The notes under the pieces: model-generated
Databases searched by the model: none
Told to the model about the DNA's origin: nothing
The model's input: the letters and a program-made list of their open reading frames with translations, nothing else
Assembly: GCF_019636135.1 (NCBI RefSeq)
Contig: NZ_JAHBYD010000021.1
Location: forward strand, 12,166 to 76,165
Length of the DNA stretch: 64,000 bases
Source of the DNA: Phenylobacterium sp.
Lineage (GTDB): Bacteria > Pseudomonadota > Alphaproteobacteria > Caulobacterales > Caulobacteraceae
Direction: 5' to 3'
Translations under genes and position numbers: made by a program
In this document: positions 1 to 64,000 of the stretch, one piece after another
Numbering within the stretch: position 1 is the stretch's first letter
How the letters are laid out: every line of letters begins with the position of its first letter

Positions 1-155
1 TGATGTACCTCGAACTCGGCACCATGGTGTTCGACCCCTACATCAAGCGCGTGCTGGGCCGTTCGGGCTACGACCGCGAGCTGTGGCAGCGGCGGCATCG
101 GGCCTACATGACCCTGATCCGGCGCGGCGCCTCGAGCCGGCGTGCGGGCGGCTAG
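1..155 (+). CDS. 3' end of a gene entering the window, possibly a TetR-family regulator C-terminus
   Basis: Frame from nt 3 reads MYLELGTMVFDPYIKRVLGRSGYDRELWQRRHRAYMTLIRRG...* (TAG 153-155) with typical codon usage. The family guess is weak. Confidence 0.45.
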   Translation, partial: MYLELGTMVFDPYIKRVLGRSGYDRELWQRRHRAYMTLIRRGASSRRAGG

Positions 156-196
156 CTTTTTGTTTTGTCGCGCGGTTCCCACTTTTCGGAACGCAT

Positions 197-1777
197 CTAG
201 GCGCCGACCGCCTCCGCCTTCAGCGCCATCTTGTCGACCTTGCCGTTCGGCAGGCGGGGCAACTCCGCGGCCAGGGTGAAGGTCTTCGGGATCTTGTAGT
301 TGGCGATGCGGGTCCGCAGGAACGCGCGCAGGTCGTCGGCCGTGACCTCGGCGCCGGGGGCCAGCTCGACGAAGGCGTGGCCCACTTCCTGGAAGGTCGG
401 GTGCGGGGCGGCGACGACGGCCGCGATCGCCGCGGCGGGGTGCTCGCAGATCGCCTGCTCCACCTCGACCGGATAGACGTTGTAGCCGCCCGACTTGAAC
501 ATCTCCTTCAGGCGGCCGCCGAAGACGACGTTGCCGTCCTCGCGCAGCACGCCCAGGTCGCCGGTCCGCAGGAAGCCGTCCGCCGTGAACGCCGCGGCCG
601 TCGCCTCGGGGTTCCGGAAATAGCCGCTCATCAGATAGGGGCCGCGGACCTGGATCTCGCCAAGCGCGCCGACGGGCGCAGGTGCGTCGGTGGCGGGATC
701 GGCGACGCGCAGTTCAGCGCCGGGCAGGACCTCGCCGATCGTCTCGGACATCACCCTGAGGGTCGCGTCGGCGGCGGTGCGGGTGATGATCCCGCAGGTC
801 TCGGTCTGGCCGTAGACGTTGGCGAGCCGCAGGCCCGGCCGGGCGAACTGCTCGAGCACCGCCTCGGGCGTCACCGCGCCGCCGAACACGATGAGCCGCG
901 TGGCGCCCAGGCGCTCGGCCATGCCCTGCGGTTGCTGCAGCATCATCGCGAAGCCGGTGGGTGAGGAGACGAGGTAGGTCGGTTGCTCCCGCCGGCTGAT
1001 CTCGCCGATCGCCGCCACGTCCACGCGCGGATGGAAGATGATGTGCCCGTTGGCCGCCAGCACGGGCATGCAGAGGTTGTTGATCGCGCCCACGTGGTTC
1101 ACCGGCGCGGCGCAGATCGAGCTGGCCAGCCCGGCGGCGCCCATCCAGGCCAGGTTGGCCCGCGCCGAGGCGGTGATGGTCGCCTGGGACAGCATCGCGC
1201 CCTTCGGCTTGCCGGTGGTGCCCGAGGTGTAGACGATCAGGCCGATGTCCTCGGGCGCGACCGCGGCGCGGGCGCGGGACAGCGCCGCGTCGTCGACGGC
1301 CTCGCCGGACGCCAGGAAGGCCTCCAGCGGCATGGCGCCGGCCGAGGGCGCGCCGTGGCACACCATCCTGAGGCCGGGCGAGATCGCCGCGAGTTCGGCG
1401 CAGTAGTCGCGGCCGTCGAACGGCGACATCACCGCGACCAGGGTCGGCTCGGCGTCGGCCAGGACGTGCTCGAAGTCGCGGGCCTGGTAGCGCGGGTTGA
1501 TCCCCAGCCAAGTGACCCCGATCGACGTGGCCGCGTGGAAGGCGATCCAGAAGTCCACCGAGGGCGCCGTCAGCATGGCGAGGCGGTCGCCGCGCCGCAG
1601 CCCTTGCGCCAGGAGAGCCCTCGCGTAGCGGTCGACCTCGCGGTCCAGTTCGCCGTACGTGAGCCGCCGGCCCGCCTCGGACGTCGCGGGCGCCTGTGGG
1701 TCAGCCGTGACCGCGGCGCGAAACAGCTGCGCCACCAGGCCCGGCCCGTGTCCGTGTTCAACCATACGCTTGTTCAT
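197..1777 (-). CDS. AMP-binding acyl-CoA synthetase (class I adenylate-forming)
   Basis: Motifs YTSGTTGKPKG, YGQTE, TGDLG, GRLKEMFKSGG and LPNGKVDK. True start is probably ATG 1777 or 1765, not 2269. Confidence 0.9.
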   Translation of the reverse strand: MNKRMVEHGHGPGLVAQLFRAAVTADPQAPATSEAGRRLTYGELDREVDRYARALLAQGLRRGDRLAMLTAPSVDFWIAFHAATSIGVTWLGINPRYQARDFEHVLADAEPTLVAVMSPFDGRDYCAELAAISPGLRMVCHGAPSAGAMPLEAFLASGEAVDDAALSRARAAVAPEDIGLIVYTSGTTGKPKGAMLSQATITASARANLAWMGAAGLASSICAAPVNHVGAINNLCMPVLAANGHIIFHPRVDVAAIGEISRREQPTYLVSSPTGFAMMLQQPQGMAERLGATRLIVFGGAVTPEAVLEQFARPGLRLANVYGQTETCGIITRTAADATLRVMSETIGEVLPGAELRVADPATDAPAPVGALGEIQVRGPYLMSGYFRNPEATAAAFTADGFLRTGDLGVLREDGNVVFGGRLKEMFKSGGYNVYPVEVEQAICEHPAAAIAAVVAAPHPTFQEVGHAFVELAPGAEVTADDLRAFLRTRIANYKIPKTFTLAAELPRLPNGKVDKMALKAEAVGA

Positions 1778-1970
1778 CCCCGAGCGCCCAGTGTGCAAAT
1801 TCGACCGCCCCTTAGCAAGGCGATGTCGTCTCAACGATGAAGCTTGCCATGAGACTGTACAAGTGTTTAGTTTGAGACAACAAGGCGAGGCGACGCCGGA
1901 TTCGGTGATCTTTCCTCGTGGAAGGAAGCGCAATCGGCCGGGATGCAGGCCCGAGGGGGAGTCAAAAAAC

Positions 1971-4112
1971 ATGAACATACGTGCAATGCTTCTTGCGACG
2001 TGTGCGGTCAGCCTGGTCGCGCCGGGTGTCGCGTCCGCCGCCGATGACGACGGCACGGTGGCCGAGCTGGTCGTAACCGCGCAGAAGCGCGCGGAGAAGC
2101 TCATCGAGGTGCCGCTGTCGGTGCAGTCGCTGAGCGGCGAGGCGGTCGAGCGCAGCGGCGCGGCGAAGGTCTCGGACCTCACCAAGCTGATCCCCGGCGC
2201 CAGCGTGGTCTCCAGCACCACCCCCGGCTTCGAGACCATCCAGATCCGCGGCGTCAGCAGCGGCACCACCGGCGACGGCCTGGTCGGCTACTACATCGAC
2301 GACACCCCGTTCGGCGTGCCCAACCTCCAGCTCACGCCGCCGGCGCGGCTGCTGGACCTGGAGCGGGTGGAGGTGATCCGCGGGCCGTCCGGGACGCTCT
2401 ACGGCCAGGGGTCGATGGGCGGCACGATCAAGCTGATCACCGCCAAGCCCGATCCGGACAACTTCTCCGGCAAGGCGCAGGCCGAGATCTCGACGACCGA
2501 GGGCGGCGGGACGAACTACAACGCCGACGCCGTGGTCAACATGCCGCTGGTCAAGGGCCAGCTCGCCGCGCGCCTGTCGGCCGGCTACGAGCGCCTCAGC
2601 GGCTATGCCGAAGCGCCCGAGCTGCAGCGGCGCAACGTCAACGACTTCACCGGCAAGAACGCGCGCCTGACCCTGGGCTGGGAGCCGACCGACGACGTCC
2701 AGCTCACCGGCTTCGTCTGGATCATCCGCAACGATCAGGACTTCTCGAACAGCCTGACGCCGAAGAACGCGACCACGTCGGCGCTGGCGCCCACGCCGTT
2801 CAACCTGCCCGGCATCGTCGGCACCGGCGGGCGGCTGGGCTACACCGACGTCGACGCCGACATCTATTCGGCGACCCTGAACTGGTCGACGGGCATCGGC
2901 GACCTGACGGTCAACACGTCGTACGTCGACCACGAGCTCGACTTCATCACCCCGCTGCTGACGATCCTCGTCAACGAGTCGAACTTCCATACGAAGTCGT
3001 ACACGAACGAGGTGCGGCTCTCCTCGAAGGCCGACAGCCCGGTGCGCTGGATCGTGGGCGGCTACACCCGCAACGCCAAGATCCGCTCCGACATCTTCTA
3101 CTACTCGCAGGCCACGCCGACGGCGGCGAAGGCCGGCATCATCAACACGCTGGGCACCATCGACACCGACTCCTACTCGGTCTTCGGGGAGGTCTCGGCG
3201 AAGTTCTTCGGCGGGCTGGTGGAGCCGCTGTTCGGCCTGTCCTATTTCAAGGACGATCGCAGCGTGGACGGCGTCGACCGCGCGACCGGCGCGCCGCGCG
3301 TGGGCCAGCTCAAGTTCGACAGCGTCAACCCGCGCTTCAACCTGAAGATCAAGCCGGCCGGGAACGGCACCGTCTACCTCAACGTCGCCAAGGGCTTCCG
3401 CTCGGGCGCGCTGCAGACGCCGGCCCAGGCCGCCGCCGCCAACGTGACCCTGGGCCTGCCGGCCGGCACGATCCAGACCAGCGTGCAGCCCGACAAGCTC
3501 TGGACCTACGAGCTGGGCACGCGCTGGGAGCTCGCCGACGGCCAGTTGCTGGTCGAGGGCTCGGTCTACCGCACCGACTGGGACAACGTGCTGGTCCAGT
3601 TCGCGACCGCGGCGGTCATCTCGCTCGCCAACGGCGGCGACGCCAAGATCGAGGGCGCCGACTTCGGCCTGGCCTATCGGCCCGCGGGCGTCAGCGGCCT
3701 CACCCTCGCGGCGACCGGCAACATCCAGAACGCGCGCTTCAAGAGCGTGGTCGGCAACCTCTCGGTGGGCACCGCCATCCGCAAGGGCGGCCGCGTCCCG
3801 AACGTGCCGGAGATGAGCTTCACGGTCTCGGCCGACTACAAGCGCGAGCTGTCGGCGTTCGGCGGCCTCACCGGGACGGCCTACCTGGGCTACTCGTTCC
3901 GTGACGACGTCATCGACGCGACGGTGAAGAACCTGAAGGCGGGCGAGCTCAACGACCTCACCGTCCGCCTGGGCGTCCAGAAGGACAACTGGCGCCTCGA
4001 GGGCTTCATGCTGAACGGCCTGGACGACAAGGACCCGGTCGCGCTCGGCTCGACCGCCGTGCAGATCCTCTACCCGCGCCGCTACGGCGTGCAACTGGGC
4101 GTGAGCTTCTAG
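1971..4112 (+). CDS. TonB-dependent receptor
   Basis: Signal peptide MNIRAMLLATCAVSLVAPGVASA, plug motifs VVTAQKR and RVEVIRGPSGTLYG, C-terminal aromatic residue (GVSF). GGGGAG RBS upstream. Confidence 0.93.
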   Translation: MNIRAMLLATCAVSLVAPGVASAADDDGTVAELVVTAQKRAEKLIEVPLSVQSLSGEAVERSGAAKVSDLTKLIPGASVVSSTTPGFETIQIRGVSSGTTGDGLVGYYIDDTPFGVPNLQLTPPARLLDLERVEVIRGPSGTLYGQGSMGGTIKLITAKPDPDNFSGKAQAEISTTEGGGTNYNADAVVNMPLVKGQLAARLSAGYERLSGYAEAPELQRRNVNDFTGKNARLTLGWEPTDDVQLTGFVWIIRNDQDFSNSLTPKNATTSALAPTPFNLPGIVGTGGRLGYTDVDADIYSATLNWSTGIGDLTVNTSYVDHELDFITPLLTILVNESNFHTKSYTNEVRLSSKADSPVRWIVGGYTRNAKIRSDIFYYSQATPTAAKAGIINTLGTIDTDSYSVFGEVSAKFFGGLVEPLFGLSYFKDDRSVDGVDRATGAPRVGQLKFDSVNPRFNLKIKPAGNGTVYLNVAKGFRSGALQTPAQAAAANVTLGLPAGTIQTSVQPDKLWTYELGTRWELADGQLLVEGSVYRTDWDNVLVQFATAAVISLANGGDAKIEGADFGLAYRPAGVSGLTLAATGNIQNARFKSVVGNLSVGTAIRKGGRVPNVPEMSFTVSADYKRELSAFGGLTGTAYLGYSFRDDVIDATVKNLKAGELNDLTVRLGVQKDNWRLEGFMLNGLDDKDPVALGSTAVQILYPRRYGVQLGVSF

Positions 4113-4200
4113 GGCGATTTCCTCCCCGTCCTAGCGTCCTGGCGGTCGCGGCGACCCCCGTCGTCGCGGCCGTCGTCTTCCCGCGCGTCGGAGTGACGAC

Positions 4201-5190
4201 ATGGCCGCCTCGGCCCTGATGAGCATCGCCGAGCAGTCGGCGCACTTCCTGGACCGCCCGCACGAGCGCGCGCCCGGGAGGGCGGTGGACGGCGAGGCCG
4301 CCTGGCTGGGCGCCGACCTGCGCCGCCGTGACGACTGGATCGAACGCGTGTCGCCGGACTTCGTCGAGGCGCTGGAGGGCGCGGTCGCCCGCCTGCTGGC
4401 GTCTGGAAGACCCTGGTCCGCCGTCTCCGAAACCGACGTCGAGCTGCCGGGGCAGGGCGAGACCCTTCAGCGCTGGCGCCGCGCCCTGACCCATGGCCGC
4501 GGCTTCCTGGTCCTGCGCGGCCTCCCGGTGGAGCGCTGGGACCTGGCCACGCAGCACGCGGTCACGGGGGTCCTGGGCCGCCAGTTCGGGCGGCTGGGCC
4601 TGCAGAACCCCAGGGGCGACGTCATCGGCGAGGTGCGCGCGACCGGCGTGGAGAAGGTCGACCCCTTCGCCCGCCTCTACGCCACCGCCGGCGAGTTCCG
4701 CTTCCACTGCGACGCGTCGGATCTCGTGGGCCTGCTCTGCATCCGCCCGGCGGCCGAGGGCGGCGAGAGCCGGCTGGCCAGTTCGGTCAGCGTCTACAAC
4801 ACGCTCCTCGCCACCCGCCCCGACCTGGCCACGCGCCTGTTCGAGCCGCAGCCCTACGACCTGCGCAACGAGCAGGCCGCGGGCGGCGCGCCCTACGGCG
4901 CCTTCGCCCCGTGCGCCTTCGGCGGCGGCGTGCTGCGGACGTTCTACATCTCCGACTACTTCCGCACCGTGGCCCGCCACGGCGTCGAGCCCGACCTCGA
5001 CCTGCTCGACGCCTACGACGCCATCGCCGCGGCGCCGGAGGTCGGGCTGTCGTTCTACCTCCAGCCCGGCGACCTGCAGGTCCTCAACAACCACACCACT
5101 CTGCACGCCCGCAGCGCCTTCCGCGACGCGCCCGGCCGCGAGCGCCTGCTGCTCCGGTTCCTCGTCTCGATGGACCGTACCGCGACGTGA
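4201..5190 (+). CDS. TauD/TfdA-family Fe(II)/2-oxoglutarate dioxygenase
   Basis: HxD (FHCDASD), GGESRL and distal NHTTLHARSAF iron/2OG motifs. Confidence 0.85.
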   Translation: MAASALMSIAEQSAHFLDRPHERAPGRAVDGEAAWLGADLRRRDDWIERVSPDFVEALEGAVARLLASGRPWSAVSETDVELPGQGETLQRWRRALTHGRGFLVLRGLPVERWDLATQHAVTGVLGRQFGRLGLQNPRGDVIGEVRATGVEKVDPFARLYATAGEFRFHCDASDLVGLLCIRPAAEGGESRLASSVSVYNTLLATRPDLATRLFEPQPYDLRNEQAAGGAPYGAFAPCAFGGGVLRTFYISDYFRTVARHGVEPDLDLLDAYDAIAAAPEVGLSFYLQPGDLQVLNNHTTLHARSAFRDAPGRERLLLRFLVSMDRTAT

Positions 5191-7304
5191 CCGCCCAGCC
5201 CCTCGACGGACTGCGGGTGCTGGAACTCGCCGACGGTCCATCGGGCGGCTTCTGCGGCCGCCAGTTCGCCGCGTGGGGCGCCGACGTCGTGATGCTGGAG
5301 CCGCCCGGCGGCGGTCCGCTGCGCCAGGCCGCGCCGCGTTGGACGAAGGGCGGCGCTCGCGGATCGGCGGCGTTCGACATGCTGGCCTGCGGCAAGCGCA
5401 GCGTCCCGCTGTCCGATGCCGCGGCCCTTCTGGCGGCGGCCGACGTCCTGGTGTGCGACGCGCCGGCCGGGGCGCTCGCGGGCCGCCTGGGCCGCGACGC
5501 GGCGGACCTGCGCCGCGCCAATCCCAGCCTCGTCGTCGTGACGCTCAGCGCGTTCGGCGATCCCGACGGCCCGACGGCCGGCATCGCCGAACTCGAGGCC
5601 ATCAGCGGCTACCTCAGCCTGAACGGACCTGCGGCGGGCGTCCCCCTCGCCTCGCCCGCGAACATCATGGCCCACGCCATCGGGGCCAGCGCCTTCGCCG
5701 GCGCCGTGGCGGCGCTGATCGGGCGGGAGCGGACGGGCGCCGGAGACCACGTCGCCGTCTCCGGCCTGGAGACGATCGCGAGCTTCGTCATGTGGTTGCG
5801 TGAGCAGCACCAGGATGCGCCGACCGCGCGCGACGGCGGCACGCCGGAAGGCGCGCGGCTGATCCGCTGCGCCGACGGCCACGTCTCGGTCGCGCCGGCC
5901 GTGGCGCCGCACCTGCCGGTCTACCGCGAGGTGCTGGAGGTCCCGGACTCCGTCGACCTCGAGCGCCTGGCCGAGGGCGGCCGGCTCGAGGCGGCCGACC
6001 GCGTCGCCGCGGCGCTCGCGCCGTACGCCGCGCGGCTCGGCGTCGAGGAGGTGTTCCTGAGCCTGCAGGTGCGCGGCGTCGCCTGCGGCAAGGTGCAGTC
6101 GCTGGCCGAGGTGCTGGACGACCGCCAGCTCGAAGACCGCGCCTTCTTCCGGCCGTTGGCGCATCCCGCGGCCGGGCCGCTGCCGCTCGCCGGCCGGCCC
6201 TCGCTGATGACCGACTCCGCGCCGATCCCACCGACGCCGGCGCCGGCCTCGACAGACGCCGCGAGCCTCGGCTGGACCCCCGTCGCGAGGGCCAGCGCGC
6301 CGGACGGGCGGCCGCCGTTGGCCGGGATGCGGGTCCTGGACCTGACGCAGGCGTGGATCGGCCCGATGGCGGCGGTCGCGCTGGCCGATCTGGGCGCGGA
6401 GGTGATCAAGGTGGAGGGCGTGACGCGCCCGGACATCTGGCGCTTCCTGGGCCAGGCGCCCGGCGAGTCCACGGCGGCTGAGAACCGGAGCTGGTATTTC
6501 AACGGCGCGAACCGGAGCAAGCTGGGGCTGGGGCTCGACCTCAGCCAGCCGGCCGGGGCGGACGTGTTCCGGCGCATGGTGGCTGACGCCGACATCGTGC
6601 TGGAGAACTTCACGCCCAAGGTGATGGCGCGGTTCGGGCTCGACTACGCCCAGCTCGGCGCGGTGCGGCCCGGCCTGATCATGACGTCGTTCAGCGGCTT
6701 CGGCGCCTTCGGGCCGCACGCCGGCTTCAAGGCGAACGGCGCGTCGATCGAGGCGCTGGCCGGATGGGACGCGCTGCACCGCGACGAGGCGGGGCGGCCG
6801 GTGCTGATGGGCGGCTATCCGGCCGACCCGATCTGCGGCCTGCAGATGATCGCCTGCACCCTGGTCGCGCTCTACCGCCGCCTCCGCACGGGCAGGGGCG
6901 CGCACGTCGAGGGCTCGATGCTGGAGGCCGCCGGCGGCTACATCGGCGACGCCCTGCTGGCCGAGGCCCTCGCGCAGGCCGGCGCCACGATCGAGAACGA
7001 TCCGCCGCCCACCGTCCGGTCGACGGGCGCCGGGACGTGGGCGGTCGGCGGCGAGCCCGTCGCCAGCACCTGGGAGGCGCTGTCCGATCCGCGCCTCGCG
7101 AGCTGGTTCGTTCCGCTGACGTCGGCCGGCCTTGGACCGGGACGCCATGCCGGCCGCCTGTGGCGCTTCGCCGACGCCGCCGCGCCGACCGCCACGCCGC
7201 CGCCGCGCCTGGGCGAGCACACGCGCGCCGTGCTGGCCCAATGGCTCACGCCGGACGAGATCGAGCGGCTGATCGCCGACGGCGTGGCCGGGTCGCTGGA
7301 CTGA
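5187..7304 (+). CDS. CaiB/BaiF family III CoA-transferase, two-domain
   Basis: Two repeats of the family III N-terminus (PLDGLRVLELA; PLAGMRVLDLTQAWIGP) and PPRLGEHT. The GTG start overlaps the upstream TGA. Confidence 0.88.
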   Translation: MTAQPLDGLRVLELADGPSGGFCGRQFAAWGADVVMLEPPGGGPLRQAAPRWTKGGARGSAAFDMLACGKRSVPLSDAAALLAAADVLVCDAPAGALAGRLGRDAADLRRANPSLVVVTLSAFGDPDGPTAGIAELEAISGYLSLNGPAAGVPLASPANIMAHAIGASAFAGAVAALIGRERTGAGDHVAVSGLETIASFVMWLREQHQDAPTARDGGTPEGARLIRCADGHVSVAPAVAPHLPVYREVLEVPDSVDLERLAEGGRLEAADRVAAALAPYAARLGVEEVFLSLQVRGVACGKVQSLAEVLDDRQLEDRAFFRPLAHPAAGPLPLAGRPSLMTDSAPIPPTPAPASTDAASLGWTPVARASAPDGRPPLAGMRVLDLTQAWIGPMAAVALADLGAEVIKVEGVTRPDIWRFLGQAPGESTAAENRSWYFNGANRSKLGLGLDLSQPAGADVFRRMVADADIVLENFTPKVMARFGLDYAQLGAVRPGLIMTSFSGFGAFGPHAGFKANGASIEALAGWDALHRDEAGRPVLMGGYPADPICGLQMIACTLVALYRRLRTGRGAHVEGSMLEAAGGYIGDALLAEALAQAGATIENDPPPTVRSTGAGTWAVGGEPVASTWEALSDPRLASWFVPLTSAGLGPGRHAGRLWRFADAAAPTATPPPRLGEHTRAVLAQWLTPDEIERLIADGVAGSLD

Positions 7305-7320
7305 CGGGCTCTCCCCTGAA

Positions 7321-7447
7321 CGTCATCCCGCGACTTGTTCGCGGGACCCATGGACACGGGAGAGGGTGACGATCTGCGGCGGCGACGCCCGTGATCCTCT
7401 ACGGACCGCGGAGTTCATGGGTCCCGCGAACAAGTCGCGGGATGACG
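7321..7447. repeat. CGTC-tagged palindromic (REP/MITE-like) element
   Basis: Perfect 32-bp terminal inverted repeat CGTCATCCCGCGACTTGTTCGCGGGACCCATG (7321-7352 / 7416-7447) between convergent genes. Confidence 0.85.
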
Positions 7448-7474
7448 ATTTAAGGGGAGGGGGCTCTCCGGGCG

Positions 7475-8260
7475 TCAGTTGCCGGTGAAGCTGGGCGGGC
7501 GCTTCTCGAAGAAGGCCGAGACGGCTTCCTTGTAGTCGTCGGTCAGGCTGGAGAGCAGCCACTGGTCGGCGTCCATGTGCATCACCGCGCGGTCCAGCGC
7601 GCCGGCCACGTGGTTGATGCTCTTCTTGATCATCTGCACCGAGTTCGGGGGCAGGGCGGCGTAGACCTCCGCCATCTCGCGCGCGGCCGCGTCGAGGTCG
7701 GCCAGCGGCACGACCTGGTCGAGGAAGCCCCAGCGCTCCAGCGTGGCCGCATCGAACAGCCTGCCGGTCATGATCATCTGCTTGGCGCGGGCCGGGCCCA
7801 CGAGATGCACGCAGATCGGCACGGCGTGCCACATGAGGTTGATGCCCAGCTTCACCTCGCCGTAGCCGACACGGGCGTTGTCGGCGCCGACGCGGAAGTC
7901 GCAGGCCGAGGTGATGCAGCCGCCGGCGCCCGTGGCGATGCCCTGGACGGCGCAGATCGTGGGCTGCGGGATCTCCTGCATCGAGCGCATGAGCTGGGCG
8001 CCGAACTCGGCGCCGCGGCGGCGCATGATCATCGACGCGCCGGCGCGTTGCGACGGTGAGGCCTGGAGATCGGCCCCGACCGAGAAGTCCTTGCCCTCGG
8101 CGCGGAAGATCACGACGCGCGTCTGTTCGTCGTGCAGGAACTCGCGGCTGATCCGCTCCAGGTCCTGCATCATCTCCAGGGTCACGGCGTTGCGGCGCTC
8201 GGCCCGCCTGATGGTCACGGTGGCCACGTGGCCGTCGCGCGTCAGCTCGATGAAAGACAC
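7475..8260 (-). CDS. Enoyl-CoA hydratase/isomerase (crotonase) family
   Basis: RNAVT, FSVGADL, AVQGIATGAG, EVKLG and FFEKRPP crotonase motifs. Confidence 0.9.
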   Translation of the reverse strand: MSFIELTRDGHVATVTIRRAERRNAVTLEMMQDLERISREFLHDEQTRVVIFRAEGKDFSVGADLQASPSQRAGASMIMRRRGAEFGAQLMRSMQEIPQPTICAVQGIATGAGGCITSACDFRVGADNARVGYGEVKLGINLMWHAVPICVHLVGPARAKQMIMTGRLFDAATLERWGFLDQVVPLADLDAAAREMAEVYAALPPNSVQMIKKSINHVAGALDRAVMHMDADQWLLSSLTDDYKEAVSAFFEKRPPSFTGN

Positions 8261-8349
8261 TCGTCCCCTCCGTCTCGTTGTCTGCGAAGAGTAGACGCCG
8301 GGCGCGGACTGAGCAATTGTTTAGTCGACCTTGCGGAGGTATTTCGGCG

Positions 8350-9210
8350 ATGCGAAGGCTCACGGCGGACGATCGGGCGCGGTACGAACGTGAAGGCTAC
8401 CTCTGTCTTCCGGCCTGGCTGGACGATGGGTGGCTCGACCGTCTGACCGCGGTCATGGACCGCTTCGTCGAGCGCAGCCGCGGCCTCGCCGCGAACACGC
8501 TGGACATCTTGCTGGGGCCCGGCCACAGCGCCCAGCAGCCGATGCTGCGGCGCATCCCGCAGACGGTCGCGTTCGATCCGGTGTTCGAGGACTTCGGCCT
8601 GCGTGGCCCGGTCGTCGACCTGGCCGAGGACCTGCTGGGCGCCGACGTCCGCTTCCATCACTCGAAGCTGAACTTCAAGTCGGGCGGCGGCGGCGAGGAG
8701 ATCCGCTGGCACCAGGACATCCCGTTCTGGCCGCACTCGAACTACGGGCCGCTGACGATCGGCGTCTACCTCTGCGACGTGGACGAGGCGATGGCGCCGA
8801 TGGGCGTCTACGCGGGCAGCCATCGCGGCCCGATCCACACCCTGCGCGACGAGGCCGGCGCGTGGACGGGGGCGCTCAGCGACATCGAGGCCGAGCGGCT
8901 CGACCCCGCCGACCTGCGCTGGCTGTCCGGCCCTCGGGGCACGGTGACGATCCACAACTGCCGGATCGTGCATGGCTCGCGGGCGAACACCTCGCCACGC
9001 ATGCGGCCGCTGCTGCTGCACACCTACGCGCCGTGCGACGCGCTGCCGCTGACGCGGATCATGGACCCGGTGAAGCTGGCCAACGTGATCGTCCGCGGCG
9101 GGCCGCCGGCCTGCGCGCGGTTCGATGCCGAACCGTGCCCGATGCCGCCCGACTGGGGCGCGGGCGAGTACAGCTCCATCTTCTCGGTGCAGCAGGAGAA
9201 GTTGGGATAA
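8350..9210 (+). CDS. Phytanoyl-CoA dioxygenase (PhyH) family 2OG oxygenase
   Basis: HHSKLNFK, WHQD (HxD), GSHRGP and VHGS..N.S..R motifs. ATG at 8350. Confidence 0.88.
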   Translation: MRRLTADDRARYEREGYLCLPAWLDDGWLDRLTAVMDRFVERSRGLAANTLDILLGPGHSAQQPMLRRIPQTVAFDPVFEDFGLRGPVVDLAEDLLGADVRFHHSKLNFKSGGGGEEIRWHQDIPFWPHSNYGPLTIGVYLCDVDEAMAPMGVYAGSHRGPIHTLRDEAGAWTGALSDIEAERLDPADLRWLSGPRGTVTIHNCRIVHGSRANTSPRMRPLLLHTYAPCDALPLTRIMDPVKLANVIVRGGPPACARFDAEPCPMPPDWGAGEYSSIFSVQQEKLG

Positions 9211-9227
9211 CGCGCTGCTCCGAAGGA

Positions 9228-9353
9228 CGTCATGGCCGGGCCTGTCCCGGCCATCCAGACACGCAGACGTGCGGAAGCGGCCCGCGGCGGGCGCCGCTGC
9301 GAGCTTGGTCGGATCGGTGTTCATGGGTGGCCGGCACAAGGCCGGCCATGACG
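9228..9353. repeat. CGTC-tagged palindromic element (CGTCATGGCCGG subtype)
   Basis: Imperfect ~30-bp inverted arms at 9228-9257 and 9324-9353, between convergent genes. Confidence 0.8.
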
Positions 9354-9388
9354 TTCTTTGGAGGGAGGTGCGCGTGAGAGGCCGGCCG

Positions 9389-9901
9389 TCAGGAGGTGTC
9401 GGCGATACGCAGGGGCGCTGAGCCGGCGAGGAGGGCGGCGCGGGCGGTGGGCTTGCGCTCGGGGTCGAGGACCGCGAGGCCCTTGGCGTAGCTCTTGCGG
9501 ATCTTGCGGACGGCGGTTTCGACCGCGGTCTGGATGATGGCGTCGTCGTGGGCCGGGTCGCCGGTGAGGCGGAGCGGGGTTTCCCAGTCGGGGCGCTCGT
9601 ATTCGTTCCAGTCGCAGCGTTCGACGGGGTCGCCGCGCTCTTCGCATTCTTCGGGCTCGGCGTCCGGGTCGGCTTCGGCCTTGGGCGGGCGTTGAACCTC
9701 GAAGCTGCCGCTGGCGATGCGCAGGCGCAGCGCGATCGACTGGCGCACGCTGCGCGCCACGTCGCAGTGGGCGTCGGCGAGGGCGATCAGGGTCGCGGTG
9801 TCCGGGTCGGCTTCGACGGCGGCGGCGATCCGGCGCACGAGGTCCATGCCGAGCTCGGCGAGCTCGTGCAATTGGGTCGATGCGGCGTCGCGCGTGGACA
9901 T
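9389..9901 (-). CDS. Hypothetical helical protein with acidic linker, putatively LexA-regulated
   Basis: 170-aa ORF MSTRDAASTQLHELAELGMDLVRR... with typical codon usage. An SOS box abuts the ATG. Confidence 0.65.
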   Translation of the reverse strand: MSTRDAASTQLHELAELGMDLVRRIAAAVEADPDTATLIALADAHCDVARSVRQSIALRLRIASGSFEVQRPPKAEADPDAEPEECEERGDPVERCDWNEYERPDWETPLRLTGDPAHDDAIIQTAVETAVRKIRKSYAKGLAVLDPERKPTARAALLAGSAPLRIADTS

Positions 9902-9916
9902 GAACAAAGGGAGAAC
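9902..9916 (-). promoter_or_regulatory. Alphaproteobacterial LexA (SOS) box GTTC-N7-GTTC
   Basis: The minus strand reads GTTCTCCCTTTGTTC immediately followed by ATG (9901). Confidence 0.7.
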
Positions 9917-9970
9917 ATGGAAATTGGTGCGCGTCAAGCTTCCGTGCGCCGGGGCCGCTCATCCCACGGC

Positions 9971-10028
9971 TGTCATCCCGGTTTTGGCGAAGCCAAAGAC
10001 CGGGACCCAACGTGCCGCAAGCTGGGTC
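9971..10028. repeat. Truncated CGTC-like palindromic element (left half only)
   Basis: TGTCATCCCGG...ACCGGGACCCA...TGGGTC runs directly into the IS left end. No right arm follows the IS. Confidence 0.55.
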
Positions 10029-11125
10029 TAGAGCGTGACGCGATTTGGCGGAATCGAGATTCTCAAATCAGCGATGATCTGATTCACCGTTGGGACTGGA
10101 AGGAGGCCAGCCCGGATGACGGCTCCCTATTCGATGGATCTTCGCGAGCGCGCGTTGGCGCGGAAGGCGGCGGGCGAGACGCACCGGCAGATCGCCGAGG
10201 CGCTGCGGATCGCGCCGTCGTGCCTGTCGAAGTGGAGCCGGCGGGCGCGTGAGACCGGGTCGGCAGGGCCGGCGCAGGTCGGCGGCTACAAGCCCCGGAC
10301 GCTGTCGGGCGAGATCGCCGAGTGGCTACGTCAGCGGATCAAGGCCGGCCCGTTCACGCTGCGGGGGCTGACAGCGGAGTTGGCTGAGCAGGGGGTCAAG
10401 ACGCAGCCGCGGGCGGTCTGGGTCTTCGTCCACGACGAGGGGCTGAGCTTCAAAAAAGGCCCTGCTGGCCGAGGAGCAGACGCGGCCTGACGTGGCTCGC
10501 CGCAGGGTGCGCTGGAAGGCCCACCAGATGAAGGTCGCCGCCCAGCGGCTGGTCTTCATCGACGAGACCCCCGCCTTCGCGGGGGCAGGCTCTGGATCAA
10601 GACCAACATGGCGCCCCTGCGCGGCTGGGGACCGCGCGGCTGGGGACCGCGCGGCTGGGGACCGCGCGGCCGGCGCCTTCGGGCCTATGCGCCCCACGGC
10701 CACTGGAAGACGCTGACCTTCATCGCCGCCCTCCGGTGCGACCGGATCGACGCGCCCTTCGTCTTCGACGGACCCATCAACGGCGAGGCCTTCCTGCTCT
10801 ACGTCGAGAGGATGCTCGCCCCCACGCTGAAGCCCGGCGACGTGGTGATCATGGACAACATGGGCAGCCACAAGGGAAAGGCTGCCCGCGCCGCCATCCG
10901 CGCCCAGGGCGCGCACCTCATCTTCCTGCCGCCCTACTCACCCGACCTGAACCCATCGAACAGGTCTTCGCCAAGCTGAAGCCCTTCATGCGACAGGCCC
11001 AACCGCGCGACGTCGAGGCCACCTGGCGAAAGGCCGGACAACTCCTCGACCGCTTTAGCCCCAGCCAATGCGCCAACTATCTCCTCAACGCCGGATACGC
11101 TTCCGTGTGATCGAGTCCCGCTCCA
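10029..11125 (+). mobile_element. IS630-family insertion sequence (decayed)
   Basis: Imperfect terminal IRs TAGAGCGTGACGCGAT (10029-10044) and ATCGAGTCCCGCTCCA (11110-11125), 13/16 match, enclosing a transposase. Confidence 0.85.
10116..11110 (+). pseudogene. IS630 transposase, disrupted
   Basis: MTAPYSMDLRER HTH N-terminus, FKK slippage site, VFIDET, VIMDNMGSHK and FLPPYSPDLN(P)IEQVFAKLK. Broken by a 23-bp insertion (10570-10592) and a 1-bp loss near 10953; it also carries an in-frame 15-bp triplication. Confidence 0.88.
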
Positions 11126-11143
11126 GAGGTAGCCGAGACTGAA

Positions 11144-11158
11144 TGGCGGTGGGGGCAG
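11144..11158 (+). repeat. 15-bp direct repeat copy 1 (TGGCGGTGGGGGCAG; tRNA 3'-end-like on minus strand)
   Basis: Identical to 63141-63155. The reverse complement ends in ...CACCGCCA. Confidence 0.45.
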
Positions 11159-11194
11159 TCAGGAGCCTACGCTGCTCCCGGGGCGCCGTTGGAT

Positions 11195-11671
11195 TCAGGC
11201 CAGCGGAATCAACTTCTTCCGGATGAAATCGACGCGACCCAGCAGAAGCTCGGCGTGTTCCCGCGTTGGCGCTACCTCGACCGGAAATGCCTCGCTGAGA
11301 TCTTCCTCGGCCATCACGCGATCGGCCCAATCCTCCATAAGTTCGCAGTAGACGCCCAGCGCCTCGCCAGGAGTCGGAGCCGCGTCTGTCACGAAGTAGG
11401 CGGGCGGAAGATCACCTACGGCTACCCAAAGCCACTCGTCTCGGCCGCCAGGTAGCGGGCGGGAAAAGTGGGCGAGGAAGAGCGCCAGCACTCCACCGAG
11501 GCCATAGCCCAGAAAAAGCTGGGCGATTGGCGGAGCCCAGTGATGAGACGCGATGTACGCTTCTGCATCCCGGGCCATCTCTGCGAGAAGCGCGCTGTCT
11601 TCCGCATCGTCGCCGGTCAGGTCGGGTGCGAGTTGGAACCCCGATACATCAGGAGCTGCTTGTAACGGCAT
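11195..11671 (-). CDS. Hypothetical protein, weak DUF4826-like resemblance
   Basis: 158-aa ORF with WLWVAVGDLPPAY motif, in visibly more AT-rich DNA than its neighbours. Confidence 0.6.
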   Translation of the reverse strand: MPLQAAPDVSGFQLAPDLTGDDAEDSALLAEMARDAEAYIASHHWAPPIAQLFLGYGLGGVLALFLAHFSRPLPGGRDEWLWVAVGDLPPAYFVTDAAPTPGEALGVYCELMEDWADRVMAEEDLSEAFPVEVAPTREHAELLLGRVDFIRKKLIPLA

Positions 11672-11883
11672 CTCGCTACCGTATCGGGGCCAAGCCGACG
11701 TGTCTTTGCTGCTTACAGATATAGATCGGGCGTCGGGTCATCCGGGGCTGGAAAGCCCCCCATGTCGTACCAGAAGTGTTCCGGCGTATCGATCCGTATG
11801 CGACCCGAGGCGAGCCCGCTGAGATTCATCGGAAGGCCCGCCAGCCCAAGCGCCCCGTCATCGGCGCTCTCGCCGTCATCATC

Positions 11884-12351
11884 CTAGTCGTGGCGGCCGA
11901 CCTCTGCGGCGGTGAAGGTCATGGCCTCGCCCCAGTCCTCGTGGAGGAGGTGGGCCGTCCGGAGCAGCGGCGCCTTGCCGAGGCGCCGCGCGAGTTCCTC
12001 GCCCATGAGCAGCATCGCCTCCTGGGCGTCCCGCCGCATCCGTTCGCCCAGGGGCGTCACGACCACCTCCTTGACCCGGCCGTTGGAGGGGTCGTCGGCC
12101 AGCGCGACGATGCCCAGCTCGACCATCTGGTTCAGCGTGGCGTGGATGGCCTGGCGGCTGACGCCGAGGCGCCGTGCGATGTCGGACGGGCGGCGCACGC
12201 CGAGCGCGATGTTGGCCATGACCATCGACTGCGGCCGCGTGATCGCCGGCCAGCCGCGCGCCTGGAAGAAGTTCTGGAGGCCTTCGTCGAACCAGTAGAA
12301 GCCCTGCAGCAGCGAGAGCAGCAGGTGCCTGATATCCGCCTCCGCCGTCAC
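11884..12351 (-). CDS. MarR-family transcriptional regulator
   Basis: Winged-HTH pattern SDIARRLGVSRQAIHATLNQM...DPSNGRVKEVVVTPLG. Confidence 0.85.
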   Translation of the reverse strand: MTAEADIRHLLLSLLQGFYWFDEGLQNFFQARGWPAITRPQSMVMANIALGVRRPSDIARRLGVSRQAIHATLNQMVELGIVALADDPSNGRVKEVVVTPLGERMRRDAQEAMLLMGEELARRLGKAPLLRTAHLLHEDWGEAMTFTAAEVGRHD

Positions 12352-12429
12352 CGGGTCCGTCGCCTCCCTGGCCTGGGGCCTGAGTGGGGCGCGCGCCGGG
12401 CGATGTCAAAGCGTTTGACGGTTCGCGGG

Positions 12430-13710
12430 CTACTCCGCAGCGGCGGCGGGCGGCGCGTTGCGGGTCGTGAAGGCGCGCCAGTCGGCGTCCCTGGGAACCA
12501 GGCCCTCGAACGAGGCCAGGTGGGCGTGCGGCGTCCCGCCCGCGGCGGCGCCGATCGCCGGCTCGCCCGCCAGCACCGCCTTGGCGGCGGCCACCATCTG
12601 GCGGCGGAACTGGATGATCGCCCCGTCGCTCGATCCCAGGTGGTCGGCGCTGCGGTCGGCAATGGGGCCCATGCTCTCCCACATGGCCATGTCCTGCGCG
12701 GGGATGCCGACGATGCCGGTGAAGTCGCCGGCCTTCATCGCCTCGCGGTCCTGCAGAAAGTTGTTCGAGAGGTTGCGCGCCTTGCGCCAGTCGGCGTCGA
12801 GGTCCACGCCCGGCTCGGCGGCGCAGAAGCGGCGCCAGGCGTCCTGCGAGATGCCCTTCGTCGGGTGCCAGGCCATCCAGTAGAACATGCAGTTCACGTC
12901 GTCGATCGGCACCAGCATCTGGGCCAGGTTGTACTGGTCGTTCGGCGGGATGAGCACCGTGAAGGGCGCCACGAACACCGTCGTGCGGATGTAGGCGTGG
13001 GTCTCGGGATCGCGGATCGGCCGGCGGATGGCGGCGTAGTGGAAGCCGTAGTCGGTGGCCTGGACCTCCAGGCGCGGGGCCTTGTCGTTGGAGGGCCGCA
13101 GCCAGGCCGTGTCGGTGGCGGTCGAGCCCTCGACCTCGGCGGTCGGCATGTTGGTCGAATGCAGGCTGGACGAGTGGGCGCTGTCGATCGCGCCCTCCAG
13201 CACCTGCGCCCAGTTGCACGCGGCGTGCATCTTCACGATCGACACCCGGGTGGTGGGCAGCGGCGCCCAGGCCGGCGGCTCGAACGGCCGCATCGCGTCG
13301 GGCTCGCCCAGCCAGGCCCAGACGAAGCCGCCCGCCTCGTGCGTCGGGTAGGCCTTGTGGCGCAGGTTCTTCATGCGGCTGTCCGGCGGCTCGGACGCCA
13401 TGTCGAGAATCTCGCCGTCCACCCCGAACTTCCAGCCGTGGTACAGGCAGCGCAGGCCGCAGTCCTCGTTGCGGCCGAACGCCAGCGAGGCGCCGCGGTG
13501 CGGACAATGCTCGTCCATCACGCCCACGCGGCCCTTCGAGTCGCGGAACACGACCAGGTCCACGCCCAGCAGGCGCGCGCGCTGCGGCGCGCCGTCGGGG
13601 TCGGAAACCTCCTCGCTCATGCACACCGGCAGCCAGTGCTGGCGCATGATCTGCCCCATCGCGGCGTCGCCTTCCACGCGGCAGAGCAGTTCATTGTCGG
13701 CAGGTCTCAT
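12430..13710 (-). CDS. ophA2: Phthalate 4,5-dioxygenase-type Rieske oxygenase subunit
   Basis: N-terminus DNELLCRVEGDAAMGQIMRQHW, Rieske CPHRGAS...CLYHGW, mononuclear iron EGAIDSAHSSSLH and WLRPSNDKAPR closely follow OphA2/Pht3 as I recall it. Confidence 0.85.
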   Translation of the reverse strand: MRPADNELLCRVEGDAAMGQIMRQHWLPVCMSEEVSDPDGAPQRARLLGVDLVVFRDSKGRVGVMDEHCPHRGASLAFGRNEDCGLRCLYHGWKFGVDGEILDMASEPPDSRMKNLRHKAYPTHEAGGFVWAWLGEPDAMRPFEPPAWAPLPTTRVSIVKMHAACNWAQVLEGAIDSAHSSSLHSTNMPTAEVEGSTATDTAWLRPSNDKAPRLEVQATDYGFHYAAIRRPIRDPETHAYIRTTVFVAPFTVLIPPNDQYNLAQMLVPIDDVNCMFYWMAWHPTKGISQDAWRRFCAAEPGVDLDADWRKARNLSNNFLQDREAMKAGDFTGIVGIPAQDMAMWESMGPIADRSADHLGSSDGAIIQFRRQMVAAAKAVLAGEPAIGAAAGGTPHAHLASFEGLVPRDADWRAFTTRNAPPAAAAE

Positions 13711-13728
13711 GGGCGGTTGTCCGATCAG

Positions 13729-13744
13729 ACTTAGATAGCTAAGT
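13729..13744. promoter_or_regulatory. Palindromic operator ACTTAG-N4-CTAAGT (perfect copy)
   Basis: ACTTAGATAGCTAAGT in the divergent ophA2/ophB gap. Confidence 0.75.
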
Positions 13745-13798
13745 ATTTTATGGGCCAGCACGGCGGCTGTCCAGAAGTGGCGCAGGGAGGCGCGCGAC

Positions 13799-14965
13799 AT
13801 GGCCGACCGGGTGCTCCGCTTCGGCGTCGTCGGGCTCAGCCGCGGGTTCGACCTGACGCGGCCGACGCTGGTCGCCGACCCGCGCGTTTCGCTCGTGGCC
13901 GCCGCCGACCTGCGGCCCGAAGCGCGCGCCGCCTTCGCCGCCGAGTTCGCTGCGCCCGCGTACGACGACGCCGCGGCGCTGTGCGCCGATCCGCAGGTCG
14001 AGGTGGTCTACATCGCCACGCCCCACCAGACCCACGCCGACCTCACGGCGCTCGCCGCCCGCCACGGCAAGCACGTGCTGGTGGAGAAGCCGATGGCGCT
14101 GGACCTCGCCGCCTGCCGCGCGATGATCGCGGCGACCGAGGCGGCCGGCGTCCGGCTGGTGGTGGGCCCCAGCCACGGCTTCGATCCGCCCGTCGCGGCG
14201 GCCGCGGCCCTCGTGGGAAGCGAGGCGTTCGGCCCGGCGCGGATGGTGACCGCGGTCACCTTCACCGATTTCCTGTACCGCCCGCGGCGTCCCGAGGAGC
14301 TGGACAGCGCGCGGGGCGGCGGCGTGGTGTTCAGCCAGGCCGTCCACCAGATCGACGTGGTCCGCCGCCTCGTCGGCCGCCCGGTGCGCAGTGTCCGCGC
14401 GGCGACCGGCGCCTGGGACGCGGGCCGGCCGACCGAGGGCGCCTACCAGGCCTTCCTGACCTTCGAGGGCGGCGCCTCGGCGGCGCTGACCTATTCGGGA
14501 TACGGCCGCTACGACACCGACGCGCTGATGGGCTGGGTGGGCGAGACGGGCGGCGCGCGCGATCCCGCCGCCTACGCCACGGCGCGCCGCCGTCTGGACG
14601 GCGCCGACGAGCCGGCGCTGAAGGCCGCGCGCGCCTACGGCGTCGCGGGCGCCGCGACTCCGGCGCCGGTCGGCCACGAACACTTCGGCTTCGTCCTGGT
14701 GGCTTGCGAGCGTGGCGACCTGCGCCTCACCCCCACCGCCGTCGAGGCTTTCGGGCCGGCGGCGCGCTGGACCGTCGACCTGCCGGCCCCGGACGCCACC
14801 CGCCACGCCGTCGTCGACGAGGTGTGGGACGCGGTCGTCGACGGCAAGGCTCCCCTGCACGATGGGGCCTGGGGCGCGGAGAACCTGGCCGTCTGCCTCG
14901 CCATCCTGCGCTCGGCCGCCGAGGGCCGTGAAATCGCCATCGCTGACCTGGAGATTCGCCCATGA
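13799..14965 (+). CDS. ophB: Phthalate cis-4,5-dihydrodiol dehydrogenase-like (Gfo/Idh/MocA)
   Basis: VYIATPHQTH, VEKPMA, FLYRPRRPEELD and HEHFG motifs. Lies between ophA2 and ophC. Confidence 0.8.
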   Translation: MADRVLRFGVVGLSRGFDLTRPTLVADPRVSLVAAADLRPEARAAFAAEFAAPAYDDAAALCADPQVEVVYIATPHQTHADLTALAARHGKHVLVEKPMALDLAACRAMIAATEAAGVRLVVGPSHGFDPPVAAAAALVGSEAFGPARMVTAVTFTDFLYRPRRPEELDSARGGGVVFSQAVHQIDVVRRLVGRPVRSVRAATGAWDAGRPTEGAYQAFLTFEGGASAALTYSGYGRYDTDALMGWVGETGGARDPAAYATARRRLDGADEPALKAARAYGVAGAATPAPVGHEHFGFVLVACERGDLRLTPTAVEAFGPAARWTVDLPAPDATRHAVVDEVWDAVVDGKAPLHDGAWGAENLAVCLAILRSAAEGREIAIADLEIRP

Positions 14966-15954
14966 GCAAGCTGCGCCTGACGCTGGCATGCTGGGACTAC
15001 GACCGCACCCGCGCCCTGGCCGACGGCCGCGTGCAGCCTGAGGGGATCGACCTCAACTTCCTGCCGCTGCACGTCGAGGAGACCTTCTTCCGCATGCTGC
15101 GCAACCGCGAGTTCGACGTCGCCGAGATGTCGCTCTCGTCGTACTGCGTGTCGCTGACCCGGGACGACCCGGCGTTCATCGCTATCCCGGTCTTCCCGTC
15201 CCGGTTCTTCCGCCACTCGTGCATCTTCGTGTCGGCCCGGAGCGGCATCCGCGAGCCGAAGGACCTGGTCGGCAAGCGCTTCGGCGTGCCGGAATACCAG
15301 ATGACCGCGCCGGTCTGGATCCGCGGCATCCTCTCCGACGAGTACGGCGTCGCGCCGACCTCGGTGAAGTATTTCACGGGCGGCGAGGAGGAGCCCGGGC
15401 GCGACGAGAAGCTGAAGCTCAACCTGCCGCCGCAGTTCAGCGTCACGCCGATCGGGCCGACCCAGACGCTGGCGCAGATGCTGGCGGACGGCGAGATCGA
15501 CGCCCTGCACACCGCCCGCACGCCCTCGACGTTCTACTCCCGCCCCGACGACGTGAAGCGGCTGTTCCCCGACTTCGTGCCGGTGGAGAAGGACTACTTC
15601 CGGCGCACCGGCATCTTCCCGATCATGCACGTCGTGGCCATCCGCCGGAGCGTCTACGAGGCCAACCGATGGATCGCCCAGTCGCTGTTCAAGGCGTTCT
15701 GCGAGGCGCAGGCGGTCACCTACGACAACCTGGCGGTCACCTCGGCCATGACGTCGATGCTGCCCTGGCAGGTGGCGGCCGTCGAAGAGGCCCGCGCGGA
15801 ACTCGGCGACGACTGGTGGCCCTACGGCTTCGCCCGGAACCGCAAGGTGCTCGACACCTTCCTGCGCTACCACCACGAGCAGGGCCTGTCGCCGCGCCGC
15901 CTGGAGCCGGAGGCCCTGTTCGCGCCCGAGACCTTCGAAGCGTTCAAGATCTGA
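14962..15954 (+). CDS. ophC: 4,5-dihydroxyphthalate decarboxylase
   Basis: MSKLRLTLACWDYDRT...EETFFRMLRNREFDVAEMSLSSY and TGIFPIMH, the Pht5/OphC signature. Confidence 0.85.
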   Translation: MSKLRLTLACWDYDRTRALADGRVQPEGIDLNFLPLHVEETFFRMLRNREFDVAEMSLSSYCVSLTRDDPAFIAIPVFPSRFFRHSCIFVSARSGIREPKDLVGKRFGVPEYQMTAPVWIRGILSDEYGVAPTSVKYFTGGEEEPGRDEKLKLNLPPQFSVTPIGPTQTLAQMLADGEIDALHTARTPSTFYSRPDDVKRLFPDFVPVEKDYFRRTGIFPIMHVVAIRRSVYEANRWIAQSLFKAFCEAQAVTYDNLAVTSAMTSMLPWQVAAVEEARAELGDDWWPYGFARNRKVLDTFLRYHHEQGLSPRRLEPEALFAPETFEAFKI

Positions 15955-16439
15955 TGACGGACCTTCCGGACATCGCCGACGAACTGCCGCCCGACCGCAG
16001 CCTGGGCTTCCAGGTCCGCCGCTGCCACCGCGCCTTCGACCGCGTGCTCAACGCGCAACTGGCGCGCGAGGGCCTGGCCAGCGGGTTCTGGTACTTCCTG
16101 CGCGCGCTCTGGCAGGAGAACGGGGCCACGCAGAAGCGCCTGGCCCAGCTCAACAACGTCACAGAGCCCACCGCCGTGGCGATGCTGCGGGCGATGGACG
16201 GCCTGGGCCTGATCGAGCGCGTCCGCAACGCCGAGGACCGGCGCAAGGTCAACGTCTTCCTCACGCCGCGCGGCGAGGCCCTGCGCGGCGCGCTGACGCC
16301 GCATGCGCGCCGCATCAACGCGGTCGCCGGCGAAGGCGTCTCGGCCCGCGACCTCGAGACGTGCCTGCGCGTGCTGAAGAAGATGTCCGACAACCTGGCC
16401 GCCGAGGCCGCCCGCCTGGCGGACGCGCCGCTCAGGTGA
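15954..16439 (+). CDS. MarR-family transcriptional regulator
   Basis: SLGFQVRR...FLRALWQENGATQKRLA...DRRKVNVFLTPRG. Translationally coupled to ophC (TGATG). Confidence 0.88.
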   Translation: MTDLPDIADELPPDRSLGFQVRRCHRAFDRVLNAQLAREGLASGFWYFLRALWQENGATQKRLAQLNNVTEPTAVAMLRAMDGLGLIERVRNAEDRRKVNVFLTPRGEALRGALTPHARRINAVAGEGVSARDLETCLRVLKKMSDNLAAEAARLADAPLR

Positions 16440-16929
16440 TCGCGTAGATGTAGTGGCGCACGCCGCCGGCGACCCGCTCGCCGCAGCCCACGGCCAGTAC
16501 GGCGTTCAGCCACGCGTAGCGGGGGTCGGCGGTCTCGAAGACGGGCGCGATGTGCAGCTTGTAGCGCGAGGGGTCGACGTGCGGCTGGGCCGGGTCGCGG
16601 AACGCGGCGCCCACGTCGGCGGGGACCAGGCTGCGCCCGGTGTAGGTGAGGTAGATCAGCGCCCCGTCGTCGGTGCGCCAGACGCTGCGGGCGTCGAACG
16701 TGCCGACCGCCTCGCCGCCGGGGCCGACGCCGGCCTCGGGCCAGTTGCCGCCGCCCGGCAGGATGTCGCCCTTCAGCCGCGGGCCCTCGAACCGGCCGCC
16801 GGTGATGTAGCCGACACGGCGGTTGCTCCACGGCGAGGCGCCCAGCGAGACGATCTCGCCCACCTCGAACGCCGCGCAGCACAGCGGCTCGCTCTTCAGC
16901 CGGCGATCGCCGAAATCGAAATCCGACAT
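16432..16929 (-). CDS. DUF3237-family protein
   Basis: ITGGRFEGPRLKGDILPGGGNW, FDARSVWRTDDGALIY and PVFET.DPRYAWLN pattern. Confidence 0.8.
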   Translation of the reverse strand: MSDFDFGDRRLKSEPLCCAAFEVGEIVSLGASPWSNRRVGYITGGRFEGPRLKGDILPGGGNWPEAGVGPGGEAVGTFDARSVWRTDDGALIYLTYTGRSLVPADVGAAFRDPAQPHVDPSRYKLHIAPVFETADPRYAWLNAVLAVGCGERVAGGVRHYIYAIT

Positions 16930-16943
16930 CCGTTCTTCCCTCG

Positions 16944-17942
16944 TTAGACCTTGAGCACCAGCTTGCCGACCTGGGCGCCGCCGAACAGCAGGCGCAGCAC
17001 CTCGGGAAAGCGCTCCAGGCCCTCCTCCACGTGCTCGCTCGCCGTGATCGCGCCGCTCGCCAGCCAGGCCGCGAGCGCGGTCCGCGCCTCCGGAAACCGG
17101 GCGGCGAAGTCGTAGACGGAGAACCCCTCCATCCGCGACCGCGTCTCCAGCAGCTTCAGGTAGTTGCGGGCGCCGCTCAGGCCCTGGATGTCGTTGTAGT
17201 CGGCGACGAAGCCGCAGATGGCGATGCGGCCGCGGTGGCGCAGGCCGAGCAGCGCCGCCTCCAGGGTCGGGCCGCCCACGTTGTCGAAGTAGACGTCGAT
17301 CCCGTCCGGCGCCAGTTCGGCGAGGCGGCCCGCGATGTCGTCGCGCCGGTGGTCGATGCAGGCGTCGAAACCGAGGTCGCGCACCGCATGGGCGCACTTG
17401 TCCGGTCCGCCGGCCACGCCGATGACGCGGCATCCCTGCAGCCTGGCGATCTGGCCGGCGACGCCGCCCACCGCGCCCGCCGCGGCCGACACCAGCACCG
17501 TCTCGCCCGGCTTCGGCCGCGCCACGTCCAGCATGCCGAAGTAGGCCGTGAAGCCGGTCATGCCGAGCACGCCGAGATAGCGGGTCAGCGGGACCGCCGG
17601 GTCCACCCGGGTCAGGCCCTCGGTCGGCCCCGCGTAGTGGCTCTGGGAGCCCAGGGGCCCTTCGACCGTGTCGCCCGGCGCGAACCCCGGCGCGCGGCTT
17701 TCGACGACCACGCCCACGCCCCGGGCGCGCACGACGTCGCCGATCGCCACCGGCGGCAGATAGGCTCCGCCGGCGTCCATCTGCGCGCGCAGGGACGGCG
17801 AGACCGAGATGTAGCGCACGGCCACCAGCGCCTCGCCGGAGGCCAGCGGGGCGACCGGCTCCTGGCGGATGTCCCAGTGCTCCGGTCCCGGGAGGCCCGA
17901 CGGGCGCGCCTTGAGGCGGACGGTGGTCCTGACGAAGGTCAT
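16944..17942 (-). CDS. NADP-dependent alkenal/one reductase (MDR, CurA/PTGR-like)
   Basis: LGVLGMTGFTAYFG, VSAAAGAVG, GIDVYFDNVGG and GKLVLKV motifs. Confidence 0.88.
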   Translation of the reverse strand: MTFVRTTVRLKARPSGLPGPEHWDIRQEPVAPLASGEALVAVRYISVSPSLRAQMDAGGAYLPPVAIGDVVRARGVGVVVESRAPGFAPGDTVEGPLGSQSHYAGPTEGLTRVDPAVPLTRYLGVLGMTGFTAYFGMLDVARPKPGETVLVSAAAGAVGGVAGQIARLQGCRVIGVAGGPDKCAHAVRDLGFDACIDHRRDDIAGRLAELAPDGIDVYFDNVGGPTLEAALLGLRHRGRIAICGFVADYNDIQGLSGARNYLKLLETRSRMEGFSVYDFAARFPEARTALAAWLASGAITASEHVEEGLERFPEVLRLLFGGAQVGKLVLKV

Positions 17943-18022
17943 GCCGCCGTGGGCCTGGGCGCGGGTTCGGTCATGCGTCTCGCTCGGGTCCTCGGCGCTT
18001 GAGTCGTCCTGGGCGACAAGAT

Positions 18023-18038
18023 ACTTAGATATCGAATG
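18023..18038. promoter_or_regulatory. ACTTAG-N4-CTAAGT operator copy (9/12)
   Basis: (AT)ACTTAGATATCGAATG overlapping the pcaH ATG. Confidence 0.5.
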
Positions 18039-18740
18039 ACTTTCACCGAGGAATATCGCCGGGAGGACGAGGCGGCCCACCCGCCGCACTTCTCCGAGGC
18101 CTATGCGTCGACCGCGCTCCGGTCGCCGAGGCAGCCGCTGGTGCGCCTGCCCCACACCCTGACCGAGGCGAGCGGCCCCGCGCAGGGCGGCGGCCGGCTG
18201 CTGGGGCCGGCGATGGCGGACCTGACGCGCCAGCACCGCGGCGAGCCGGTGGGCCAGCGGATCGTGGTGGCCGGCCGCGTTCTGGACGAAGACGGCCGCC
18301 CGGTCCCCGACACCCTGATCGAAATCTGGCAGGCCAACGCCGCCGGCCGCTACATCCACGCCCGCGACCAGTGGAACGCGCCGATCGACCCGAACTTCAC
18401 CGGCATGGGGCGCGTGGTCACCGACGAGGCCGGCCGCTACGGCTTCACCTCGGTGCGCCCCGGGGCCTATCCCTGGGGCAACCATCACAACGCCTGGCGG
18501 CCCGCGCACATCCACCTGTCGCTGCTGGGCCCGGCGTTCGCGACGCGGCTGGTGACGCAGATGTACTTCGACGGCGATCCGCTGATCGCGCTGGACCCGA
18601 TCGCCCAGGCCGTGCCGGCGGGTGCGCGCGACCGGCTCGTCGCCCGCTTTGACCTGTCGCTGACCGAGCCCAGCCATGCGCTCGGCTATGCGTTCGACAT
18701 CGTGCTGCGCGGCCGCGCCGCCACGCCGATGGAGCCGTGA
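18036..18740 (+). CDS. pcaH: Protocatechuate 3,4-dioxygenase beta subunit
   Basis: IEIWQANAAGRYIH, PGAYPWGNHHNAWRPAHIH and TQMYF motifs. Confidence 0.95.
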   Translation: MTFTEEYRREDEAAHPPHFSEAYASTALRSPRQPLVRLPHTLTEASGPAQGGGRLLGPAMADLTRQHRGEPVGQRIVVAGRVLDEDGRPVPDTLIEIWQANAAGRYIHARDQWNAPIDPNFTGMGRVVTDEAGRYGFTSVRPGAYPWGNHHNAWRPAHIHLSLLGPAFATRLVTQMYFDGDPLIALDPIAQAVPAGARDRLVARFDLSLTEPSHALGYAFDIVLRGRAATPMEP

Positions 18741-18742
18741 GC

Positions 18743-19342
18743 ATGGCCGGCGGGCGCCTGGGGCAGACCCCGTGGCAGACGGTAGGGCCGTTCTTCCACT
18801 ACGCCCTGCCGGCCCCGGGCGGCGCCGACCTGGTGGGCCAGGCCGACATCGGCGCGCGGGCCGACCTGACCCCCGCCGGGCACTTCCTGCTGACGCCCCT
18901 GTCCCGCGAGACGCCCGTGGGCGACGTGATCGAGGTCGAGGGCCGCATCGTCGACGGGGCCGGCGCGCCGCTGCCCGACGCCCTGGTCGAGATCTGGCAG
19001 GCGGACGGGGAGGGTGCGTTCGGCGACCTGTTCGGCCGCTGCGCGACGGCGGACGACGGCGGCTACGCGTTCCGCACCGTGCTGCCCGGCCGCGTCGCCG
19101 GGCCCGGCAATGCGCTCCAGGCCGCCCACATCGACGTCGGCGTGCTGGGCCGCGGCCTGCTGCGCCGGCTGGTGACGCGCATCTACTTCGAGGGCGAGCC
19201 CGGCCTCGACGAGGACCCGGTGCTGGCGCTCGTGCCCGATGAGCGGCGCGACACGCTCGTGGCGCGGCGCACGGCGCCCGGCCGCTACCGTTTCGACATC
19301 GTCCTGCAGGGGGCGGGCGAGACGGTGTTCTTCGACTGCTGA
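18743..19342 (+). CDS. pcaG: Protocatechuate 3,4-dioxygenase alpha subunit
   Basis: QTPWQTVGPFFH, DALVEIWQAD, LVTRIYF and YRFDIVLQGAGETVFFD motifs. Confidence 0.92.
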   Translation: MAGGRLGQTPWQTVGPFFHYALPAPGGADLVGQADIGARADLTPAGHFLLTPLSRETPVGDVIEVEGRIVDGAGAPLPDALVEIWQADGEGAFGDLFGRCATADDGGYAFRTVLPGRVAGPGNALQAAHIDVGVLGRGLLRRLVTRIYFEGEPGLDEDPVLALVPDERRDTLVARRTAPGRYRFDIVLQGAGETVFFDC

Positions 19343-20497
19343 TGGGCTCGGCGATCCGCGATCGGGCGGCCTCGACCGCCGGGATGCTGGCGGCGTTCGG
19401 CGACGAGGCGCTGGTGGCTGCGGCCCTGGCGTTCGAGGCCGCGCTGGCCCGCGCCGAGGCGGCGGAGGGGCTGATCGCGCCGGCGCACGCGACGCGGATC
19501 GCCGAGGCCTGCGCCGGCGCCTTCGACGTGCGCGAACTGGCCGGGCAGGCGGCCCACGCCGGCACGCTGGCCATCCCGCTGGTCGCGGCCCTCCGCGCCC
19601 GCGTATCCGCGCACGACGCCCCGGCCGCCGCGAGCGTGCATCTGGGCGCCACGAGCCAGGACGTGGCCGACACGGCCATGATGCTCCAGGCCAGGGCCGG
19701 CCTGGGCCTGCTGCGGGCGGACGTCGATCGCCTGGACGCGGCCCTGGCGGGCCTGGCGGCGGCGCACGCGGCGACGCCGATGTTGGCCCGCACCCTGCTG
19801 CAGCCCGCCGCGCCGACCACCTTCGGCCTGAAGGCCGCGCAGCGGCGCGCGCGTCCGCGACGCGGCGGCGCGGCTGGAGCGGGCGAGGAGGCGCTGCGGC
19901 TGCAGCTCGGCGGGCGCCTCGCCGGCACGATGGCGGGCCTCGAAGCGCTGGGGCGCGGCGGTGGTGGCGCGGCGGGTCGCCGGGATGAGCTCGGGGCTGG
20001 CGGTCGCCGACGCGCCCTGGCACGCGCGCCGCGATGCGGTGGCCGGCCTGGGCGCCGCGCTGGCGGTGCTGACCGGGACGGTGGCCAAGATGGCGCGCGA
20101 CGTGGCGCTGCTGGCCCAGGGCGAGGTCGCCGAGGCGTTCGAGCCGCGCGCGGAGGGCCGCGGCGGCTCGTCGGCCATGGCGCACAAGCGCAATCCCACC
20201 GGCTGCCAGGTGGCGCTCTCGGCCGCCGTGCGCGCGCCGCACCTGGCGGCCACGCTGATCTCGGCCCTGCCCGGCGAGCACGAGCGGGGGCTGGGCGGCT
20301 GGCAGGCCGAGGCGGCGGTCCTGGCCGACCTCTTCGCCCTGGCCGGCGGCGCGGCGGCGGCGATGGCCGACGTCGCCGAGGGGCTGGAGATCGACGCCGC
20401 GGCCATGGCCCGCAACCTGGCCGCCGCCGGCGTCGGGGCGGACACGGGCGAGGCCGAGGCCCTGGCGCGGCGGCTGCTGGCGGACGGGGAGGACTGA
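19342..20497 (+). pseudogene. pcaB: 3-carboxy-cis,cis-muconate cycloisomerase, frameshifted (real or sequencing error)
   Basis: N-half (HLGATSQDVADT, RTLLQPAAPTTFGLK) and C-half (PWHARRD, GGSSAMAHKRNP, EHERGLGGWQAE) are in different frames. The 1156-nt span is not a multiple of 3. Confidence 0.8.
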
Positions 20498-21276
20498 TGC
20501 GGATCGCGGCCGGCGACGGCGCCCAGCTTTTCGTGGCCGACGAAGGGCCCCGGGACGCGCCCGCGGTCGTCCTGCTGCATTCGATCGGCTGTGGCCACGG
20601 CATGTGGGCGCCGCAGCTTCCGTCCCTCGCCTCGTGGCGGGTGATCCGGCCGGACATCCGGGGGCATGGCCACTCGGACGCGCCCGACAGCGACTATCCC
20701 CTGGACCGCCTGGCCGCCGACGTGGAGGACGTCCTGGCGGCGCTGGGCGTCGAGCGGGCCGTGGTCTGCGGCCTCTCGCTGGGCGGGGCCGTGGCCCAGG
20801 CGCTGGCGCTGCGGGCGCCGGCGCGGGTGGCGGGGCTGGTGCTGGCCAACACCGCCGCGCGGATCGGCTCGGCCGAGGCCTGGGAACAGCGGGCCGCCGC
20901 CGTGCGCGCCGAAGGCCTGGCGGCCATCGCCGGCATGGCCATGGGGCGGTTCTTCTCCGACGCGTTCCGCGCAGCGCGCCCCGACGTGGTCGACGGCTTC
21001 CGCGATGCGCTCCTGGCCACGTCGGCGGTGGGATACGCCGGCTGCTGCGCCGCCCTGCGCGACGCCGACCTCACCGGCGACGTCGGCCGGATCGCCGCCC
21101 CGACCCTGGTGATCGGCGGGGCGCTCGACGTCTCCACCCCGCCCGCGCAGACCCGCGCCCTGGCCGGCGCGATCCCCGGCGCCGTCCACCTCGAGCTGGA
21201 CGCGGCCCACCTCTCCAACATCGAGCAGCCGCAGGCCTTCGCCGCGGCGCTCGTGCAGCATCTGGAGTCCTGCTGA
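20497..21276 (+). CDS. pcaD: 3-oxoadipate enol-lactonase
   Basis: LLHSIG, DIRGHGHS, CGLSLGG, GYAGCCAAL and AAHLSNIEQP motifs. TGATG-coupled. Confidence 0.92.
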   Translation: MRIAAGDGAQLFVADEGPRDAPAVVLLHSIGCGHGMWAPQLPSLASWRVIRPDIRGHGHSDAPDSDYPLDRLAADVEDVLAALGVERAVVCGLSLGGAVAQALALRAPARVAGLVLANTAARIGSAEAWEQRAAAVRAEGLAAIAGMAMGRFFSDAFRAARPDVVDGFRDALLATSAVGYAGCCAALRDADLTGDVGRIAAPTLVIGGALDVSTPPAQTRALAGAIPGAVHLELDAAHLSNIEQPQAFAAALVQHLESC

Positions 21277-21656
21277 TGGACGAGCGCGAACGCCACGCGC
21301 TGGGCATGGCCAACCGCCGGGCCGTGCTGGGCGAGGCCTATGTCGACGCCGCGGCCGCCGCCGCCACGCCGCTGACGGCCGAGTTCCAGGACCTGATCAC
21401 CCGCTACGCCTGGGGCGAGGTCTGGAGCCGGCCGGGCCTGCCGCACGACACGCGGCGGCTGCTGACCGTCGCCATGCTGATCGCGCTGAACCGCGAGGGC
21501 GAACTGCGGCTGCACCTGAAGGCGGCGCTGGAACACGGGGTCCCGGCGGAGGCGCTGAAGGAGGTGATCCTCCAGAGCGCCATCTACTGCGGCGTGCCGG
21601 CGGCCAACGCCGCCTTCCATCTGGCCTCGGCCCTCCTCGCCGATCGCGAGGCCTGA
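21276..21656 (+). CDS. pcaC: 4-carboxymuconolactone decarboxylase
   Basis: FQDLITRYAWGEVWSRPGL and LQSAIYCGVPAAN motifs. Confidence 0.93.
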   Translation: MDERERHALGMANRRAVLGEAYVDAAAAAATPLTAEFQDLITRYAWGEVWSRPGLPHDTRRLLTVAMLIALNREGELRLHLKAALEHGVPAEALKEVILQSAIYCGVPAANAAFHLASALLADREA

Positions 21657-21659
21657 GCG

Positions 21660-22049
21660 TCAGGCGAACTTGCGGAACTCGGCCACCGCGGCGGAGTCGA
21701 AGTACTCGTCCAGGCGGGTGATCTTGCCGTCCTTCACCTGGCAGACGATGCAGGCCGGCAGCGCCAGCCGCACGCCGTCGTGTACGCGGGTGCCGCGCAG
21801 CACGTGCTGGTGCGTGAAGCCCTCGGCGTAGACGTACAGCCGGCGCTCGTCGTAGACGCGGTCGACGAGGCGCTGGGTCATGCCCTTCAGGGTCTTGCGG
21901 TTGTCCTCGGGCGACTGCTCCAGCCCGTCGGTGTTGTGCCAGATCCTGGCGTCCGGCGCGTAGCAGGCGACCAGCCCGTCCACGTCGCCCTTCTCCACGC
22001 AGTCGAAGAAGTGCTTGGCCAGCGCCCGCATGGCGGCGTCGTCGGACAT
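21660..22049 (-). CDS. SnoaL/NTF2-like protein
   Basis: YAPDARIWHN...KDGKITRLDEYFD pattern. Confidence 0.8.
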   Translation of the reverse strand: MSDDAAMRALAKHFFDCVEKGDVDGLVACYAPDARIWHNTDGLEQSPEDNRKTLKGMTQRLVDRVYDERRLYVYAEGFTHQHVLRGTRVHDGVRLALPACIVCQVKDGKITRLDEYFDSAAVAEFRKFA

Positions 22050-22077
22050 CGGTCTCTCTCCCTCTGCTTCGCTCTAG

Positions 22078-22971
22078 CTAGCGGCCCACGGCCACGTTCA
22101 TGCGCCGCGCGCCGTTGGCGGCGACCAGGCCCGCGATGTCGTCGCCGGCGTAGTCGGGATCGGCCGAGGCGCCGAACGCGCCCACGATCTCGGCGAACTG
22201 CGCCTGCGCCATCTCCTTCCACTCGGGGTGGGTGAAGATGAAGAAGTCGCCGGCCTGGATGGCCCGCGCCACGAACTCGCCGATCTTGTCCGGCGACATG
22301 CCTGCGGCCAGCACGCCGGTCATGTTGCGCGCCGTCTGCGCGGCCTGGCCCTGTTCGGCGTCCACCGGCCGCAGGCGTGCGGTGGTGGCCACGATGTTGG
22401 TGGCCGACATGCCCGGGCAGAGCACCGAGATCCCGACGTTGGTGTCGGCCAGCTCGTTGCGCAGCGCCATGGCGATGCCCAGGGTGGCGAACTTCGAGGA
22501 GATGTAGGCCACCGAGATCGGCGGCGGCACGATGGCCACCAGCGACGAGGTGAGGGCCAGGTGGCACGGCTCGCCGCTGGCCTTCATCGCGCCCAGGAAG
22601 GTGCGGCAGGCGTAGAGGTGGGCATGCGCGTTGACGGCGTAGGTCCAGCGCCAGACCTCGGGGTCGTAGGTCTCGAAGGCGCCCGAGCCGCCGCCGACCC
22701 CGGCGTTGGAGAACACCAGGCGCACCTCGCCGAAGGCCGCCGCCGCCTCGCCCGCGCGCGCCCAGTCGGCCTCGTCGGCGACGTTGAGCGGCAGGCCCAT
22801 CGCGTCGGCGCCCTCGCCGCGCAGCCCCGCGGCCGCCTCGGCGGCGGCCGTCGCGTCGATGTCGGCCAGGATCAGGCGCGCGCCGCGGCGCGCCAGCGCC
22901 CGGGCGGTGGCCAGGCCGATGCCCGATGCGCCGCCGGTGACGAAGGCCGCCTTGTCCTTGAAATCCTGCAC
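22078..22971 (-). CDS. Short-chain dehydrogenase/reductase
   Basis: TGGASGIG, NAGVGG and YISSKF motifs. GTG start at 22971 probable. Confidence 0.88.
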   Translation of the reverse strand: MQDFKDKAAFVTGGASGIGLATARALARRGARLILADIDATAAAEAAAGLRGEGADAMGLPLNVADEADWARAGEAAAAFGEVRLVFSNAGVGGGSGAFETYDPEVWRWTYAVNAHAHLYACRTFLGAMKASGEPCHLALTSSLVAIVPPPISVAYISSKFATLGIAMALRNELADTNVGISVLCPGMSATNIVATTARLRPVDAEQGQAAQTARNMTGVLAAGMSPDKIGEFVARAIQAGDFFIFTHPEWKEMAQAQFAEIVGAFGASADPDYAGDDIAGLVAANGARRMNVAVGR

Positions 22972-23094
22972 CGACGCCTCCCTGCGGCGCTGTTCCACGC
23001 CTTGCCGGGAGCCTAGGACGGGGTCGGTCTATGTCAACAAAGTTTACGGTTCCGCGCGTCGCGCGAGGTTGCAATCGCGCCGGACCTGACCTTT

Positions 23095-23110
23095 AGTTAG
23101 ATGACTAAGT
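23095..23110. promoter_or_regulatory. ACTTAG-N4-CTAAGT operator copy (11/12)
   Basis: AGTTAGATGACTAAGT in the divergent SDR / SnoaL gap. Confidence 0.7.
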
Positions 23111-23154
23111 GATGATCCGCGGCCCGCGCGGACGATCCGGTTCCGGGAGGACTC

Positions 23155-24279
23155 ATGGCGACCCATTCCGCCGACTACGGCCTTGCGGCGCTGGCCGCGC
23201 GCGCCGAGATCGCCGACGTGATCCACCGCTATTGCCACGCCACCGACCGGCGGCGGTGGTGGCTGATGGACAGCGTCTTCCACGAGGACGCCACCTGCCA
23301 CCTGTCGGTGGTCGGCGGCTCGTGGCGCGAGTTCGTGAAGCTGGGCGCGGCGCTGCTGGAGCCCGTGGGCGTCACCCACCACCAGGTGGGCAACATCCAG
23401 ATCGCGCTGGAGGGCGACGTCGCCCACGCCGAGACCTACGTCACCGCCTTTCACCGCGTGCCGGCCGACGCGCCGCCCGGCGGCCCCTTCGGCGGGACGG
23501 GCGAGGCCTACGACGCCATCTTCGGCGCGCGCTACATCGACCGCTTCGAGCGCCGGGGCGGCGTCTGGCGGATCGCCGAGCGGCGCTCGGCCGCCGAATA
23601 CCGCCACTACCAACCGGTGAACGAGGGCGGGCTGGCCGACGTGCCGATGCGGCATCGCGGGCAGTGGGGCGACGCCGACGTCTCTGCGCCCGTCGTCGCG
23701 GCCTGGCGCGGCGCCGCGCCGCCGCCCCGCCCGGGCGCGCTTGAGGAACTCGCCGCCCGCGCCGAGATCGCCGACGTCGTGAACCGCTTCTGCCACATGG
23801 TCGACCGCCACCGCTGGGAGCTGGTCGACGACGTCTTCCATCGCGACGGGACCAGCCGGTTCCTCGACGCCGTGCGGACGATCCCGCAGGTGCTGGAGAG
23901 CGCCCACAACATGCTGGGGCCGCTCACCGGCACGCACCACCAGACCGGCAACATGCTGATCGCGCTCGACGGCGACCAGGCCTGGGCCGAGACCTATGTG
24001 ATCGCCTTCCACGCCGTGCCGACCACCGCGCCGCCCGGCACGTTCTGGGGCGGCCGCGACGAGCCCTACGAGGGGGTGGCGGGCGGCCGCTACATCGACC
24101 GGCTCGAGCGGCGCGACGGCCGCTGGAAGATCGCCGAACGGCAGACGCTGGTGGAGTGGCGCCACGACCGGCCGGTGCGCGACGGGACGCTCGGCCAGAC
24201 GCCGCCGCAGTTCCGCGGCCAGCGCGGCGACGCCGACGTCTCGCGCCCCGTGGTCGCCGCGCTTCTCGATCGCAGCTAG
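23155..24279 (+). CDS. Tandem-duplicated SnoaL_4/NTF2-like (LinA/BaiE-like fold) protein
   Basis: Two alignable halves, each LAARAEIADV..R.CH..DR...THHQ.GN...AETYV.AFH...RYIDR.ERR.G.W.IAER. Confidence 0.85.
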   Translation: MATHSADYGLAALAARAEIADVIHRYCHATDRRRWWLMDSVFHEDATCHLSVVGGSWREFVKLGAALLEPVGVTHHQVGNIQIALEGDVAHAETYVTAFHRVPADAPPGGPFGGTGEAYDAIFGARYIDRFERRGGVWRIAERRSAAEYRHYQPVNEGGLADVPMRHRGQWGDADVSAPVVAAWRGAAPPPRPGALEELAARAEIADVVNRFCHMVDRHRWELVDDVFHRDGTSRFLDAVRTIPQVLESAHNMLGPLTGTHHQTGNMLIALDGDQAWAETYVIAFHAVPTTAPPGTFWGGRDEPYEGVAGGRYIDRLERRDGRWKIAERQTLVEWRHDRPVRDGTLGQTPPQFRGQRGDADVSRPVVAALLDRS

Positions 24280-24312
24280 GCGGCGCGCCGCACCCATCGA
24301 CAGGAGAGCACA

Positions 24313-25074
24313 GTGGCAGGGCGTCTGGCAGGCAAGGTGGCGATCATCACCGGCACGGGCAGCGGCATGGGCCGCTCGGCCGCGCTGATGTTCGCGCGCG
24401 AGGGCGCGAAGGTGGTCGGCTGCGACATCAACCCGGCTGCGGGCGGGACGGCCGACGACGTCCGCGCGACGGGCGGCGAGATGGTCTCGCTGCAGCCGGT
24501 GGACCTCTCGGGCGCCGAGGGCGCCGAGCGGCTGGTGGCCTTCGCGCTGGAGCACTACGGCCGCATCGACGTGGTCTACAACAACGCCGCCATGGCCTAT
24601 TTCGCGTTCGTCGCCGAGATGGACTACGCGACCTTCAACAGGACCCAGATCGAGGAGGTGGACATCATCTTCCACCTCTGCCGGGCGGCCTGGCCGCACC
24701 TCGTCGCGGCGGGCGGCGGCTCGATCATCAACACCGCCTCGACGGCCGCCAAGAAGGGCTCGCGCGGGCAGGGGATGCTGGCCCACTCGGCCGCCAAGGG
24801 CGCCGTCACCGCCATGACGCGGCAGTACGCCTGCGAAGGCGGCCAGTACGGCATCCGCGCCAACACCATCTCGCCGGGCATGATCCGCTCGGCGCAGACC
24901 GAGCCCCTGATGAAGCAGCAGGGCTGGACCGAGCGGGCGGTGTCGCGCCAGTTGCTGCAGCGCATCGGCGAGCCGGAGGAGGTGGCCGCCACGGCCCTGT
25001 TCCTGGCCTCGGACGAGAGCAGCTTCATCACCGGAACCGACATCGCCGTCGACGGCGGGACCATGGCCAACTGA
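24313..25074 (+). CDS. Short-chain dehydrogenase/reductase
   Basis: TGTGSGMG, NNAA, HSAAK and IAVDGG motifs. Confidence 0.88.
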   Translation: MAGRLAGKVAIITGTGSGMGRSAALMFAREGAKVVGCDINPAAGGTADDVRATGGEMVSLQPVDLSGAEGAERLVAFALEHYGRIDVVYNNAAMAYFAFVAEMDYATFNRTQIEEVDIIFHLCRAAWPHLVAAGGGSIINTASTAAKKGSRGQGMLAHSAAKGAVTAMTRQYACEGGQYGIRANTISPGMIRSAQTEPLMKQQGWTERAVSRQLLQRIGEPEEVAATALFLASDESSFITGTDIAVDGGTMAN

Positions 25075-25082
25075 GGCGAGCG

Positions 25083-25457
25083 ATGGACACCCTGGACCTG
25101 CTGAAGCGCATCTACGCCAAGGACCGCGAGGCCCTGTGGGGCGCCATGCGCGAGGACTTCACCGTCCACTCGCCGGGGCAGAACATCCTGGCCGGGACCT
25201 ATGTGGGCCCCGACGCCTTCAAGGCGCACATCGCGCGCATCCACGCCGAGACGAACAACACCTTCCACGAAGAGCTGCAGAACACCTTCTTCGCCAACGA
25301 CACCTGGGGCCTCGTCGTCCACCGGATGACCGCCCGGCGGAACGGCAAGACGCTCGACACCTGGGGCTTCGGTCTCTGGCGCTTCGAGGACGGCAAGCTC
25401 ACCGACCACTGGGAGAGCGTCGGCGACCAGGCCCACTGGGACGACTTCTGGTCGTAG
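25083..25457 (+). CDS. SnoaL/NTF2-like protein
   Basis: MDTLDLLKRIY...LAGTYVG...WRFEDGKLTDHWES...DDFWS. Confidence 0.75.
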   Translation: MDTLDLLKRIYAKDREALWGAMREDFTVHSPGQNILAGTYVGPDAFKAHIARIHAETNNTFHEELQNTFFANDTWGLVVHRMTARRNGKTLDTWGFGLWRFEDGKLTDHWESVGDQAHWDDFWS

Positions 25458-25564
25458 GAGGCCAGTTCCTGACAGCCTTTGGGGTTCCTGGGCCTGCGGC
25501 CGAGGTCGCTGACAGGCCCTCCTTCCTCTCCCTGAGGAACAGCACCTCTCACTCCCCCAAACAT

Positions 25565-25690
25565 CGTCATCCCGCGGCTTGTCCGCGGGACCCATGAACA
25601 CTGTGCCCGGGGATAGGGCGAGGCGGCGACGCTGCGGGTCACCACCGTTTCCCGTGTTCATAGGTCCCGCGGACAAGCCGCGGGATGACG
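25565..25690. repeat. CGTC-tagged palindromic element
   Basis: 37-bp inverted arms (36/37 match) at 25565-25601 and 25654-25690, between convergent genes. Confidence 0.85.
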
Positions 25691-25727
25691 AGAAGGAGGG
25701 CATTGTGAGCGACGCGACCGTGGTCCT

Positions 25728-27041
25728 CTAGCCTCCGTCGCGGGCCACGGCTTCCGCGTCCTTCAGCACCACCCGCGAGAGCGCCAGGTAGGCCAGGGCC
25801 GACAGCACTGCCACGGGCGCCAGCGCGATCATGGCGATGCGCAGCGGGTCGGGGGCCTGCCGGGCGGCCAGGCCGTCGCTCAGCACGCCGATGGCGAGCG
25901 GGCCGAAGCCCTGGCCCACGATGTTGAAGGCCAGCAGCACCAGGGCGGTGACGGTGGCGCGCGCCGCGACCGGCGACAGGTTCTGGACCAGCGCCAGGGC
26001 CGGCGCCACGTAGATGGTCGAGCAGATCATCGGGACGGTCATCAGCGCCAGCGACGTCCGCCAGTCGGGCGCCAGCAGGGCCAGCGCCAGGGTCGGGCCG
26101 GTCAGCAGCATGGCCAGCGCCGGCACCCATCCGTAGGCCTGCAGGCTGTGGCGCGAGGCCCAGTTCACCAATGCGCCGCCGCCCGCGATGCCGATCCCGA
26201 AGCAGAGGCCGGCCGCCGGCCCGAACCAGCGCGCGACCTCGGCCAGCGGCATGGCCTGCACGCGCATCAGGAAGGCCGGGATCCAGGCCAGCATGCCGGT
26301 GCTGACGAAGGCGGCGACGCCGCTGGCGAACAGCAGCCAGCGCAGCGCCGGCCGCGACATGAACACGCGCAGCGTGGGGCCGAGCGGCATCGGCTTCGAC
26401 GGGCCGGCGGCGTTCGCGGGATCCAGCCCGCCCCGCGGCGGCTCGCGCACGAAGAGCATGAGGAGCAGGGCGGCGAGGGCGCCGATCGCCGCCACCGCCA
26501 GGAAGGCGGCGCGCCAGCCGTACTGGCCCGCCACCCATCCGCCGAAGCTCGCGCCCACGAACACGCCGAGCGGCCCGTTGGCGGTGAAGAGGCCGATCAC
26601 GGCGGGGCGGTATCGCGGCGGATAGTAGTCGGCGATGATCGACAGCGACGGCGCGGTGCCGCCGGCCTCGCCGACGCCGACGCCGAAGCGGGCCAGGGCG
26701 AGATGCACGAACGAGCCGGCGAAGGCGCACGCGCCGGTGAAGGCGCTCCACAGCAGGCAGGCCGCGCCGACCAGGCGCACGCGGTGATAGCGGTCGGCGA
26801 GCATCGCCGCCGGCACGCCCATGACCCCGTAGAAGAGCGCGAAGCTGAGGCCCGTGAGCAGGCCGAGCTGGGTGTCGCTGAGCCCGAGCTCCTGGCGGAT
26901 CGGCTCGGCGAGCACCGACAGGATCTGGCGGTCCACGAAGTTCATCGTGCCGACCGCCGTCAGCAGCAGCAGGGCCACGATCCGCCCGGGCCGTGCGGGC
27001 GTCGCCGCCGTCGCCGCAGGCGCTACGGCCGCCGAATCCAT
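25728..27041 (-). CDS. MFS transporter (spinster-like)
   Basis: NFVDRQILSVLAEPI, LSDTQLGLL, ADRYHR and RFGVGVGEAG motifs; multiple hydrophobic helices. Confidence 0.88.
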   Translation of the reverse strand: MDSAAVAPAATAATPARPGRIVALLLLTAVGTMNFVDRQILSVLAEPIRQELGLSDTQLGLLTGLSFALFYGVMGVPAAMLADRYHRVRLVGAACLLWSAFTGACAFAGSFVHLALARFGVGVGEAGGTAPSLSIIADYYPPRYRPAVIGLFTANGPLGVFVGASFGGWVAGQYGWRAAFLAVAAIGALAALLLMLFVREPPRGGLDPANAAGPSKPMPLGPTLRVFMSRPALRWLLFASGVAAFVSTGMLAWIPAFLMRVQAMPLAEVARWFGPAAGLCFGIGIAGGGALVNWASRHSLQAYGWVPALAMLLTGPTLALALLAPDWRTSLALMTVPMICSTIYVAPALALVQNLSPVAARATVTALVLLAFNIVGQGFGPLAIGVLSDGLAARQAPDPLRIAMIALAPVAVLSALAYLALSRVVLKDAEAVARDGG

Positions 27042-27042
27042 C

Positions 27043-27783
27043 TCATTCCCTCGCGGCGAGCGGACCGGCCCCGGCGCCGAAGCTCCGCAGCATGTTCTCG
27101 CCGAACAGGTTGGACCATTGCGCGGGCGTCAGCGTCGGCCGGCGGCTCTGCAGGTTGGCGGCGTTCCTGGTCTCGGTGCCGCGTTGCACGGCTGGCCGCG
27201 CGGCGACGGCGTCCAGCCAGCGCCGGATGGCCGGATAGGGCTCCAGGCCCATGCCGATCGCGTAGGTGGCGCGCACCCACGGCCAGGCGGCGATGTCCGC
27301 CACCGAGTACTCGCCGGCGAGGTAGTCGACGTCGGCCAGCCGGGTTTCGAGCACGGCCAGCAGCCGGCGCGCCTCGGCGCCGTAGCGGGCGACGCCGTAG
27401 TCCTGGCCCTCGGGGGCGTAGCGGATGAAGTGGTGCGCCTGGCCGTGCATCGGCCCCAGGCCCGCCATCTGCCACATCAGCCACTGCTGGGCGAGCGAGC
27501 GGCCGCGGGGGTCGGCGGGCATCAGCGCGCCGCCGGCCTTCTCGGAGAGGTAGAGCAGGATCGCGCCCGACTCGAACACCGCGAACGGCGCCCCGCCGTC
27601 CGGCGGCTCATGGTCGACGATCGCCGGCAGGCGGCCGTTCGGGTTGATGCGGCGGAACTCGGGCGTGAGGTGCTCGCCCTCGAGCATGTTGTAGGGGATG
27701 AGCCGGTAGGGCAACCCGACCTCCTCCAGCATGATCGTCACCTTGTTCCCGTTGGGCGTAGGGACGAAGTGGACGTCGATCAT
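27043..27783 (-). CDS. Glutathione S-transferase (YfcG/Nu-like, TPNG)
   Basis: PTPNGNK, NPNGRLP, FESGAIL and YSVADIA motifs. Confidence 0.88.
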   Translation of the reverse strand: MIDVHFVPTPNGNKVTIMLEEVGLPYRLIPYNMLEGEHLTPEFRRINPNGRLPAIVDHEPPDGGAPFAVFESGAILLYLSEKAGGALMPADPRGRSLAQQWLMWQMAGLGPMHGQAHHFIRYAPEGQDYGVARYGAEARRLLAVLETRLADVDYLAGEYSVADIAAWPWVRATYAIGMGLEPYPAIRRWLDAVAARPAVQRGTETRNAANLQSRRPTLTPAQWSNLFGENMLRSFGAGAGPLAARE

Positions 27784-27861
27784 GCGGCGGCCCTTCTGGA
27801 TATCGGGTGGGAAGGCGGCGCACGGCCGGCCGCCCCGGGGCGGCCGGCCGCACCGGCGCGA

Positions 27862-30072
27862 TCAGAACTTCACGCCCGCTTCGATCGCGATGTTCCGCGG
27901 CGGCTCGACCCAGTACAGGGCCCGCGCGACGGTCGTGATCGGCGCCGGCAGCCGGAACGAGCCGCTGGTGGTCAGCTCGTTCGTCAGGTTGGTGCCCACC
28001 AGGGCGACGTGCCAGGCCTTCTCGGGCGGCGAGACCTCGATCCGCGCGTCGACCTTGGCGTAGCCCTTCTGGCGGCCGTAGAGCGGGCTCTGGTCGTCCG
28101 AGTTGAAGTACTTGGAGCGGCCGGCCACGGCGACCGTGGTGGTGAGCTGCAGGTCCTCGCCGATGTCGGCGACGTAACGGCCGCGGACCTGGCCGCTCCA
28201 CTTCGAGATGTTCGGCAGCGGCGAGCCCTTCAGGTTGTTCGCCAGCACGCTGGCCGGGACCGCCGGATTGCACGCGGTGATCGGCTGGCTCGCCAGGCAC
28301 TGGGCGCCCGGATAGTCGTCGTACTTCACGTCCTGGTAGGCGCCGGTGGCGTTGACGTCGAACCTGTCGGTCAGGAACCACGTCGCCGACAGCTCGACGC
28401 CCTTGCCGCTGGCCTTGGCCGCGTTGCCGACGATGTAGCTCTGGATGTTCGAGTTGTAGGTCGAGACTTGCAGGTCGTCGAACTTGGTCTCGTAGATCGC
28501 CCCGTTCAGCACCAGCCGGCCGTCGAGCAGGGTGCTCTTGACGCCCGCCTCGAAGTTCTCGGACTTCTCGGGCGCGAACACGAAGGTCGCGTTCGTCGTG
28601 GCGTAGGTGTTGGAGACGAAGCCGCCCGACTTCGAACCCTGGCCGTAGGTCGCATAGACCATGACGCTGGGCGTCACGTCGTACTGGACCGTGATCGAGG
28701 GGTCGACGTCGCCTTCCGAGATGTCGGCCCGCGCCGAGGTGATCGGGCGGAAGGGGAACGGCCCCAGCAGCGAGGCCACGTCGAACGCGCCGCGCTTCTT
28801 GGTGTGCGAGTAGCGCAGGCTGCCCAGCACGCGCAGCGAGTCGCTGGCGTGGAAGGTGCCCTGGCCGAAGACCGACCAGGATTCCGACTGCTGCTTGAAG
28901 TGGCTGTACATGATGAACTGGCCGAGGCCCGCGATGCCGTAGTAGTTGTACTGGTCCACCACGTACTGGCCGTTGTCGTAGTACGCGCCGATGATGTACT
29001 CGAACTTCTGGCCGGTCGGCGACTGCAGCCGCACTTCCTGCGACCACTGCTGGAAGTATTCCGGATAGTTGTTCGACACCGTGTTCGGCGTCACGCCGCC
29101 GCCCGGGATCGACTGGTCGAAGTCGTTGGTGTGCTTGGCCTTGAACGACGAGAAGCCCGAGACCGAGACCAGGCTCACCGGGCCCAGGTCCAGCGTGCCG
29201 GTGCCGGCCACGTTCCACGCGATGGTGTCGAAGCCGGCCTCGCCCAGCGGGCCGTCGGTGGTGAAGCGCGTCTTCTTCGGCGTCTGCTCGGTGGTCAGCA
29301 GGCCGGCCGAGGTGACGTTGCCGCGCTGCCGCGACTGGCTGTACTCGACCTTGCCGACGTAGTCGAAGGCCTCGTTGGCCACGTAGCGCATGGTCAGGCG
29401 CGCCAGCACCTGCTTGTTGGTCAGTTCCTCGCGGCCGCCCTGGCCGGCGTTCTTCATGAAGCCGTCCTGGTCGCGGAGCTTCAGGGCGACGCGCGCGCTG
29501 AGCTGCTCGCTCAGCGGCCCCGAGACGTAGCCGAACAGTTCGGGGCCGTCCTGGTTGAAGTGGTAGATGCCGGTGCCCGAAGCCTGGAAGGTGTCGGTCG
29601 GCAGGGCCGAGACCACGCTGATGGCGCCGGCGGCGGTGTTCTTGCCGAACAGGGCGCCCTGCGGGCCGCGCAGCACTTCCACGCGTTGCAGGTCGAAGAA
29701 CGGGGCCATGAATTGCCGGCCGCGGCCGGCGTAGATGCCGTCGACGTAGAGGCTGACCGCCTGGTCGAACGAGTAGTTCTGCGAGGGCGAGCCGAAGCCG
29801 CGGATGTAGATGACGTCGTTGCCGCCGATGTTCTGGACGTTCATGTTCGGCACGTTGACCTGCCGGAAGCCCTCGGCGTGGAACGCCTCGAGCGCGCTGG
29901 CCGACACCACCTCCATCGAGATCGGCACGTCCTGCAGGTTCTGGGCGCGCTTCTGGGCGGTGACGACCACCTCGCCCACGTTGGTGGCGGCCGCCTCATC
30001 GGCGGCGTAGGCGCTCGTGGCCAGCAGGCCGCTCGCCAGAATAGTCGTGGCAAATAGAATCCGGGCGTTCAT
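27862..30072 (-). CDS. TonB-dependent receptor
   Basis: Signal peptide, VVTAQKRAQNLQDVP, RVEVLRGPQGALFG and C-terminal GVKF. Confidence 0.93.
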   Translation of the reverse strand: MNARILFATTILASGLLATSAYAADEAAATNVGEVVVTAQKRAQNLQDVPISMEVVSASALEAFHAEGFRQVNVPNMNVQNIGGNDVIYIRGFGSPSQNYSFDQAVSLYVDGIYAGRGRQFMAPFFDLQRVEVLRGPQGALFGKNTAAGAISVVSALPTDTFQASGTGIYHFNQDGPELFGYVSGPLSEQLSARVALKLRDQDGFMKNAGQGGREELTNKQVLARLTMRYVANEAFDYVGKVEYSQSRQRGNVTSAGLLTTEQTPKKTRFTTDGPLGEAGFDTIAWNVAGTGTLDLGPVSLVSVSGFSSFKAKHTNDFDQSIPGGGVTPNTVSNNYPEYFQQWSQEVRLQSPTGQKFEYIIGAYYDNGQYVVDQYNYYGIAGLGQFIMYSHFKQQSESWSVFGQGTFHASDSLRVLGSLRYSHTKKRGAFDVASLLGPFPFRPITSARADISEGDVDPSITVQYDVTPSVMVYATYGQGSKSGGFVSNTYATTNATFVFAPEKSENFEAGVKSTLLDGRLVLNGAIYETKFDDLQVSTYNSNIQSYIVGNAAKASGKGVELSATWFLTDRFDVNATGAYQDVKYDDYPGAQCLASQPITACNPAVPASVLANNLKGSPLPNISKWSGQVRGRYVADIGEDLQLTTTVAVAGRSKYFNSDDQSPLYGRQKGYAKVDARIEVSPPEKAWHVALVGTNLTNELTTSGSFRLPAPITTVARALYWVEPPRNIAIEAGVKF

Positions 30073-30199
30073 CGCCGCCTCCCCCTTTGATCAACGTCGA
30101 CGTTCTTCGGTCGAGCTTGTTCACGACCGCCGCCGTCCACGCCGGGCGTCAGTGTCCTTGACGCCGAGGCGAGGCCCGGGGCTGCCGCGTTTCGAAAGT

Positions 30200-30227
30200 C
30201 CTTAGATGTATAATTAGATTCCTAAGT
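30200..30227. promoter_or_regulatory. Tandem ACTTAG-N4-CTAAGT operator copies upstream of the TBDR
   Basis: AATTAGATTCCTAAGT (30212-30227, 11/12) overlapping CCTTAGATGTATAATT (30200-30215, 9/12). Confidence 0.7.
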
Positions 30228-30289
30228 GTTTCTGTCAACGGGACCCTCGCCGGCGCCTTGCGAGGCGGCCGGGTTCTGGAGAGGTGTGG

Positions 30290-30898
30290 CTATTTTGCCG
30301 TTTCGAGCGGCCGGCTCTCGGCCTTGAAGACCACCGGGCGCGACTTGCGGCCCTCGGCGTCGACCGCCTCGTGCGCCACGTCCTGGGCGGTGAAGCCCGA
30401 GTGGGTCCACGAGGCGAATTCCAGCATCACGCCGTCGGGATCCCAGAAGTAGATCGAGCGGACGAACACGTCGTCGGTCATCTCGGGGCTGACCTGGTTG
30501 GGCGAGTTGTCGTGGTTCAGCACCGGGCCGGTCTTGATGCCCTTGGCCTTCAGCTTCTCGACGTACTCGTCGAACCGCTCGGCCGGGACGTTGAAGGCGA
30601 TGTGGTTCATCGAGCCGTGGGCCGAGCGGATGTCGCCGCCGCCGGGCAGTTGCGCCGGCGCCGCGACGCCCGGGGCGGCCGCGGGCGAGTTCGGGAACCA
30701 GAAGAAGGCCAGCGAGTCGCCGTTGCCGATGTCGAAGAAGAAGTGCTGGCCCATGCCGTTGGGCAGGTCGAGGGTCTTCACCAGCGGCATGCCCAGCACG
30801 TCGCGATAGAACTCGACCGTCTTGGCCATGTCCTTGCAGACCAGCGCCAGGTGGTTCACGCCTCGGATATCGAATTCGTGGTTGATCGGCTGAGCCAT
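30290..30898 (-). CDS. VOC/glyoxalase-family protein
   Basis: GVNHLAL...FYRDVLG, MNHIAF and SIYFWDPDGVMLEF motifs. Confidence 0.85.
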   Translation of the reverse strand: MAQPINHEFDIRGVNHLALVCKDMAKTVEFYRDVLGMPLVKTLDLPNGMGQHFFFDIGNGDSLAFFWFPNSPAAAPGVAAPAQLPGGGDIRSAHGSMNHIAFNVPAERFDEYVEKLKAKGIKTGPVLNHDNSPNQVSPEMTDDVFVRSIYFWDPDGVMLEFASWTHSGFTAQDVAHEAVDAEGRKSRPVVFKAESRPLETAK

Positions 30899-31020
30899 GT
30901 CGTTCTCCTCCTTCGAGCCGGCGCTCGATCATTGTCGTGCGAATTAGAAGCCGTGCGCCGGCCTTCGTCAATTTGATTGACGGTCGGCGCGGCCGGTGCG
31001 CGGGTCGCTGGACCGTCTTC

Positions 31021-31036
31021 GCTTAGGATACTAAGT
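31021..31036. promoter_or_regulatory. ACTTAG-N4-CTAAGT operator copy (11/12)
   Basis: GCTTAGGATACTAAGT directly before the kinase start. Confidence 0.7.
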
Positions 31037-31037
31037 A

Positions 31038-32048
31038 TTGCGTGTGGAGGCCACCCAAGAGATCGTCGAGGCGCTGCGGGCGGGCGGATTCCTGCCGCCC
31101 GGAGCCGAGCCCCGGCTGCGCCCGCTGGCCGGAGGCGTGTCCAGCGACGTGTTCCGCCTCGACCTGCCGGACGGCCCGGTGTGCGTGAAGCGGGCCCTGG
31201 CCAAGCTGCGGGTGGCCGCCGACTGGCGCGCGCCCGTGGAGCGGTCGCACTACGAGGTCGAGTGGCTGAAGGCGGCCCGGGCGTTCGCGGGCGAGGCGGT
31301 GCCGCAGGTGCTCTACGAGGACGAGGCGGCGAACCTTTTCGTGATGAGCTTCTACGACCCCGCCACGCACAGCGTCTGGAAGTCGGACCTGGCGGCGGGC
31401 CGGGTCGACGCGGGCCTCGCGGGCGCGGTGGGGTGGATGGTGGCGGCGATCCACGCGGGCGCGGCCGGCGACCCCGCCGTCGCGGCGCGGTTCCGGACGA
31501 CCGGGATGTTCGAGGATCTGCGCCTGGCCCCGTTCCTGCGCCGCTGCGCCGAGGTCCATCCCGATCTCTCCGGCCGCCTGGTCGCCCTGGCCGACCGCAC
31601 CGCCGCGGCGCGCATCACCCTGGTGCATGGCGACGTCAGCCCGAAGAACATCCTGCATGGCCCGCACGGCCCGGTGCTGCTGGACGCCGAGTGCGCCTGG
31701 TACGGCGACCCGGCCTTCGACCTCGCCTTCTGCTCGGCGCACCTGCTGCTGAAGGCCGTCTGGAAGCCTGCGCACCGGGCGGCCTACCTCGGCGCCTACG
31801 ACGCGTTGCAGCGCGGCTATCTCGCGGGCGTCGACTGGGAGAGCCCGGGCGCGCTCGACGCCCGCGCCGCGCCGCTGACCGCCGCGATCCTGCTGGCGCG
31901 CGTGGACGGCAAGTCGCCCGCCGACTACCTGCAGACCCCGGAGGACAAGGGATTCGTCCGGGGCGTCGCCCGCCGCCTGGTGGCGCAGGAAACGCCGTCG
32001 ATGGCGGCGCTGGCGGGCGCCTGGAAGGAAGCCCTGGAGGCAAGATGA
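31038..32048 (+). CDS. APH/MtnK-like small-molecule kinase
   Basis: GGVSSDV, VKRA, HGDVSPKNIL and LLDAE..WYGDPAFD motifs. The start codon is uncertain. Confidence 0.8.
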   Translation: MRVEATQEIVEALRAGGFLPPGAEPRLRPLAGGVSSDVFRLDLPDGPVCVKRALAKLRVAADWRAPVERSHYEVEWLKAARAFAGEAVPQVLYEDEAANLFVMSFYDPATHSVWKSDLAAGRVDAGLAGAVGWMVAAIHAGAAGDPAVAARFRTTGMFEDLRLAPFLRRCAEVHPDLSGRLVALADRTAAARITLVHGDVSPKNILHGPHGPVLLDAECAWYGDPAFDLAFCSAHLLLKAVWKPAHRAAYLGAYDALQRGYLAGVDWESPGALDARAAPLTAAILLARVDGKSPADYLQTPEDKGFVRGVARRLVAQETPSMAALAGAWKEALEAR

Positions 32049-33346
32049 AGACGACGATCGCCGCCGTGCGCGGACGCCAGGTCTGGGACAGCCGCGGCCG
32101 CCCGACGGTGGAGGCCGAGGTGACGCTGGCCGGCGGCGCCGTGGGCCGCGCGATCGCGCCGGCCGGCGCCTCGCGCGGCGCGCACGAGGCGATCGACCTG
32201 CGCGACGGCGGCGAGCGCTTCGGCGGCATGGGCGTGGGCCGCGCGACGGCGGCGGTGAACGGCGAGATCGCCCGCCTGCTGGCCGGCCGCGACGCCGCCG
32301 ACCAGGCGGGGCTGGACGCGGCGATGGCCGAGGCCGACGGCACGCCGAACCTGGCCCGGCTGGGCGGCAACGCGACCGTGGCCGTCTCGCTGGCGGCGCT
32401 GCATGCCGCGGCCGCCGCCGACGGCCTGCCGCTGTGGGCGCACCTGGCCCAGGGCCGGAAGGTCCGCATCCCGCTGCCCGAGATCCAGATCTTCGGCGGC
32501 GGCGCGCATGCCGGGCGGCGCACCGACGTGCAGGACTTCATGGTCATGTGCCCCCGGGCGGCCACCATCCGCGAGGCGTTCGAGGTCACCGCCGACGTGT
32601 TCCGCGCCGCCGGCCGGCTGATGGAGGAGACCGGCCGTCTCGCCGGCGCCGCCGACGAGGGCGGCTGGTGGCCCGTGTTCGATTCCAACGAGGACGCCCT
32701 GGCCGCGCTGCTCAGGTCCATCGAGATGTCGGGCCACCGGCCGGGCGAGGACGTGTTCATCTCGCTGGACGTGGCGGCCAACGAACTGGACGGCGGCGAC
32801 GGACGATACCGCCTGGGCCTGGACGGCGCCGAATACGGCAGCGAGGCGATGGTCGAGCGCGTGGCCGGATGGGTGCGCCGCTATCCGATCCTCTCCATCG
32901 AGGACCCGGTCAGCCAGGACGACCTCGCGGGCTTCGCCGCCGCCACGCGGCAGTACGGCGAGCGGGTGCAGCTCATCGGCGACGACATCCTGGTCACCAA
33001 CGCCGAGCGCGTGCGCCGCGCCGCGGACGCCGGCGCCGGCAACGCGGTGCTGGTCAAGGTCAACCAGGCCGGCACGGTCAGCCGCGCCAAGGCGGCGCTG
33101 GACGCCTCCAGGGAACTCGGCTGGGCGGCCATCGTCTCCGCCCGTTCCGGCGAGACCGAGGACGTGTCCATCGCCCACCTGGCCACCGGCTGGGACGCGG
33201 GCCAGATCAAGGTCGGCAGCTTCTCGCGCTCGGAGCGGATGGCGAAGTGGAACGAGCTGCTCCGGATCGAGGAGGCCATGGGCGCCGACGCGGCCTTCGC
33301 CGGCCCGTCGGCCTTCGCCGCGTCGGTGGCGGCGGGGTTGGCGTGA
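32045..33346 (+). CDS. Enolase paralog with altered active site
   Basis: DSRGRPTVE, GAS, DEGG, LDVA, IEDP, GDD, KVNQ and KVGS.SRSER motifs, but QDF (canonical QEF) and SARSGET (canonical SHRSGET). Confidence 0.88.
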   Translation: MKTTIAAVRGRQVWDSRGRPTVEAEVTLAGGAVGRAIAPAGASRGAHEAIDLRDGGERFGGMGVGRATAAVNGEIARLLAGRDAADQAGLDAAMAEADGTPNLARLGGNATVAVSLAALHAAAAADGLPLWAHLAQGRKVRIPLPEIQIFGGGAHAGRRTDVQDFMVMCPRAATIREAFEVTADVFRAAGRLMEETGRLAGAADEGGWWPVFDSNEDALAALLRSIEMSGHRPGEDVFISLDVAANELDGGDGRYRLGLDGAEYGSEAMVERVAGWVRRYPILSIEDPVSQDDLAGFAAATRQYGERVQLIGDDILVTNAERVRRAADAGAGNAVLVKVNQAGTVSRAKAALDASRELGWAAIVSARSGETEDVSIAHLATGWDAGQIKVGSFSRSERMAKWNELLRIEEAMGADAAFAGPSAFAASVAAGLA

Positions 33347-34290
33347 AGGCGGTCCTGCACTACCGCGCCAGCGACGGCTTCCGCGCCATGCTGGCCCGCC
33401 ACGCCCGGGCGGCCGGGGTCGAGGCCGTCGTGGTCGACGAGTTCGACGACGCGGCGTTCGCCCGCGAGATCGCCGGCGCCGAGGTCCTGCTGCACGTGCT
33501 GAAGCCGGTGACCGCCGCGATGATCGGCGGCGCCCCCGGCCTGCGGCTGATCCAGAAGCTGGGCGTGGGCGTCAACACCATCGACCTCGACGCCGCCAGG
33601 GCCGCCGGCGTGGCGGTCTCCAACATGCCGGGTACGAACAGCCAGGCGGTGGCCGAGATGGCGCTGGCCCTGATGCTGTCGGTGCTGCGCCGGCTCTCCT
33701 ACCTCGACCCGCTCACCCGCCGGGGCCGGGGCTGGGCGCCCGATCCCGACCTGATCGACGGCGTCGGCGAACTCGCGGGCCGCACCGTGGGGTTCGTGGG
33801 CTACGGCGGCTCGGCCTCGCGGCTGGGCGCGGCGCTGGAGGCTCTGGGCGCGACGGTCATCTACACCGCGCGCAGCGAGAAGCCGGAGCTGATCGGCCGC
33901 TTCGCGCCGCTGGCCCGGGTGCTGGCCGAGGCCGACATCGTCTCGCTCCATCTGCCGCTGACGCCGCAGACCCAGCGGATGATCGACGCCCGCGCCCTGG
34001 CGGCCATGAAGCCGGGCGCCATCCTCATCAACACCGCCCGCGGCGGCCTGGTGGACGAGCCCGCCCTGGTCTCGGCCCTCCGCTCGGGCCGGTTGCGCGG
34101 CGCGGGCCTCGACGTCTTCGATCGGGAGCCGGTCGATCCCGACAATCCGCTGCTGGGCCTGCCCAACGTCGTCGTGGCGCCGCACCAGGCCTGGCTGACG
34201 CCCGAGACGCTGGACCGCAGCCTGGCCGCGGCCTTCGAGAACATCCGCCGCCTGCAGGCCGGCGAGCCGCTGCTGAACCAGGTGGTGTGA
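33343..34290 (+). CDS. D-isomer-specific 2-hydroxyacid dehydrogenase
   Basis: GVGVNTIDL, VGFVGYGGS, SLHLPLT, INTARGGLVDE, LDVF..EP and APHQAW motifs. Confidence 0.9.
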   Translation: MKAVLHYRASDGFRAMLARHARAAGVEAVVVDEFDDAAFAREIAGAEVLLHVLKPVTAAMIGGAPGLRLIQKLGVGVNTIDLDAARAAGVAVSNMPGTNSQAVAEMALALMLSVLRRLSYLDPLTRRGRGWAPDPDLIDGVGELAGRTVGFVGYGGSASRLGAALEALGATVIYTARSEKPELIGRFAPLARVLAEADIVSLHLPLTPQTQRMIDARALAAMKPGAILINTARGGLVDEPALVSALRSGRLRGAGLDVFDREPVDPDNPLLGLPNVVVAPHQAWLTPETLDRSLAAAFENIRRLQAGEPLLNQVV

Positions 34291-34994
34291 TGCGCCCGAG
34301 CGTCGTCTTCGCCACCGGCCAGCTCCTGACCGAGGACTGCTGGGCGCCGCAGGTGGCCGCCCTCGATCCGGACTACGACGTCATCGTCGCCGACCACGGC
34401 CGCGACGACACTATCGCGGGCATGGCGCAGCGGTTGCTCGACGCCGCGCCGCCGCGCTTCCACCTGATCGGCCACGCCATGGGCGGCTTCACGGCCTTCG
34501 AGGTGATGCGCCAGGCGCCGGAGCGGGTGATCAGCCTCGTGCTCATCGCCACGCTGGCGCCCAACGACGGCCCAGCGCAGACCGAGCGGCGGCAGGGCTA
34601 CATCCGGCTGGTCGAGGCCGGGCAGTTCGACCAGGTGGTGGAGGAGCGCGTGCCGATCCTGCTGCCGCCGCGCCGGCGCGAGGACGCGCGGTTGCTGGGG
34701 CTGGTGCGGGGCATGGCCGAGGACACCGGCGCCGAGCGGTTCCTGGGCCAGCAGCGGGCGATCATGAGCCGAATCGACAGCCGCCCGTCGCTGGGCGGCG
34801 TCGAGGTCCCGACCCTGGTGATCCGCGGCGCCGAGGACGGGATCACGACCCAGGCCCACCAGGACGAGATCCTGGCCGGCATCCCGCACGCCCGCTTCGT
34901 CGAGATGCCCGGCGTCGGCCACCTGCCGACCCTGGAAGCGCCGGACGAGACCAACCGCCTGCTGCGGGACTGGCTGGCCGAAGTTCCAGGCTAG
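34290..34994 (+). CDS. Alpha/beta-hydrolase-fold protein with Ala at the nucleophile position
   Basis: Elbow GHAMGG (GGC CAC GCC ATG); GAEDG and GVGHLP retained. Confidence 0.8.
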   Translation: MRPSVVFATGQLLTEDCWAPQVAALDPDYDVIVADHGRDDTIAGMAQRLLDAAPPRFHLIGHAMGGFTAFEVMRQAPERVISLVLIATLAPNDGPAQTERRQGYIRLVEAGQFDQVVEERVPILLPPRRREDARLLGLVRGMAEDTGAERFLGQQRAIMSRIDSRPSLGGVEVPTLVIRGAEDGITTQAHQDEILAGIPHARFVEMPGVGHLPTLEAPDETNRLLRDWLAEVPG

Positions 34995-35012
34995 CCCCAC
35001 CCCAAAACAAAT

Positions 35013-35139
35013 CGTCATCCCCCGGCTTGTCCGGGGGACCCACTGAGCTGTGAGGCTGGTAGGAGTTCGCAGCGCCGCCGCACCTGCCTTGCTGCAACTC
35101 ACAGCCCAATGGGTGGCCCGGACAAGCCGGGCCATGACG
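35013..35139. repeat. CGTC-tagged palindromic element, hybrid arms
   Basis: Left arm CGTCATCCCCCGGCTTGTCCGGGGGACCCA; right arm is the complement of CGTCATGGCCCGGCTTGTCCGGGCCACCCA. Convergent junction. Confidence 0.8.
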
Positions 35140-35179
35140 TTCATCAAGGGTGGGGGCACCCTTGCTGCGGGGCCGCGAA

Positions 35180-36232
35180 CTAGCCCTGAAGCTCGCGCCG
35201 CACGATGGCGGCGCCGTCGGCCATGGCCTTCAGCTTGCCGAACGCGACCTCGCGGCTCTGGTACTTCATCCCGCAGTCGGGCGCGACGATCAGGCGCTCG
35301 GCGTCGATGTGGGGCAGGGCCTCGCGGATGCGCGCGGCCACGGTCTCGGCGGTCTCGACGTTGGGGTCGTTGAGGTCGATCACCCCGTACATGATGTGCT
35401 TGCTGGGCAGCTCGCGCAGGATCGAAGGGTCCAGCCTGGGCTGCGCCGCCTCGATCGAGATGATGTCGACGTCCGAGGCTTCCAGCTCCTCCAGGAACGC
35501 GTAGCCGCCGGGCTTGGAGGCGCCCTGATGCACATGGGCGTAGCCGAAGCAGATGTGCAGCGCCGTGATCCCGTCCACGCCCTTGCAGGCGCGGTTGATG
35601 GCCTCAATGGCGAAGCTGCGCGCCTCCTCGGCCTTGGCCTGCAGGTAGGGCTCGTCGAGCTGGACGATGTCGCAGCCCGCGGCGAACAGGTCGCGCATCT
35701 CGGCGTTGACGGCGTCGGCGTAGTCCAGGGCCAGCGCCCGCGCGTCGGGATAGTGGTCGTTCTGGGCCTGCTGGGTCATCGTGAACGGGCCCGGGATGGT
35801 GATCTTCACCGGCCCGCCTGCGCGCTGCTTGAGGAAGCCCGCGTCCTGCGCCTCGATGGGGCCGGTGCGGCGGATCCTGCCGGCGACGCGCGGCACGGGG
35901 TTCATCGCGCCGGTGCGGTCCATGGCCATGCCCGGCGGGTCGGTCTCGATCCCGGCCAATGCGGTGGCCAGCCGGTTCGAATAGCTCTCGCGCCGCATCT
36001 CGCCGTCGCCCACGATGTCGATGCCGGCCAGTTTCTGGTCGCTGATCGCCACCAGCGTGGCCGCCTCCTGGGCGTCGGCCAGGTCCTTCGGGTCCTTGAT
36101 GCGCCACAGTTCCTGCGCGCGCACGCGCGGCGGCAGGCGCGACTTCAGGCCCTCCCGGTCGATCAGCCAGTCAGGCTGGGGATAGCTGCCGACGATCGTG
36201 GTCGGAAGCAGGGGCAGGCCCGGAATCGGCAT
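35180..36232 (-). CDS. Cobalamin-independent methionine synthase II-like (MetE C-terminal domain only) Zn enzyme
   Basis: TTIVGSYPQP, DGEMRRESY, VQLDEP and Zn ligands LHICFG and APDCG. Confidence 0.85.
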   Translation of the reverse strand: MPIPGLPLLPTTIVGSYPQPDWLIDREGLKSRLPPRVRAQELWRIKDPKDLADAQEAATLVAISDQKLAGIDIVGDGEMRRESYSNRLATALAGIETDPPGMAMDRTGAMNPVPRVAGRIRRTGPIEAQDAGFLKQRAGGPVKITIPGPFTMTQQAQNDHYPDARALALDYADAVNAEMRDLFAAGCDIVQLDEPYLQAKAEEARSFAIEAINRACKGVDGITALHICFGYAHVHQGASKPGGYAFLEELEASDVDIISIEAAQPRLDPSILRELPSKHIMYGVIDLNDPNVETAETVAARIREALPHIDAERLIVAPDCGMKYQSREVAFGKLKAMADGAAIVRRELQG

Positions 36233-36248
36233 TGTGCGCAACCTGAAT

Positions 36249-36264
36249 AATTAGCATTCTATGT
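36249..36264. promoter_or_regulatory. ACTTAG-N4-CTAAGT operator copy (10/12)
   Basis: AATTAGCATTCTATGT in the divergent MetE-like / MarR gap. Confidence 0.6.
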
Positions 36265-36339
36265 ATTTGGCGGGTGCGGGACCCTGCGTGTCAACAGCCT
36301 CCGATTGCGGCGCTTGTCCAGGGGTGGAATGGTCTGCCG

Positions 36340-36819
36340 ATGAGTGACATCCAGATCTATGCCGACCCCGCGCGCAGCATCGGCTACCTGACCCGGATCG
36401 CGTTCCGGGCGTTCTCCCGGGCCCTGGAGATGCGGACGGCGCCGCACGGCGTCTCCAGCGGCCAGTGGCGGTTCCTGCGGGTGCTGTGGCGCGAGGACGG
36501 CCTGACCCAGCGCGAGCTCAGCCGCCGGGTCGGCATGCGCGAGCCCACCACGGTGATCGCGCTCAAGAGCCTGGAGCGCAGCGGCTTCGTCACCCGCAGC
36601 AAGAGCGTCGAGGACCGGCGCAAGGTCCATGTCTACCTCACCCCTCAGGCCAAGGCGCTGGAGGCCGAGCTGCTGCCGGCCGTGGCCGAGGTGAACCGCG
36701 TCGCGCTGGAGGGCCTCACCCCCGCCGAGGTGGACGTGCTGCGCAAGGCGCTGGTGCAGGTGGGCCGCAACCTGGCCGCCGACGTCCGCGAGGACGTCCC
36801 GATCGACTCCGCCGTCTGA
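36340..36819 (+). CDS. MarR-family transcriptional regulator
   Basis: SIGYLTR...FLRVLWREDGLTQRELSRR...DRRKVHVYLTPQ. Resembles the MarR at 15954. Confidence 0.88.
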   Translation: MSDIQIYADPARSIGYLTRIAFRAFSRALEMRTAPHGVSSGQWRFLRVLWREDGLTQRELSRRVGMREPTTVIALKSLERSGFVTRSKSVEDRRKVHVYLTPQAKALEAELLPAVAEVNRVALEGLTPAEVDVLRKALVQVGRNLAADVREDVPIDSAV

Positions 36820-36848
36820 CCCCAACGCCGCCGCCCGGAAGGATCGCG

Positions 36849-37436
36849 ATGCCCGTCAAACTCCTGGCCCTCTCGGGCAGCACACGCACCGGCTCCCTGA
36901 ACCAGGCCCTGGTCGACCTGGCCGCCGCCGAGGCGCGGGCGCGCGGCGCCGAGGTGACGGCGGTGAACCTGAAGGCGTTCGCCCTGCCGCTCTACGACGG
37001 GGATGTCGAGGCCGGCGCCTTCCCCGAGGCGGCGCGCGAGCTGAAGGCCCTGTTCCGCGCCCACCACGGCTTCCTGATCGCCTCGCCCGAGTACAACGGC
37101 GGCGTCAGCGGCGTGCTGAAGAACGCCATCGACTGGGTCTCGCGGCCGACCGACGGCGAGAACATCGTCGCGCTCAGCGCCTACCGCGGCAAGGTGGCCG
37201 GGCTGATGGGCGCTTCGATCAGCCCCTTCGGCGGCCTGCGCGGCATCACCCAACTGCGCCAGGTCCTGTCGACGATCCAGGTCGTGGTGGCCACCGAGCA
37301 GGTGCTGGTGCCGTTCGCGCAGAACGCCTTCGACGACCGGGGCGCGCTGAAGGAGGCGCTGCCGGCCCAGCTTCTGGGCGGCCTGGTGGCGCGGGTGATC
37401 GACCTGGCCGAGCGGCTGGAGCCGCCTATCGCCTGA
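36849..37436 (+). CDS. NADPH-dependent FMN reductase (ChrR/SsuE-like)
   Basis: LSGSTRTGSLN, SPEYNGG and LKNAIDWVSR motifs. Confidence 0.88.
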   Translation: MPVKLLALSGSTRTGSLNQALVDLAAAEARARGAEVTAVNLKAFALPLYDGDVEAGAFPEAARELKALFRAHHGFLIASPEYNGGVSGVLKNAIDWVSRPTDGENIVALSAYRGKVAGLMGASISPFGGLRGITQLRQVLSTIQVVVATEQVLVPFAQNAFDDRGALKEALPAQLLGGLVARVIDLAERLEPPIA

Positions 37437-39060
37437 GGTTGGGATCGAAGGGCAGCTCGTAGCCGGTCAGGCCCTCGCGCAGCCGCTTCTTGTCGATCTT
37501 GCCCGTCGCGCCCAGCGGGATCTCGTCCACGAACAGCACGTCGTCGGGCATCCACCAGCGCGCGATCTTGCCGTCCAGGAAGTCCAGGAACTCCTGCTTG
37601 CCCGCCTGCTCGCCCGGCTTGAGCTGCACCAGCAGGACCGGCCGCTCGTCCCACTTCGGATGCACCACGCCGATCACCGCGCAGAGCGCCGCCTTCGGGT
37701 GGGCGACGGCGATGTTCTCCACGTCGATCGAGCTGATCCACTCGCCGCCCGACTTGATGACGTCCTTCGCCCGGTCGGTGATCTGCATGTAGCCCTCGGC
37801 GTCGATGGTCGAGACGTCGCCGGTGTCGAAGAAGCCCTCGTCGTCCAGCACCTCGCCGCCCTCGGCGCGGAAGTAGCCGCTGGCGATGGTGGGGCCCTTG
37901 ATCATCAGCCGGCCGAAGGTCCTGCCGTCGTGCGGCAGCCGCCGGCCCGCGTCGTCCACCAGCTTGAGGTCCAGGTTGCAGAGCAGGCGGCCCTGCTTGA
38001 GCTTGTAGGGGAGCTGGTCCTCGAAGCTGCGGCCGGCGATGGCCGGCGAGGGGACCGAGACGGTGGCCAGCGGCGAGGTCTCGGTCATGCCCCAGCCGTG
38101 GATGACGTCGACGCCATAGTCGTCGCGCAGGGTGCGGAAGATCGATTCCGGGCAGGCCGAGCCGCCGACGGTGACGCGCTGGAGCGTGGTCAGCTTGCCC
38201 TTCGTCGCCTTCAGGTGGGCGAGCAGCATCTGCCAGATGGTGGGCACGCCCGCCGAATAGGTGACCCCCTCCGCCTCGATCAGCTCGTGCAGCGAGGCGC
38301 CGTCCAGCTTCTGGCCCGGCAGCACCAGCTTCGCCCCCACCATCGGGGCCGAGTACATCACGCCCCAGGCGTTGGCGTGGTACATCGGCACGATCAGCAG
38401 CACCGTGTCGCGCGCCGACAGGTTCAGGGCGTCGGGCTGCAGCGTCATCATCGCGTGCAGGTAGTTCGAGCGGTGGCCGTACAGCACGCCCTTCGGATTG
38501 CCCGTCGTGCCGGACGTGTAGCAGAGGCCGGCCGCGGCGTTCTCGTCGAACCCGCCCCACGGCGTGTCGGCCGGCCGCCCCGCGATCCACGCCTCGTAGG
38601 CCAGGGCGGGGAAGGGCGTGGGCGGCGCGGCCTCGCTCAGGAACACCACCTGCCGGATCGTCGGGCACTGGGGCAGGATCTCGGCCAGCAGCGGCGCGCA
38701 CGCCGGGTCGGCCAGCAGCACCTCGTCGCCGGCATGGTTGGCGATGTAGACGATCTGCTCGGGGAACAGGCGCGGGTTCAGGGTGTGCAGCACCGCCCCG
38801 ATGCCGATCGCGCCGTACCAGGCCTCCAGGTGGCGGTCGCTGTTCCAGCCCATGGTCGCCACCCGGTCGCCGGGCTTCACGCCGGCTTCGAGCAGGGCGT
38901 GCGACACCTGCTTCGCGCGGCGATGGATGTCGGCGTAGGTGCTGCGCACGACCGGCCCCTCCACCGAGCGGGTGACGATCTCGCGCCCGCCATGCCAGCG
39001 CGCCGCGTGGTCCAGCAGCTTGTCCAGTGTCAGCGACCAGTCCTGCATCAGGGCCTGCAT
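37426..39060 (-). CDS. Medium/long-chain acyl-CoA ligase (AlkK/DmdB-like)
   Basis: CYTSGTTGNPKGVLY, PMYHANAWG, WGMTETSPL, DRAKDVIKSGGEWISS and HPKWDERP motifs. Confidence 0.9.
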   Translation of the reverse strand: MQALMQDWSLTLDKLLDHAARWHGGREIVTRSVEGPVVRSTYADIHRRAKQVSHALLEAGVKPGDRVATMGWNSDRHLEAWYGAIGIGAVLHTLNPRLFPEQIVYIANHAGDEVLLADPACAPLLAEILPQCPTIRQVVFLSEAAPPTPFPALAYEAWIAGRPADTPWGGFDENAAAGLCYTSGTTGNPKGVLYGHRSNYLHAMMTLQPDALNLSARDTVLLIVPMYHANAWGVMYSAPMVGAKLVLPGQKLDGASLHELIEAEGVTYSAGVPTIWQMLLAHLKATKGKLTTLQRVTVGGSACPESIFRTLRDDYGVDVIHGWGMTETSPLATVSVPSPAIAGRSFEDQLPYKLKQGRLLCNLDLKLVDDAGRRLPHDGRTFGRLMIKGPTIASGYFRAEGGEVLDDEGFFDTGDVSTIDAEGYMQITDRAKDVIKSGGEWISSIDVENIAVAHPKAALCAVIGVVHPKWDERPVLLVQLKPGEQAGKQEFLDFLDGKIARWWMPDDVLFVDEIPLGATGKIDKKRLREGLTGYELPFDPNLRR

Positions 39061-39107
39061 TGCCGTCGTGTTCCTCGGCTTCAAGTTCGGGGTGGATCGC
39101 CCATAAT

Positions 39108-39123
39108 GATTAGATTACGAAGT
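39108..39123. promoter_or_regulatory. ACTTAG-N4-CTAAGT operator copy (9/12)
   Basis: GATTAGATTACGAAGT(AT) in the divergent ligase / hydrolase gap. Confidence 0.5.
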
Positions 39124-39179
39124 ATCTGTCGAGGGCGCGGCGACGGCGCCCCGGCGGCCATTCGAGGGAGGGACACCAG

Positions 39180-40316
39180 GTGGTGATCGACGACAGCGAC
39201 CTGCTGCAGGGCCTGGACCGGCAGTTCCTGGGATTCATTTCGCCCACGTCTCCCCGCATCCAGGCCGGCGGCCATCCCTGCCAGGGGATCTACACCACGC
39301 CCAGGGGCCAGCGGCCGAAGACCGCCTTCATCGCCACCCACTACAACGTCGACTTCTCCGAGCACTACATCGCGCCCTACATGGCCGCCCGCGGCTACGG
39401 CTTCCTGGGCTGGAACACCCGCTATCGCGGCGCCGAGGACCAGTTCCTGCTGGAGCACGCGGTGATCGACATCGGCGTCGGCGTCCGCTGGCTGAAGGAG
39501 CAGGCCGGCGTCGAGACGGTGGTGATCCTGGGCAACTCCGGCGGCGGCTCGCTGATGGGCGCCTACCAGGCCGAGGCCATCGCGCCCACCCTGGGCGACC
39601 TCCTGAGCGGGCCGGGGCTCGAGGCGCTGAACACGCTTCCCAGGGCCGACCTCTACGTCTCGTTCAACGCCCACCAGGGGCGGCCCGAGGTGCTGACCGA
39701 CTGGATGGACGCCTCGGTGGTCGACGAGTTCGATCCCGTCGCCACCGACGAGAGCCTGAACCCGTTCAATCCCGACAACGGCCCGCCGTATTCGCCGGAG
39801 TTCATCGCCCGCTACCGCGCCGCCCAGCGGGCGCGGAACCAGCGCATCACCGACTGGGCCAAGGCCGAGCTCGCCCGCCTCAACGCCGCCGGCATCCCCG
39901 ACCGGCTGTTCCCGCTGTTCCGCTGCTGGGGCGACCTGCGGATGATGGACGGCGCGATCGACCCCTCCGAGCGCCGGACGCCGATGTGCTACCGCGGCCA
40001 TCCGGCCGTGGCGAACCGCTCCCCGTCGATCGGCCGCGCCAACAACCTGAAGACCTGGCTGTCGATGTGGAGCCTGGAGACGTCGAAGTGCCAGGGCGCC
40101 GAGCAACTGGCCAAGTTCGACATGCCGTGCCTGGTGGTCCAGGGCCTGGCCGACACCGGCGTCTTCCCCAGCGACGCGCAGAAGATCTTCGACAACGTCG
40201 GCTCGGCCGACAAGGAACTCCACCTCATCAAGGGCGCCCACTACTTCGAGGACAGCCGCGAGGAACGCGAAGCCGCCGCAAGCCTCCTCTGCGACTGGGT
40301 GGCGAAGAAACGCTGA
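39180..40316 (+). CDS. Alpha/beta hydrolase
   Basis: GNSGGG nucleophile elbow, ADTGVF and GAHYF motifs. Confidence 0.8.
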   Translation: MVIDDSDLLQGLDRQFLGFISPTSPRIQAGGHPCQGIYTTPRGQRPKTAFIATHYNVDFSEHYIAPYMAARGYGFLGWNTRYRGAEDQFLLEHAVIDIGVGVRWLKEQAGVETVVILGNSGGGSLMGAYQAEAIAPTLGDLLSGPGLEALNTLPRADLYVSFNAHQGRPEVLTDWMDASVVDEFDPVATDESLNPFNPDNGPPYSPEFIARYRAAQRARNQRITDWAKAELARLNAAGIPDRLFPLFRCWGDLRMMDGAIDPSERRTPMCYRGHPAVANRSPSIGRANNLKTWLSMWSLETSKCQGAEQLAKFDMPCLVVQGLADTGVFPSDAQKIFDNVGSADKELHLIKGAHYFEDSREEREAAASLLCDWVAKKR

Positions 40317-40322
40317 GGCCCG

Positions 40323-41642
40323 TCATTCCGAGCGCCGCGCAGCCTCGACGGTTCGGGCGCGGGCGCGCTGTCGCGTGGCGTAGTAGACGAGGCCGAGCAC
40401 GAGCCAGCCGGCCAGCAGGGCGTAGGGCCGCCAGTCGGCGCCGAAGCCGAGACTGGCGATCGCGACGGCCGCGATCATGCCGAGGACGGACAGCACGCGC
40501 ACCGTCGGGCGGCTGAAGCGCAGGCGGGCCTCGGCGTGCACCTCAGGATGTTTGGTGGCGACGTTGTAGGCCGCCAGACAAGAGCCCAGGTACTTCATCA
40601 TCGTCGGGATGTTCACCGCGAGCAGCAGGAAGAGCAGGCTGGACGGCAGGAAGAGGCCCAGGCAGCAGGCGCCGAACGCGGCGACCGTCGCGACGTGCGG
40701 CGTCCCGAACCGCGGATGGATCGCCGCCAGCGGCGCCGGCAGCACGCCCGCCTTGCCCATCGCGTAGAGGAACCGCGCGAAGACCAGGAAGACCGCGTTC
40801 ATCGACTTCGACAGCGCCAGCACCGCGGCCGTCACGATCAGCGGCGTGGCCCAGCCGCCCAGCGCGGCCTCGGCCGCCGTCAGCAGCGGCGCGTCGCTGG
40901 CCGCCAGCCCGTCGGCGCCCACGAGGCTCATCGCCGTGAACGCGATGGAGACATAGACCACCACGGTCAGCAGCACCGCCAGCGCCAGGCCCAGCGGCAC
41001 GACGCGCTTGGGATCGGCCACCTCCTCGCCCACCTCGGTCGTCGTCTCGATGCCGAGGAAGAGCTGGATCATCAGCGGCAGCGCCGCCAGCGCCGGCGTC
41101 CAGCCCAGCGACAGCGACTGCGGGATCAACTGTGGATTCCAGGAGGGTGCGCCCGCCGCGACGAACACGGCGAACACGGCCAGCAGCATCAGCATCAGGA
41201 TCGTCTGCGCCCGCGCCGCGATGGCGACGCCCAGGAAGTTCAGCGCGAACACCGCGCAGAACATCCCGAACATCACCGGCTTGCCGGGGATGGCGATCAC
41301 CTTGCCCAGGTACATCACCAGCACCTGCCCCAGCACGATCATCACCACCGCGTTCGACAGGATGCGCAGCCAGACGATGGCGAAGGCGATCAGCGGGTGG
41401 GTGAACATCCGCTGCCACTCGAAGCTGGCCGCCGTCTTCGGCATGGCCGAGGCCATGTAGGCGTAGACCATCCCGAACAGGATCATCGGCAGCGCCGCCA
41501 GCACGACGGCCACCAGGATCGCCTCATGGCCGATCTGCGCGGCCGGCCCAAGCACCGAGAAGATCGACGCGCCGATGGCCGTCCCGGCCCCCAGCATCAC
41601 CAGGTCGATGAGGCGGACGCCGCGGCGGAGCTGCTCGGTCAT
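40323..41642 (-). CDS. APC-family amino acid permease
   Basis: GAGTAIGASIF, GIETTTEVGEEVADPKR and HPRFGTP motifs; many TM segments. Confidence 0.88.
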   Translation of the reverse strand: MTEQLRRGVRLIDLVMLGAGTAIGASIFSVLGPAAQIGHEAILVAVVLAALPMILFGMVYAYMASAMPKTAASFEWQRMFTHPLIAFAIVWLRILSNAVVMIVLGQVLVMYLGKVIAIPGKPVMFGMFCAVFALNFLGVAIAARAQTILMLMLLAVFAVFVAAGAPSWNPQLIPQSLSLGWTPALAALPLMIQLFLGIETTTEVGEEVADPKRVVPLGLALAVLLTVVVYVSIAFTAMSLVGADGLAASDAPLLTAAEAALGGWATPLIVTAAVLALSKSMNAVFLVFARFLYAMGKAGVLPAPLAAIHPRFGTPHVATVAAFGACCLGLFLPSSLLFLLLAVNIPTMMKYLGSCLAAYNVATKHPEVHAEARLRFSRPTVRVLSVLGMIAAVAIASLGFGADWRPYALLAGWLVLGLVYYATRQRARARTVEAARRSE

Positions 41643-41690
41643 CGGGTTTCCTCGTGCGGCCGACAGTCTGGCGCTGCCGCATCCCAGGCG

Positions 41691-43376
41691 TCAGAACTTG
41701 CACGCCGAGTCGGGGACGCCTGCCGTGCGCTCCCAGCCCCAGCCCTCCACGGGCGCGCCGCGGGGCAGGTAGGTCACCGTCGTCTGCGCCTCGCCGCGCT
41801 TCAGGGTGAGCGTGATCGACTTCGTGTCGTCCTTGCGCACCTCGTTGACGTCGCTCGTCTGCACGATCACGTCGCCGTTCCGCACGCCCGCCTGGTCGGC
41901 GGCCGAGCCCGCCACGAGATCCTTCACCACCCGGTCGTCGTTCAGCGAACTGCGCGCGAAGCCGAGCTGGAAGGGCCGCACATCCCGTCGCACGACGCTC
42001 AGGCACGGCGCGTAGAGGTCCTTCGGCGGCAGCAGCACCTTGCCGGCGGCCATGTCGTCGTACATCGCCTGGGCCTTCGCCTTCCCTATGTCGGCGCCCA
42101 CCAGCTCCACCCAGACCGGAATGCCGTACGGCTGGTTCGCCACCTGCCGCTTGCGGATCGCCGTGACGATGTCGTCCAGGCTGCGCTTGCCCCCCGTCGC
42201 CGCCCGGATCGCCGCGTCGGTCTGCTGGAGGTACATCCAGCCCCGGCCATAGGGCACCGTCTGTGCGACCGGATCGGTCCAGAAGACCTTGGCCGCCTCC
42301 GGGTTCGTGTAGGCGATGTAGGGGTTCGAGTAGTAGGCGGCGGCGCGCTCGTTGAAGGTCTTCACGACGCGGTCGACCGAGATCGCGCCGGCCCGGTGGC
42401 TCAGCACCGTCGAATAGTACTCGGCCATGCCCTCGGAGTACCAGGCCGTGTCGCCGTGCTCGCCCTGCATCGCGGGCCAGGTGTGCGCCATCTCGTGGGC
42501 CAGCAGGCCCTGCAGGCTGTCCACCGTGGGCTTGGCGTCGAAATTGTAGCCGAACATGAACGAGCGGGCCAAGCCGGTGCCGCCCGTCCCCAGGAACGGG
42601 TTCTGCCGCACGAAGACCCGGTAGCTCCCGCCCTCGTCGTCGAAGAACCTGGCCATGCTGCCGTAGAGCGCGCGCATCTTGTCGCCCAGCTCGTTCGGGT
42701 CGAACGGCGGGTCCGACAGCCAGTAGAAACTGAAGTGCGGATCGCTCGCCTTCGGGTACGACTTCACCGGGCCGGCGTAGTAGTAGCTGAACTGCAGCAG
42801 CTCGGACGGACCCACGGTGTCCACGGCGCCCTCGCCCAGCGACCAGACGCCCCGCGAGCCCGGCGCCGAGGCCGAAAGGTCCCAGGTCAGGTGGATGCTC
42901 CAGGGGCCCGACCTCACGGGCGCGGCCAGGAAACCGTTGCCCGCCCCGGCGAACCCGCCGGCTTCTTCGCGCAGGTCGAACAGCGGGCCGTTGTTGGTGG
43001 CCGCCGTGACCTTCCGCGCCGGCGCGACGTAGGCCACGACCACGTCGCCGACGGTCGCCCGGCCCACGCTCCAGCGGCGATAGACGCCCTGCGGCGTCGG
43101 CGGCTCGTCGGACTGGGTCAGCGGGATCGCGCCCCGGTCGTCCTTCGCGGTCAGCCGGTCGTCGGCCCACGTCGGCCGCGGGATGCCCACGAGGCGTAGC
43201 GGCATGCGCACCAACCCTTCGCCGGCCTTCAGCGCAGGACTGGCCATCGTCATCGTCACGCCCATGCCCTCGCCGGGCTTCGGCGCCAGCACGACGCCCA
43301 GCCTGGCCGGCGCCTGGGCCGCGGCCGGGCCGGCGAACGCGAGGGCCGCCAGCGCCGCGATCAGCAGGCGCCTCAT
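41691..43376 (-). CDS. Exported M61-like zinc metallopeptidase with C-terminal PDZ-like domain
   Basis: Signal peptide, LLAHEMAHTW...WYSEGMAEYY (gluzincin), VPYGRG and GSAADQAGVRNGD motifs. Confidence 0.8.
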   Translation of the reverse strand: MRRLLIAALAALAFAGPAAAQAPARLGVVLAPKPGEGMGVTMTMASPALKAGEGLVRMPLRLVGIPRPTWADDRLTAKDDRGAIPLTQSDEPPTPQGVYRRWSVGRATVGDVVVAYVAPARKVTAATNNGPLFDLREEAGGFAGAGNGFLAAPVRSGPWSIHLTWDLSASAPGSRGVWSLGEGAVDTVGPSELLQFSYYYAGPVKSYPKASDPHFSFYWLSDPPFDPNELGDKMRALYGSMARFFDDEGGSYRVFVRQNPFLGTGGTGLARSFMFGYNFDAKPTVDSLQGLLAHEMAHTWPAMQGEHGDTAWYSEGMAEYYSTVLSHRAGAISVDRVVKTFNERAAAYYSNPYIAYTNPEAAKVFWTDPVAQTVPYGRGWMYLQQTDAAIRAATGGKRSLDDIVTAIRKRQVANQPYGIPVWVELVGADIGKAKAQAMYDDMAAGKVLLPPKDLYAPCLSVVRRDVRPFQLGFARSSLNDDRVVKDLVAGSAADQAGVRNGDVIVQTSDVNEVRKDDTKSITLTLKRGEAQTTVTYLPRGAPVEGWGWERTAGVPDSACKF

Positions 43377-45415
43377 CTATCGGCCGCCGGGCTGGCCGGG
43401 ACCGCGGCGGTCACCGGCGGCGGCGGCGAGAACGGCTTGACGGCCAGGAACGAGTAGATCTCCGCGGGGTAGTAGGCGACGCCGCCCACCATGGTCATGC
43501 GCGTGTTGCGCAGCGCGCTGATGTTCGCCGTCGGATCGCCGTCCACCAGGATGAAGTCGGCCAGCTTGCCGCGCTCGATCGTGCCCAGCTCATGATCGCG
43601 CTTGAAGTAGCGCTCGGCCCCCAGCGTCGAGAGATACAGCGCCCGGCCCGGCGGGATGCCGGCCGCCACGTACACCTCCATCTCGCGCAGGTTCGAGAAG
43701 CCCGTGCCGTCGTCGGTGCCGGGCAGGAGCTGAACGCCGTTGTCGTCCAGCATCTTCAGCACCTCGAGCACCTTCGCGAAGCCCTTCTGATAGTCGGCGT
43801 CGTCCTGCGGCGTCTTGATCGTGACGAAGCTGCGCTTGCGGTAGCGCTGGTAGGCGATCGGCGCGTGATCCAGATACGGCGCATCGCCCGCCTGCACCTG
43901 GCCCGAGCGCGACAGCATCAGGCGCTCCAGGATCATGGCCGTGGTGTCCAGCGCCGTCCCCCGTTCCTTCATCAGCCGCACCGTCGCCTGCACGCGCTCG
44001 GACGTCAGATCCAGGTCCTTGCCCCGCGCCATGCCGGTGAGCCGCAGCGGCGTGCGGGTGTCTTCCTTGGGGTCGAGGATCCAGCCCAGCATAAGCTGGT
44101 TGATGTGGGCGATGTCGTTGTAGCCGTCCCGGATCACCCGGTCGGGCGACGAGAAGGCCGGCACGTGGCCCGTCACGCCCATGCCCAGCCGCCTGGCTTC
44201 GGCGGCCACCGGGGCCACCCAGTCGGGGTTGAAGCTGTTGTAGATCTTGACCTGCCAGTAGCCGTGGTCGGCGTACCAGCGCACGTCCCTCAGCGCGTCC
44301 TCCAGGCTGTCGGCGATGAAGCCGTTCCGGGCCGAGTACGGGCTGCGGCCTTCCAGGAAGCCGTTGCGCACGATCCGCGGCCCCGCCAGCCGGCCGGCGT
44401 TCAGCCCCTCGATGATGCCGAGCAGTTGGGTGTTGTCGTTGCCCTGGTCGCGCGTGGCCGTGACCCCGGCCGCCAGGTTGAACAGGTTCGAGCCCAGCGA
44501 CGTGTGCGAGTGCATGTCGTGCAGCCCGGGCAGCAGCGTGCCGCCCTGCCCATCGATCGTGGTCTCGTCCTTCGGCGTCGGCTGGCCGTCCTCGGGCTGC
44601 ACGCCCGCGATCCGGTCGCCGAACACGATCACCTGCGACGGCCCCGACAGCTTCATCGTCACGGGGTCGAACACCCGCACGTTACGGATGCGGACCGGCC
44701 CCTTGAAGCTGTGCGCGAGCTGGCGGCGCGCGTCCTCCGCCCGGCTCTGCGCGATCTCGCGGCTCACCCGCTGCAGCATCGGCAGTTGGCTCTCGTAGCC
44801 CTCGCGGATCACGCCGCCGGCCTGGAAGAGGTCGCCCCTGGCGTCCAGCAGCACGTAGTCCGGATTGAGGTCGATGCCCGAGAGCTCGTAGACCGTGACC
44901 GGGATCGCGGCCTTGCCCTCGCCGACGGTGAGCTTGCGCACCTCCTTCAGCTTGAGCTGGCCCGACGGCAGCACCGGCAGCGTCTGGCCGGGCGCCTTCA
45001 GCAGCGCCTTCACATAGACGCCCAGCATCCACGGGCTGACGTCGTTGCCGATGTAGAGCACGGGCTTCGCGGCGGAGACCTCGCCCTTGTCGGCCTGGCT
45101 GGCCCACTCGGCCTTGCCGGCGCCCCAGGTGAAGTGCTCGTTCACGGGACTTCCGAACAGGCTTTCGCCCTCGATGGTCCACTTCACCGGCATGCCGGCG
45201 GCGTCGAGGTCGATCTGCTCGCGCGCCTTGGGGCCGCGGCCGTTGTTCACCACCGCGTAGTCGACCGCGACGTGGCGGCCCGTCACCTCGGCGGTCAGGT
45301 GGCCCACCTTCTCGCCGCCCGCCATGGCCACGAACTTCTGCGTCGCGGCCAGCGCGCCACTGCTCACGCTCACGGCCAGGACAGCGCCCAATACGGCGGC
45401 GAACTTCAGCGGCAT
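43373..45415 (-). CDS. Exported amidohydrolase-superfamily protein
   Basis: Signal peptide, LLPGLHDMHSH, GHVP, PGTD and GKLADFILVDGDP motifs. Confidence 0.85.
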   Translation of the reverse strand: MPLKFAAVLGAVLAVSVSSGALAATQKFVAMAGGEKVGHLTAEVTGRHVAVDYAVVNNGRGPKAREQIDLDAAGMPVKWTIEGESLFGSPVNEHFTWGAGKAEWASQADKGEVSAAKPVLYIGNDVSPWMLGVYVKALLKAPGQTLPVLPSGQLKLKEVRKLTVGEGKAAIPVTVYELSGIDLNPDYVLLDARGDLFQAGGVIREGYESQLPMLQRVSREIAQSRAEDARRQLAHSFKGPVRIRNVRVFDPVTMKLSGPSQVIVFGDRIAGVQPEDGQPTPKDETTIDGQGGTLLPGLHDMHSHTSLGSNLFNLAAGVTATRDQGNDNTQLLGIIEGLNAGRLAGPRIVRNGFLEGRSPYSARNGFIADSLEDALRDVRWYADHGYWQVKIYNSFNPDWVAPVAAEARRLGMGVTGHVPAFSSPDRVIRDGYNDIAHINQLMLGWILDPKEDTRTPLRLTGMARGKDLDLTSERVQATVRLMKERGTALDTTAMILERLMLSRSGQVQAGDAPYLDHAPIAYQRYRKRSFVTIKTPQDDADYQKGFAKVLEVLKMLDDNGVQLLPGTDDGTGFSNLREMEVYVAAGIPPGRALYLSTLGAERYFKRDHELGTIERGKLADFILVDGDPTANISALRNTRMTMVGGVAYYPAEIYSFLAVKPFSPPPPVTAAVPASPAADR

Positions 45416-45624
45416 GCAGGCCTCCCCACGACGGCTTAATCGTACCTTCGAGGCCGGGATTTTCTATTCGATCTGCGGCCCGCGCCCCCACCGTGCGACA
45501 AGTTCAATGCGCAGCCGCCAGCGGCGCCACATAGCCTATGCCGCCGCATTTCGCCCGCCGCGGCACAACGCAAGGAAATTCCGCCCGCCCCACGCTAGCC
45601 TTCCTCCGACATCGGGGAGGCCTC

Positions 45625-47112
45625 ATGCCGGAGATCACCAAGCGGGCGCTTCTGGGCGCTTCAGGGCTGCTGGCCGCCGCGCCTGCCGCCGCCCAGGCCG
45701 TCGCGCCCGTCGCCGACGACACGGGGTTCGTCACGAAGCACTCCGGCGTCTTCAACGGCCAGAAGGTCGACTACGTGGCCACCGTCGGCCCGACGACGAT
45801 CCGGAACGCCGCCGGCGAACCCACCTGCCGTTTCGTGACCACCGCCTACGTGAAGCCCGGCGCCGATCCGGCCACGCGCCCCGTGCTCTTCGCGTTCAAC
45901 GGCGGCCCGTCGTCCTCGTCGGCGACGCTGCACATGCTGGCGCTGGGCCCCAGGCGCATCGTCGTGGCCCAGGACCCCAAGGCGCCCGCGCCGAACCCGC
46001 CGCAGCTCGTCGACAACACGCTGACCGTCCTCGACGTCGCCGACATCGTCCTGATCGACCCGGCCGAGACCGGCTTCTCGCGGATCACGGGCGCCGGGAA
46101 GCAACCCTACTTCTACTCGGTCAACGGCGACGCCCAGTCGGTCAGCGATTTCGTCGCCGCCTGGATCAAGGCCAACGGCCGCGAGGCCTCGCCCAAGTAC
46201 GTGCTGGGCGAGAGCTACGGCACCATGCGCGCCGCGGTGATGGCTGGGCAGCTCTCGGCGACCATGCCGCTCGACGGGGTCTTCCTGTTCGGCCAGGCCG
46301 TGAACATGATCGAGACCAGCCAGCGCGCGAAGAACGCGCTGGCCTACGCCACCAACATCACCGCGCTCGCCGCCATCGCCGCCTACCACGGCAAAGCGAA
46401 GGGGCTGCCTGACGATCCGCGCGAGGTGGTCGAGATCGCCTACGCGTGGGGTATGCGCGACTACCTGCAGGCGCTGCTGCGCGGCAACGACCTGCCCGCC
46501 GCCGAACGCCGCCTCGTCGCCGAGCGGCTGGAGGCGCTGACCGGCATCTCCCAGGCCTACTACCTCGAGCACGACCTCACGATCACCAAGATCGCCTACC
46601 TGCGCGAGCTGATGAAGCCCGAGGGCCTGATGCTGGGCATGTACGACGCCCGCTACGTCGGCCCCGCGCCCGCGGCCGGCGAGCGCGCGCAGGATCCCGC
46701 CGGCAAGCTGCAGGCGCCCATCCAGCCGATGATGGTGGAGCACTACGCCAAGACGCTCGGCGTCACCCTGCCCGCCGCCGACTACCGCGGCATCGCCCCC
46801 GGCGCGAACGCCTGGGAGTGGAACGGCACGCTGGGCCCCGGCGGCCCCTTCTTCGACTACGACTACCAGGCGCAGATCTCGAAGGCCTTCAAGGCCAACC
46901 CGAAGTTCTGCCTGATGATCGGCACGGGCTACTACGACCTGACCACCACCATCGGCCCGGCCCGCTACCTGGTCACCCAGAGCGACTACCCGCGCGACCG
47001 CGTGATCCAGCGCCAGTACGTCGGCGGCCACATGGCCTACACGCACCAGCCCAGCCTCAAGGCCTTCACCGACGATATCCGCGCGTGGGTGAAGGGCGGG
47101 AAGCCGGCCTGA
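45625..47112 (+). CDS. S10-family serine carboxypeptidase (Tat-like leader)
   Basis: FNGGPSSSS, IDPAETGFS, GESYG, GYYDL and GGHM motifs. Leader TKRALL. Confidence 0.85.
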   Translation: MPEITKRALLGASGLLAAAPAAAQAVAPVADDTGFVTKHSGVFNGQKVDYVATVGPTTIRNAAGEPTCRFVTTAYVKPGADPATRPVLFAFNGGPSSSSATLHMLALGPRRIVVAQDPKAPAPNPPQLVDNTLTVLDVADIVLIDPAETGFSRITGAGKQPYFYSVNGDAQSVSDFVAAWIKANGREASPKYVLGESYGTMRAAVMAGQLSATMPLDGVFLFGQAVNMIETSQRAKNALAYATNITALAAIAAYHGKAKGLPDDPREVVEIAYAWGMRDYLQALLRGNDLPAAERRLVAERLEALTGISQAYYLEHDLTITKIAYLRELMKPEGLMLGMYDARYVGPAPAAGERAQDPAGKLQAPIQPMMVEHYAKTLGVTLPAADYRGIAPGANAWEWNGTLGPGGPFFDYDYQAQISKAFKANPKFCLMIGTGYYDLTTTIGPARYLVTQSDYPRDRVIQRQYVGGHMAYTHQPSLKAFTDDIRAWVKGGKPA

Positions 47113-48557
47113 TGCCGGCCGCCGTCCTCTTCGCCGCCGCCCTGGCCCTCGCCACGCCCGACGGCCCGGTCACCACCGACCATCGCATCACGGTCGCGGG
47201 CAAGCCGCTGGCCTACAAGGCCGAGGTCGGCCGCATCGCCATCCGCGACGCCGAGACCGGCGAGCCGCGGGGCTTCATGGGCTACACGGCCTACCGCGTG
47301 CCCTCCGCCAAGCCGCGCCCCATCGCCTTCGTCTGGAACGGCGGCCCGGGCGCCGCCTCGACCCTGCTCCACTTCGAGGCCGCCGGCCCGCGGCGGGTCG
47401 ACGGCGGCAAGCTGGTCGACAACGCCGACACCTGGCTCACCGATGCCGACCTCGTCTTCGTCGACCCCATCGGCACGGGCTGGAGCCGCCCGGCGAAGGC
47501 CGAGTATGCCGACGCCTTCTACGGCACCGTGGGCGACGTCGCCTCGGTCACCGAGTTCGTCCGCTCCTGGCGGCTGCTGCACGGCGCCGAGGACGCGCCG
47601 CTCTACCTCATCGGCGAGAGCTGGGGCGCGGGGAGGGCGGCCAACGTCGGCGCGGCGCTCCTGAAGCGGGGCGTCCAGGTCGACGGCCTGGTCCTGATCT
47701 CCGGCGGCGCGGGCATGAAGGACGACTGGACCACCGCCGGCGACGTCGGCGCCCTGCGCCTCGTCAACCTGCCCGCCACCGCGGTCTTCCACGGCAAGCT
47801 CGCCACCAAGGCCGAGGCCGACGCCCTGAAGGCCGCCGACGCCTGGGTCCGCGAGACCTACATCCCGGCGCTCCGCCGCAGGGACGCGCTCACCGACGCC
47901 GAGCGCGAGCAGATCGCGCAGGGCCTGGCGACCCACATCGGCCTCCCCGCCGACGCCATCGACCGCAAGACGCTGGCCGTCACACCGCGCCAGTTCCGCA
48001 CCACGCTGGTCCCCGGCAAGACGCTCGACACCTTCGACATGCGCATCTCAGGGCGCCCTCAAGGTGAGGGGGGTGAAGGCGAACCCCGCGCGCCGCTCCT
48101 GCTGCGCTACTTCGCCCAGGACCTCGGCTACCGCACCGACCTGCCCTACGTCGGCCTGGAGCGCCTGGAGGACGGCTACCTCCCCACCGGCAAGGCCCCG
48201 CAACCCGTCGGCGCCCGCTGGAACTATGCGACCGGCCCCGTCACCAAGGCCGAGTACGACGCCGCCTACGCCGAGGCCGTGCGCACCGGCGCCGGGCCGC
48301 CGCAGCTCGGCCCGCCGCTGCCGGGGACGGTCGAGGCCGTGGCCCTGAACCCGAAGCTGAAGGTGCTGGTCGCCCAGGGCATCTACGACTCGCTGGGCAA
48401 CTGCGCGGGCGCGATGGAGACCGCCAGGAACCTGCCGCCGCCGCTCAAGGCCGCCGTCAGCTTCCGCTGCTACGCCGGCGGCCACATGATGTACCGCGAC
48501 GCCGCCGCCCGCACCTCGCTGGCCGGCCACATCCGCACGCTGATCTCGGGTCAGTAG
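47112..48557 (+). CDS. S10-family serine carboxypeptidase
   Basis: WNGGPGAAS, VDPIGTGWS, GESWG and YAGGHMMY motifs. TGATG-coupled. Confidence 0.85.
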   Translation: MPAAVLFAAALALATPDGPVTTDHRITVAGKPLAYKAEVGRIAIRDAETGEPRGFMGYTAYRVPSAKPRPIAFVWNGGPGAASTLLHFEAAGPRRVDGGKLVDNADTWLTDADLVFVDPIGTGWSRPAKAEYADAFYGTVGDVASVTEFVRSWRLLHGAEDAPLYLIGESWGAGRAANVGAALLKRGVQVDGLVLISGGAGMKDDWTTAGDVGALRLVNLPATAVFHGKLATKAEADALKAADAWVRETYIPALRRRDALTDAEREQIAQGLATHIGLPADAIDRKTLAVTPRQFRTTLVPGKTLDTFDMRISGRPQGEGGEGEPRAPLLLRYFAQDLGYRTDLPYVGLERLEDGYLPTGKAPQPVGARWNYATGPVTKAEYDAAYAEAVRTGAGPPQLGPPLPGTVEAVALNPKLKVLVAQGIYDSLGNCAGAMETARNLPPPLKAAVSFRCYAGGHMMYRDAAARTSLAGHIRTLISGQ

Positions 48558-48559
48558 GC

Positions 48560-50278
48560 GTGAAGCTCGCCGGTCTGGCCGCCAGCGTCGCGCTCGCCCT
48601 CGCCGCGCCGGCGGCGGCGCAGGATCGCCCGGCGATCCGCGTCACCCTCAAGCCGATCGGAACGACCCCCGACCGGCTGGAGGTCACCAGCGTCATCTCC
48701 GGGCTGACCGCGGCGGCCGACCGCCCGTTCCTCCAGGTCGCAGCCCAGATCGCCAGCATCCCGGGCCAGCCCTACGCCTCCGCCGACATCGCCGCCGAGG
48801 ACGATCTCGGGCCGCTGCCCGTGACGGTGACGCTCGGCGCGAACGACGGCTCCGGGTTCGGCGGCCAGCGGCTCGTCGTCGCCGCGCGCGCCTCCAAGGG
48901 CGACATCCGCCTGCGCTACACGGCCGGGATCGTGCAGGCGATGACGCCCCGCCCGGTCGGCCCGTCGTTCGACCTGCGCGGGCTCGACGGCGGCTTCGCG
49001 GGCGGGGGCGCGACGTTCCTGCTGTTGCCGACCGACGCCCGCACCTACCGCCTGGAAGTGCGCTGGGACCTGCCGCCCGGCGCCATCGGCGTCTCCAACC
49101 TGGGCCTCGGCGACGTCTCGACCGAAGGCCCGGTGAGCCGCCTGATGTCGGCCCAGTTCATCGCCGGCAATCTTGGCTTCTACCGCGCCGACGGCGCGGC
49201 CCCGTTCGCCGCCTTCTGGATCGGCCGCCCGAATTTCGACGCCCCGGCGACGATGGCGTGGAGCAGCCGGTCTTACGCCGAGCTCAGGACCTTCTTCGGC
49301 GACGCCGACGCGCGACCCTATTTCATCTTCGGCCGCCCGTTCCCGAACGCCCGCGACGCCGGCGTCGCCACCGACCACGCCTTCGTCATCGAGTACGGCA
49401 CGGCAGGGCGGACCGAGGCGGCCATGCGCTTCATGTTCACCCACGAGATGTTCCACCACTTCGTGGGCAGCCTGCAGGGCCCGCCGGGCGTCAGCTCATG
49501 GTTCGGCGAGGGGCTGGCCGAGATCTACAAGATCCGGCTGCCGCTGCGCGCCGGCCTGGTGAGCCCGGCCGACTACGCCGAGGAAGTCCGCACCATGACG
49601 GACGCCTACTACGGCAACCCGCGCAACCGGCTCCCGAATGCGGCCATCCCGGCCGAGTACTGGCGCGACTCCCTCGTGCAGCTCCTGCCCTACAACCGCG
49701 GCATGATCTACTTCGCCGACGTCGACGCGAAGGTGCGCGCGGCATCCGGCGGCCGGCGCTCGCTGGACGATCTGGTCCTCGCCATGGTGCAGAGCCGCCG
49801 CGACGGCCGCGGCTACGACGAGGCGCGCTGGCGTGACCTCATCCGCGCCGAACTCGGCGAGGCCGGCGTCGCCGACTTCCAACGCATGCTGGCCGGCGAG
49901 CTGATCGTGCCGGCGTCGGACGCGTTCGGGCCGTGCCTCCAACGCCGGACGCTGAGCCGCGCGCAGGCCGGCCTCGGCTTCGCCGACCGGTCGCTGATCA
50001 TCGAGCCCTACACCGTAATGGGCCTGGCCGCCGGCAGTCCCGCCGCACAGGCCGGTCTGCGCGAAGGCGACCGCATCCTGCGCTGGCGCGGCGCCGAACG
50101 CTCGAACCTGCACAGCACGCCGTCTTTCGTCCTGGCGCCCACCGTGACCGTCGAAGTGGAGCGCGAAGGTCGCGTCACGCCCATCAGCTTCACGACGCGC
50201 GGGGCGCCGGTCACGCAGTACAAGTGGCGCCTGAAGCGGGGCGCCAAGGCCTGCGCCATCCCGCCGTCCCGTCAGTAG
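48560..50278 (+). CDS. Exported M61-like zinc metallopeptidase with PDZ-like domain
   Basis: FTHEMFHHF...WFGEGLAEIY, LPYNRG and GSPAAQAGLREGD motifs. Confidence 0.8.
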   Translation: MKLAGLAASVALALAAPAAAQDRPAIRVTLKPIGTTPDRLEVTSVISGLTAAADRPFLQVAAQIASIPGQPYASADIAAEDDLGPLPVTVTLGANDGSGFGGQRLVVAARASKGDIRLRYTAGIVQAMTPRPVGPSFDLRGLDGGFAGGGATFLLLPTDARTYRLEVRWDLPPGAIGVSNLGLGDVSTEGPVSRLMSAQFIAGNLGFYRADGAAPFAAFWIGRPNFDAPATMAWSSRSYAELRTFFGDADARPYFIFGRPFPNARDAGVATDHAFVIEYGTAGRTEAAMRFMFTHEMFHHFVGSLQGPPGVSSWFGEGLAEIYKIRLPLRAGLVSPADYAEEVRTMTDAYYGNPRNRLPNAAIPAEYWRDSLVQLLPYNRGMIYFADVDAKVRAASGGRRSLDDLVLAMVQSRRDGRGYDEARWRDLIRAELGEAGVADFQRMLAGELIVPASDAFGPCLQRRTLSRAQAGLGFADRSLIIEPYTVMGLAAGSPAAQAGLREGDRILRWRGAERSNLHSTPSFVLAPTVTVEVEREGRVTPISFTTRGAPVTQYKWRLKRGAKACAIPPSRQ

Positions 50279-51981
50279 GCGCAGCGGCCGTCGGGGACGC
50301 CTGCGACCCGCTTCCACTGCCAGGCGTCGACCGTCTCGCCGCGGGGCAGGTAGGTGATCGGGAACGTCTTGCCGTCGCGGGTCACGTTCAGGGTGAGCCG
50401 GCGTGCGGGGTCGCCCTGCACGCTGTCCATCGCCACGGAGTAGGTGACGACGTCGCCGTTGCGGAGGCCCGCCTTGTCGGCCTCGGACCCTGCGATCAGG
50501 CCCCGGATCCTCTTCACGTCGCCCACCAGCGACTTGGGCTCGAAGCCCAGGTCGAAGCGGCGGAACCTGCCCGTCGTGCGCGCGAAGCACGGCCCGAAGT
50601 CGCCGCTCTCCGGCAGCATCAGCTTGCCGGCCAGCATGTCCGCGTGCAGCGCCGGCCCGGCCGGACCGAGTTCCTTCGTCATCAGCGCCAGCCAGGCCGC
50701 CTCGTCGATCGGCTCGCCCACGCGCTTCCTGCGCACCATCTCGACGATCAGGTCGTCCACGCTGCGCTTGCCGCCCGAGGCGCGGCGGATCTTGCCGTCC
50801 AGCACCGCGAAGTACATCGCGCCCCGATCGTACGGCAGCGTCCGGATCCGGGTGTCCTCCCAGAACCGCGGGCCCACCTCCTTGTCCGGCGTGTCGTTCA
50901 GCGCGTTGGTGTAATAGCGCCGCGCGGTGTCGTTCAGATCCTCGAGGAAGTCGTCCGGCCCGATCATCCCGGCCCGCAGCGGCAGGAGCGCCTGGTAGTG
51001 CACCGCGATCCCCTCGCCGTACCACTGGCCGCCCAGGCCCGTGGCGGTCCAGGTATGGATCATCTCATGCGCCAGCGTGCCCTTGAGCTTCTCCGGGTCC
51101 TTCGCCGTCGCGCCCCAGGTCAGCAGGAACGAGTTGGTGAGCGCCGCGCCGCCGCCGGCGTTGATCGGATTGAAGCGCAGGATCACGCGATAGGGCGGCT
51201 CAGACGGGTCCTTGAAGAAGCCGCTCATCCAGTGGTGCAGCTCGCCCGCCCAGGTCATGAGCGGGTTCGGATCGAACGGCAGGTCGCCCAGCCAGGCGGC
51301 CGAGAAGCCGGTCGGCTTCACCACCGCGGGCGAGCGGTGCATCGGCCCGGCCATGTAGAGCGCCGAGAGCAGCCGCAGCGGCGCGCCGGGCGCCAGCTCC
51401 ACGTCGCCCTCGCCGAAGCTCGACATCGCCGTCGAACCCTTCGGCAGCGCCGAGAGGTCCCAGCGCAGCACCGTGCGGTACGGCCGCGCGCCCTCCGGCG
51501 TCAGGATGAAGGTGTTGCCGACGCCCGAGACGCCGCCACCTTCGGTGCGCAGGCTGTAGGGCGGGCCCGAGCCGCGGGCCGGCGGCGTGTTGTCCACGGG
51601 CGCGCGGTAGCGGACCACCAGGTCGCCCTTCACCGCCCGGCCGGCCGACCAGTGCCGCGAATAGGCGATGGCTGCCGGATCGTCCCGCACCACCAGCGGC
51701 ACCGCCCCCTCGGCGTCGGTCGCGACGAGGCCCGTCATGGTGTTTGTGACCGTGTCGGTGTTGGCGATGACGATGGGCAGGGTCAGCAGCGGCGCGCCGG
51801 CGCCCGCGTCGAAGCTCGGGAGCTTCAGCGTCACGTCCACGAAGCCCGTGCCCGCGGCCTGGTCCATCGCTGACGGCTTCAGCGTCACCTCGAACGACGG
51901 CGGTGGAGGCGCGGGCGTCGGCGCCTGCGCGGCCGGGGACGTCGCGAACAGGGCGGCGAGGGCCGCGAGGGCGAGGCGCAT
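50272..51981 (-). CDS. Exported M61-like zinc metallopeptidase with PDZ-like domain
   Basis: LAHEMIHTW...WYGEGIAVHY, LPYDRG and GSEADKAGLRNGD motifs. Confidence 0.8.
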   Translation of the reverse strand: MRLALAALAALFATSPAAQAPTPAPPPPSFEVTLKPSAMDQAAGTGFVDVTLKLPSFDAGAGAPLLTLPIVIANTDTVTNTMTGLVATDAEGAVPLVVRDDPAAIAYSRHWSAGRAVKGDLVVRYRAPVDNTPPARGSGPPYSLRTEGGGVSGVGNTFILTPEGARPYRTVLRWDLSALPKGSTAMSSFGEGDVELAPGAPLRLLSALYMAGPMHRSPAVVKPTGFSAAWLGDLPFDPNPLMTWAGELHHWMSGFFKDPSEPPYRVILRFNPINAGGGAALTNSFLLTWGATAKDPEKLKGTLAHEMIHTWTATGLGGQWYGEGIAVHYQALLPLRAGMIGPDDFLEDLNDTARRYYTNALNDTPDKEVGPRFWEDTRIRTLPYDRGAMYFAVLDGKIRRASGGKRSVDDLIVEMVRRKRVGEPIDEAAWLALMTKELGPAGPALHADMLAGKLMLPESGDFGPCFARTTGRFRRFDLGFEPKSLVGDVKRIRGLIAGSEADKAGLRNGDVVTYSVAMDSVQGDPARRLTLNVTRDGKTFPITYLPRGETVDAWQWKRVAGVPDGRCAY

Positions 51982-51982
51982 C

Positions 51983-52936
51983 TCAGAGGGTCCCATGGAG
52001 CCAGGCGGTCGCCGCCAGATCCTGCACGGCGTGGCCCAGCGACTTGTAGACGGTGATCTCGGCGTCCGACGTCCGGCCCGCCGCCGCGCCCGCCAGCACC
52101 TCGCCGATCTCGCAGACGATGCAGTCGTCGCCCACGATCCCCGCCGCCTTCGCCCGCAGGAACTCGCCGCCGTGGGCCAGCACGTGCTCGCGGTGGTCGA
52201 CGATGAACCGCGACTTCGCCATCAGCTCGGCGTCCACCTCGGCCTGCCCCGGCCCGCTGGAGCCCACGACGTTGACGTGCGTCCCGGGCCCGATCCAGGC
52301 GCCCAGCAGGATCGGATCGGCCGCCGCCGTCACCGTGCAGACGATGTCGGCCTCCGCCACAGCGGTCTCGGCTTCAGGGAACCCCCGCGCCGCGATCCCC
52401 GTCGCGTCAGTCACCCGCCGCGCGAAGTCGACGCTCATGCCCGGGTCGCGGCTCCAGACATGGACGGCTTTCAGCCGGCGCACCTGGGCGATCGCCAGCA
52501 CGTGGCCCCACGCCTGCCGCCCGGTCCCGCAGACCGCGAGCACCGAGGCGTCCTTGCGCGCCATCGCATCCGTCGCCACCGCGCTCGACGCGGCGGTTCG
52601 GATCGCCGTCACCTCGCCCGCGTCGGCGATGCAGACCGGCCGCCCTGCCTGCCCGTCGAACAGCACCACGACACCCTCGTGCGCCTTCTTGCCGTCCTCG
52701 GTGAACACGCTGACCAGCTTGGCGCCGAACGCCGCCCGCTCCCCCAGCGACGCCGGCATGATCGCAAATGTCCGTCCCTCGCCCACGCCGATGAAGCTGC
52801 GCAGCAACTGGCGCACGCGCCCGTCCGAGAGCGCGATCATCGCCTCGCGGACCACCGGGATCGCGGCCTCGTACGTCAGCCGCGCGCGCACGTCCTCGGC
52901 GCTGAAGACGGTCAGACCTCCTGCGCGTTCCGGCAT
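51983..52936 (-). CDS. Ornithine cyclodeaminase/mu-crystallin family
   Basis: GAKLVSV, TAIRTAASS, GTGRQA and YKSLGHAVQD motifs. Confidence 0.88.
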   Translation of the reverse strand: MPERAGGLTVFSAEDVRARLTYEAAIPVVREAMIALSDGRVRQLLRSFIGVGEGRTFAIMPASLGERAAFGAKLVSVFTEDGKKAHEGVVVLFDGQAGRPVCIADAGEVTAIRTAASSAVATDAMARKDASVLAVCGTGRQAWGHVLAIAQVRRLKAVHVWSRDPGMSVDFARRVTDATGIAARGFPEAETAVAEADIVCTVTAAADPILLGAWIGPGTHVNVVGSSGPGQAEVDAELMAKSRFIVDHREHVLAHGGEFLRAKAAGIVGDDCIVCEIGEVLAGAAAGRTSDAEITVYKSLGHAVQDLAATAWLHGTL

Positions 52937-53030
52937 GGACACTCCAAAGAAATCGGGCGGCGGCCGTGGGGTGGCCGCCGCCCAAAGCGGCGCGATCCTG
53001 GAGAGAGTAGGGTCGGACCGCGTTGTGAGG

Positions 53031-56003
53031 CTAGAACTTCGCCTTGAGGCCCACGAACCACTGCCGGCCCAGGATGTCGCCGTAGCTGCGGGTCGGGTAC
53101 GACGGCTCCTCGTCGGTCAGGTTCACCACGCCGCCGCGCAGCGTGTAGTTCTCCCAGGTGTACTGGGCCGACAGGTTGTGCCGGATGTTCTCCTTGATCA
53201 CCGGCACCGGCGTCGACTCGATCGAGGCGTTCTGCGCGAAGAAGACCTTGTCGAGATAGATCATCTGGTAGCTCAGCCGGAACGGCCCGTAGCGGTAGCG
53301 GGCGTCGAAGTTGGCCACCCAGTCGGGCTGGGCCACGGTGTTGTCGGTCCGCGAGCGGTCGAAGCCCGTGACCGATGTGACCAGCTTGGCCGTGTGGGTC
53401 GCCGACAGGTTCAGCTCCACCTCGCCATAGTCGGCGTCGTCGAAGAACCGGCCGACCGGGAAGACGTAGTTGATGTTGTAGGTCTCGCCCCGGTAGGTGA
53501 TCTTGCCGGCGTTGAAGGTGGTCTGGCGCGCCGTGATCACATTGCCGGTCGCGTCGCGCGTGAAGGTCGCGCACACGTCGCTCGGCTGCGGCGCGGCGTC
53601 GTAGCAGGTCTCCAGGAAGTTCACCGGCGTGAAGGCCGACAGGCCGTCGCGCAGATCCACCTCGATCCGGTCGGCCACGATCGTCAGCCCCGGGATGAAC
53701 TGCGGCTGCAGCACCACGCCGAACGTGAGGGTGTTGGAGATCTCGTTCTTCAGGTTGGGGTTGCCGCCCGACGTCACCAGCGCCGTCGAGAAGTTCGACG
53801 AGCTGTTCTGGAAGGTCGCCAGATTGCCGTAGCCGGGGTTGGCCGCGAACAGCGCCACGCAGTTGGCCCGCCGCGTCGCCGGCGCAGGGCCGTTGGCGAT
53901 GTAGCGGAAGTCGCAGGGGTCCTGGCCCACGTTGCCCAGCGCTGTGCGCACCGGCGCGAACTGCTGATCCAGCGTCGGGGCGCGGAAGTTGCGGCTGCGC
54001 GAGATGCGGGCCGTCACGCCGGTCACGATCTCCCAGCGGCCGCCGACGCCCCAGACGTCCTCCTTGCCGGCCAGCGAGTTGTCGACATAGCGGTACGAGC
54101 CGTCCAGCTCGATCGCCTTGGCGAACGGCAGGGTGAAGTCGCCGCCGACCATCGGGACCAGCAGTTCGCCCGACAATTCGTCGGTGTGGAACCGGCCGCC
54201 CGTCGCCTGCTGCGGCACCTGCGAGCCGATCAGGCCGCGCTGGTTGGCCGTCAGCGGCACGAACTTCGCCTTTTCGCGGCGATGCTCATAGGTCGCGCTG
54301 AACTTCACCTTGCCGGCCGGCAGGGTGAGGACGTCGCCACCCAGGCTCGCCAGATAGTCGTCCTGGGTGTTGAGGTAGTCCTGGCCCTGGAGGACGTTGA
54401 CGTAGTTGCGGGCTTCCTGGGTCACATTGCCCTGGCCGAACGGGTTGATCGGCACGCAGGCCGGGTCGTCGTTGGCGGTCGAGGCGTCGGCGTTGATGCC
54501 GCAGACGATCTGGCCGGCCGCGTTGCGCACCGCCTGCAGGGCGTTATTGAAGCGCGTCTGCCAGACGGCGTAGCCACGCTGGGCGCCATCGGTTTCGCCG
54601 TGGCTGGCCGACAGGCTCCAGTAGAAGTTGCGCTCGCCGACGTCGAAGTCGCCGTCCAGGGCCAGCACGGCGCGGGCGGTGTCGGTCTCGAAGACGCCCT
54701 CGCGGGTGTAGAGGATGTCGCTCCACGCCTTCGACAGGAACAGCGGCGTCCCGCCGACCGGAACCTGTGCGCGCACGGCGTCCAGATACGGGTTGGTCCG
54801 CGCGATCGGGATCGCGCCGGCGCCGCTCTCGGCGTTGTTCAGCACCGTATTGGACTGGAGGTTGGCGTAGGGGTCGCGGCTCTTCACGTGCGCCCACGAC
54901 ACCTCTGCCGACAGCTTGATGCGGTCGGTGATGTCGTAGTGGCCGACGAAGTTGGCGTTGAAGCGCTGTATGCCGACGTAGAGCGTCGCCAGTTCCTGAT
55001 AGGGCAGGCCGTCGCCGCCCGACGAGAACGGGATGCCGCCGGGCACGCCGATGCTGTACGGGATCAGCGCATTGCCCGTCGCGTTGAACTGCTGCGGAAC
55101 GCCGCCGATCGCGTAGATGAAGTTGGTCAACGGCGCCGCAGCCGGCGTGAACAGCAGGCCATTGTAGTTGAAGCTGGTGAAGCGCGTGTTGAAGTTCTCG
55201 CGCGTGGCCGGGATGCCGTCGCTGTTCGAGGTGTTGGCGGCGTTCGCCACCGTCACGCGGCCCAGGTTCGAGCGCGGGCGGTCGTAGTCCAGCAGCGGCC
55301 GGGTCCTCGACCACTCCAGGTCCAGCGCCGCGTTGCCGCGGCCCTCCAGGAAGTTCTTGCCGAAGGTGCCGCGCAGGCTGCTCACCGGATAGTCGCCGCG
55401 CGTGCTTTCGCCGTACTGGGCGTCCAGCTCCACGCCCTCGAAATCGTCCTTGAGGACGTAGTTCACCACCCCGGCGATGGCGTCCGAGCCGTAGACGGCG
55501 GCGCCGCCCGCCTGCACGACGTCGATCCTTTTGATCAGGCCGCCCGGGATGATGTTGGTGTCGACCACGCGGTCGCCCTGACCCGGTGCGTTGATGTTGA
55601 ACTGTCCCGACGACGAAGTGACCATCCGCCGGCCGTTCACCAGCGTCAGCGTGCGACCCGGCCCCAGGCCGAACAGGTTCGGATACTGCTGGCCGTTGCC
55701 GGCCGCCGAGCCGCTGCCCGCGGCGATCGGGATCGACGGGATGTTCGCGGTGATCTGGTTCAGCGCCTGGCCGGGCTGCACGAAGCCGCGGTCGGTCAGC
55801 GTCTGCGCATCGACCACCGCGACGGGCGCCGCCGTCGTCGTCTCGGCCCGCTTGATGCGGGAGCCGGTGACGATGACCTCCCCCACCTCCGAGCCTTGCG
55901 CCTCCGTCGAGGCCTGCGCCTGCGCCGCCCCTGCCACGATCAGCGCCAGGCCACCCAGAACCGTCGAGGCGAGCATCCGCCCACGAACCGAAATCGAGCT
56001 CAT
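53031..56003 (-). CDS. TonB-dependent receptor (long type)
   Basis: VIVTGSRIKR, RTLTLVNGRR, GAAVYGSDAIAGVVN and C-terminal GLKAKF. ATG at 56003. Confidence 0.93.
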   Translation of the reverse strand: MSSISVRGRMLASTVLGGLALIVAGAAQAQASTEAQGSEVGEVIVTGSRIKRAETTTAAPVAVVDAQTLTDRGFVQPGQALNQITANIPSIPIAAGSGSAAGNGQQYPNLFGLGPGRTLTLVNGRRMVTSSSGQFNINAPGQGDRVVDTNIIPGGLIKRIDVVQAGGAAVYGSDAIAGVVNYVLKDDFEGVELDAQYGESTRGDYPVSSLRGTFGKNFLEGRGNAALDLEWSRTRPLLDYDRPRSNLGRVTVANAANTSNSDGIPATRENFNTRFTSFNYNGLLFTPAAAPLTNFIYAIGGVPQQFNATGNALIPYSIGVPGGIPFSSGGDGLPYQELATLYVGIQRFNANFVGHYDITDRIKLSAEVSWAHVKSRDPYANLQSNTVLNNAESGAGAIPIARTNPYLDAVRAQVPVGGTPLFLSKAWSDILYTREGVFETDTARAVLALDGDFDVGERNFYWSLSASHGETDGAQRGYAVWQTRFNNALQAVRNAAGQIVCGINADASTANDDPACVPINPFGQGNVTQEARNYVNVLQGQDYLNTQDDYLASLGGDVLTLPAGKVKFSATYEHRREKAKFVPLTANQRGLIGSQVPQQATGGRFHTDELSGELLVPMVGGDFTLPFAKAIELDGSYRYVDNSLAGKEDVWGVGGRWEIVTGVTARISRSRNFRAPTLDQQFAPVRTALGNVGQDPCDFRYIANGPAPATRRANCVALFAANPGYGNLATFQNSSSNFSTALVTSGGNPNLKNEISNTLTFGVVLQPQFIPGLTIVADRIEVDLRDGLSAFTPVNFLETCYDAAPQPSDVCATFTRDATGNVITARQTTFNAGKITYRGETYNINYVFPVGRFFDDADYGEVELNLSATHTAKLVTSVTGFDRSRTDNTVAQPDWVANFDARYRYGPFRLSYQMIYLDKVFFAQNASIESTPVPVIKENIRHNLSAQYTWENYTLRGGVVNLTDEEPSYPTRSYGDILGRQWFVGLKAKF

Positions 56004-56269
56004 TCTATCCCCCGCAAGTCCGCCCCGACGCCGGTGTCTTACGCCCCGACACGCCCAGGCTCCGCCTTGCCGGAACGGTAGGCGGGAGGGTCCGGTTTTT
56101 CTTTTCGTTCTTCGAACCTTTGCCGGTTCGACACACATTGACTATGCGGCGGCCCGGCAGGCCGCGCATGGGCAATGCATCTCGCCGGAGTTCGTCAAAG
56201 CCCGGTTCGGCGACGCGGCCGTTCCTTGACAGCGGCCGCCTGCGCATCCGCTATGCGCGCATGGCCCGA

Positions 56270-56767
56270 ATGAAAGACACGTCTATGCCGGCGGCGCTGG
56301 ACGCCATCGACATCAGGATCCTCGAACTGATGCAGAAGGACGCCTCGCTCTCGACGGGAGAGCTGGCCGAGCGTGTCGGCCTGTCGCAATCGCCCTGCTG
56401 GCGGCGCATCCAGCGGCTGCGCGAGGAAGGCTACATCAAGGCCGTCGTCGCCGTCGTCGACCCCGAGCGCGTCGGCTTCAAGATGCAGATCTTCGCCCAG
56501 GTGAAGATGACCACGCTCAGCGAGGAAGACCGCGCCAGCTTCTACCGCCAGATCAACGCCATCCCCGAGATCCTCGAGTGCTGGACGGTCTTCGGCGAGA
56601 TGGACGCCATGATGAAGATCCTGGCCCCCGACGTGACCTGGTATCAGGACTTCATCTTCTCGGTGCTGCTGAAGCTGCCGGGCGTCACCGACGTCCGCTC
56701 CATCGTCACCCTCTCCGCCCAGAAGAGCACCCTCGCCGTCCCGCTTACAGCGCGGCAGTTCCGCTGA
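56270..56767 (+). CDS. Lrp/AsnC-family regulator
   Basis: LDAIDIRILELMQKDASLS..ELAERVGLSQSPCWRRIQRL. The start may be 56285. Confidence 0.9.
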   Translation: MKDTSMPAALDAIDIRILELMQKDASLSTGELAERVGLSQSPCWRRIQRLREEGYIKAVVAVVDPERVGFKMQIFAQVKMTTLSEEDRASFYRQINAIPEILECWTVFGEMDAMMKILAPDVTWYQDFIFSVLLKLPGVTDVRSIVTLSAQKSTLAVPLTARQFR

Positions 56768-56773
56768 GAAGGC

Positions 56774-56983
56774 CTCACCTCCCCCGCGCAGCGGCGGGAG
56801 GGGGACCGTCCGCCGAGCCCGGCGTAGTCGGGCGCAGAGCGGATGGTGGAGGGGGCGAGCCCCATCCTCCGCGCCGAACACAGCCGATCAATCCGCCGAG
56901 CCTGAGGCTTGCCCCCTCCACCACTCGCTCTTCGCTACGCTCGGCGAGCGGTCCCCCTCCCGCCGCTTCGCGGGGGAGGTGAG
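56774..56983. repeat. Long imperfect inverted-repeat element (CCTCCCCC...GGGGGAGG type)
   Basis: ~80-bp arms beginning CTCACCTCCCCCGCG(C/A)AGCGGCGGGAGGGGGACCG. Confidence 0.75.
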
Positions 56984-57085
56984 ACGCGTCTTGGATAAAT
57001 TTTCCAACGCTGCGGAAGCACCTCGCCAACTTCGAATGAACAAACCGGCCGTGCGCCGCTAGCATCACGTTCAGGGGAGGCGAGG

Positions 57086-58324
57086 ATGAAGTTCACCCGC
57101 AGAGCGCTCGTGACCGCCGCGGCGGCTGCGCCGGCGGCGGCCGCGGCGCAGACGATCGCCGCGCCCGCGCTCCCGGCCAAGGCGTCCTTCGCCAGGATGC
57201 CCTACGTCTACCTGGACTCGGGCTCGACCCATCCGATGCCGCTCGGCGCCCGTGCGGCGCTGGAGGAGTACCTCCGCTACAAGACCCGCGACGGCCGCTG
57301 GACTGGCTACTCCATGGACGCCAAGGAGAAGGCCGTCCTCGAAGGCTTCGGCGCGCTCGTCGGCGCCGCGCCCGACGAACTCACCTTCATCCAGTCCACC
57401 ACCATGGGCGAGAACCTGGTGCTGAAGGCGCTGGGCTTCCCGAAGGCCGGAGGCCGCATCGTCACCGACGCGCTCCACTTCTTCGGCTCGTTCTACACCT
57501 ACGGCGAACTCGCCAAGGCCGGCATGGACGTCGTCATGCTGCCGATGACCGCCGAGGGCCGCATCGACATGAAGGCCCTCGAGGCCGCCGTGAACGACAA
57601 GACGGTGCTGGTCGCCGTCAGCCACATCTCCACCACCAACGGCTTCGAGCACGACCTCAAGACCGTCTGCGACATCGCCCACGCGCACGGCGCGCCGGTC
57701 TACGCCGACATCGTCCACGGCGCCGGCTCCACGCCGCTCGACCTGCGCGCCGCCGGCGTCGATTTCGCCGCCTCGTCTTCCTACAAATGGCTGATGGGCG
57801 ACTTCGGCCTGGCCTTCCTCTACGTGCGCAAGGAGAGCCAGGAGAAGGTCGCTCGCCCGTGGTGGGGTTACCACCAGGTGGGCGGCCGGTTCGTCACCCA
57901 CGTCTTTCCGTACGACCCGCAGGGGCTCACGCCCGCCGACTACGGCTACGCCGCCGGGACCGACGGCAAGTTCGCCATGGGCACCACCTCATGGACCGGC
58001 GTCGTCCAGCTCGAGCACTCCATCGGCTGGATCCGCCAGGTCGGCGTCCCGGCCCTGGTCGAGCACCGAAAACCCATGCTGGCCGCCGTCCAGACGGAAC
58101 TGCGCCGCCGCGGCTACCAGCCGATGACGCCGCACGACAGCCGCAGCCCCCTGGTCGCCTTCGCGCTGAAGGACGCCCGCGCCAAGCTGGGCGACCTCCT
58201 CGACAAGGGCGACGTGCGCATCACCGTCAGCGCCAACCGCTTCCGTGTCTCGGTCGCCGCCTTCAACGACATGAACGACATCGACCGCCTGCTCGAAGTC
58301 CTGCCCAAGGCCCCGCCCGCGTGA
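57086..58324 (+). CDS. Class V PLP-dependent aminotransferase-like protein with Tat-like leader
   Basis: MKFTRRALVTAAAAAPAAAAAQ leader; YLDSGST, ADIVHGAG and SSYKWLMG motifs. Confidence 0.82.
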   Translation: MKFTRRALVTAAAAAPAAAAAQTIAAPALPAKASFARMPYVYLDSGSTHPMPLGARAALEEYLRYKTRDGRWTGYSMDAKEKAVLEGFGALVGAAPDELTFIQSTTMGENLVLKALGFPKAGGRIVTDALHFFGSFYTYGELAKAGMDVVMLPMTAEGRIDMKALEAAVNDKTVLVAVSHISTTNGFEHDLKTVCDIAHAHGAPVYADIVHGAGSTPLDLRAAGVDFAASSSYKWLMGDFGLAFLYVRKESQEKVARPWWGYHQVGGRFVTHVFPYDPQGLTPADYGYAAGTDGKFAMGTTSWTGVVQLEHSIGWIRQVGVPALVEHRKPMLAAVQTELRRRGYQPMTPHDSRSPLVAFALKDARAKLGDLLDKGDVRITVSANRFRVSVAAFNDMNDIDRLLEVLPKAPPA

Positions 58325-59922
58325 AATCCCTCTCTCTGATCGCCGCCCTGCTGGCGAGCGCCGCGCCGGCGTTCGCCCAGGCTCCGCCCGCCCCGGTCAG
58401 CCCCCCGGCCCCGGCGGCGGGCGGCCCGCCCAATTCCGGACCACCGGGCATTCCGATGTCGCGGGCCTATCCTGCGGGACCGGTCGAGCCGCTGCCCGCG
58501 CCGAAACGGTTCGTCACGAAGCATGTGCTGACGGTCGGCAAGCAGCGCATCGCCTACACCGCCATCGCCGGCGAGACCTGGCTCTACAGCCGCGCCGCCG
58601 ACCCCATCGGCTCGATCTTCTCCTACACCTACCTGAAGGACGGCCCGGGCGATCCGAACCGCCCGGTGCTGTTCGTGTTCAACGGCGGGCCGGGCTCCTC
58701 GTCGCTCTGGCTGCACATGGGCGCCGTCGGGCCGCGCCGCGTGGTGCTGGACCGTGAGGTGAACCCGTCCAACACCCCGCCCTTCGGCGTCGCCGACAAC
58801 CCGCACAGCGTGCTCGACGTCGCCGACCTCGTCTTCATCGATCCGGTCGGCACGGGCTACTCCAGGCCCATCGGCAAGGGCTCCACCGCCGACTTCTGGG
58901 GCGTCGACGAGGACGCCGACGCCACCGCCCAGTTCATCGAGCTCTGGCTCACCGAGCACAAGCGCTGGAACGCCCCCAAGTTCGTCATGGGCGAGAGCTA
59001 CGGCTCTGTCCGCGCCGCCATCCTGCCCCGCGCGCTGATGGGCGGGCCGATGTACGTCGGCTACATGCGCGGGATCACCCTCAACGGCGTGATCCTGCTC
59101 GGCACCACGCTCGGCGCCCGCAACGCCGGCGGCGAGGCCGGCGCGGCGGAACTGCGCCAGGCGTTGGCGCTCCCGGCCATGGCCGACACCGCCTGGTACT
59201 TCCAGAAGATCGACCGCAAGGGCCGCAGCCTGGAAGCCTTCCACCAGGAGGTGCTGGCGTTCGCCCGCGGCGACTACGTCGAGGCCCTGAAGAAGGCCAC
59301 GGCCGGCACGCTGACCCCGGCCGACCGCGCCGCCCTGGTCGCCCGCCTCACGGGCTACACCGGTCTCCCGGCCTCCGCCTACGATCGCGCGCTGACCGTC
59401 AACGAAGGCGCCTTCTCCCGCATGTTGCTGGCCGACAAGGGCCTGCAGGTGGGCGCCTACGACAGCCGCTACACCCTGCCCACCGCCGGCAGCGGGAACG
59501 ATCCCGTCGCCGACGACCCGGCCATGGGCCGCTACGTCCCGGGCTTCCTCGCCGCCTTCCACCAGATGGAGGCCGAGAGCCTGAAGGTCGACATGGCCCG
59601 GCCCTACGGCGCCATCGTCTGGCGCGACCTGCTGCCCTCGTGGAACTGGAACCGTGCCGGCGTGCCCGAGGGCCAGTCGTTCGCCACCGACCTCGCGGTC
59701 GCCATGCGCCGCACCGAGAAGATGCGTGTGCTGGTCGCCAGCGGCTACTACGACCTCGTCACCCATTCCGCGACCGCCGAACAGAGCGTCGAGGACGCGA
59801 AGCTGCCGAAGGACCGCCTCACGCTCCGCCGCTACGAAAGCGGCCACATGCTCTACCTCGGCGACACCGCCGCCGCCTTCTCCAACGACGTCCGCGAGTT
59901 GATCCGGGACGCGACGAAGTAG
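58321..59922 (+). CDS. S10-family serine carboxypeptidase
   Basis: FNGGPGSSS, IDPVGTGYS, GESYG, GYYDL and YESGHMLY motifs. GTG start at 58321. Confidence 0.87.
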   Translation: MKSLSLIAALLASAAPAFAQAPPAPVSPPAPAAGGPPNSGPPGIPMSRAYPAGPVEPLPAPKRFVTKHVLTVGKQRIAYTAIAGETWLYSRAADPIGSIFSYTYLKDGPGDPNRPVLFVFNGGPGSSSLWLHMGAVGPRRVVLDREVNPSNTPPFGVADNPHSVLDVADLVFIDPVGTGYSRPIGKGSTADFWGVDEDADATAQFIELWLTEHKRWNAPKFVMGESYGSVRAAILPRALMGGPMYVGYMRGITLNGVILLGTTLGARNAGGEAGAAELRQALALPAMADTAWYFQKIDRKGRSLEAFHQEVLAFARGDYVEALKKATAGTLTPADRAALVARLTGYTGLPASAYDRALTVNEGAFSRMLLADKGLQVGAYDSRYTLPTAGSGNDPVADDPAMGRYVPGFLAAFHQMEAESLKVDMARPYGAIVWRDLLPSWNWNRAGVPEGQSFATDLAVAMRRTEKMRVLVASGYYDLVTHSATAEQSVEDAKLPKDRLTLRRYESGHMLYLGDTAAAFSNDVRELIRDATK

Positions 59923-59956
59923 AGCCGGCTCTGCGCGCCGCAGGCGCCCTCAAGAC

Positions 59957-60036
59957 AACCACAGAAAACACAGAAGGACACAGAAGAGGAACCGCGCGGT
60001 CCGCCGCCTTCCGTGTTTTCTGTGTTTTCTGTGGTT
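59957..60036. repeat. AT-rich inverted repeat with internal 9-bp periodicity; possible bidirectional terminator
   Basis: AACCACAGAAAACACAGAAGGACACAGAAG ... CTTCCGTGTTTTCTGTGTTTTCTGTGGTT between convergent S10 genes. Confidence 0.7.
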
Positions 60037-60075
60037 GAATCAAAGCGGCGCTGACGCGCCAACGCACCTTGAGAG

Positions 60076-61602
60076 CTAAGGCTTCTTCGTCACGAACGCC
60101 TTCACCGACTCCGCGAACCGCGCCCTGTTCTCGTCGTGGTCGTAGACGCCGTGGGGGCCGGCGAAATAGGCCGCCGTGAGCTGGCCCGCCGGCACGCCCG
60201 CCTGGTCGAGGGTGTAGCGGCCCGAATAGGCCGGGGTCGTCAGGTCGTAGTAGCCCGCCGCCCAGAAGAGCCGCAGCTTCGGGTTCGCCCGCATCGCCTG
60301 CCCCAGCGCCTCGAACGCACTCGGTCCCGTCGCCCCGCCGGGCGTGCGCGGCCGCTCGTAGTCCCAGGCCGCGTTCACCGCGAAGTTCACGCCGTAATAC
60401 GGCTCGTCGCCCGCCGGGTACTTCAGCGCCTCGATCATGTAGCGACCGACCGCCGGACTCGGGATCGCCCCCAGCGCCGCGGGGCTGGGCGGGGGCGCGG
60501 CCGGCGCGCCCGGCGCCCGCTTCGGCACGACGCCCAGCGCCGGGTCGTCGATCGCCCCGTCCTGCCCCGGCTCCAGCGGCGCGGTCACCGTCACGTCCAG
60601 CAGGCCCGTGCGCAGGGTCCTGTCCTTCAGGATGTTGAACATCCAGTCGTTCTTGGAGAGCCGCAGGTCCTTCTCGACGATCAGGTCGGCCGGCAGCCCG
60701 ATCAGCCCCGACATCCGCTCGGCGATCCTGCGCTTCTTCTCCGCCGGCAGGCTGCCGCCCTCGACCAGCGCCTCCAGGTAATCGGTGCGCGCGAAGTCCA
60801 GCGCCTCGGCGAACACCTGGTCCACGCTGCGTCCCGCCCGGTCGATCTTCTGGTGATACCAGGCCCCCGCCGCCATGGTCGGCAGCGCCACGACGTAGGG
60901 CATCTCGCGCCCGCTCACCTCGCCCGACAGCGCCACCAGCATCACCCCGTCGAAGGGCAGGTCCTGGCTGATCCGCGCGATGTTGGCCGCCCGCGTGGTG
61001 CCGTAGCTCTCGCCCATCAGGAACCGCGGCGAGGTCTCGCGCCTGTTGGCCTTCAGCCACGTCGCGATCACCGTCTTCACCGCCTGCGCGTCGCCCGAGA
61101 CCGAGTAGAACCGCTGGGGGTTCGTCCCCGGGAACGGCCGCGAGAAGCCGGTGCCGACCGGGTCGATGAACACCAGATCCGCCGCGTCGAGAGGGCTCAC
61201 AGTGTTGGGGATCCACCCGCCGCCCGAGCGGTCGCCGGGGGGCGCCGGCCCGCGCCGGTAGGGGCCCAGCGCGCTCATGTGCAGCGGCGACGACGACGCG
61301 CCCGGTCCGCCGTTGAAGAGGAAGATCACCGGCCGGGCGCCCGGATCCTTCACCCCGTTGCGCACGTAGGCGATGGTCGTCGCGGCCGCCGCCGGCCGGC
61401 CCGCCGCGTCGTTCAGGAACACCTCGGCGACGGTCGCGGTGAACTTCACCTTCTCGCCGTTGAACACGCCCTCATGCTTCGTCACCGCCACCCGCGGCGC
61501 GCGCACGGCGGCGGCTTCCGCGGGCGCCTGCGCGGCGGCCCACCCCGGCGACGCCAGCGCCAGGCAGGCGGCGATGGCGGGTGCGATCCAGCGTTCGGTC
61601 AT
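60076..61602 (-). CDS. S10-family serine carboxypeptidase
   Basis: FNGGPGASS, IDPVGTGFS, GESYG, GYYDL and GPHGVY motifs. Confidence 0.85.
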   Translation of the reverse strand: MTERWIAPAIAACLALASPGWAAAQAPAEAAAVRAPRVAVTKHEGVFNGEKVKFTATVAEVFLNDAAGRPAAAATTIAYVRNGVKDPGARPVIFLFNGGPGASSSPLHMSALGPYRRGPAPPGDRSGGGWIPNTVSPLDAADLVFIDPVGTGFSRPFPGTNPQRFYSVSGDAQAVKTVIATWLKANRRETSPRFLMGESYGTTRAANIARISQDLPFDGVMLVALSGEVSGREMPYVVALPTMAAGAWYHQKIDRAGRSVDQVFAEALDFARTDYLEALVEGGSLPAEKKRRIAERMSGLIGLPADLIVEKDLRLSKNDWMFNILKDRTLRTGLLDVTVTAPLEPGQDGAIDDPALGVVPKRAPGAPAAPPPSPAALGAIPSPAVGRYMIEALKYPAGDEPYYGVNFAVNAAWDYERPRTPGGATGPSAFEALGQAMRANPKLRLFWAAGYYDLTTPAYSGRYTLDQAGVPAGQLTAAYFAGPHGVYDHDENRARFAESVKAFVTKKP

Positions 61603-61869
61603 CAGGTCCCCTCCCGACGTTGGCGCAAAGCCTAGCCGCGCGCCTGCGGATTTTCTTTGCAATGTCAGCGCGACAGGCGCCGCGGGCGACCGCGTCGCAG
61701 CCGGCGCCCGACACCCGGCGCATGAGTTATGCGCCGCGCCACCGCCCGGCGAATAGCCGCCCCGCGATCTCCGCAACCCGCAGGTGAATTCGCAAAGAAA
61801 GTCCGCCGTCCTTGCCTAAGCTAGATGGAGCCTGCCGAAGCGCGGGCGGGGGACGCTTAGGGAACTGCC

Positions 61870-63039
61870 TTGAATCCGGTGCAATCGAAAGGCGCGGCGT
61901 CCGCGCAGCCCGGCGCTGCGTCTCCCGACCTGTTCGATGCGCCGTCCTATGCCGACTTCGTCCGCGCCGCGATGCGCATCAAGGCCGCCCGGCCCGAAGT
62001 CGCCATCCTGTTCGAGAGCACCACGCCCGAGCCCACCGGCCAGTTGATCGAGGTGGTGCGCACGGCCTTCTCCGACGAGCTGACGTCGCGCTACGTCAGC
62101 GTCTTCGCGGACGGCAACCGCTACGCCATCGAGGCGGTGGCCCGCCGTTACGGCCTGGCTCCCGAGCAGATCGTCGCCACCACCGGCGCGACGGGCGCGA
62201 TCACCCTCGCCCTGAAAGCGTTCGTGACCCCTGGCGACGAGGTGCTGGTCGAGCGGCCCGGCTTCGATATCCTCGGCAAGCTCGCCGTCGACGCCGGGGC
62301 GCGCGTCGCCGCCTTCACCCGCATCGCACCCGACTACCGCGTCGACCTGGATGCGTTCCGCGCCAGGCTCACGCCGCGCACCCGCGCCGTCCTCATCACC
62401 AATCTGCACAACCCGAGCGGCGCGCGCCTGCCGCCCGAGGACCTCGCCGCCCTGGCCGCCGCCATCGGCCGCGTCGGGGCGGTCCTGATCGTCGACGAGG
62501 TCTACGCCGACTTCGTCACGCCGACGCCGGCGCCCGCCGCCACCCTGGCCGCCAACATCCTGACGGTCTCCAGCCTGACCAAGGTCTTCGGCCTGTTCGC
62601 GCTGAAGTTCGGCTGGATGGCCGGCGACGCGGCCCTGATCGACCGCATCCGCCGCTCGGCCCCCGACGGCGACATGGGCGTCTCCAAGCTCTCGCACGCG
62701 GTCGCCGCCCACGTCCTCGAAGCTCCCGAGGCCTTCGAGGCGCACTGGCAGGACGTATTGGGCCGGAGCCGGCCGGTGATGGAGCGCGAGGCGGCCGCCC
62801 TCGTCGGCGCGGGCCTTCTGGAGGGCGATGCGCCGTCTTTCGGCTGCATGTACTTCCCGCGGGTCCCCGGGTGGCCCGACACCCGCGCCCTGGCCCGCCG
62901 CCTGCTCGCCGACTTCGACGTCCTGGTGGCGCCCGGCGAATTCTTCGGCGCCCCGGGCCGCATCCGCCTCGGCTTCGGCATCGACCCCGACGCCCTGGCC
63001 TCGGGCCTGACCCGCCTGCGCGCCGGCCTCTCCCGCTGA
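61870..63039 (+). CDS. Class I/II PLP-dependent aminotransferase
   Basis: TTGATGA, TNLHNPSG, VDEVY and SSLTKVFG motifs. The start codon is uncertain. Confidence 0.85.
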   Translation: MNPVQSKGAASAQPGAASPDLFDAPSYADFVRAAMRIKAARPEVAILFESTTPEPTGQLIEVVRTAFSDELTSRYVSVFADGNRYAIEAVARRYGLAPEQIVATTGATGAITLALKAFVTPGDEVLVERPGFDILGKLAVDAGARVAAFTRIAPDYRVDLDAFRARLTPRTRAVLITNLHNPSGARLPPEDLAALAAAIGRVGAVLIVDEVYADFVTPTPAPAATLAANILTVSSLTKVFGLFALKFGWMAGDAALIDRIRRSAPDGDMGVSKLSHAVAAHVLEAPEAFEAHWQDVLGRSRPVMEREAAALVGAGLLEGDAPSFGCMYFPRVPGWPDTRALARRLLADFDVLVAPGEFFGAPGRIRLGFGIDPDALASGLTRLRAGLSR

Positions 63040-63140
63040 CCGCCGGCTAATCGCGCTCAGGCCTGGCCCGGCGGCTCGATCAAGCAGGCGGCGCGCTTCA
63101 GGGAATAGCAGACGAAGAAGAGGCGGATTGCCAGACCAGG

Positions 63141-63155
63141 TGGCGGTGGGGGCAG
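63141..63155 (+). repeat. 15-bp direct repeat copy 2 (TGGCGGTGGGGGCAG)
   Basis: Identical to 11144-11158, in atypical intergenic DNA. Confidence 0.45.
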
Positions 63156-63611
63156 GTAAACGCTAACCCGTCTCCGAATTCGGACCACGGAGAGAACCTG
63201 GGGCGGGGAGTGGCTATCCACCGGGCGGAGAACTCCCACCCGGCGATTCGAAGATGGGAACGGAAGCCGCAGAAGTTCAAGTCCCAGGGCTCAGCCTAGA
63301 GGTTCCTGGTCACTCGCGGCCCGATCTACAACACCTTCAACCCGCAGCCCCACCGCGCCCGTCGCCCGACCTTTCGCCACCTCAGGACGAAGGCGCATCG
63401 GGGGCGGGCGGTCGCCACCGCTGCGGCCTGATCGTCGTGTAAAGATGCGGCTTTTCCAGCCTGACCCCAGTTGACCTGAGAACACCGTCAAAACCACCGG
63501 AAGCGCCGGACGAGGCGCGATCCTCCCGTTAAGGACGATCCCGCGCTGATACGTCGCCAGGTTGAGAAGCTTGCGCTAAGATCCCTACCGGCGCGAGCAT
63601 TCTGGGGTCGC

Positions 63612-64000
63612 ATGCGGGGCTATCCTTACGCCTTCTTCGTGGCGCTCGACGGCAACGGCGCGAACGGGCTGGAGGGCATGGCCGGGATGTGCCTCTTCCT
63701 CTACGACCCGCAGAGCGAACGCTTCGCCTGGAAGGTGAAGTATTACGACGGCGTCGCCGCCGGCCACGCCTGTTCCGTCGACCCCTCGGGCCGCGTCGGC
63801 TTCCTCGGCAACGCGGGCCAGCACCTGCTCTTCTTCGACGCGGAGACCCTGGAGGAGCGGGCGCGGATCTCGACCCTGCGCTTCGAGACGCCCCACACTT
63901 CGCTGCAGGGCTCGACCCACCTCGCCTGGCTGGACGACCGGACGTTCGTCACGGCGATCGGGCGCCACTTCTGGCGCTTCTCGCTGGACGACCTCGAAAA
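63612..64000 (+). CDS. Hypothetical protein, truncated by window end (beta-propeller-like)
   Basis: Open frame MRGYPYAFFVALDGNGANGLEGMAGMCLFLYDP...GHACSVDPSGRVGFLGNAGQHLLFFD... with typical codon usage. Absent from the ORF track because it has no stop. Confidence 0.7.
   Translation, partial: MRGYPYAFFVALDGNGANGLEGMAGMCLFLYDPQSERFAWKVKYYDGVAAGHACSVDPSGRVGFLGNAGQHLLFFDAETLEERARISTLRFETPHTSLQGSTHLAWLDDRTFVTAIGRHFWRFSLDDLE

Follow-up and report, generated by a model that had tools for sequence, protein, structure and literature searches.

The region of Phenylobacterium sp. analysed here, a window of 64,000 nucleotides, carries the 16-base palindrome ACTTAG-N4-CTAAGT at seven promoter regions, which raises the question of which protein would read this signal and whether one regulator governs all the genes behind it. 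An earlier reading of the sequence had proposed that a single MarR repressor co-controls these promoters as one catabolic system for a substrate more complex than phthalate, a proposal that finds only partial support. Our computational analysis points to the palindrome as the likely operator of an uncharacterised clade of MarR winged-helix repressors including two of the local regulators, MarR2 and MarR3, and very probably as the site through which such local repressors would switch about 31 genes together, some of them for phthalate degradation and others of unassigned pathway.

The seven putative operators are the highest-scoring sites of the genome

A pattern search reproduced exactly the positions and mismatch counts first reported for the seven sites, namely 13729 (none), 23095, 30212 and 31021 (one each), 36249 (two), and 18023 and 39108 (three each), together with a further three-mismatch match at 30200. 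An additional three-mismatch match at 60066 is noise by its score, and the 0–11 kb and 40–64 kb blocks, described before as free of the motif, indeed hold no credible site. Overall, the window contains nine matches with up to three mismatches; dinucleotide shuffles lead one to expect 2.24, and none of 100 reached nine. Across the whole genome (4.67 Mb), all four sites with at most one mismatch lie inside the window, at 13.7–31 kb, as do five of the nine intergenic sites with at most two mismatches (window 13.7–31 kb).

Weight matrices were derived from other genomes or genera only, one of them restricted to loci with a MarR of no more than 68% identity. In a scan of the 4.67 Mb, the seven operators occupied ranks 1–7 (20.5–32.8 bits) and outscored every other genome position, the next match reaching 18.1 bits; a clear gap below rank 7 was also seen with the restricted matrix. 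The symmetrised extended consensus from 115 unique sites reads aaT-ACTTAG-wwww-CTAAGT-Att (22 bp), in which the flanks and spacer, unused in site selection, also carry information. The motif thereby has the form of the operators of MarR systems, which are (pseudo)palindromes of ∼16–22 bp whose half-sites are spaced by one helical turn.

Putative operators and the transcription units that they precede

All copies had been placed in promoter gaps, mostly divergent, or next to start codons, and the gene map bears this out: 13729, 18023, 23095, 31021, 36249 and 39108 lie in six divergent gaps, and 30200/30212 in a co-directional one.

The perfect operator 1, ACTTAGATAGCTAAGT (13729..13744, 24.3–24.7 bits), lies within the oph module (12430..16439, Pfam), between the gene for the phthalate 4,5-dioxygenase oxygenase (12430–13710, minus strand, likely ATG 13710; 566 bits to PDO_KF1, 7FJL/7V25; PMC8649396) and that for a GFO/IDH/MocA-family dihydrodiol dehydrogenase (13799–14965, plus strand; Pfam). 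The latter is followed by a 4,5-dihydroxyphthalate decarboxylase gene (14962–15954; 309 bits to 9jp7, itself a 4,5-dihydroxyphthalate decarboxylase) and by the MarR2 gene. The oxygenase, dihydrodiol dehydrogenase and decarboxylase genes of the o-phthalate 4,5-dioxygenase pathway (oph/pht) are thus found together, and no reductase gene was seen in the cluster. Operator 1 is kept in the related genome G019, and a predicted minus-strand promoter (13773→13745) ends adjoining it.

Operator 2 (18023..18038, 20.5–23.3 bits, genome rank 7) separates an ADH–DUF3237 operon (16432–17942, minus strand, start 17942; Pfam) from pcaHG-(pcaB)-pcaD-pcaC (18036–21656, plus strand; Pfam), in which a break between 19833 and 19994 interrupts the pcaB frame. 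The proposed inclusion of the pca genes in the regulon is tentative: this one three-mismatch site overlaps the pcaH ATG at 18036, but it is common to the divergent ADH–DUF3237 operon, and in G019 a three-mismatch copy stays beside the ADH gene with no pca genes adjacent.

Operator 3 (23095..23110, 26.9–27.6 bits), a conserved island in a three-genome alignment, lies within the SnoaL/SDR operons (21660–25457, Pfam), between SDR-SnoaL (minus strand) and a 2xSnoaL_4-SDR-SnoaL operon (plus strand). Operator 4 (30212..30227, 27.7–30.7 bits), conserved in the same alignment, precedes the MFS–GST–TonB-dependent receptor operon (25728–30072, minus strand; Pfam) and covers the spacer and −10 of a predicted promoter, TTGACA-17-AATTAT (30238→30210). 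The match at 30200..30215, 12 bp from operator 4, scores 13.9–15.7 bits (genome rank 9) and may represent an auxiliary weak site or an extra TTAG half-site; its TCCTTAGA portion is conserved in three genomes.

The remaining operators lie in a widely conserved core module (30290..40316; Pfam and NCBIfam), whose gene set (VOC, kinase–enolase–2-hydroxyacid dehydrogenase–hydrolase, MetE-like, MarR3–FMN reductase, acyl-CoA ligase and 378-aa hydrolase) recurs in ∼50 loci from several genera. Between the VOC gene (minus strand) and the kinase–enolase operon (plus strand), operator 5 (31021..31036, 28.3–28.9 bits) stops 8 nt short of GTG 31044, the likely start of the kinase gene, and in kinase orthologues the motif stands 2–26 nt before the matched start. 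Operator 6 (36249..36264), ranked first in the genome (32.8–33.7 bits), separates the MetE-like gene (minus strand, likely ATG 36232) from the MarR3–FMN reductase operon (plus strand). Finally, operator 7 (39108..39123, 25.4–28.9 bits), with the acyl-CoA ligase gene (minus strand) on one side and the 378-aa alpha/beta hydrolase gene (39180, plus strand) on the other, overlaps a predicted promoter (39132→39103); its copy in G019 has just one mismatch.

Four distinct sigma-70-like promoters were predicted between 13 and 40.5 kb by consensus with an E. coli-type model, and three of them overlap operators, which would fit repression. A search for RNA runs with this stretch of DNA found none.

Conservation of the operators in related loci

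In the related genomes G004 and G019, the operators form conserved islands amid diverged intergenic DNA, and the motif is kept in G019 even where the cluster is rearranged. Conservation at orthologous promoters extends to 80 loci from several genera, in which the motif (up to three mismatches) occurs upstream of the operon-first genes for Rieske (16/16), ligase (83%), kinase (66%), GFO (62%), receptor, MetE-like and 378-aa hydrolase (57% each) and VOC (55%), as compared with 0–9% for operon-internal genes and 3–7% for shuffles; motif-to-start distances are conserved among loci. These loci were retrieved via MarR itself, so that MarR co-occurrence in them is partly by construction, and relatives are not independent samples. 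A motif-first test with the exact 16-mer ACTTAGATATCTAAGT offsets this bias just in part: among metagenome contigs carrying it, cluster homologues were found within 4 kb in 15/23 high-GC contigs and in 1/97 low-GC ones.

Taken together, the conservation of the motif, its association with a MarR clade and its placement at promoters make the proposed co-control of the oph, SnoaL/SDR, TonB-dependent receptor, VOC, kinase–enolase, MetE-like and ligase genes a well-founded predicted regulon.

MarR2 and MarR3 as putative cognate repressors

The three MarR genes reported at 11884, 15954 and 36340 are all supported by Pfam (MarR/MarR_2). Among them, MarR3 (36340..36819, plus strand; Pfam MarR, 8.5e-15) is the best candidate for the cognate repressor. 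Operator 6 lies 76 nt upstream of it, presumably as its autoregulatory site, and a TTAG-N4-CTA core is found 90–200 nt upstream of MarR3 orthologues from many genera, down to 57% identity; the Sphingopyxis copies are perfect, and in unrelated genomic contexts, too, MarR genes keep the motif upstream. The nearest solved structure is that of the uncharacterised PA3341 (2fbh; family profile match 1.5e-20). MarR3 contains no cysteine and is therefore presumably ligand-responsive.

MarR2, a PhtR-like paralogue (15954..16439, plus strand; Pfam MarR), is encoded by the final gene of the GFO–decarboxylase operon. It is 40% identical to MarR3, and the two fall into sister clades, A (MarR2) and B (MarR3), of the family tree; clade A also takes in the 'phtR' of a Sphingobium SHJ plasmid and MarRs from Bosea, the latter from loci with a perfect site at the phthalate dioxygenase promoter. 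The putative recognition-helix E-P-T-x-V and wing D-R-R-K residues are invariant between them. With no other match to either protein in the genome at E below 1e-8, MarR2 and MarR3 are, by this search, the sole members of their family there, and they probably share the operator.

The claim of one regulator for all sites is therefore only partly supported: across genera, the motif accompanies a MarR clade, but that family has two paralogues here, each of whose clades is associated with the motif in other loci, and a second palindrome is present (see below). One alternative, to which we give a limited though appreciable chance, is that two regulons with look-alike operators are partitioned, MarR2 acting only on oph and perhaps ADH/pca in response to phthalate and MarR3 on the other sites with another ligand, the common motif merely reflecting paralogy. 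The sister-clade relationship would suit such a division, as would the separate occurrence of the modules: in Bosea, the oph module stands alone with a perfect site at its Rieske/GFO (phthalate dioxygenase) promoter and a clade-A MarR, the one with which these loci were retrieved, as the only local MarR detected, and in Sphingopyxis the kinase–enolase/MetE-like/ligase module occurs with a clade-B MarR and without oph. Moreover, Rieske-type sites prefer an ATAT spacer and often have one CGAAGT half, and MarR3-proximal sites read TTAGTATTCTAT. Against this, the site classes overlap in sequence, a single weight matrix scores all seven operators highly, the putative recognition-helix and wing residues named above are the same in both proteins, and several Phenylobacterium loci (L041, L050 and L055) keep the Rieske/GFO site with no MarR2 homologue after the decarboxylase gene. 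The proposed single system for a more complex substrate is conjectural: given the separate modules of Bosea and Sphingopyxis, common ancestry of the regulators, and not one pathway, may lie behind the motif. In addition, the nearest named relatives of MarR2 come from plasmid-borne phtR clusters, those of Sphingobium SHJ and of Novosphingobium KA1, and these clusters have a diverged palindrome instead of the motif, which makes the specificity of MarR2 uncertain.

A second palindrome and MarR1

MarR1 (11884..12351, minus strand; Pfam MarR_2), encoded downstream of the dioxygenase gene, belongs to a different MarR subfamily and aligns poorly with MarR2 and MarR3. We consider it improbable that MarR1 binds the motif in their place. 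Its homologues are kept in about 20/80 loci, and in Sphingopyxis one is transcribed divergently to the ligase gene, the gap between the two containing a motif copy; however, none was detected in most of the 80 loci or in the Bosea loci with perfect sites, and the region upstream of MarR1 carries a different palindrome (TGTCAA-N5-TTGACG type, about 50–70 nt upstream), one copy being placed 53 nt before the MarR1 start.

This second palindrome, of the type CGTCAA-N5-TTGACG, has its sole perfect genomic copy, CGTCAATTTGATTGACG, at 30966..30982 and related copies at 12404–12420, 23032–23048 and 30147–30163, and is confined to the promoters of the receptor, VOC/kinase, SDR/SnoaL and MarR1 genes. 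It was found upstream of 79% of receptor, 62% of VOC and 44% of kinase orthologues, as compared with 0–9% in other families and 0–4% in shuffles, and upstream of 5/20 MarR1 orthologues (up to two mismatches, 70–114 nt). Its presence upstream of MarR1 and these orthologues suggests that MarR1 has an operator of its own, making it the candidate binder, and its restriction to a subset of promoters suggests that control is layered.

Less probable still is that ACTTAG-N4-CTAAGT serves as a promoter element, for instance the −10 region read by an alternative sigma factor, or that it is a repeat without regulatory role, or a recombination site, where modules meet: its right half, CTAAGTAT, is AT-rich and would sit at the −10 position of kinase and pcaH if their mRNAs were leaderless, and sites do lie at the borders of modules rearranged between genomes, but the strict two-fold symmetry with conserved symmetric flanks, a position relative to the predicted −35/−10 that varies by site (spacer, −10 or downstream of −10), the lack of any sigma factor or recombinase among the cluster genes in Pfam scans, and the persistence upstream of MarR genes in unrelated contexts all speak against it.

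A model for the predicted regulon

In the MarR2/MarR3 operator model, the two recognition helices of a repressor dimer would enter consecutive major grooves, at half-sites whose centres are 10 bp apart. Up to 13 transcription units, with ∼31 genes in all (11884–40316), would have one of the seven operators either on top of their −10/start region or in the interval from −35 to −10; owing to this position over promoter elements, bound repressor would block RNA polymerase until released by a small-molecule effector, perhaps phthalate, an aromatic acid formed later or an acyl-CoA. MarR3 would be the likeliest general repressor, with MarR2 probably acting at least at the oph promoter. As MarR2 and MarR1 belong to units headed by operator 1 and MarR3 to that of operator 6, each of the three MarR genes would be under the control of an operator, and the circuit would feed back on itself.

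More speculatively, and in our judgement unlikely, MarR2 and MarR3 on one operator code and MarR1 on CGTCAA-N5-TTGACG at a promoter subset would form a combinatorial circuit, jointly gating a catabolic route not described so far. In this route, a widespread orphan pair, namely an APH-fold kinase and an enolase with an altered active site, would act together with the MetE-like protein, FMN reductase, VOC enzyme and CoA ligase to process an aromatic-derived hydroxy-acid feeding into or running parallel to phthalate/protocatechuate breakdown. If so, the operator would provide a genome-wide handle on the function of the kinase–enolase pair.

Comparison with known MarR systems

PhcR of Sphingobium lignivorans SYK-6 is a MarR repressor that controls its own gene as well as several operons and the gene for a TonB-dependent receptor; it acts via imperfect inverted repeats overlapping −35/−10 and is released by a pathway intermediate (PMC12447483). 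The arrangement is alike in that one MarR dimer serves several separate aromatic-catabolism operons, here as predicted from sequence alone. The PhcR operator consensus, NGTTGNNGANTCANNANNN (19 bp; PMC12447483), differs from ACTTAG-N4-CTAAGT and is not matched by the Phenylobacterium operators, and we therefore rejected their assignment to a PhcR regulon and regard PhcR as an analogue; its targets (phc, ferD and phcT) serve a lignin beta-5 dimer, whereas two paralogous MarRs are predicted to act on the motif here.

PhtR, a MarR annotated in the phthalate cluster of the Sphingobium yanoikuyae SHJ plasmid pSES189 (PMC6051330), groups with MarR2, and its cluster has the same order, with the dioxygenase divergent from dehydrogenase–decarboxylase–MarR. 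In contrast to the system described here, the palindrome at the phtR promoter, ACTTCTATATCGTAGT, is related to the motif but distinct from it, and PhtR has no link to the kinase–enolase/MetE-like module. PhtR is known by annotation only, with no operator or effector published in the literature searched.

Two MarR repressors of aromatic-acid catabolism that respond to ligands, PcaV of Streptomyces and CouR of Rhodococcus (PMC3616709, PMC4737184), share the MarR fold and palindromic operators in divergent promoters. Their release depends on protocatechuate, an aromatic acid, or on an aryl-CoA thioester, and the predicted regulon contains pca and CoA ligase genes. Both are distant relatives (41 bits for PcaV and 37 bits for CouR against the family profile) and control single small clusters, whereas the Phenylobacterium system comprises seven operators over 28 kb.

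Gene organization of the catabolic cluster

Lists of plain open reading frames and a GC3 filter were unreliable at 71% GC, and genes were called with a codon log-odds caller trained on the genome and verified by Pfam and NCBIfam. This analysis placed about 31 genes, organized in up to 13 transcription units, between positions 11884 and 40316. MarR1 (11884) and a phthalate dioxygenase gene are divergent from genes encoding a GFO dehydrogenase, a 4,5-dihydroxyphthalate decarboxylase and MarR2 (15954); DUF3237 and ADH genes from pcaHG(B)DC; a SnoaL/SDR pair from two SnoaL_4, one SDR and one SnoaL gene; a VOC gene from kinase, enolase, 2-hydroxyacid dehydrogenase and hydrolase genes; a MetE-like gene from MarR3 (36340) and an FMN reductase gene; and an acyl-CoA ligase gene from a gene for a 378-aa alpha/beta hydrolase, the first-named unit of each pair lying on the minus strand. 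An additional minus-strand unit comprises MFS, GST and TonB-dependent receptor genes.

On homology grounds, the oph assignment of the dioxygenase and decarboxylase genes is firm: the oxygenase scored 566 bits against the phthalate dioxygenase PDO_KF1 (7FJL/7V25; PMC8649396) and the 330-aa decarboxylase 309 bits against the 4,5-dihydroxyphthalate decarboxylase 9jp7. The oph module (12430-16439) encodes oxygenase, dehydrogenase and decarboxylase, and no reductase or ferredoxin component was seen nearby, unlike the plasmid cluster of Sphingobium SHJ, which has both. Separately, pcaB (3-carboxymuconate cycloisomerase, 19342-20497) is split over two frames by a break between 19833 and 19994, Lyase_1 positions 10-172 matching one frame and positions 227-309 the +1 frame. 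The assembly contains no other close copy (best other match 36% identical, contig C23). Either the frameshift is genuine or this very GC-rich stretch was misassembled.

Seven candidate operator sites stand apart from the rest of the genome

A mismatch search of the window for the palindrome ACTTAG-N4-CTAAGT reproduced every coordinate and match score of the sequence-only reading: 13729 (no mismatch), 18023 (three), 23095 (one), 30212 (one) with its weak companion at 30200 (three), 31021 (one), 36249 (two) and 39108 (three). Six of these positions lie in divergent gaps, and the seventh (30200/30212) is found upstream of the receptor gene. The window holds 9 matches, a number attained by none of 100 dinucleotide-preserving shuffles, from which 2.24 are expected. 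A three-mismatch match at 60066 is attributed to chance, being absent among the matches listed in either of the matrix scans described below.

As the motif is AT-rich, the genome has 71% GC and intergenic DNA is AT-enriched, the whole assembly (4.67 Mb, 62 contigs) was tested. All four sites of the genome with at most one mismatch, and five of its nine intergenic sites with at most two, fall within 13.7-31 kb of the window. We then built a symmetrised weight matrix from the motif copies upstream of orthologues of window genes, using 80 loci retrieved from named genomes as relatives of MarR2 and MarR3. Its consensus, aaT-ACTTAG-wwww-CTAAGT-Att, has informative flanks and an informative A/T-rich spacer, although neither played a part in site selection, indicating that the real element spans about 22 bp. 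With this matrix, the seven sites occupied ranks 1-7 of the whole-genome scan (23.3-33.7 bits; next match, 16.1), and site 30200 ranked ninth. A second matrix, restricted to loci of other genera with a MarR of no more than 68% identity, again placed the seven sites on top (20.5-32.8 bits; next, 18.1). A class-wide pattern count over 400 genomes was uninformative, low-GC genomes being rich in chance matches and the reversed-pattern control often scoring higher there.

The motif is conserved at orthologous promoters

Two further genomes of the window's genus, Phenylobacterium, carry the cluster: nucleotide identity is 85-90% for G004 and 78-83% for G019 (Phenylobacterium sp. J367). In the latter, the block from oph to ADH is relocated beside the hydrolase gene, a place where pca genes are missing. 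The motif is kept in G004 and at every orthologous promoter of the rearranged G019, where two copies are nearer to the consensus than those of the window, and it appears in alignments as a conserved island amid diverged intergenic sequence. Phylogenetic footprinting thus agrees with the operator proposed from sequence.

Across the 80 loci, copies with at most three mismatches within 300 nt upstream were counted; since relatives are not independent samples, the resulting percentages are descriptive. Among genes that lead an operon, the motif preceded all 16 Rieske genes (16/16) and the orthologues of the ligase (83%), kinase (66%), GFO (62%), receptor, MetE-like and 378-aa hydrolase (57% each), VOC (55%), DUF3237 (50%) and MarR3 (41%) genes. 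Corresponding values for internal genes were 0% (enolase, dehydrogenase, decarboxylase and GST), 2% (hydrolase) and 9% (FMN reductase), and 3-7% were obtained with shuffled sequence. Distances between motif and gene start are also conserved across loci.

Two related MarR proteins as candidate readers of the motif

MarR2 and MarR3 are 40% identical and share an invariant E-P-T-x-V stretch, by its position a putative recognition helix, as well as a D-R-R-K wing; searches at E below 1e-8 found no further relatives of the two in the genome. MarR1 is from a different subfamily. In a family tree, clade B unites MarR3 with proteins of Sphingopyxis, Rhizomicrobium and Sphingomonas, and MarR3 orthologues down to 57% identity have a TTAG-N4-CTA core 90-200 nt upstream, with perfect ACTTAG-N4-CTAAGT copies in Sphingopyxis. 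Clade A contains MarR2, the plasmid-borne 'phtR' of Sphingobium yanoikuyae SHJ and Novosphingobium KA1, and a Bosea group. In the Bosea loci, retrieved through a clade A MarR, the dioxygenase/dehydrogenase promoter itself bears a perfect site, and MarR1 homologues were not detected. With both clades tied to the motif, its recognition would appear to be ancestral to the MarR2/MarR3 family.

Several Phenylobacterium loci retain the oph site and have no MarR2 homologue after the decarboxylase gene, which favours MarR3 as the candidate general repressor. The motif was expected in the phthalate clusters on Sphingobium and Novosphingobium plasmids, whose MarR is of the PhtR type. Their dioxygenase/dehydrogenase gaps in pSES189 (strain SHJ; L115, ~4545-4562) and pCAR3 (strain KA1; L116, ~4440-4460) hold only a related, different palindrome (ACTTCTATATCGTAGT and TTCTATATAGAA, respectively), which resembles the same operator frame in diverged form and leaves the exact specificity of MarR2 uncertain. 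Overall, the two paralogues MarR2 and MarR3 probably read the same operator.

Because the 80 loci had been fetched with the MarR itself, metagenome contigs were searched by motif, using the exact 16-mer ACTTAGATATCTAAGT. Homologues of cluster genes were present within 4 kb in 15 of 23 high-GC contigs (at least 55% GC) and in 1 of 97 low-GC contigs. The 15 comprised eight with a Rieske/GFO pair, one with Rieske and decarboxylase genes, two with MarR3, FMN reductase and MarR1, and four with a distant MarR. On contigs L121, L136, L192 and L201 (~70% GC), ACTTAGATATCTAAGT occurs within 4 kb of a MarR gene whose product is ~31% identical to MarR2, and other cluster genes are absent; the operator may also be used by a more distantly related MarR lineage.

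A second palindrome at a subset of promoters

The sole perfect genomic copy of CGTCAA-N5-TTGACG is located in the VOC/kinase gap (30966-30982). One-mismatch copies are found upstream of the receptor gene (30147-30163) and 53 nt upstream of MarR1 (12404-12420), and a weaker copy at 23032-23048. Across species, this palindrome precedes 79% of receptor, 62% of VOC and 44% of kinase genes, and 0-9% of other gene families. Its half-sites could be read as back-to-back -35 boxes; its distance to the operator or to the start varies (35 nt in the window, only 24 nt in G019) and it is not followed by a -10, making a second operator the likelier reading. As a second operator, it would probably layer control on a subset of promoters, and MarR1 is possibly the protein that binds it.

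Predicted promoters and a proposed mechanism

A consensus scan of 13-40.5 kb predicted four distinct sigma-70-like promoters, three of which overlap operators: the operator lies within the spacer and -10 of the predicted receptor and ligase promoters, and just downstream of the predicted dioxygenase -10. At three further genes, operators are 0-17 nt from the likely starts, namely kinase (GTG 31044; region 31021-31046), pcaH (ATG 18036; 18023-18038) and MetE-like (ATG 36232; 36232-36264). Leaders would accordingly be very short or absent, with the operator over the -10/start region, suggesting that these mRNAs are leaderless or near-leaderless. No RNA run matched this DNA with more than 7% of sampled words.

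We propose that operator-bound MarR would repress sterically and that a ligand would relieve repression. A thiol switch is unlikely in the case of MarR3, which lacks cysteine. Candidate effectors, which we can only infer, are phthalate, an aromatic acid formed further along its breakdown, or the compound made by the conserved CoA ligase.

Discussion

Taken together, these results support well a seven-site regulon. Of the single regulon under one regulator that had been suggested, the part that is not well supported is the single regulator, given two paralogues that probably read one operator and a second palindrome that is probably another operator. Membership of pca depends on one three-mismatch site common to the ADH operon. 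The further suggestion of one pathway is not well supported, as other genera have the oph genes and the core module (30290-40316, from VOC to the 378-aa hydrolase) apart from each other.

The regulon is sharply bounded and testable, with nothing comparable to its seven sites elsewhere in the genome, and its MarR clade is abundant in Phenylobacterium, Sphingopyxis, Rhizomicrobium, Bosea and metagenomes. The motif is a candidate operator for phthalate-responsive MarRs. Kinase and altered enolase form a recurrent orphan pair, and shared control ties the orphan set (APH-type kinase, altered enolase, 2-hydroxyacid dehydrogenase and MetE-like) to aromatic catabolism, narrowing the search for its substrate.

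No known operator or named relative was found by PDB sequence search, homologue names or literature; the closest structure in the PDB search is the uncharacterised PA3341, and homologues carry only a 'MarR family' annotation. PhtR of strain SHJ is described by annotation only, and according to a 2026 review (PMC13040137), detailed characterisation is lacking for o-phthalate regulators. Steric repression relieved by a ligand, as proposed here, is the mode of action of PhcR from Sphingobium SYK-6, whose operator consensus differs from the motif of the window (PMC12447483). The system belongs to a known kind, in which a MarR repressor acts through a palindromic operator on several catabolic operons, and its regulatory logic is conventional; within that kind it is a new and well-delimited case, from a MarR clade without a characterised member.

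Follow-up and report, generated by a model that had tools for sequence, protein, structure and literature searches.

A widely conserved kinase/variant enolase pair in a four-gene operon of Phenylobacterium and its possible role in a route from D-2-hydroxy acids to enol phosphates

Results and discussion

We analysed a 64,000-nucleotide stretch of DNA from Phenylobacterium sp. (the window) and found four translationally coupled genes, which encode an APH/MtnK-like kinase, an enolase paralog, a D-2-hydroxyacid dehydrogenase and an alpha/beta-fold protein. The enolase belongs to a separate clade in which the active site is altered on the C3 side, and this variant lies directly downstream of the kinase gene in most of the loci that we compared. 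Judging from these sequence features, we propose that the operon specifies a three-step route built on the widely conserved kinase/variant enolase pair, and that the substrate or its C3 leaving group differs from the CH2OH of 2-phosphoglycerate, a proposal for which we consider the chances about even. The original prediction had described the kinase, the active-site-altered enolase and the dehydrogenase as a possible phospho-dehydration pathway; its observation was confirmed and its interpretation was partly supported.

Organization of the operon

The gene bounds were obtained from GC3 frame analysis together with the ORF calls. The first gene (31038..32048, + strand, starting with TTG at 31038 or GTG at 31044) encodes a small-molecule kinase of the APH fold that resembles MtnK, and it shares an ATGA overlap with the gene of the variant enolase paralog (32045..33346, + strand, 433 aa). 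The enolase gene is joined by a GTGA overlap to that of a D-isomer-specific 2-hydroxyacid dehydrogenase (33343..34290, + strand, 315 aa), the stop codon of which is overlapped by the gene of a PcaD-like alpha/beta-fold protein (34287/34290..34994, + strand, 235 aa). The overlaps and the coupling of the first three ORFs are as originally described, although the fourth coupled gene (34287-34994) had been left out of that description.

The variant enolase and its clade

The window enolase has both the Enolase_N and the Enolase_C domains of Pfam and scores 454.7 bits against TIGR01060, above the family cut-off of 300. A housekeeping enolase, which has Glu168 and His373 and scores 658.7 bits with the same model, is encoded elsewhere in the genome (contig C12), and the two proteins are 44% identical. 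The window enolase is thus a distinct paralog and not the glycolytic copy, as had been supposed. Compared with glycolytic enolases (EC 4.2.1.11; TIGR01060; PF03952 and PF00113; PDB 4yws, 1e9i and 1ebg), the variant belongs to the same two-domain fold family at 40-47% identity and shares with them the three Mg ligands (D246, E295 and D320), the base Lys345, the acid Glu211, Lys396, Arg374/Ser375, Ser39, His159 and Gln167 (yeast numbering), which are conserved in 97-100% of the 86 members of the variant clade. The substitutions in the window enolase are E168D, H373A, N155G, G209A, A215W and T397V, and position 155 is Gly or Ser in the clade. At the motif level, QEF is changed to QDF, SHRSGET to SARSGET and NIxNGG to QIFGGG. 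Alignment to the solved enolases and column statistics thus bore out both the retained metal-binding, acid/base and phosphate-binding motifs and the altered ones that had been read from the sequence, and the column statistics showed that six otherwise invariant enolase positions change together in the clade.

Glu168 and His373, on the C3-hydroxyl side, were found in 64 of 64 canonical enolase representatives, whereas Asp and Ala, as in the window enolase, occupy these positions in all of the full-length kinase-adjacent enolases (51/51). The substitutions are therefore not common in housekeeping enolases, a point on which the original prediction could have failed, and they are not due to chance; such a pattern implies selection for a different task. 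A single bipartition with support of 1.0 contained 85 of the 86 Asp168/Ala373 sequences and no Glu168/His373 sequence. The window enolase carries the signature, falls in this clade and has the APH-fold kinase gene directly upstream. The QDF/SAR residues thus mark out a clade that is found together with this kinase, a point raised in the original prediction. The changes in the clade lie on the leaving-group side and introduce small or hydrophobic residues (W215, V397, A373 and A209), with no newly conserved cationic residue; at position 40, no more than roughly a third of the clade has Arg or Lys.

The kinase and its linkage to the enolase

The kinase matched Pfam APH (4.4e-15) and is unrelated to glycerate kinases of class I and class II, in agreement with the predicted non-homologous kinase of the APH/MtnK fold. 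The best-matching characterised family is 5-methylthioribose kinase (MtnK), although the score with TIGR01767 was only 56.3 bits, well below the equivalog cut-off of 275, and the PDB matches to MtnK (2olc and 2pyw) were weak. In the family alignment A1, which has 41 invariant columns, and in the alignment to 2pyw, we identified an HGDVSPKN catalytic loop and an LLDAE sequence in which DAE corresponds to DXE. The HGD loop and the DXE motif, which we take to be the defining motifs of MtnK, are thus shared, as is the following G-x-x-FD segment. Unlike MtnK, the conserved partner of this kinase is an enolase, and no methionine-salvage partner (mtnA etc.) was seen in the gene annotations of the window and of the fetched loci.

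When adjacency was counted by tblastn in 75 kinase-seeded loci from other species of diverse phyla, the variant enolase lay directly downstream of the kinase in 68. The kinase had at least 587 species-level genome matches, the pair was found in hundreds of species, with Bosea sp. BH3, Neoroseomonas terrae and Caulobacter mirabilis as cultured strains among the hits, and three proteins (P0126, P0170 and P0124) were APH-enolase fusions. Among 121 Caulobacteraceae genomes, 12 encode the variant enolase as an accessory gene in addition to a normal enolase, and the kinase was present in all 12, including the cases where the two genes are unlinked. In two genera of this family the kinase occurs with no variant enolase at all; these kinases are nested within the enolase-linked ones, so that the kinase product can be handled otherwise, possibly by the ordinary enolase. 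The prediction of a complex between the kinase and the enolase gave a score of 0.00, which speaks neither for nor against binding. A search of sequencing runs returned DNA runs with only a small share and no RNA run. In the literature searched, we came across no paper describing an enolase paralog coupled to a kinase.

The dehydrogenase and the fourth protein

The dehydrogenase matched 2-Hacid_dh_C (6.2e-53), with the catalytic and NAD-binding domains of 2-Hacid_dh both present (179 and 88 bits), and fell below every NCBIfam equivalog cut-off. Its nearest types are glycerate dehydrogenase and glyoxylate-hydroxypyruvate reductase, with 5tx7, 2cuk and 1wwk as PDB neighbours. An ortholog was found in 30 of the 75 kinase loci (about 40%), close to the pair in 29, and one listed product of 633 aa, encoded upstream of the variant enolase P0145, has both 2-Hacid_dh and APH domains. 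The trio had originally been regarded as a unit, whereas these counts place the conserved core in the kinase-enolase pair. Neighbourhood clustering of 92 loci showed no other partner in more than 14 of them; the remaining neighbours, such as FGGY kinase, EamA transporter, PdxH, GMC oxidoreductase, IclR and thioesterase, are each restricted to certain lineages, so that genomic context alone does not name the substrate, and at many loci the pair stands without a catabolic context.

The fourth protein matched Abhydrolase models but scored only 84 bits against the TIGR02427 cut-off of 256. Instead of the G-x-S-x-G elbow of serine hydrolases it has GHAMGG, in which the nucleophilic Ser is replaced by Ala, and (G/A)HA(M/L)GG was present in all seven orthologs in which the region was read. 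Among the loci examined, the fourth gene was seen only in Caulobacterales and in one MAG labelled Rhizobium.

A possible route and its alternatives

We infer each enzymatic step of the route, and their order, as follows. The dehydrogenase would interconvert a 2-oxo acid and a D-2-hydroxy acid, and the MtnK-like APH-fold kinase would phosphorylate the 2-hydroxyl. The variant enolase would then hold the 2-phospho-carboxylate on two Mg ions, while Lys345 would abstract the proton from C2 and the substituent at C3 would be expelled with the help of Glu211, so that the end product may be PEP or a 3-substituted PEP analogue from which ADP can be phosphorylated. The module appears to be extended in this lineage by the nucleophile-less alpha/beta-fold protein and to lie behind a palindromic operator of the MarR type that it has in common with a phthalate/protocatechuate island. 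The substrate is probably a D-2-hydroxy acid, and not only glycerate. The remodelling on the C3 side (E168D, H373A, N155G/S, A215W and T397V) points to a substrate or leaving group that is not the CH2OH of 2-phosphoglycerate, and since no conserved cationic residue has been gained in the C3 pocket, the C3 group is probably neutral; a C4-C6 2,3-dihydroxy acid and a beta-thioether or beta-alkoxy lactate are candidate substrates. The pocket need not be larger, as A215W may just refill the space left by H373A. Anionic C3 groups (2,3-bisphosphoglycerate, sulfolactate and tartrate) are disfavoured by the lack of a conserved extra Arg or Lys.

The same logic is found in the hydroxypyruvate reductase/glycerate 2-kinase/enolase segment of the serine cycle and of the glyoxylate, tartrate and non-phosphorylative Entner-Doudoroff pathways, in which a D-2-hydroxyacid dehydrogenase, 2-O-phosphorylation and elimination to an enol phosphate follow one another and the enzyme classes of two of the three steps are shared with the operon. 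The operon differs from this segment in that the kinase is of the APH/MtnK fold, the enolase is a dedicated variant, and, of 40 genomes with the pair, 38 also encode a canonical glycerate kinase (a MOFRL kinase in 36 and an intact class I kinase in two more). Phosphorylate-then-eliminate pairs are known in levulinate catabolism (LvaA/LvaC) and in ACAD10/11, where an APH-fold kinase is likewise linked, by genetic coupling or by fusion, to the enzyme using its phosphorylated product. In those systems an acyl-CoA dehydrogenase is the partner and it is the phosphate that leaves, whereas here the partner is an enolase with its phosphate-binding residues kept, so that the product most likely retains the phosphate.

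The glycerate-yielding contexts, the glycerate/hydroxypyruvate type of the dehydrogenase, the kinase-only genera and the genome without class I or II glycerate kinases tell against a substrate other than glycerate. They could be accommodated by a plain glycerate branch, in which a hydroxypyruvate reductase, a new (fourth) class of D-glycerate 2-kinase represented by the APH-fold enzyme, and an enolase converting 2-phosphoglycerate to PEP would provide the dedicated final steps of serine-cycle, glyoxylate or sugar-acid catabolism; we regard this as possible but distinctly less probable than the route above. The nearest models and structures of the dehydrogenase agree with it, as does the lack of any match to class I (PF02595) or class II (MOFRL, PF05161) glycerate kinases in this genome. 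The pair also recurs in sugar-acid clusters (lactonase, UxuA or MR_MLE dehydratases, FAA hydrolase and PEP carboxylase) and beside a beta-hydroxyacid dehydrogenase resembling tartronate semialdehyde reductase; a product usable by the housekeeping enolase would suit the kinase-only lineages, and the variant enolase is still above the TIGR01060 cut-off. However, a dedicated enolase would be unnecessary if the product were 2-phosphoglycerate, and the replacement of both Glu168 and His373 in all 51 of the kinase-adjacent enolases is not expected on this explanation. The canonical glycerate kinases found in 38 of the 40 genomes also argue that the pair is not simply a missing glycerate kinase, and they rule out non-orthologous displacement as a general explanation. 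Together with the strict conservation of Asp168/Ala373, they favour a substrate other than glycerate, while the kinase-only lineages and the contexts with sugar-acid or tartronate semialdehyde reductase-like genes keep glycerate in play.

The leaving group might instead be a thiol, thioether or alkoxide, expelled from a 2-phospho-3-substituted lactate to give PEP, with a methylthio- or cysteine-conjugate-derived acid as the substrate in this lineage. The small and hydrophobic changes on the leaving-group side, with no new conserved cation, would suit such a group; the nearest characterised relatives of the kinase bind a methylthio sugar, and the neighbours include a MetE-like protein, a CoA ligase near 3-(methylthio)propionyl-CoA ligase and a GST, with an MTHFR-like gene adjoining the kinase in genus g9. 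These resemblances are all at the family level, however, and such neighbours are confined to Caulobacteraceae, the pair standing alone or in sugar-acid clusters elsewhere without a consistently linked sulfur-handling gene, and we consider this explanation improbable. Even less probable is a crippled enolase with a non-catalytic or regulatory role, or a pair that serves metabolite repair or biosynthesis and not catabolism. Glu168 mutants of the yeast enzyme lose most of their activity, and many pair loci are without catabolic context, but the metal, base, acid and phosphate-binding residues are near-completely conserved across a deep clade, and the translational coupling and fusion to the kinase argue for consecutive reactions.

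We tentatively suggest, with less confidence than for the three-step route itself, that the pair, frequently with the dehydrogenase, represents an undescribed and widespread 'phospho-dehydration' route to enol phosphates from non-glycerate D-2,3-dihydroxy acids or beta-thio/alkoxy lactates; tetronates, 4-deoxy-tetronates, aldonates and branched-chain dihydroxy acids would be the candidates among the dihydroxy acids. If so, the route would be an alternative to the conventional sugar-acid and dihydroxy-acid dehydratases in which the ATP spent would return at a pyruvate-kinase-like step, and it would give the otherwise mono-functional enolase family a second physiological reaction. The SFLD description shows the enolase subgroup with the enolase family only; a deep clade that is coupled to a kinase and remodelled around the leaving group would add a second function to this subgroup. 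Because the clade enolases exceed the family cut-off, they are named phosphopyruvate hydratase in public records, and in hundreds of bacteria from soil and water the metabolic reconstructions consequently carry a false 'second enolase' and miss the kinase.

The operator and the neighbouring genes

The palindromic operator CTTAGGATACTAAG (31022..31035), an exact CTTAG-N4-CTAAG, precedes the start codon of the kinase gene by 2-8 bases. Three exact matches to this motif were found in the window against 0.06 expected, and the motif is seen again at seven further sites between genes of the aromatic-acid island. In loci L009, L016, L017 and L018 the operator is retained at the corresponding position ahead of the kinase gene, and a second site about 0.8 kb from it is likewise conserved; in the window, two overlapping operator-like sites (30201..30226) lie upstream of a TonB-dependent receptor gene. 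The shared operator of the original prediction was thus upheld, whereas its tie between the trio and the substrate of the island was overstated, since the link is local co-regulation only. A MarR-family regulator gene (36340..36819, + strand; Pfam MarR) has an operator-like site with two mismatches (36250-36263) in its divergent promoter, and its product is the candidate protein for binding to the operator. By way of this conserved MarR-type operator, the inducer could be identified independently.

A gene that diverges from the kinase operon encodes a VOC/glyoxalase-family protein (30290..30898, - strand; Pfam Glyoxalase, 7.8e-19), and VOC genes also adjoin the kinase gene or the enolase gene in L004, L007-L010, L015-L018, L097 and L101. 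The gene of the MetE-like (Meth_synt_2) protein (35180..36232, - strand; 9.2e-35) is syntenic with the operon in Caulobacterales (L004, L008, L009, L010, L016 and L017). Farther downstream, an acyl-CoA ligase of the PRK06018 subfamily (37426..39084, - strand; 856 bits, cut-off 766), for which 3-(methylthio)propionyl-CoA ligase was the second-best model, has an operator-like site (39109-39122) in its divergent promoter. The following alpha/beta hydrolase of 378 aa with a GNSGG nucleophile elbow (39180..40316, + strand) immediately precedes the kinase in other genera, and the gene order in L008 and L010 is hydrolase-kinase-enolase-dehydrogenase-hydrolase. A GST is also among the local neighbours of the operon.

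Operon structure and the variant enolase

Gene placement by third-position GC and ORF analysis in the window (70% G+C), together with domain and family assignments from Pfam and NCBIfam, gave an operon of four co-directional genes. Proteins of the window have close homologues labelled as Phenylobacterium (Caulobacteraceae). The first encodes an APH-fold, MtnK-like kinase (31038/31044-32048), and is followed by genes for an enolase-family protein (32045-33346, with an ATGA overlap with the kinase gene), a D-2-hydroxyacid dehydrogenase (33343-34290, with a GTGA overlap with the enolase gene) and an alpha/beta-fold protein (34287/34290-34994), the start of which overlaps the stop of the dehydrogenase gene. 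The first three are the ORFs of the original prediction and are genuine, although the trio that it proposed left out the fourth member, and the conserved unit is the kinase-enolase pair.

The same genome has a second, normal enolase on another contig, which scored 658.7 bits with TIGR01060 versus 454 for the operon copy, and the two proteins are 44% identical. The operon enolase is a paralog carrying a specific residue pattern, with Asp and Ala in place of the canonical Glu168 and His373 (yeast numbering), and alignment to solved enolases bore out every motif originally named. We aligned 173 enolases, consisting of kinase-adjacent enolases of other genomes and the 150 best-matching representatives of 50%-identity clusters. 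Positions 168 and 373 co-varied (86 Asp/Ala and 64 Glu/His sequences, with few intermediates), and one tree bipartition with support of 1.0 contained 85 of the 86 Asp/Ala sequences and none of the Glu/His sequences. Six positions, and no others, combined a conservation of 85% or more among canonical enolases with a different residue in the clade (N155 to G/S, E168 to D, a Leu to Ala, G209 to A, A215 to W and H373 to A), and T397 to V was an additional common change. The Mg ligands, K345, E211, K396, R374, S375, S39, H159 and Q167 were retained in 97-100% of the clade. The variant has the profile of an active enzyme, in which two-metal binding of a 2-phospho-carboxylate and removal of the alpha-proton would be retained, and its C3 (leaving-group) side is remodelled towards small or hydrophobic residues; the clade alignment contained no conserved new cation on that side. 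Public records label these proteins phosphopyruvate hydratase.

Distribution of the kinase-enolase pair

A profile built from nine kinases and run on a one-genome-per-species collection matched at least 587 loci, and the taxa among the matches listed were Alpha-, Beta- and Gammaproteobacteria, Acidobacteria, Chloroflexi, Actinomycetes and Methylomirabilales. The variant enolase lay immediately 3' of the kinase in 68 of the best 75 of these loci with downstream room, and all 51 full-length kinase-adjacent enolases had the Asp/Ala pattern. The QDF/SAR form marks a clade that co-occurs with the kinase, which was a check proposed with the original prediction. Metagenomic deep members of the clade likewise showed the kinase-enolase arrangement. 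Furthermore, P0126 (770 aa), P0170 (745 aa) and P0124 are APH-enolase fusion proteins. The start of the variant enolase P0145, on a metagenome contig, is overlapped by a listed 633-aa product in which 2-Hacid_dh, 2-Hacid_dh_C and APH domains are combined; going by its listing, this would be a dehydrogenase-kinase fusion. The fusion proteins and this listed product tie the kinase, enolase and dehydrogenase activities together.

Among 121 sampled Caulobacteraceae genomes, 12 have the variant enolase, and all 12 have the kinase, including those in which the two genes are far apart. The variant enolases of this family share 63-100% identity, with a clean gap to the housekeeping copies (at most 47%). 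We found no study of the pair in the literature. The original observation was confirmed, and its interpretation was partly supported. The pair is a genuine variation on the glycerate-kinase/enolase logic that is widespread and, so far, uncharacterised.

Possible substrates

Whether the pair acts on a glycerate analogue, or a compound with a different beta-substituent, is in our estimate an even question. Plain glycerate is a rather unlikely substrate, although the dehydrogenase resembles glycerate dehydrogenase and glyoxylate reductase types, and some pair loci are found within sugar-acid clusters, next to a gene resembling that for tartronate semialdehyde reductase, or in the neighbourhood of PEP carboxylase. 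A dedicated enolase for 2-phosphoglycerate would have no point, and the Asp/Ala pattern is as strictly conserved within the clade as Glu/His is outside. In the genome holding the window (99.95% completeness), neither class I (PF02595) nor class II (MOFRL) glycerate kinase had a match, which would fit plain glycerate; the Caulobacter vibrioides control genome likewise had none. Against plain glycerate, a class II glycerate kinase occurs in 36 of 40 pair-bearing genomes and a class I enzyme in 2 more, and the same counts rule out the pair as a general glycerate kinase replacement.

Also in favour of plain glycerate, two Caulobacteraceae genera keep the kinase ortholog (L096 8468-9439, L099 8933-9937, L097 8585-9595 and L098 8782-9732, in the coordinates of each locus) without the variant enolase, and these kinases nest among enolase-linked ones. 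In one genus, the operon encodes a hydrolase, an MTHFR-like protein, a D-2-hydroxyacid dehydrogenase, the kinase, CMD, a beta-hydroxyacid dehydrogenase and an ABC transporter; in the other, an EcKL-like second APH kinase is followed by the kinase and the 378-aa hydrolase, and in L097 a VOC protein comes next.

Neighbouring genes

A dehydrogenase ortholog was present at 30 of the 75 kinase loci, close to the pair in 29, and the neighbourhood comparison across loci revealed no other widely recurring neighbour. Caulobacterales-specific neighbours were the 378-aa hydrolase, the 235-aa alpha/beta-fold protein, a MetE-like protein, MarR, a VOC protein and an MFS transporter, joined in the window by a CoA ligase. 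The 235-aa protein (34287-34994) is PcaD-like and has Ala for the nucleophile Ser (GHAMGG), as do all seven orthologs in which the region was read; orthologs are found at L004, L008, L009, L010, L016 and L017. Because of this Ala it would not be a serine hydrolase; it is probably not a hydrolase, and may be a lyase, a decarboxylase or a non-catalytic partner.

Methionine/C1-type families recur around the kinase in Caulobacteraceae, namely a short MetE-like protein (35180-36232), the MTHFR-like protein (L096 10420-11289) and the CoA ligase (37426-39084), which has 3-(methylthio)propionyl-CoA ligase as its second-best model. The nearest relative of the kinase is MtnK. These features may be coincidence or may hint at a methylthio-type substrate. 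At locus L106, a kinase/variant-enolase/SDR unit comes after a lactonase, an ABC transporter, UxuA and a GntR regulator, 4 kb from a PEP carboxylase gene (13178-15775).

A shared operator in the window

The palindrome CTTAGGATACTAAG (31022-35) stops a few bases 5' of the kinase start. Exact CTTAG-N(2-18)-CTAAG matches numbered three in the window versus 0.06 expected, and with two mismatches allowed there were ten. Eight of these fall within intergenic promoter regions of the phthalate/protocatechuate island (13-40 kb). Sites of the CTTAG-N4-CTAAG family lie in seven such regions (13730-13743, 18024-18037, 23096-23109, 30201-30226, 31022-35, 36250-63 and 39109-22), the fourth holding two overlapping sites upstream of a TonB-dependent receptor gene. 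Four related genomes conserve the site next to the kinase as well as a second one about 0.8 kb from it. The site counts, promoter positions and conservation indicate that the shared operator proposed earlier is real. The genes 3' of the sites are phthalate dioxygenase genes (ophA2/ophB), pca genes, a SnoaL gene, the TonB-dependent receptor gene, the kinase operon, a MetE-like/MarR pair and a CoA ligase/hydrolase pair, which suggests one MarR-type regulon over all of them; we infer that a MarR-family regulator binds the palindrome. The co-regulation with the aromatic island is local and does not belong to the pair in general. In another genus, a similar site also precedes a variant enolase that stands alone.

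Follow-up and report, generated by a model that had tools for sequence, protein, structure and literature searches.

A TonB-linked cluster of exported exopeptidases in Phenylobacterium as a candidate Lrp-controlled system for peptide acquisition and trimming

The locus described here occupies about 23 kb of the window, the whole stretch of 64,000 nucleotides of Phenylobacterium sp. DNA that was analysed, and we propose, with moderate confidence, that it is a self-contained, Lrp-controlled system that acquires and trims peptides. The TonB-dependent receptor (TBDR) would take oligopeptides, or peptide-like oligomers exceeding porin size, across the outer membrane. In the periplasm, the presumed compartment, five C-terminal trimmers, namely four S10-like peptidases with probably distinct, anciently separated specificities and a carboxypeptidase or dipeptidase of the amidohydrolase superfamily, would release free amino acids, and three M61-like metallopeptidases, presumed aminopeptidases, would trim from the opposite end. 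A Tat-exported PLP enzyme may act on a residue with free α-amino and α-carboxyl groups, either an amino acid already set free or a terminal residue linked through its side chain. The APC permease would bring the products into the cell, and the class I aminotransferase and the ketimine-reductase-like OCD enzyme could make a usable amino acid from one or more of them. Lrp would sense an amino acid and, acting through a 16-nt operator-like motif common to them, control five or six transcription units.

All 14 genes that fill positions 40323-63039 were found, by open reading frame, Pfam and NCBIfam analyses, where the first-pass annotation had placed them. The starts of S10a (~45622), S10b (47112), S10c (58321), S10d (61602), the TBDR (56003) and Lrp (~56285) are revised ones. 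Genes and motif copies are as follows.

40323..41642, − strand: APC-family amino-acid permease, 439 aa (PF13520, PF00324); 3′-most gene of the amidohydrolase-M61a-APC operon
41691..43376, − strand: M61a, exported, C-terminal PDZ, 561 aa (PF05299; Sec leader)
43373..45415, − strand: exported amidohydrolase, 680 aa (PF01979)
45457..45472, + strand: motif copy 1 (GGATTTTCTATTCGAT), 16 nt, in the divergent promoter region between amidohydrolase and S10a
45622..47112, + strand: S10a, exported (PF00450); heads the S10a-S10b-M61b operon
47112..48557, + strand: S10b, GESWG, weak leader (PF00450); start overlaps the S10a stop
48560..50278, + strand: M61b, exported, 572 aa (PDZ PF00595; HExxH+E)
50272..51996, − strand: M61c, exported, 574 aa (PF05299); 3′-most gene of the TBDR-OCD-M61c operon
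51983..52942, − strand: OCD/mu-crystallin enzyme, ketimine (Pyr2C/Pip2C) reductase-like, cytoplasmic (PF02423)
53031..56003, − strand: TonB-dependent receptor, 990 aa from the likely start, plug and β-barrel domains; the ORF reaches 56138
56094..56109, + strand: motif copy 2 (GGTTTTTCTTTTCGTT), 16 nt, in the divergent promoter region between TBDR and Lrp
56285..56767, + strand: Lrp/AsnC-family regulator, 160 aa (HTH_24, HTH_AsnC, AsnC_trans_reg)
57086..58324, + strand: putatively Tat-exported class V-fold PLP enzyme, 412 aa (PF00266)
58321..59922, + strand: S10c, exported, Pro/Ala-rich linker (PF00450); start overlaps the PLP gene stop (GTGA)
60076..61602, − strand: S10d, exported, monocistronic (PF00450)
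61648-61663, + strand, and 61789-61804, − strand: motif copies 3 and 4, an inverted pair in the divergent promoter region between S10d and PLPI
61870..63039, + strand: class I/II aminotransferase-fold PLP enzyme (PLPI), 389 aa, cytoplasmic (PF00155)

These 23 kb hold four of the five S10 genes of the 4.67-Mb genome and every one of its three M61-like genes, a crowding far beyond chance. Eight products are exported exopeptidase-type enzymes (four S10-like, three M61-like and the amidohydrolase). Export signals were judged by eye, without a predictor: clear Sec-type leaders are present in M61a, M61b, M61c, the amidohydrolase, S10a, S10c, S10d and the TBDR, and the leader of S10b is weak. The earlier statement that nearly all the hydrolases have export leaders is borne out.

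The four S10-like proteins score 37 (S10a), 44.6 (S10b), 52 (S10c) and 41.9 bits (S10d) against PF00450, whose gathering cut-off is 21.9, although in all four the match spans only profile positions ~35-148 of 420. The triad, formed by the Ser of GES(Y/W)G, the Asp of GxYD and the C-terminal His, is invariant in alignments of 8 and 62 sequences, in agreement with the intact catalytic Ser motif and His reported previously; one relative reads GQSYG. In S10c numbering the residues are S226, D478 and H509, and the order Ser-Asp-His is kept in the 62 sequences. The AF2 model of S10c (pLDDT 89, pTM 0.88), in which the long Pro/Ala-rich linker (residues 1-50) is disordered, adopts a predicted S10-type α/β-hydrolase fold: cathepsin A and carboxypeptidase Y account for all of its 10 best PDB folds (E ~1e-14 to 1e-11), with other α/β hydrolases as the next fold class, from E 7e-9. 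The fold TM-scores are moderate (0.47-0.66). Given these scores and the partial Pfam coverage, a carboxypeptidase activity is suggested by the conserved Asn-Gly-Gly and Glu-Ser motifs, since N121-G122-G123 and E225 of S10c align with NGGPG and GESYAG of cathepsin A. In carboxypeptidase Y the NGGPG motif supplies the oxyanion hole and contacts to the C-terminal carboxylate.

The eukaryotic S10 enzymes (carboxypeptidase Y, cathepsin A and Kex1; MEROPS S10) are the best match of the locus proteins in sequence and fold, sharing the Ser-Asp-His order, the GESYxG nucleophile elbow and the NGGPG motif. The locus proteins differ from them in being bacterial and envelope-exported, in their cap region (TM 0.5-0.65), in their ~15% identity to solved structures and in forming four ancient paralogues in one locus. 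Indeed, the four paralogues fall into four orthogroups, each spanning phyla, with SH-aLRT of 98-100% (S10a 99%, S10b 100%, S10d 100%); acidobacterial members are included in that of S10b. Since the orthogroups are older than the phyla that carry them and the in-cluster paralogues are mutually only 26-39% identical, they are not recent duplicates. No comparable cluster neighbours are present around more than 60 singleton S10 genes. Literature searches found no published assay for any member of these bacterial S10-like groups. Their database names were assigned automatically, some copies being wrongly called 'septum formation initiator'.

Two of the M61-like proteins exceed the PF05299 cut-off of 22 bits (M61a 28.2, M61c 23.8); M61b has no Pfam M61 hit and is tied to that pair solely by its 32-35% identity to both. 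The HExxH motif and the downstream Glu of WxxEG (HEMAH and WYSEG in M61a, HEMFH and WFGEG in M61b, HEMIH and WYGEG in M61c) are invariant in 11 M61-like sequences, comprising the three paralogues and relatives, in agreement with the earlier description of three HExxH+E peptidases. PDZ hits were obtained for M61a and M61b (PF00595, 27.2 bits in M61b), and the alignment of M61a to PDB 7xyo, 'Aminopeptidase M61' (E 3e-9), extends through the PDZ region. With 7xyo and the M61 glycyl aminopeptidase, an enzyme of Sphingomonas capsulata, the locus enzymes share HExxH plus the downstream Glu, the C-terminal PDZ and a similar length, but the relationship is very distant (E 3e-9 to 7xyo; 24-28 Pfam bits, M61b below threshold), and they form three divergent paralogues. 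An M61b orthologue in Kibdelosporangium is 55% identical, and M61c orthologues adjoin TBDR/OCD genes in relatives.

The amidohydrolase, also correctly recognised as exported in the first-pass annotation, combines a conserved β-rich N-terminal domain of ~200 aa (~residues 24-205) with a cog1228-type peptidase barrel of the (β/α)8 kind. Its complete binuclear-metal set (H302/H304 as HxH, K390 at the position of the carboxylated Lys, H417, H437 and D568) is invariant. The AF2 model (pLDDT 88) best matches Xaa-Pro dipeptidase 2qs8, the Lys/Arg carboxypeptidase Cc2672 (3mtw) and ochratoxin amidohydrolases (2qs8, 3mtw, 3feq and 8ihq being the fold matches), with E 1e-23 to 1e-19 and TMt 0.7-0.78. 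As the match is limited to the ~400-aa barrel (TMq ~0.45), the N-terminal domain is left unmatched by the fold search. Best fold matches and the metal-ligand set link it with Cc2672 (an L-Lys/L-Arg carboxypeptidase of Caulobacter crescentus), the Sgx9260-type prolidases and the ochratoxin A amidohydrolase ADH3, whereas the identity of ~20% and the extra β-rich domain set the locus enzyme apart. The Caulobacter Xaa-Pro dipeptidase model NF051886 gives 86 bits against a cut-off of 500, below equivalog level.

The genes are co-conserved, a point on which the first-pass annotation had made its interpretation depend. In related genomes the cluster is retained but rearranged. Within the genus, the six genomes with a TBDR orthologue (at least 62% identity) all have cluster genes around it, while the loci of four remoter TBDR homologues (36-39% identity) hold none; the class V PLP enzyme occurs in five of those six genomes and in none of the 18 without the orthologue. 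In one genome, G009, the PLP gene lies 1.2 Mb from the remaining cluster genes. TBDR orthologues (51-93% identity) anchor the cluster in relatives, in Henriciella and in an alphaproteobacterial MAG, and versions of the cluster were found in Caulobacter, Brevundimonas, Hyphomonas, Henriciella, Emcibacter, Azospirillum, Nitrospirillum, Steroidobacteraceae, Bryobacterales, Terriglobales, Acidobacteriaceae and Kibdelosporangium. S10 paralogues, the amidohydrolase and the PLP enzyme make up a core that is also seen in other Alphaproteobacteria, in Steroidobacteraceae and in Acidobacteriota; the version of the actinomycete Kibdelosporangium has the core without a PLP orthologue. Proteobacterial cluster loci hold orthologues of Lrp (56-99% identity) and of the class I aminotransferase (40-66%), and the APC permease has orthologues of 47-82% identity in cluster loci of other taxa. 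In the acidobacterial and actinomycete versions no OCD, aminotransferase, APC or Lrp gene was found, which makes this cytoplasmic module a proteobacterial addition rather than part of the core. Instead of Lrp, these versions carry a YheO/DauR-type regulator, from a family that includes DauR, the regulator of D-arginine catabolism. Kibdelosporangium is single-membraned and has no TBDR; hence outer-membrane import is not essential to the enzyme set. The receptors are non-orthologous between lineages, being of the CarboxypepD_reg type in Acidobacteria and of a 740-aa type in Hyphomonas, Nitrospirillum and Steroidobacteraceae. The TonB link has been re-created with such receptors, three TBDR types having been recruited independently.

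The motif GGWYTTTCTWTKCRWW has four hits in the window, all in divergent promoters of the locus, against 0.00 expected. The pattern was derived from these four sites; independent evidence comes from the remaining genome sequence and from orthologous loci. In the whole 4.7-Mb genome five hits occur at ≤1 mismatch, the fifth lying within a gene, and in relatives all hits at ≤2 mismatches are intergenic and upstream of cluster genes. Copy 2, in the TBDR promoter, is the best conserved: upstream of the TBDR gene, eight loci (L001, L003, L005, L007, L015, L016, L020 and L026) carry the same site or one nearly identical to it. Copy 1 (L008:8056) and the pair of copies 3 and 4 (L007:11474 and 11615) are conserved in genome G020, and the relocated PLP gene of G009 retains a related site. 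Such a conserved, locus-specific motif speaks for co-regulation, and points to a single regulon made up of the units that share it. This regulon is probably under Lrp, with the motif as its predicted operator. Both the HTH_AsnC and AsnC_trans_reg domains are present in the regulator (PF13404 63 bits, PF01037 60 bits), and its score of 104 does not reach the cut-off of 233 of the E. coli Lrp equivalog.

The OCD enzyme matches PF02423 over its full length (residues 13-313, E 1.7e-66). It resembles ketimine reductases more than cyclodeaminases, its PDB match to the Pyr2C reductase 6t3e having E 1.8e-49 and those to cyclodeaminases 1e-24 or weaker; the score against the Pyr2C/Pip2C reductase model NF004793 (224.6 bits) falls short of the cut-off of 322. 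Among NCBIfam models the class I aminotransferase comes nearest to VioD and GntC without reaching either cut-off, and in the PDB it matches 3op7, Rv0858c and glutamine aminotransferase.

The class V PLP enzyme begins with a twin-arginine leader (FTRRALV; MKFTRRALVTAAAAA) followed by a hydrophobic stretch, as seen without a predictor, and the (S/T)RR leader is shared by orthologues from Alphaproteobacteria, Gammaproteobacteria and Acidobacteriota. The PLP Lys motif (SYKWLMGD) is retained, as is the C-terminal Arg, which in class V enzymes such as SufS and IscS binds the substrate carboxylate. An assignment as cysteine desulfurase was rejected, since neither the window protein nor any of 13 orthologues has the SufS Cys loop, which shows as a deletion when they are aligned with a SufS-like protein encoded in this genome. 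A general peptide scavenger has no obvious need of a periplasmic PLP enzyme, and this counts against the reading that we propose. PvdN likewise has the class V fold. PvdN and PtaA are Tat-exported periplasmic PLP enzymes of pyoverdine tailoring that act on a peptide-borne γ-linked Glu, a target residue with free α-amino and α-carboxyl groups (PMC6206403). The enzyme of the locus resembles them in its Tat leader, a likeness known here from sequence, but it has no siderophore genes near it, its homology is established up to the fold class, and its context is catabolic instead of biosynthetic.

These features raise an alternative, in which the same machinery would be specialised for non-canonical peptides containing D-amino acids, iso-linked (γ-Glu, β-Asp) or hydroxylated residues, such as peptidoglycan stem peptides, non-ribosomal peptides or refractory peptide debris. 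The Tat-exported PLP enzyme would modify or take away a residue at which exopeptidases are blocked, and the aminotransferase and ketimine reductase would make a proteinogenic amino acid from an unusual one (e.g. a D- or diamino acid) via a cyclic ketimine. We consider this unlikely, though a possibility to be reckoned with. Consistent with it are the co-conservation with the S10 set (counted as three phyla) of a periplasmic PLP enzyme that lacks the desulfurase Cys and keeps Lys and Arg, the action of PvdN and PtaA on γ-linked Glu of a periplasmic peptide (PMC6206403), the closeness of the OCD enzyme to Pyr2C reductase and mammalian ketimine reductase, and the YheO/DauR-type regulator of the acidobacterial and actinomycete versions; that four S10 specificities were fixed long ago likewise suggests a defined, complex substrate. 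VioD and GntC act on modified arginines, although, like all the PLP and OCD family hits, they lie below the equivalog cut-offs. However, the locus contains no racemase, D-aminopeptidase, γ-glutamyltransferase or D-amino-acid dehydrogenase, S10 and M61 are known as L-peptide exopeptidase families, and the OCD and aminotransferase genes are missing from the acidobacterial and actinomycete versions. It seems quite unlikely that the cluster is a dedicated machine for cell-wall or non-ribosomal debris, that is, for peptides with D-, iso-linked or modified residues that ordinary exopeptidases cannot finish, with the PLP enzyme editing or removing the blocking terminal residue, each of the four S10s fixed and non-redundant, and the unusual amino acid recycled via a cyclic imine. 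If true, the Tat-exported class V enzyme would be the catabolic counterpart of PvdN and PtaA.

Alternatively, the exopeptidases may be secreted or surface-exposed and digest proteins extracellularly, the TBDR importing an unrelated or one specific product, and co-location would then reflect a shared nutritional regulon instead of coupled import and trimming. In Kibdelosporangium, a monoderm, the enzyme set is present with no TBDR, Sec leaders fit periplasmic and secreted proteins alike, and the disordered Pro/Ala-rich linker could tether S10c. We nonetheless judge this decidedly unlikely, since three TBDR types were recruited independently beside the enzyme set, the best-conserved motif copy belongs to the TBDR promoter, and exopeptidases by themselves attack intact proteins poorly while the locus has no endopeptidase; besides, a cofactor-loaded, Tat-exported PLP enzyme fits the periplasm (PMC6206403). 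A chance or historical pile-up of tandem-duplicated paralogues without common function might be read from the adjacency of the paralogues, the variable gene order and the distant PLP gene of G009. It is highly improbable, given the divergence and age of the paralogues, a co-occurrence that outlasts rearrangement and cross-phylum transfer, and the shared locus-specific motif.

The peptide acquisition and trimming system proposed here resembles the PULs of Bacteroidota, the RagAB system of Porphyromonas gingivalis, which reportedly mediates TonB-dependent oligopeptide import (bioRxiv 10.1101/755678), and the TBDR-centred 'CUT' loci known in Xanthomonas and Caulobacter in that the gene of an outer-membrane TonB-dependent transporter is linked with those of exported hydrolases, of a transporter in the inner membrane and of a regulator of its own. 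Pfam found no SusD/RagB-like domain among the 14 genes, so that, unlike RagAB and the Bacteroidota PULs, the locus has no such lipoprotein partner and is not a Bacteroidota-type PUL. It departs from the known TonB-centred loci also in that its hydrolases are exopeptidases and not glycosidases, its regulator is Lrp (YheO-type in other phyla) and not a hybrid two-component or ECF/anti-sigma system, and the cluster occurs in Alpha- and Gammaproteobacteria and Acidobacteriota. Literature searches found no paper on a locus of such architecture, in line with the first-pass annotation, which knew of none.

A large share of the organic nitrogen in soil and water is present as protein and peptide, and the uptake and finishing of peptides larger than porins admit are poorly understood in Gram-negatives other than Bacteroidota. 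For these processes the cluster is a candidate system that is defined, transferable and under regulation, and it is found in Caulobacterales, in other Alphaproteobacteria, in Steroidobacteraceae and in Acidobacteriota. Its parts include the four bacterial S10 orthogroups, the amidohydrolase with its unmatched N-terminal domain and the putative periplasmic PLP enzyme. With its predicted operator motif, the cluster lends itself to direct tests of regulation, transport and enzymology in relatives that can be cultured, such as Caulobacter segnis, Hyphomonas beringensis and Phenylobacterium.

The segment from 40323 to 63039 is filled by 14 genes. Since the G+C content is about 70% along the entire window, lists of open reading frames (ORFs) are crowded; one coherent gene per stretch was picked out by Pfam and NCBIfam scans, and start codons were adjusted from inspection of the N-termini. 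From left to right, the genes and their flanks are:

37426-39084, upstream flank, acyl-CoA synthetase
39180-40316, plus strand, alpha/beta-hydrolase ORF with weak S33/S9 peptidase hits, abutting the APC gene
minus strand, APC amino-acid permease
minus strand, M61a, M61-like metallopeptidase
minus strand, long (680-aa) amidohydrolase
plus strand, S10a, S10-like serine peptidase
plus strand, S10b, S10-like serine peptidase
plus strand, M61b, M61-like metallopeptidase
minus strand, M61c, M61-like metallopeptidase
minus strand, OCD/mu-crystallin family enzyme (OCD)
minus strand, TonB-dependent receptor (TBDR)
plus strand, Lrp regulator
plus strand, class V PLP enzyme
plus strand, S10c, S10-like serine peptidase
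minus strand, S10d, S10-like serine peptidase
plus strand (61870-63039), class I aminotransferase
downstream flank, epimerase and DUF362 genes

Stop and start codons overlap in the pairs S10a/S10b, PLP gene/S10c (GTGA), amidohydrolase/M61a and OCD/M61c, which implies five or six predicted transcription units. Sequencing runs containing the organism were metagenome DNA runs in which its share was low, and no RNA run was among them. The acyl-CoA synthetase, alpha/beta-hydrolase, epimerase and DUF362 genes were dropped as members of the system since the related cluster loci examined contained none of them. A perfect 20-nt inverted repeat of reiterated CACAGAA units, probably a bidirectional terminator, lies at 59956-60037, where S10c and S10d converge. 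Another element, of about 210 nt (56774-56983), separates Lrp from the PLP gene and is a palindrome with outer arms of 54 nt (87% complementarity) and nested arms of 42 nt. It looks MITE- or REP-like because many copies, of 70-94% identity, are dispersed over other contigs of the genome.

The catalytic GES(Y/W)G motif and C-terminal His of the S10 proteins, described as intact in the first-pass annotation, are invariant: the Ser of GESxG, the Asp of GxYD and the C-terminal His occur in 62 of 62 sequences (the four of the locus and 58 relatives), in which NGGPG is also retained. These motifs were aligned by HMMER with the NGGPG and GESYAG of human cathepsin A. Compared with the PDB, the S10c AlphaFold model (pLDDT 89) has structures of cathepsin A and yeast carboxypeptidase Y as its ten best matches; other alpha/beta hydrolases score worse by several orders of magnitude, although TM-scores are only 0.47-0.66. 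The closest homologues of S10c, with 73-81% identity, are from Phenylobacterium. In the S10 tree, one same-genus genome nearly coincides with MAG sequences of Phenylobacterium, and the genome of the window is itself most likely a Phenylobacterium. Database names of the S10 copies are automatic, and some NCBI records of close homologues of S10c (58321-59922), among Phenylobacterium and Caulobacter, carry the name 'septum formation initiator', which looks like a propagated annotation error. The three M61-like proteins had been recognized by HExxH and a downstream Glu, and the alignment bears this out, HExxH and a downstream WxxEG being common to all three and to their relatives; M61a matches the solved M61 aminopeptidase 7xyo over a stretch that takes in the PDZ region. 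All the binuclear-metal ligands are retained in the amidohydrolase, whose model (pLDDT 88) matches prolidases of the amidohydrolase superfamily, the Caulobacter Lys/Arg carboxypeptidase Cc2672 and ochratoxin amidohydrolases; its conserved N-terminal beta-rich domain of about 200 aa lies outside these matches. These enzymes belong, at a distance, to the S10, M61 and cog1228 amidohydrolase families, with no equivalog-level match for any of them. Judged by eye, seven of the eight hydrolases and the TBDR have Sec-type leaders, that of S10b being weak, in keeping with the earlier statement that nearly all the hydrolases have export leaders; the PLP enzyme has a twin-arginine leader.

This twin-arginine leader is conserved across three phyla. 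The enzyme aligns with SufS-type desulfurases (E 1e-26), and its identity as a cysteine desulfurase is ruled out because the loop with the catalytic Cys is missing from it and from all its orthologues. The PLP Lys and the C-terminal Arg are retained throughout. In class V enzymes such as SufS and IscS, this Arg binds the alpha-carboxylate of the substrate. The substrate of the enzyme is probably a moiety whose alpha-amino and alpha-carboxyl groups are both free. PvdN and PtaA, Tat-exported periplasmic PLP enzymes working on a peptide-borne residue (PMC6206403), are precedents for it. Its ESM Atlas matches bear only generic names.

The OCD protein is closest to the Pyr2C reductase 6t3e (1.8e-49), with mammalian ketimine reductase also near, whereas ornithine and lysine cyclodeaminases score 1e-24 or weaker. 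It falls below the NCBIfam equivalog cut-off, and ornithine cyclodeaminase is disfavoured as its identity since the reductases score far better. For the aminotransferase, a generic class I enzyme, the best family matches are VioD and GntC, both below cut-off. A combination of an aminotransferase and, after it, a ketimine reductase underlies the pipecolate and Pyr2C routes. The same genome has another OCD paralogue, which shares 60% identity with that of the locus and is on contig C61 (L102:6722-7663); its neighbours there are genes for an S33-like alpha/beta-hydrolase, an HNH endonuclease and a TetR protein, none of them from the cluster. In several relatives a second OCD copy is inside the cluster.

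Taking these assignments together, we propose a model in which TonB-dependent import of oligopeptides would be the first step, and the imported chains would be shortened in the periplasm by five C-terminal and three N-terminal trimmers. A PLP-dependent step would act on a single product or terminal residue; uptake of the products would fall to the APC permease, and the aminotransferase and the reductase would complete their processing in the cytoplasm, with an amino-acid-sensing Lrp in control of all steps. As a whole, this mechanism is considered reasonably probable. The main rival, rather unlikely in our judgement, keeps the same machine and specializes it for D-, iso-linked or modified peptides; a reading based on extracellular digestion is improbable. 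That the genes accumulated by chance is hardly credible. Four of the five S10-like genes of the genome (4.67 Mb, 62 contigs) and all three of its M61-like genes are in the locus, and the paralogues share no more than 26-39% identity among themselves, so that they are not recent tandem duplicates; clustering of the S10 and M61 genes is not due to chance.

Co-conservation, which the first-pass annotation had put forward as one test of its proposal, was found both within the genus and beyond it. A TBDR orthologue (at least 62% identity) is present in 6 of 24 same-genus genomes and is surrounded by cluster genes, in rearranged order, in all six. These include Lrp, the aminotransferase, one or two OCD genes, APC, M61, S10 paralogues and the amidohydrolase; the 7.5-kb contig of one genome (G004) holds only M61c, OCD, TBDR and Lrp. 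No cluster genes surround four remoter TBDR homologues (36-39% identity). The PLP enzyme occurs in five of the six genomes with the TBDR orthologue versus none of the other 18. In one genome, G009, the PLP gene is 1.2 Mb distant from the remaining cluster genes, so that co-occurrence is more than physical hitch-hiking.

Scanning GTDB species genomes with the S10 alignment gave 80 loci, whose content was established over about 10-20 kb on each side by local tblastn with 16 queries (the 14 cluster proteins and two upstream ORFs), hits being taken at 50% query coverage or more. Two classes were distinguished: in more than 60 loci a single S10 gene (36-41% identity to S10c) stands without other cluster genes around it, versus at least 14 loci with two to four S10 paralogues, most of which also have the Tat PLP enzyme and the long amidohydrolase. 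Proteobacterial cluster loci usually contain Lrp, OCD, aminotransferase, APC and M61 as well, and some an orthologous TBDR. Carriers of several S10 genes are, among Alphaproteobacteria, Caulobacter segnis, Brevundimonas, Hyphomonas, Henriciella, Emcibacter, Phenylobacterium, Azospirillum, Nitrospirillum and one unclassified, and elsewhere Steroidobacteraceae, three Acidobacteriota and the actinomycete Kibdelosporangium. In a maximum-likelihood tree of 72 S10 sequences (quick search, LG+G4), orthogroups a to d are separated with SH-aLRT values of 99, 100, 98 and 100, and the singleton genes fall outside them. Members from Alphaproteobacteria, Steroidobacteraceae and Acidobacteriota are found in every orthogroup, and members from Kibdelosporangium in a, c and d; hence the four paralogues are distinct, of ancient origin and have been kept together. 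This pattern speaks for four non-redundant roles within a single process, and for transfer of the set from phylum to phylum. The long amidohydrolase was too broad as an order-wide marker of the cluster: it occurs in 101 of 301 genomes, no more than about 19 matches reach 47% identity, and paralogues at 39-44% make up a large class. Several of these orthologues and paralogues have one or two in-frame stops (G226:C43:18225-20225 has two TAG) and are possibly pseudogenes or sequencing errors.

The receptor and the regulator vary around the enzymes. In acidobacterial loci the outer-membrane barrel is a 1,170-aa protein of the CarboxypepD_reg type and Lrp is replaced by a YheO/PAS-HTH regulator, and Hyphomonas, Nitrospirillum and Steroidobacteraceae have a different TBDR of about 740 aa. 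Such non-orthologous replacement around a constant enzyme core is good evidence that import and trimming belong together. In the monoderm, Gram-positive Kibdelosporangium banguiense, the locus (L065 3010-20900) comprises S10a, S10c, S10d, two M61-like genes, the long amidohydrolase, two YheO-type regulators and an ABC ATPase gene; the TBDR and an orthologous Tat PLP enzyme are absent from it.

The locus follows the logic of TonB-centred utilisation loci such as PULs and RagAB but, lacking a SusD-like gene, is outside the SusC/D class. Literature searches turned up no study on bacterial S10 enzymes or on a locus of this kind, in line with the initial remark, made ahead of any search, that no characterized locus of this architecture was known to its author. 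Presented here are the alphaproteobacterial version of the cluster, which includes a cytoplasmic module; the tree with four orthogroups; the replacement of the receptor by non-orthologous ones; the missing desulfurase Cys; the interpretation of OCD as a ketimine reductase; and a locus-specific motif.

This motif is a T-rich 16-mer, conspicuous in DNA of 70% G+C, common to the three divergent promoter regions (amidohydrolase/S10a, TBDR/Lrp and S10d/aminotransferase). With at most one mismatch, GGWYTTTCTWTKCRWW gives four hits in the window (at 45457, 56094, 61648 and 61789), all in these regions, versus 0.00 expected from shuffles. Since it was derived from its own window sites, the independent tests are the rest of the genome and the related genomes. 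The other 4.6 Mb contain one further hit (C16:40668), inside a transporter-like ORF and taken on that account as chance. In related genomes, all hits with up to two mismatches are intergenic and upstream of cluster genes. Eight genomes, that of Caulobacter segnis among them, have an identical or nearly identical motif before the TBDR gene; the genome G020 retains the inverted pair that separates S10d from the aminotransferase; and in G009 a related site, ATTATCTTGTCGTT, lies about 75 nt upstream of the relocated PLP gene. Lrp, the one regulator encoded in the locus, is transcribed away from the TBDR gene with a motif site between the two, and would be the obvious candidate for binding the motif.
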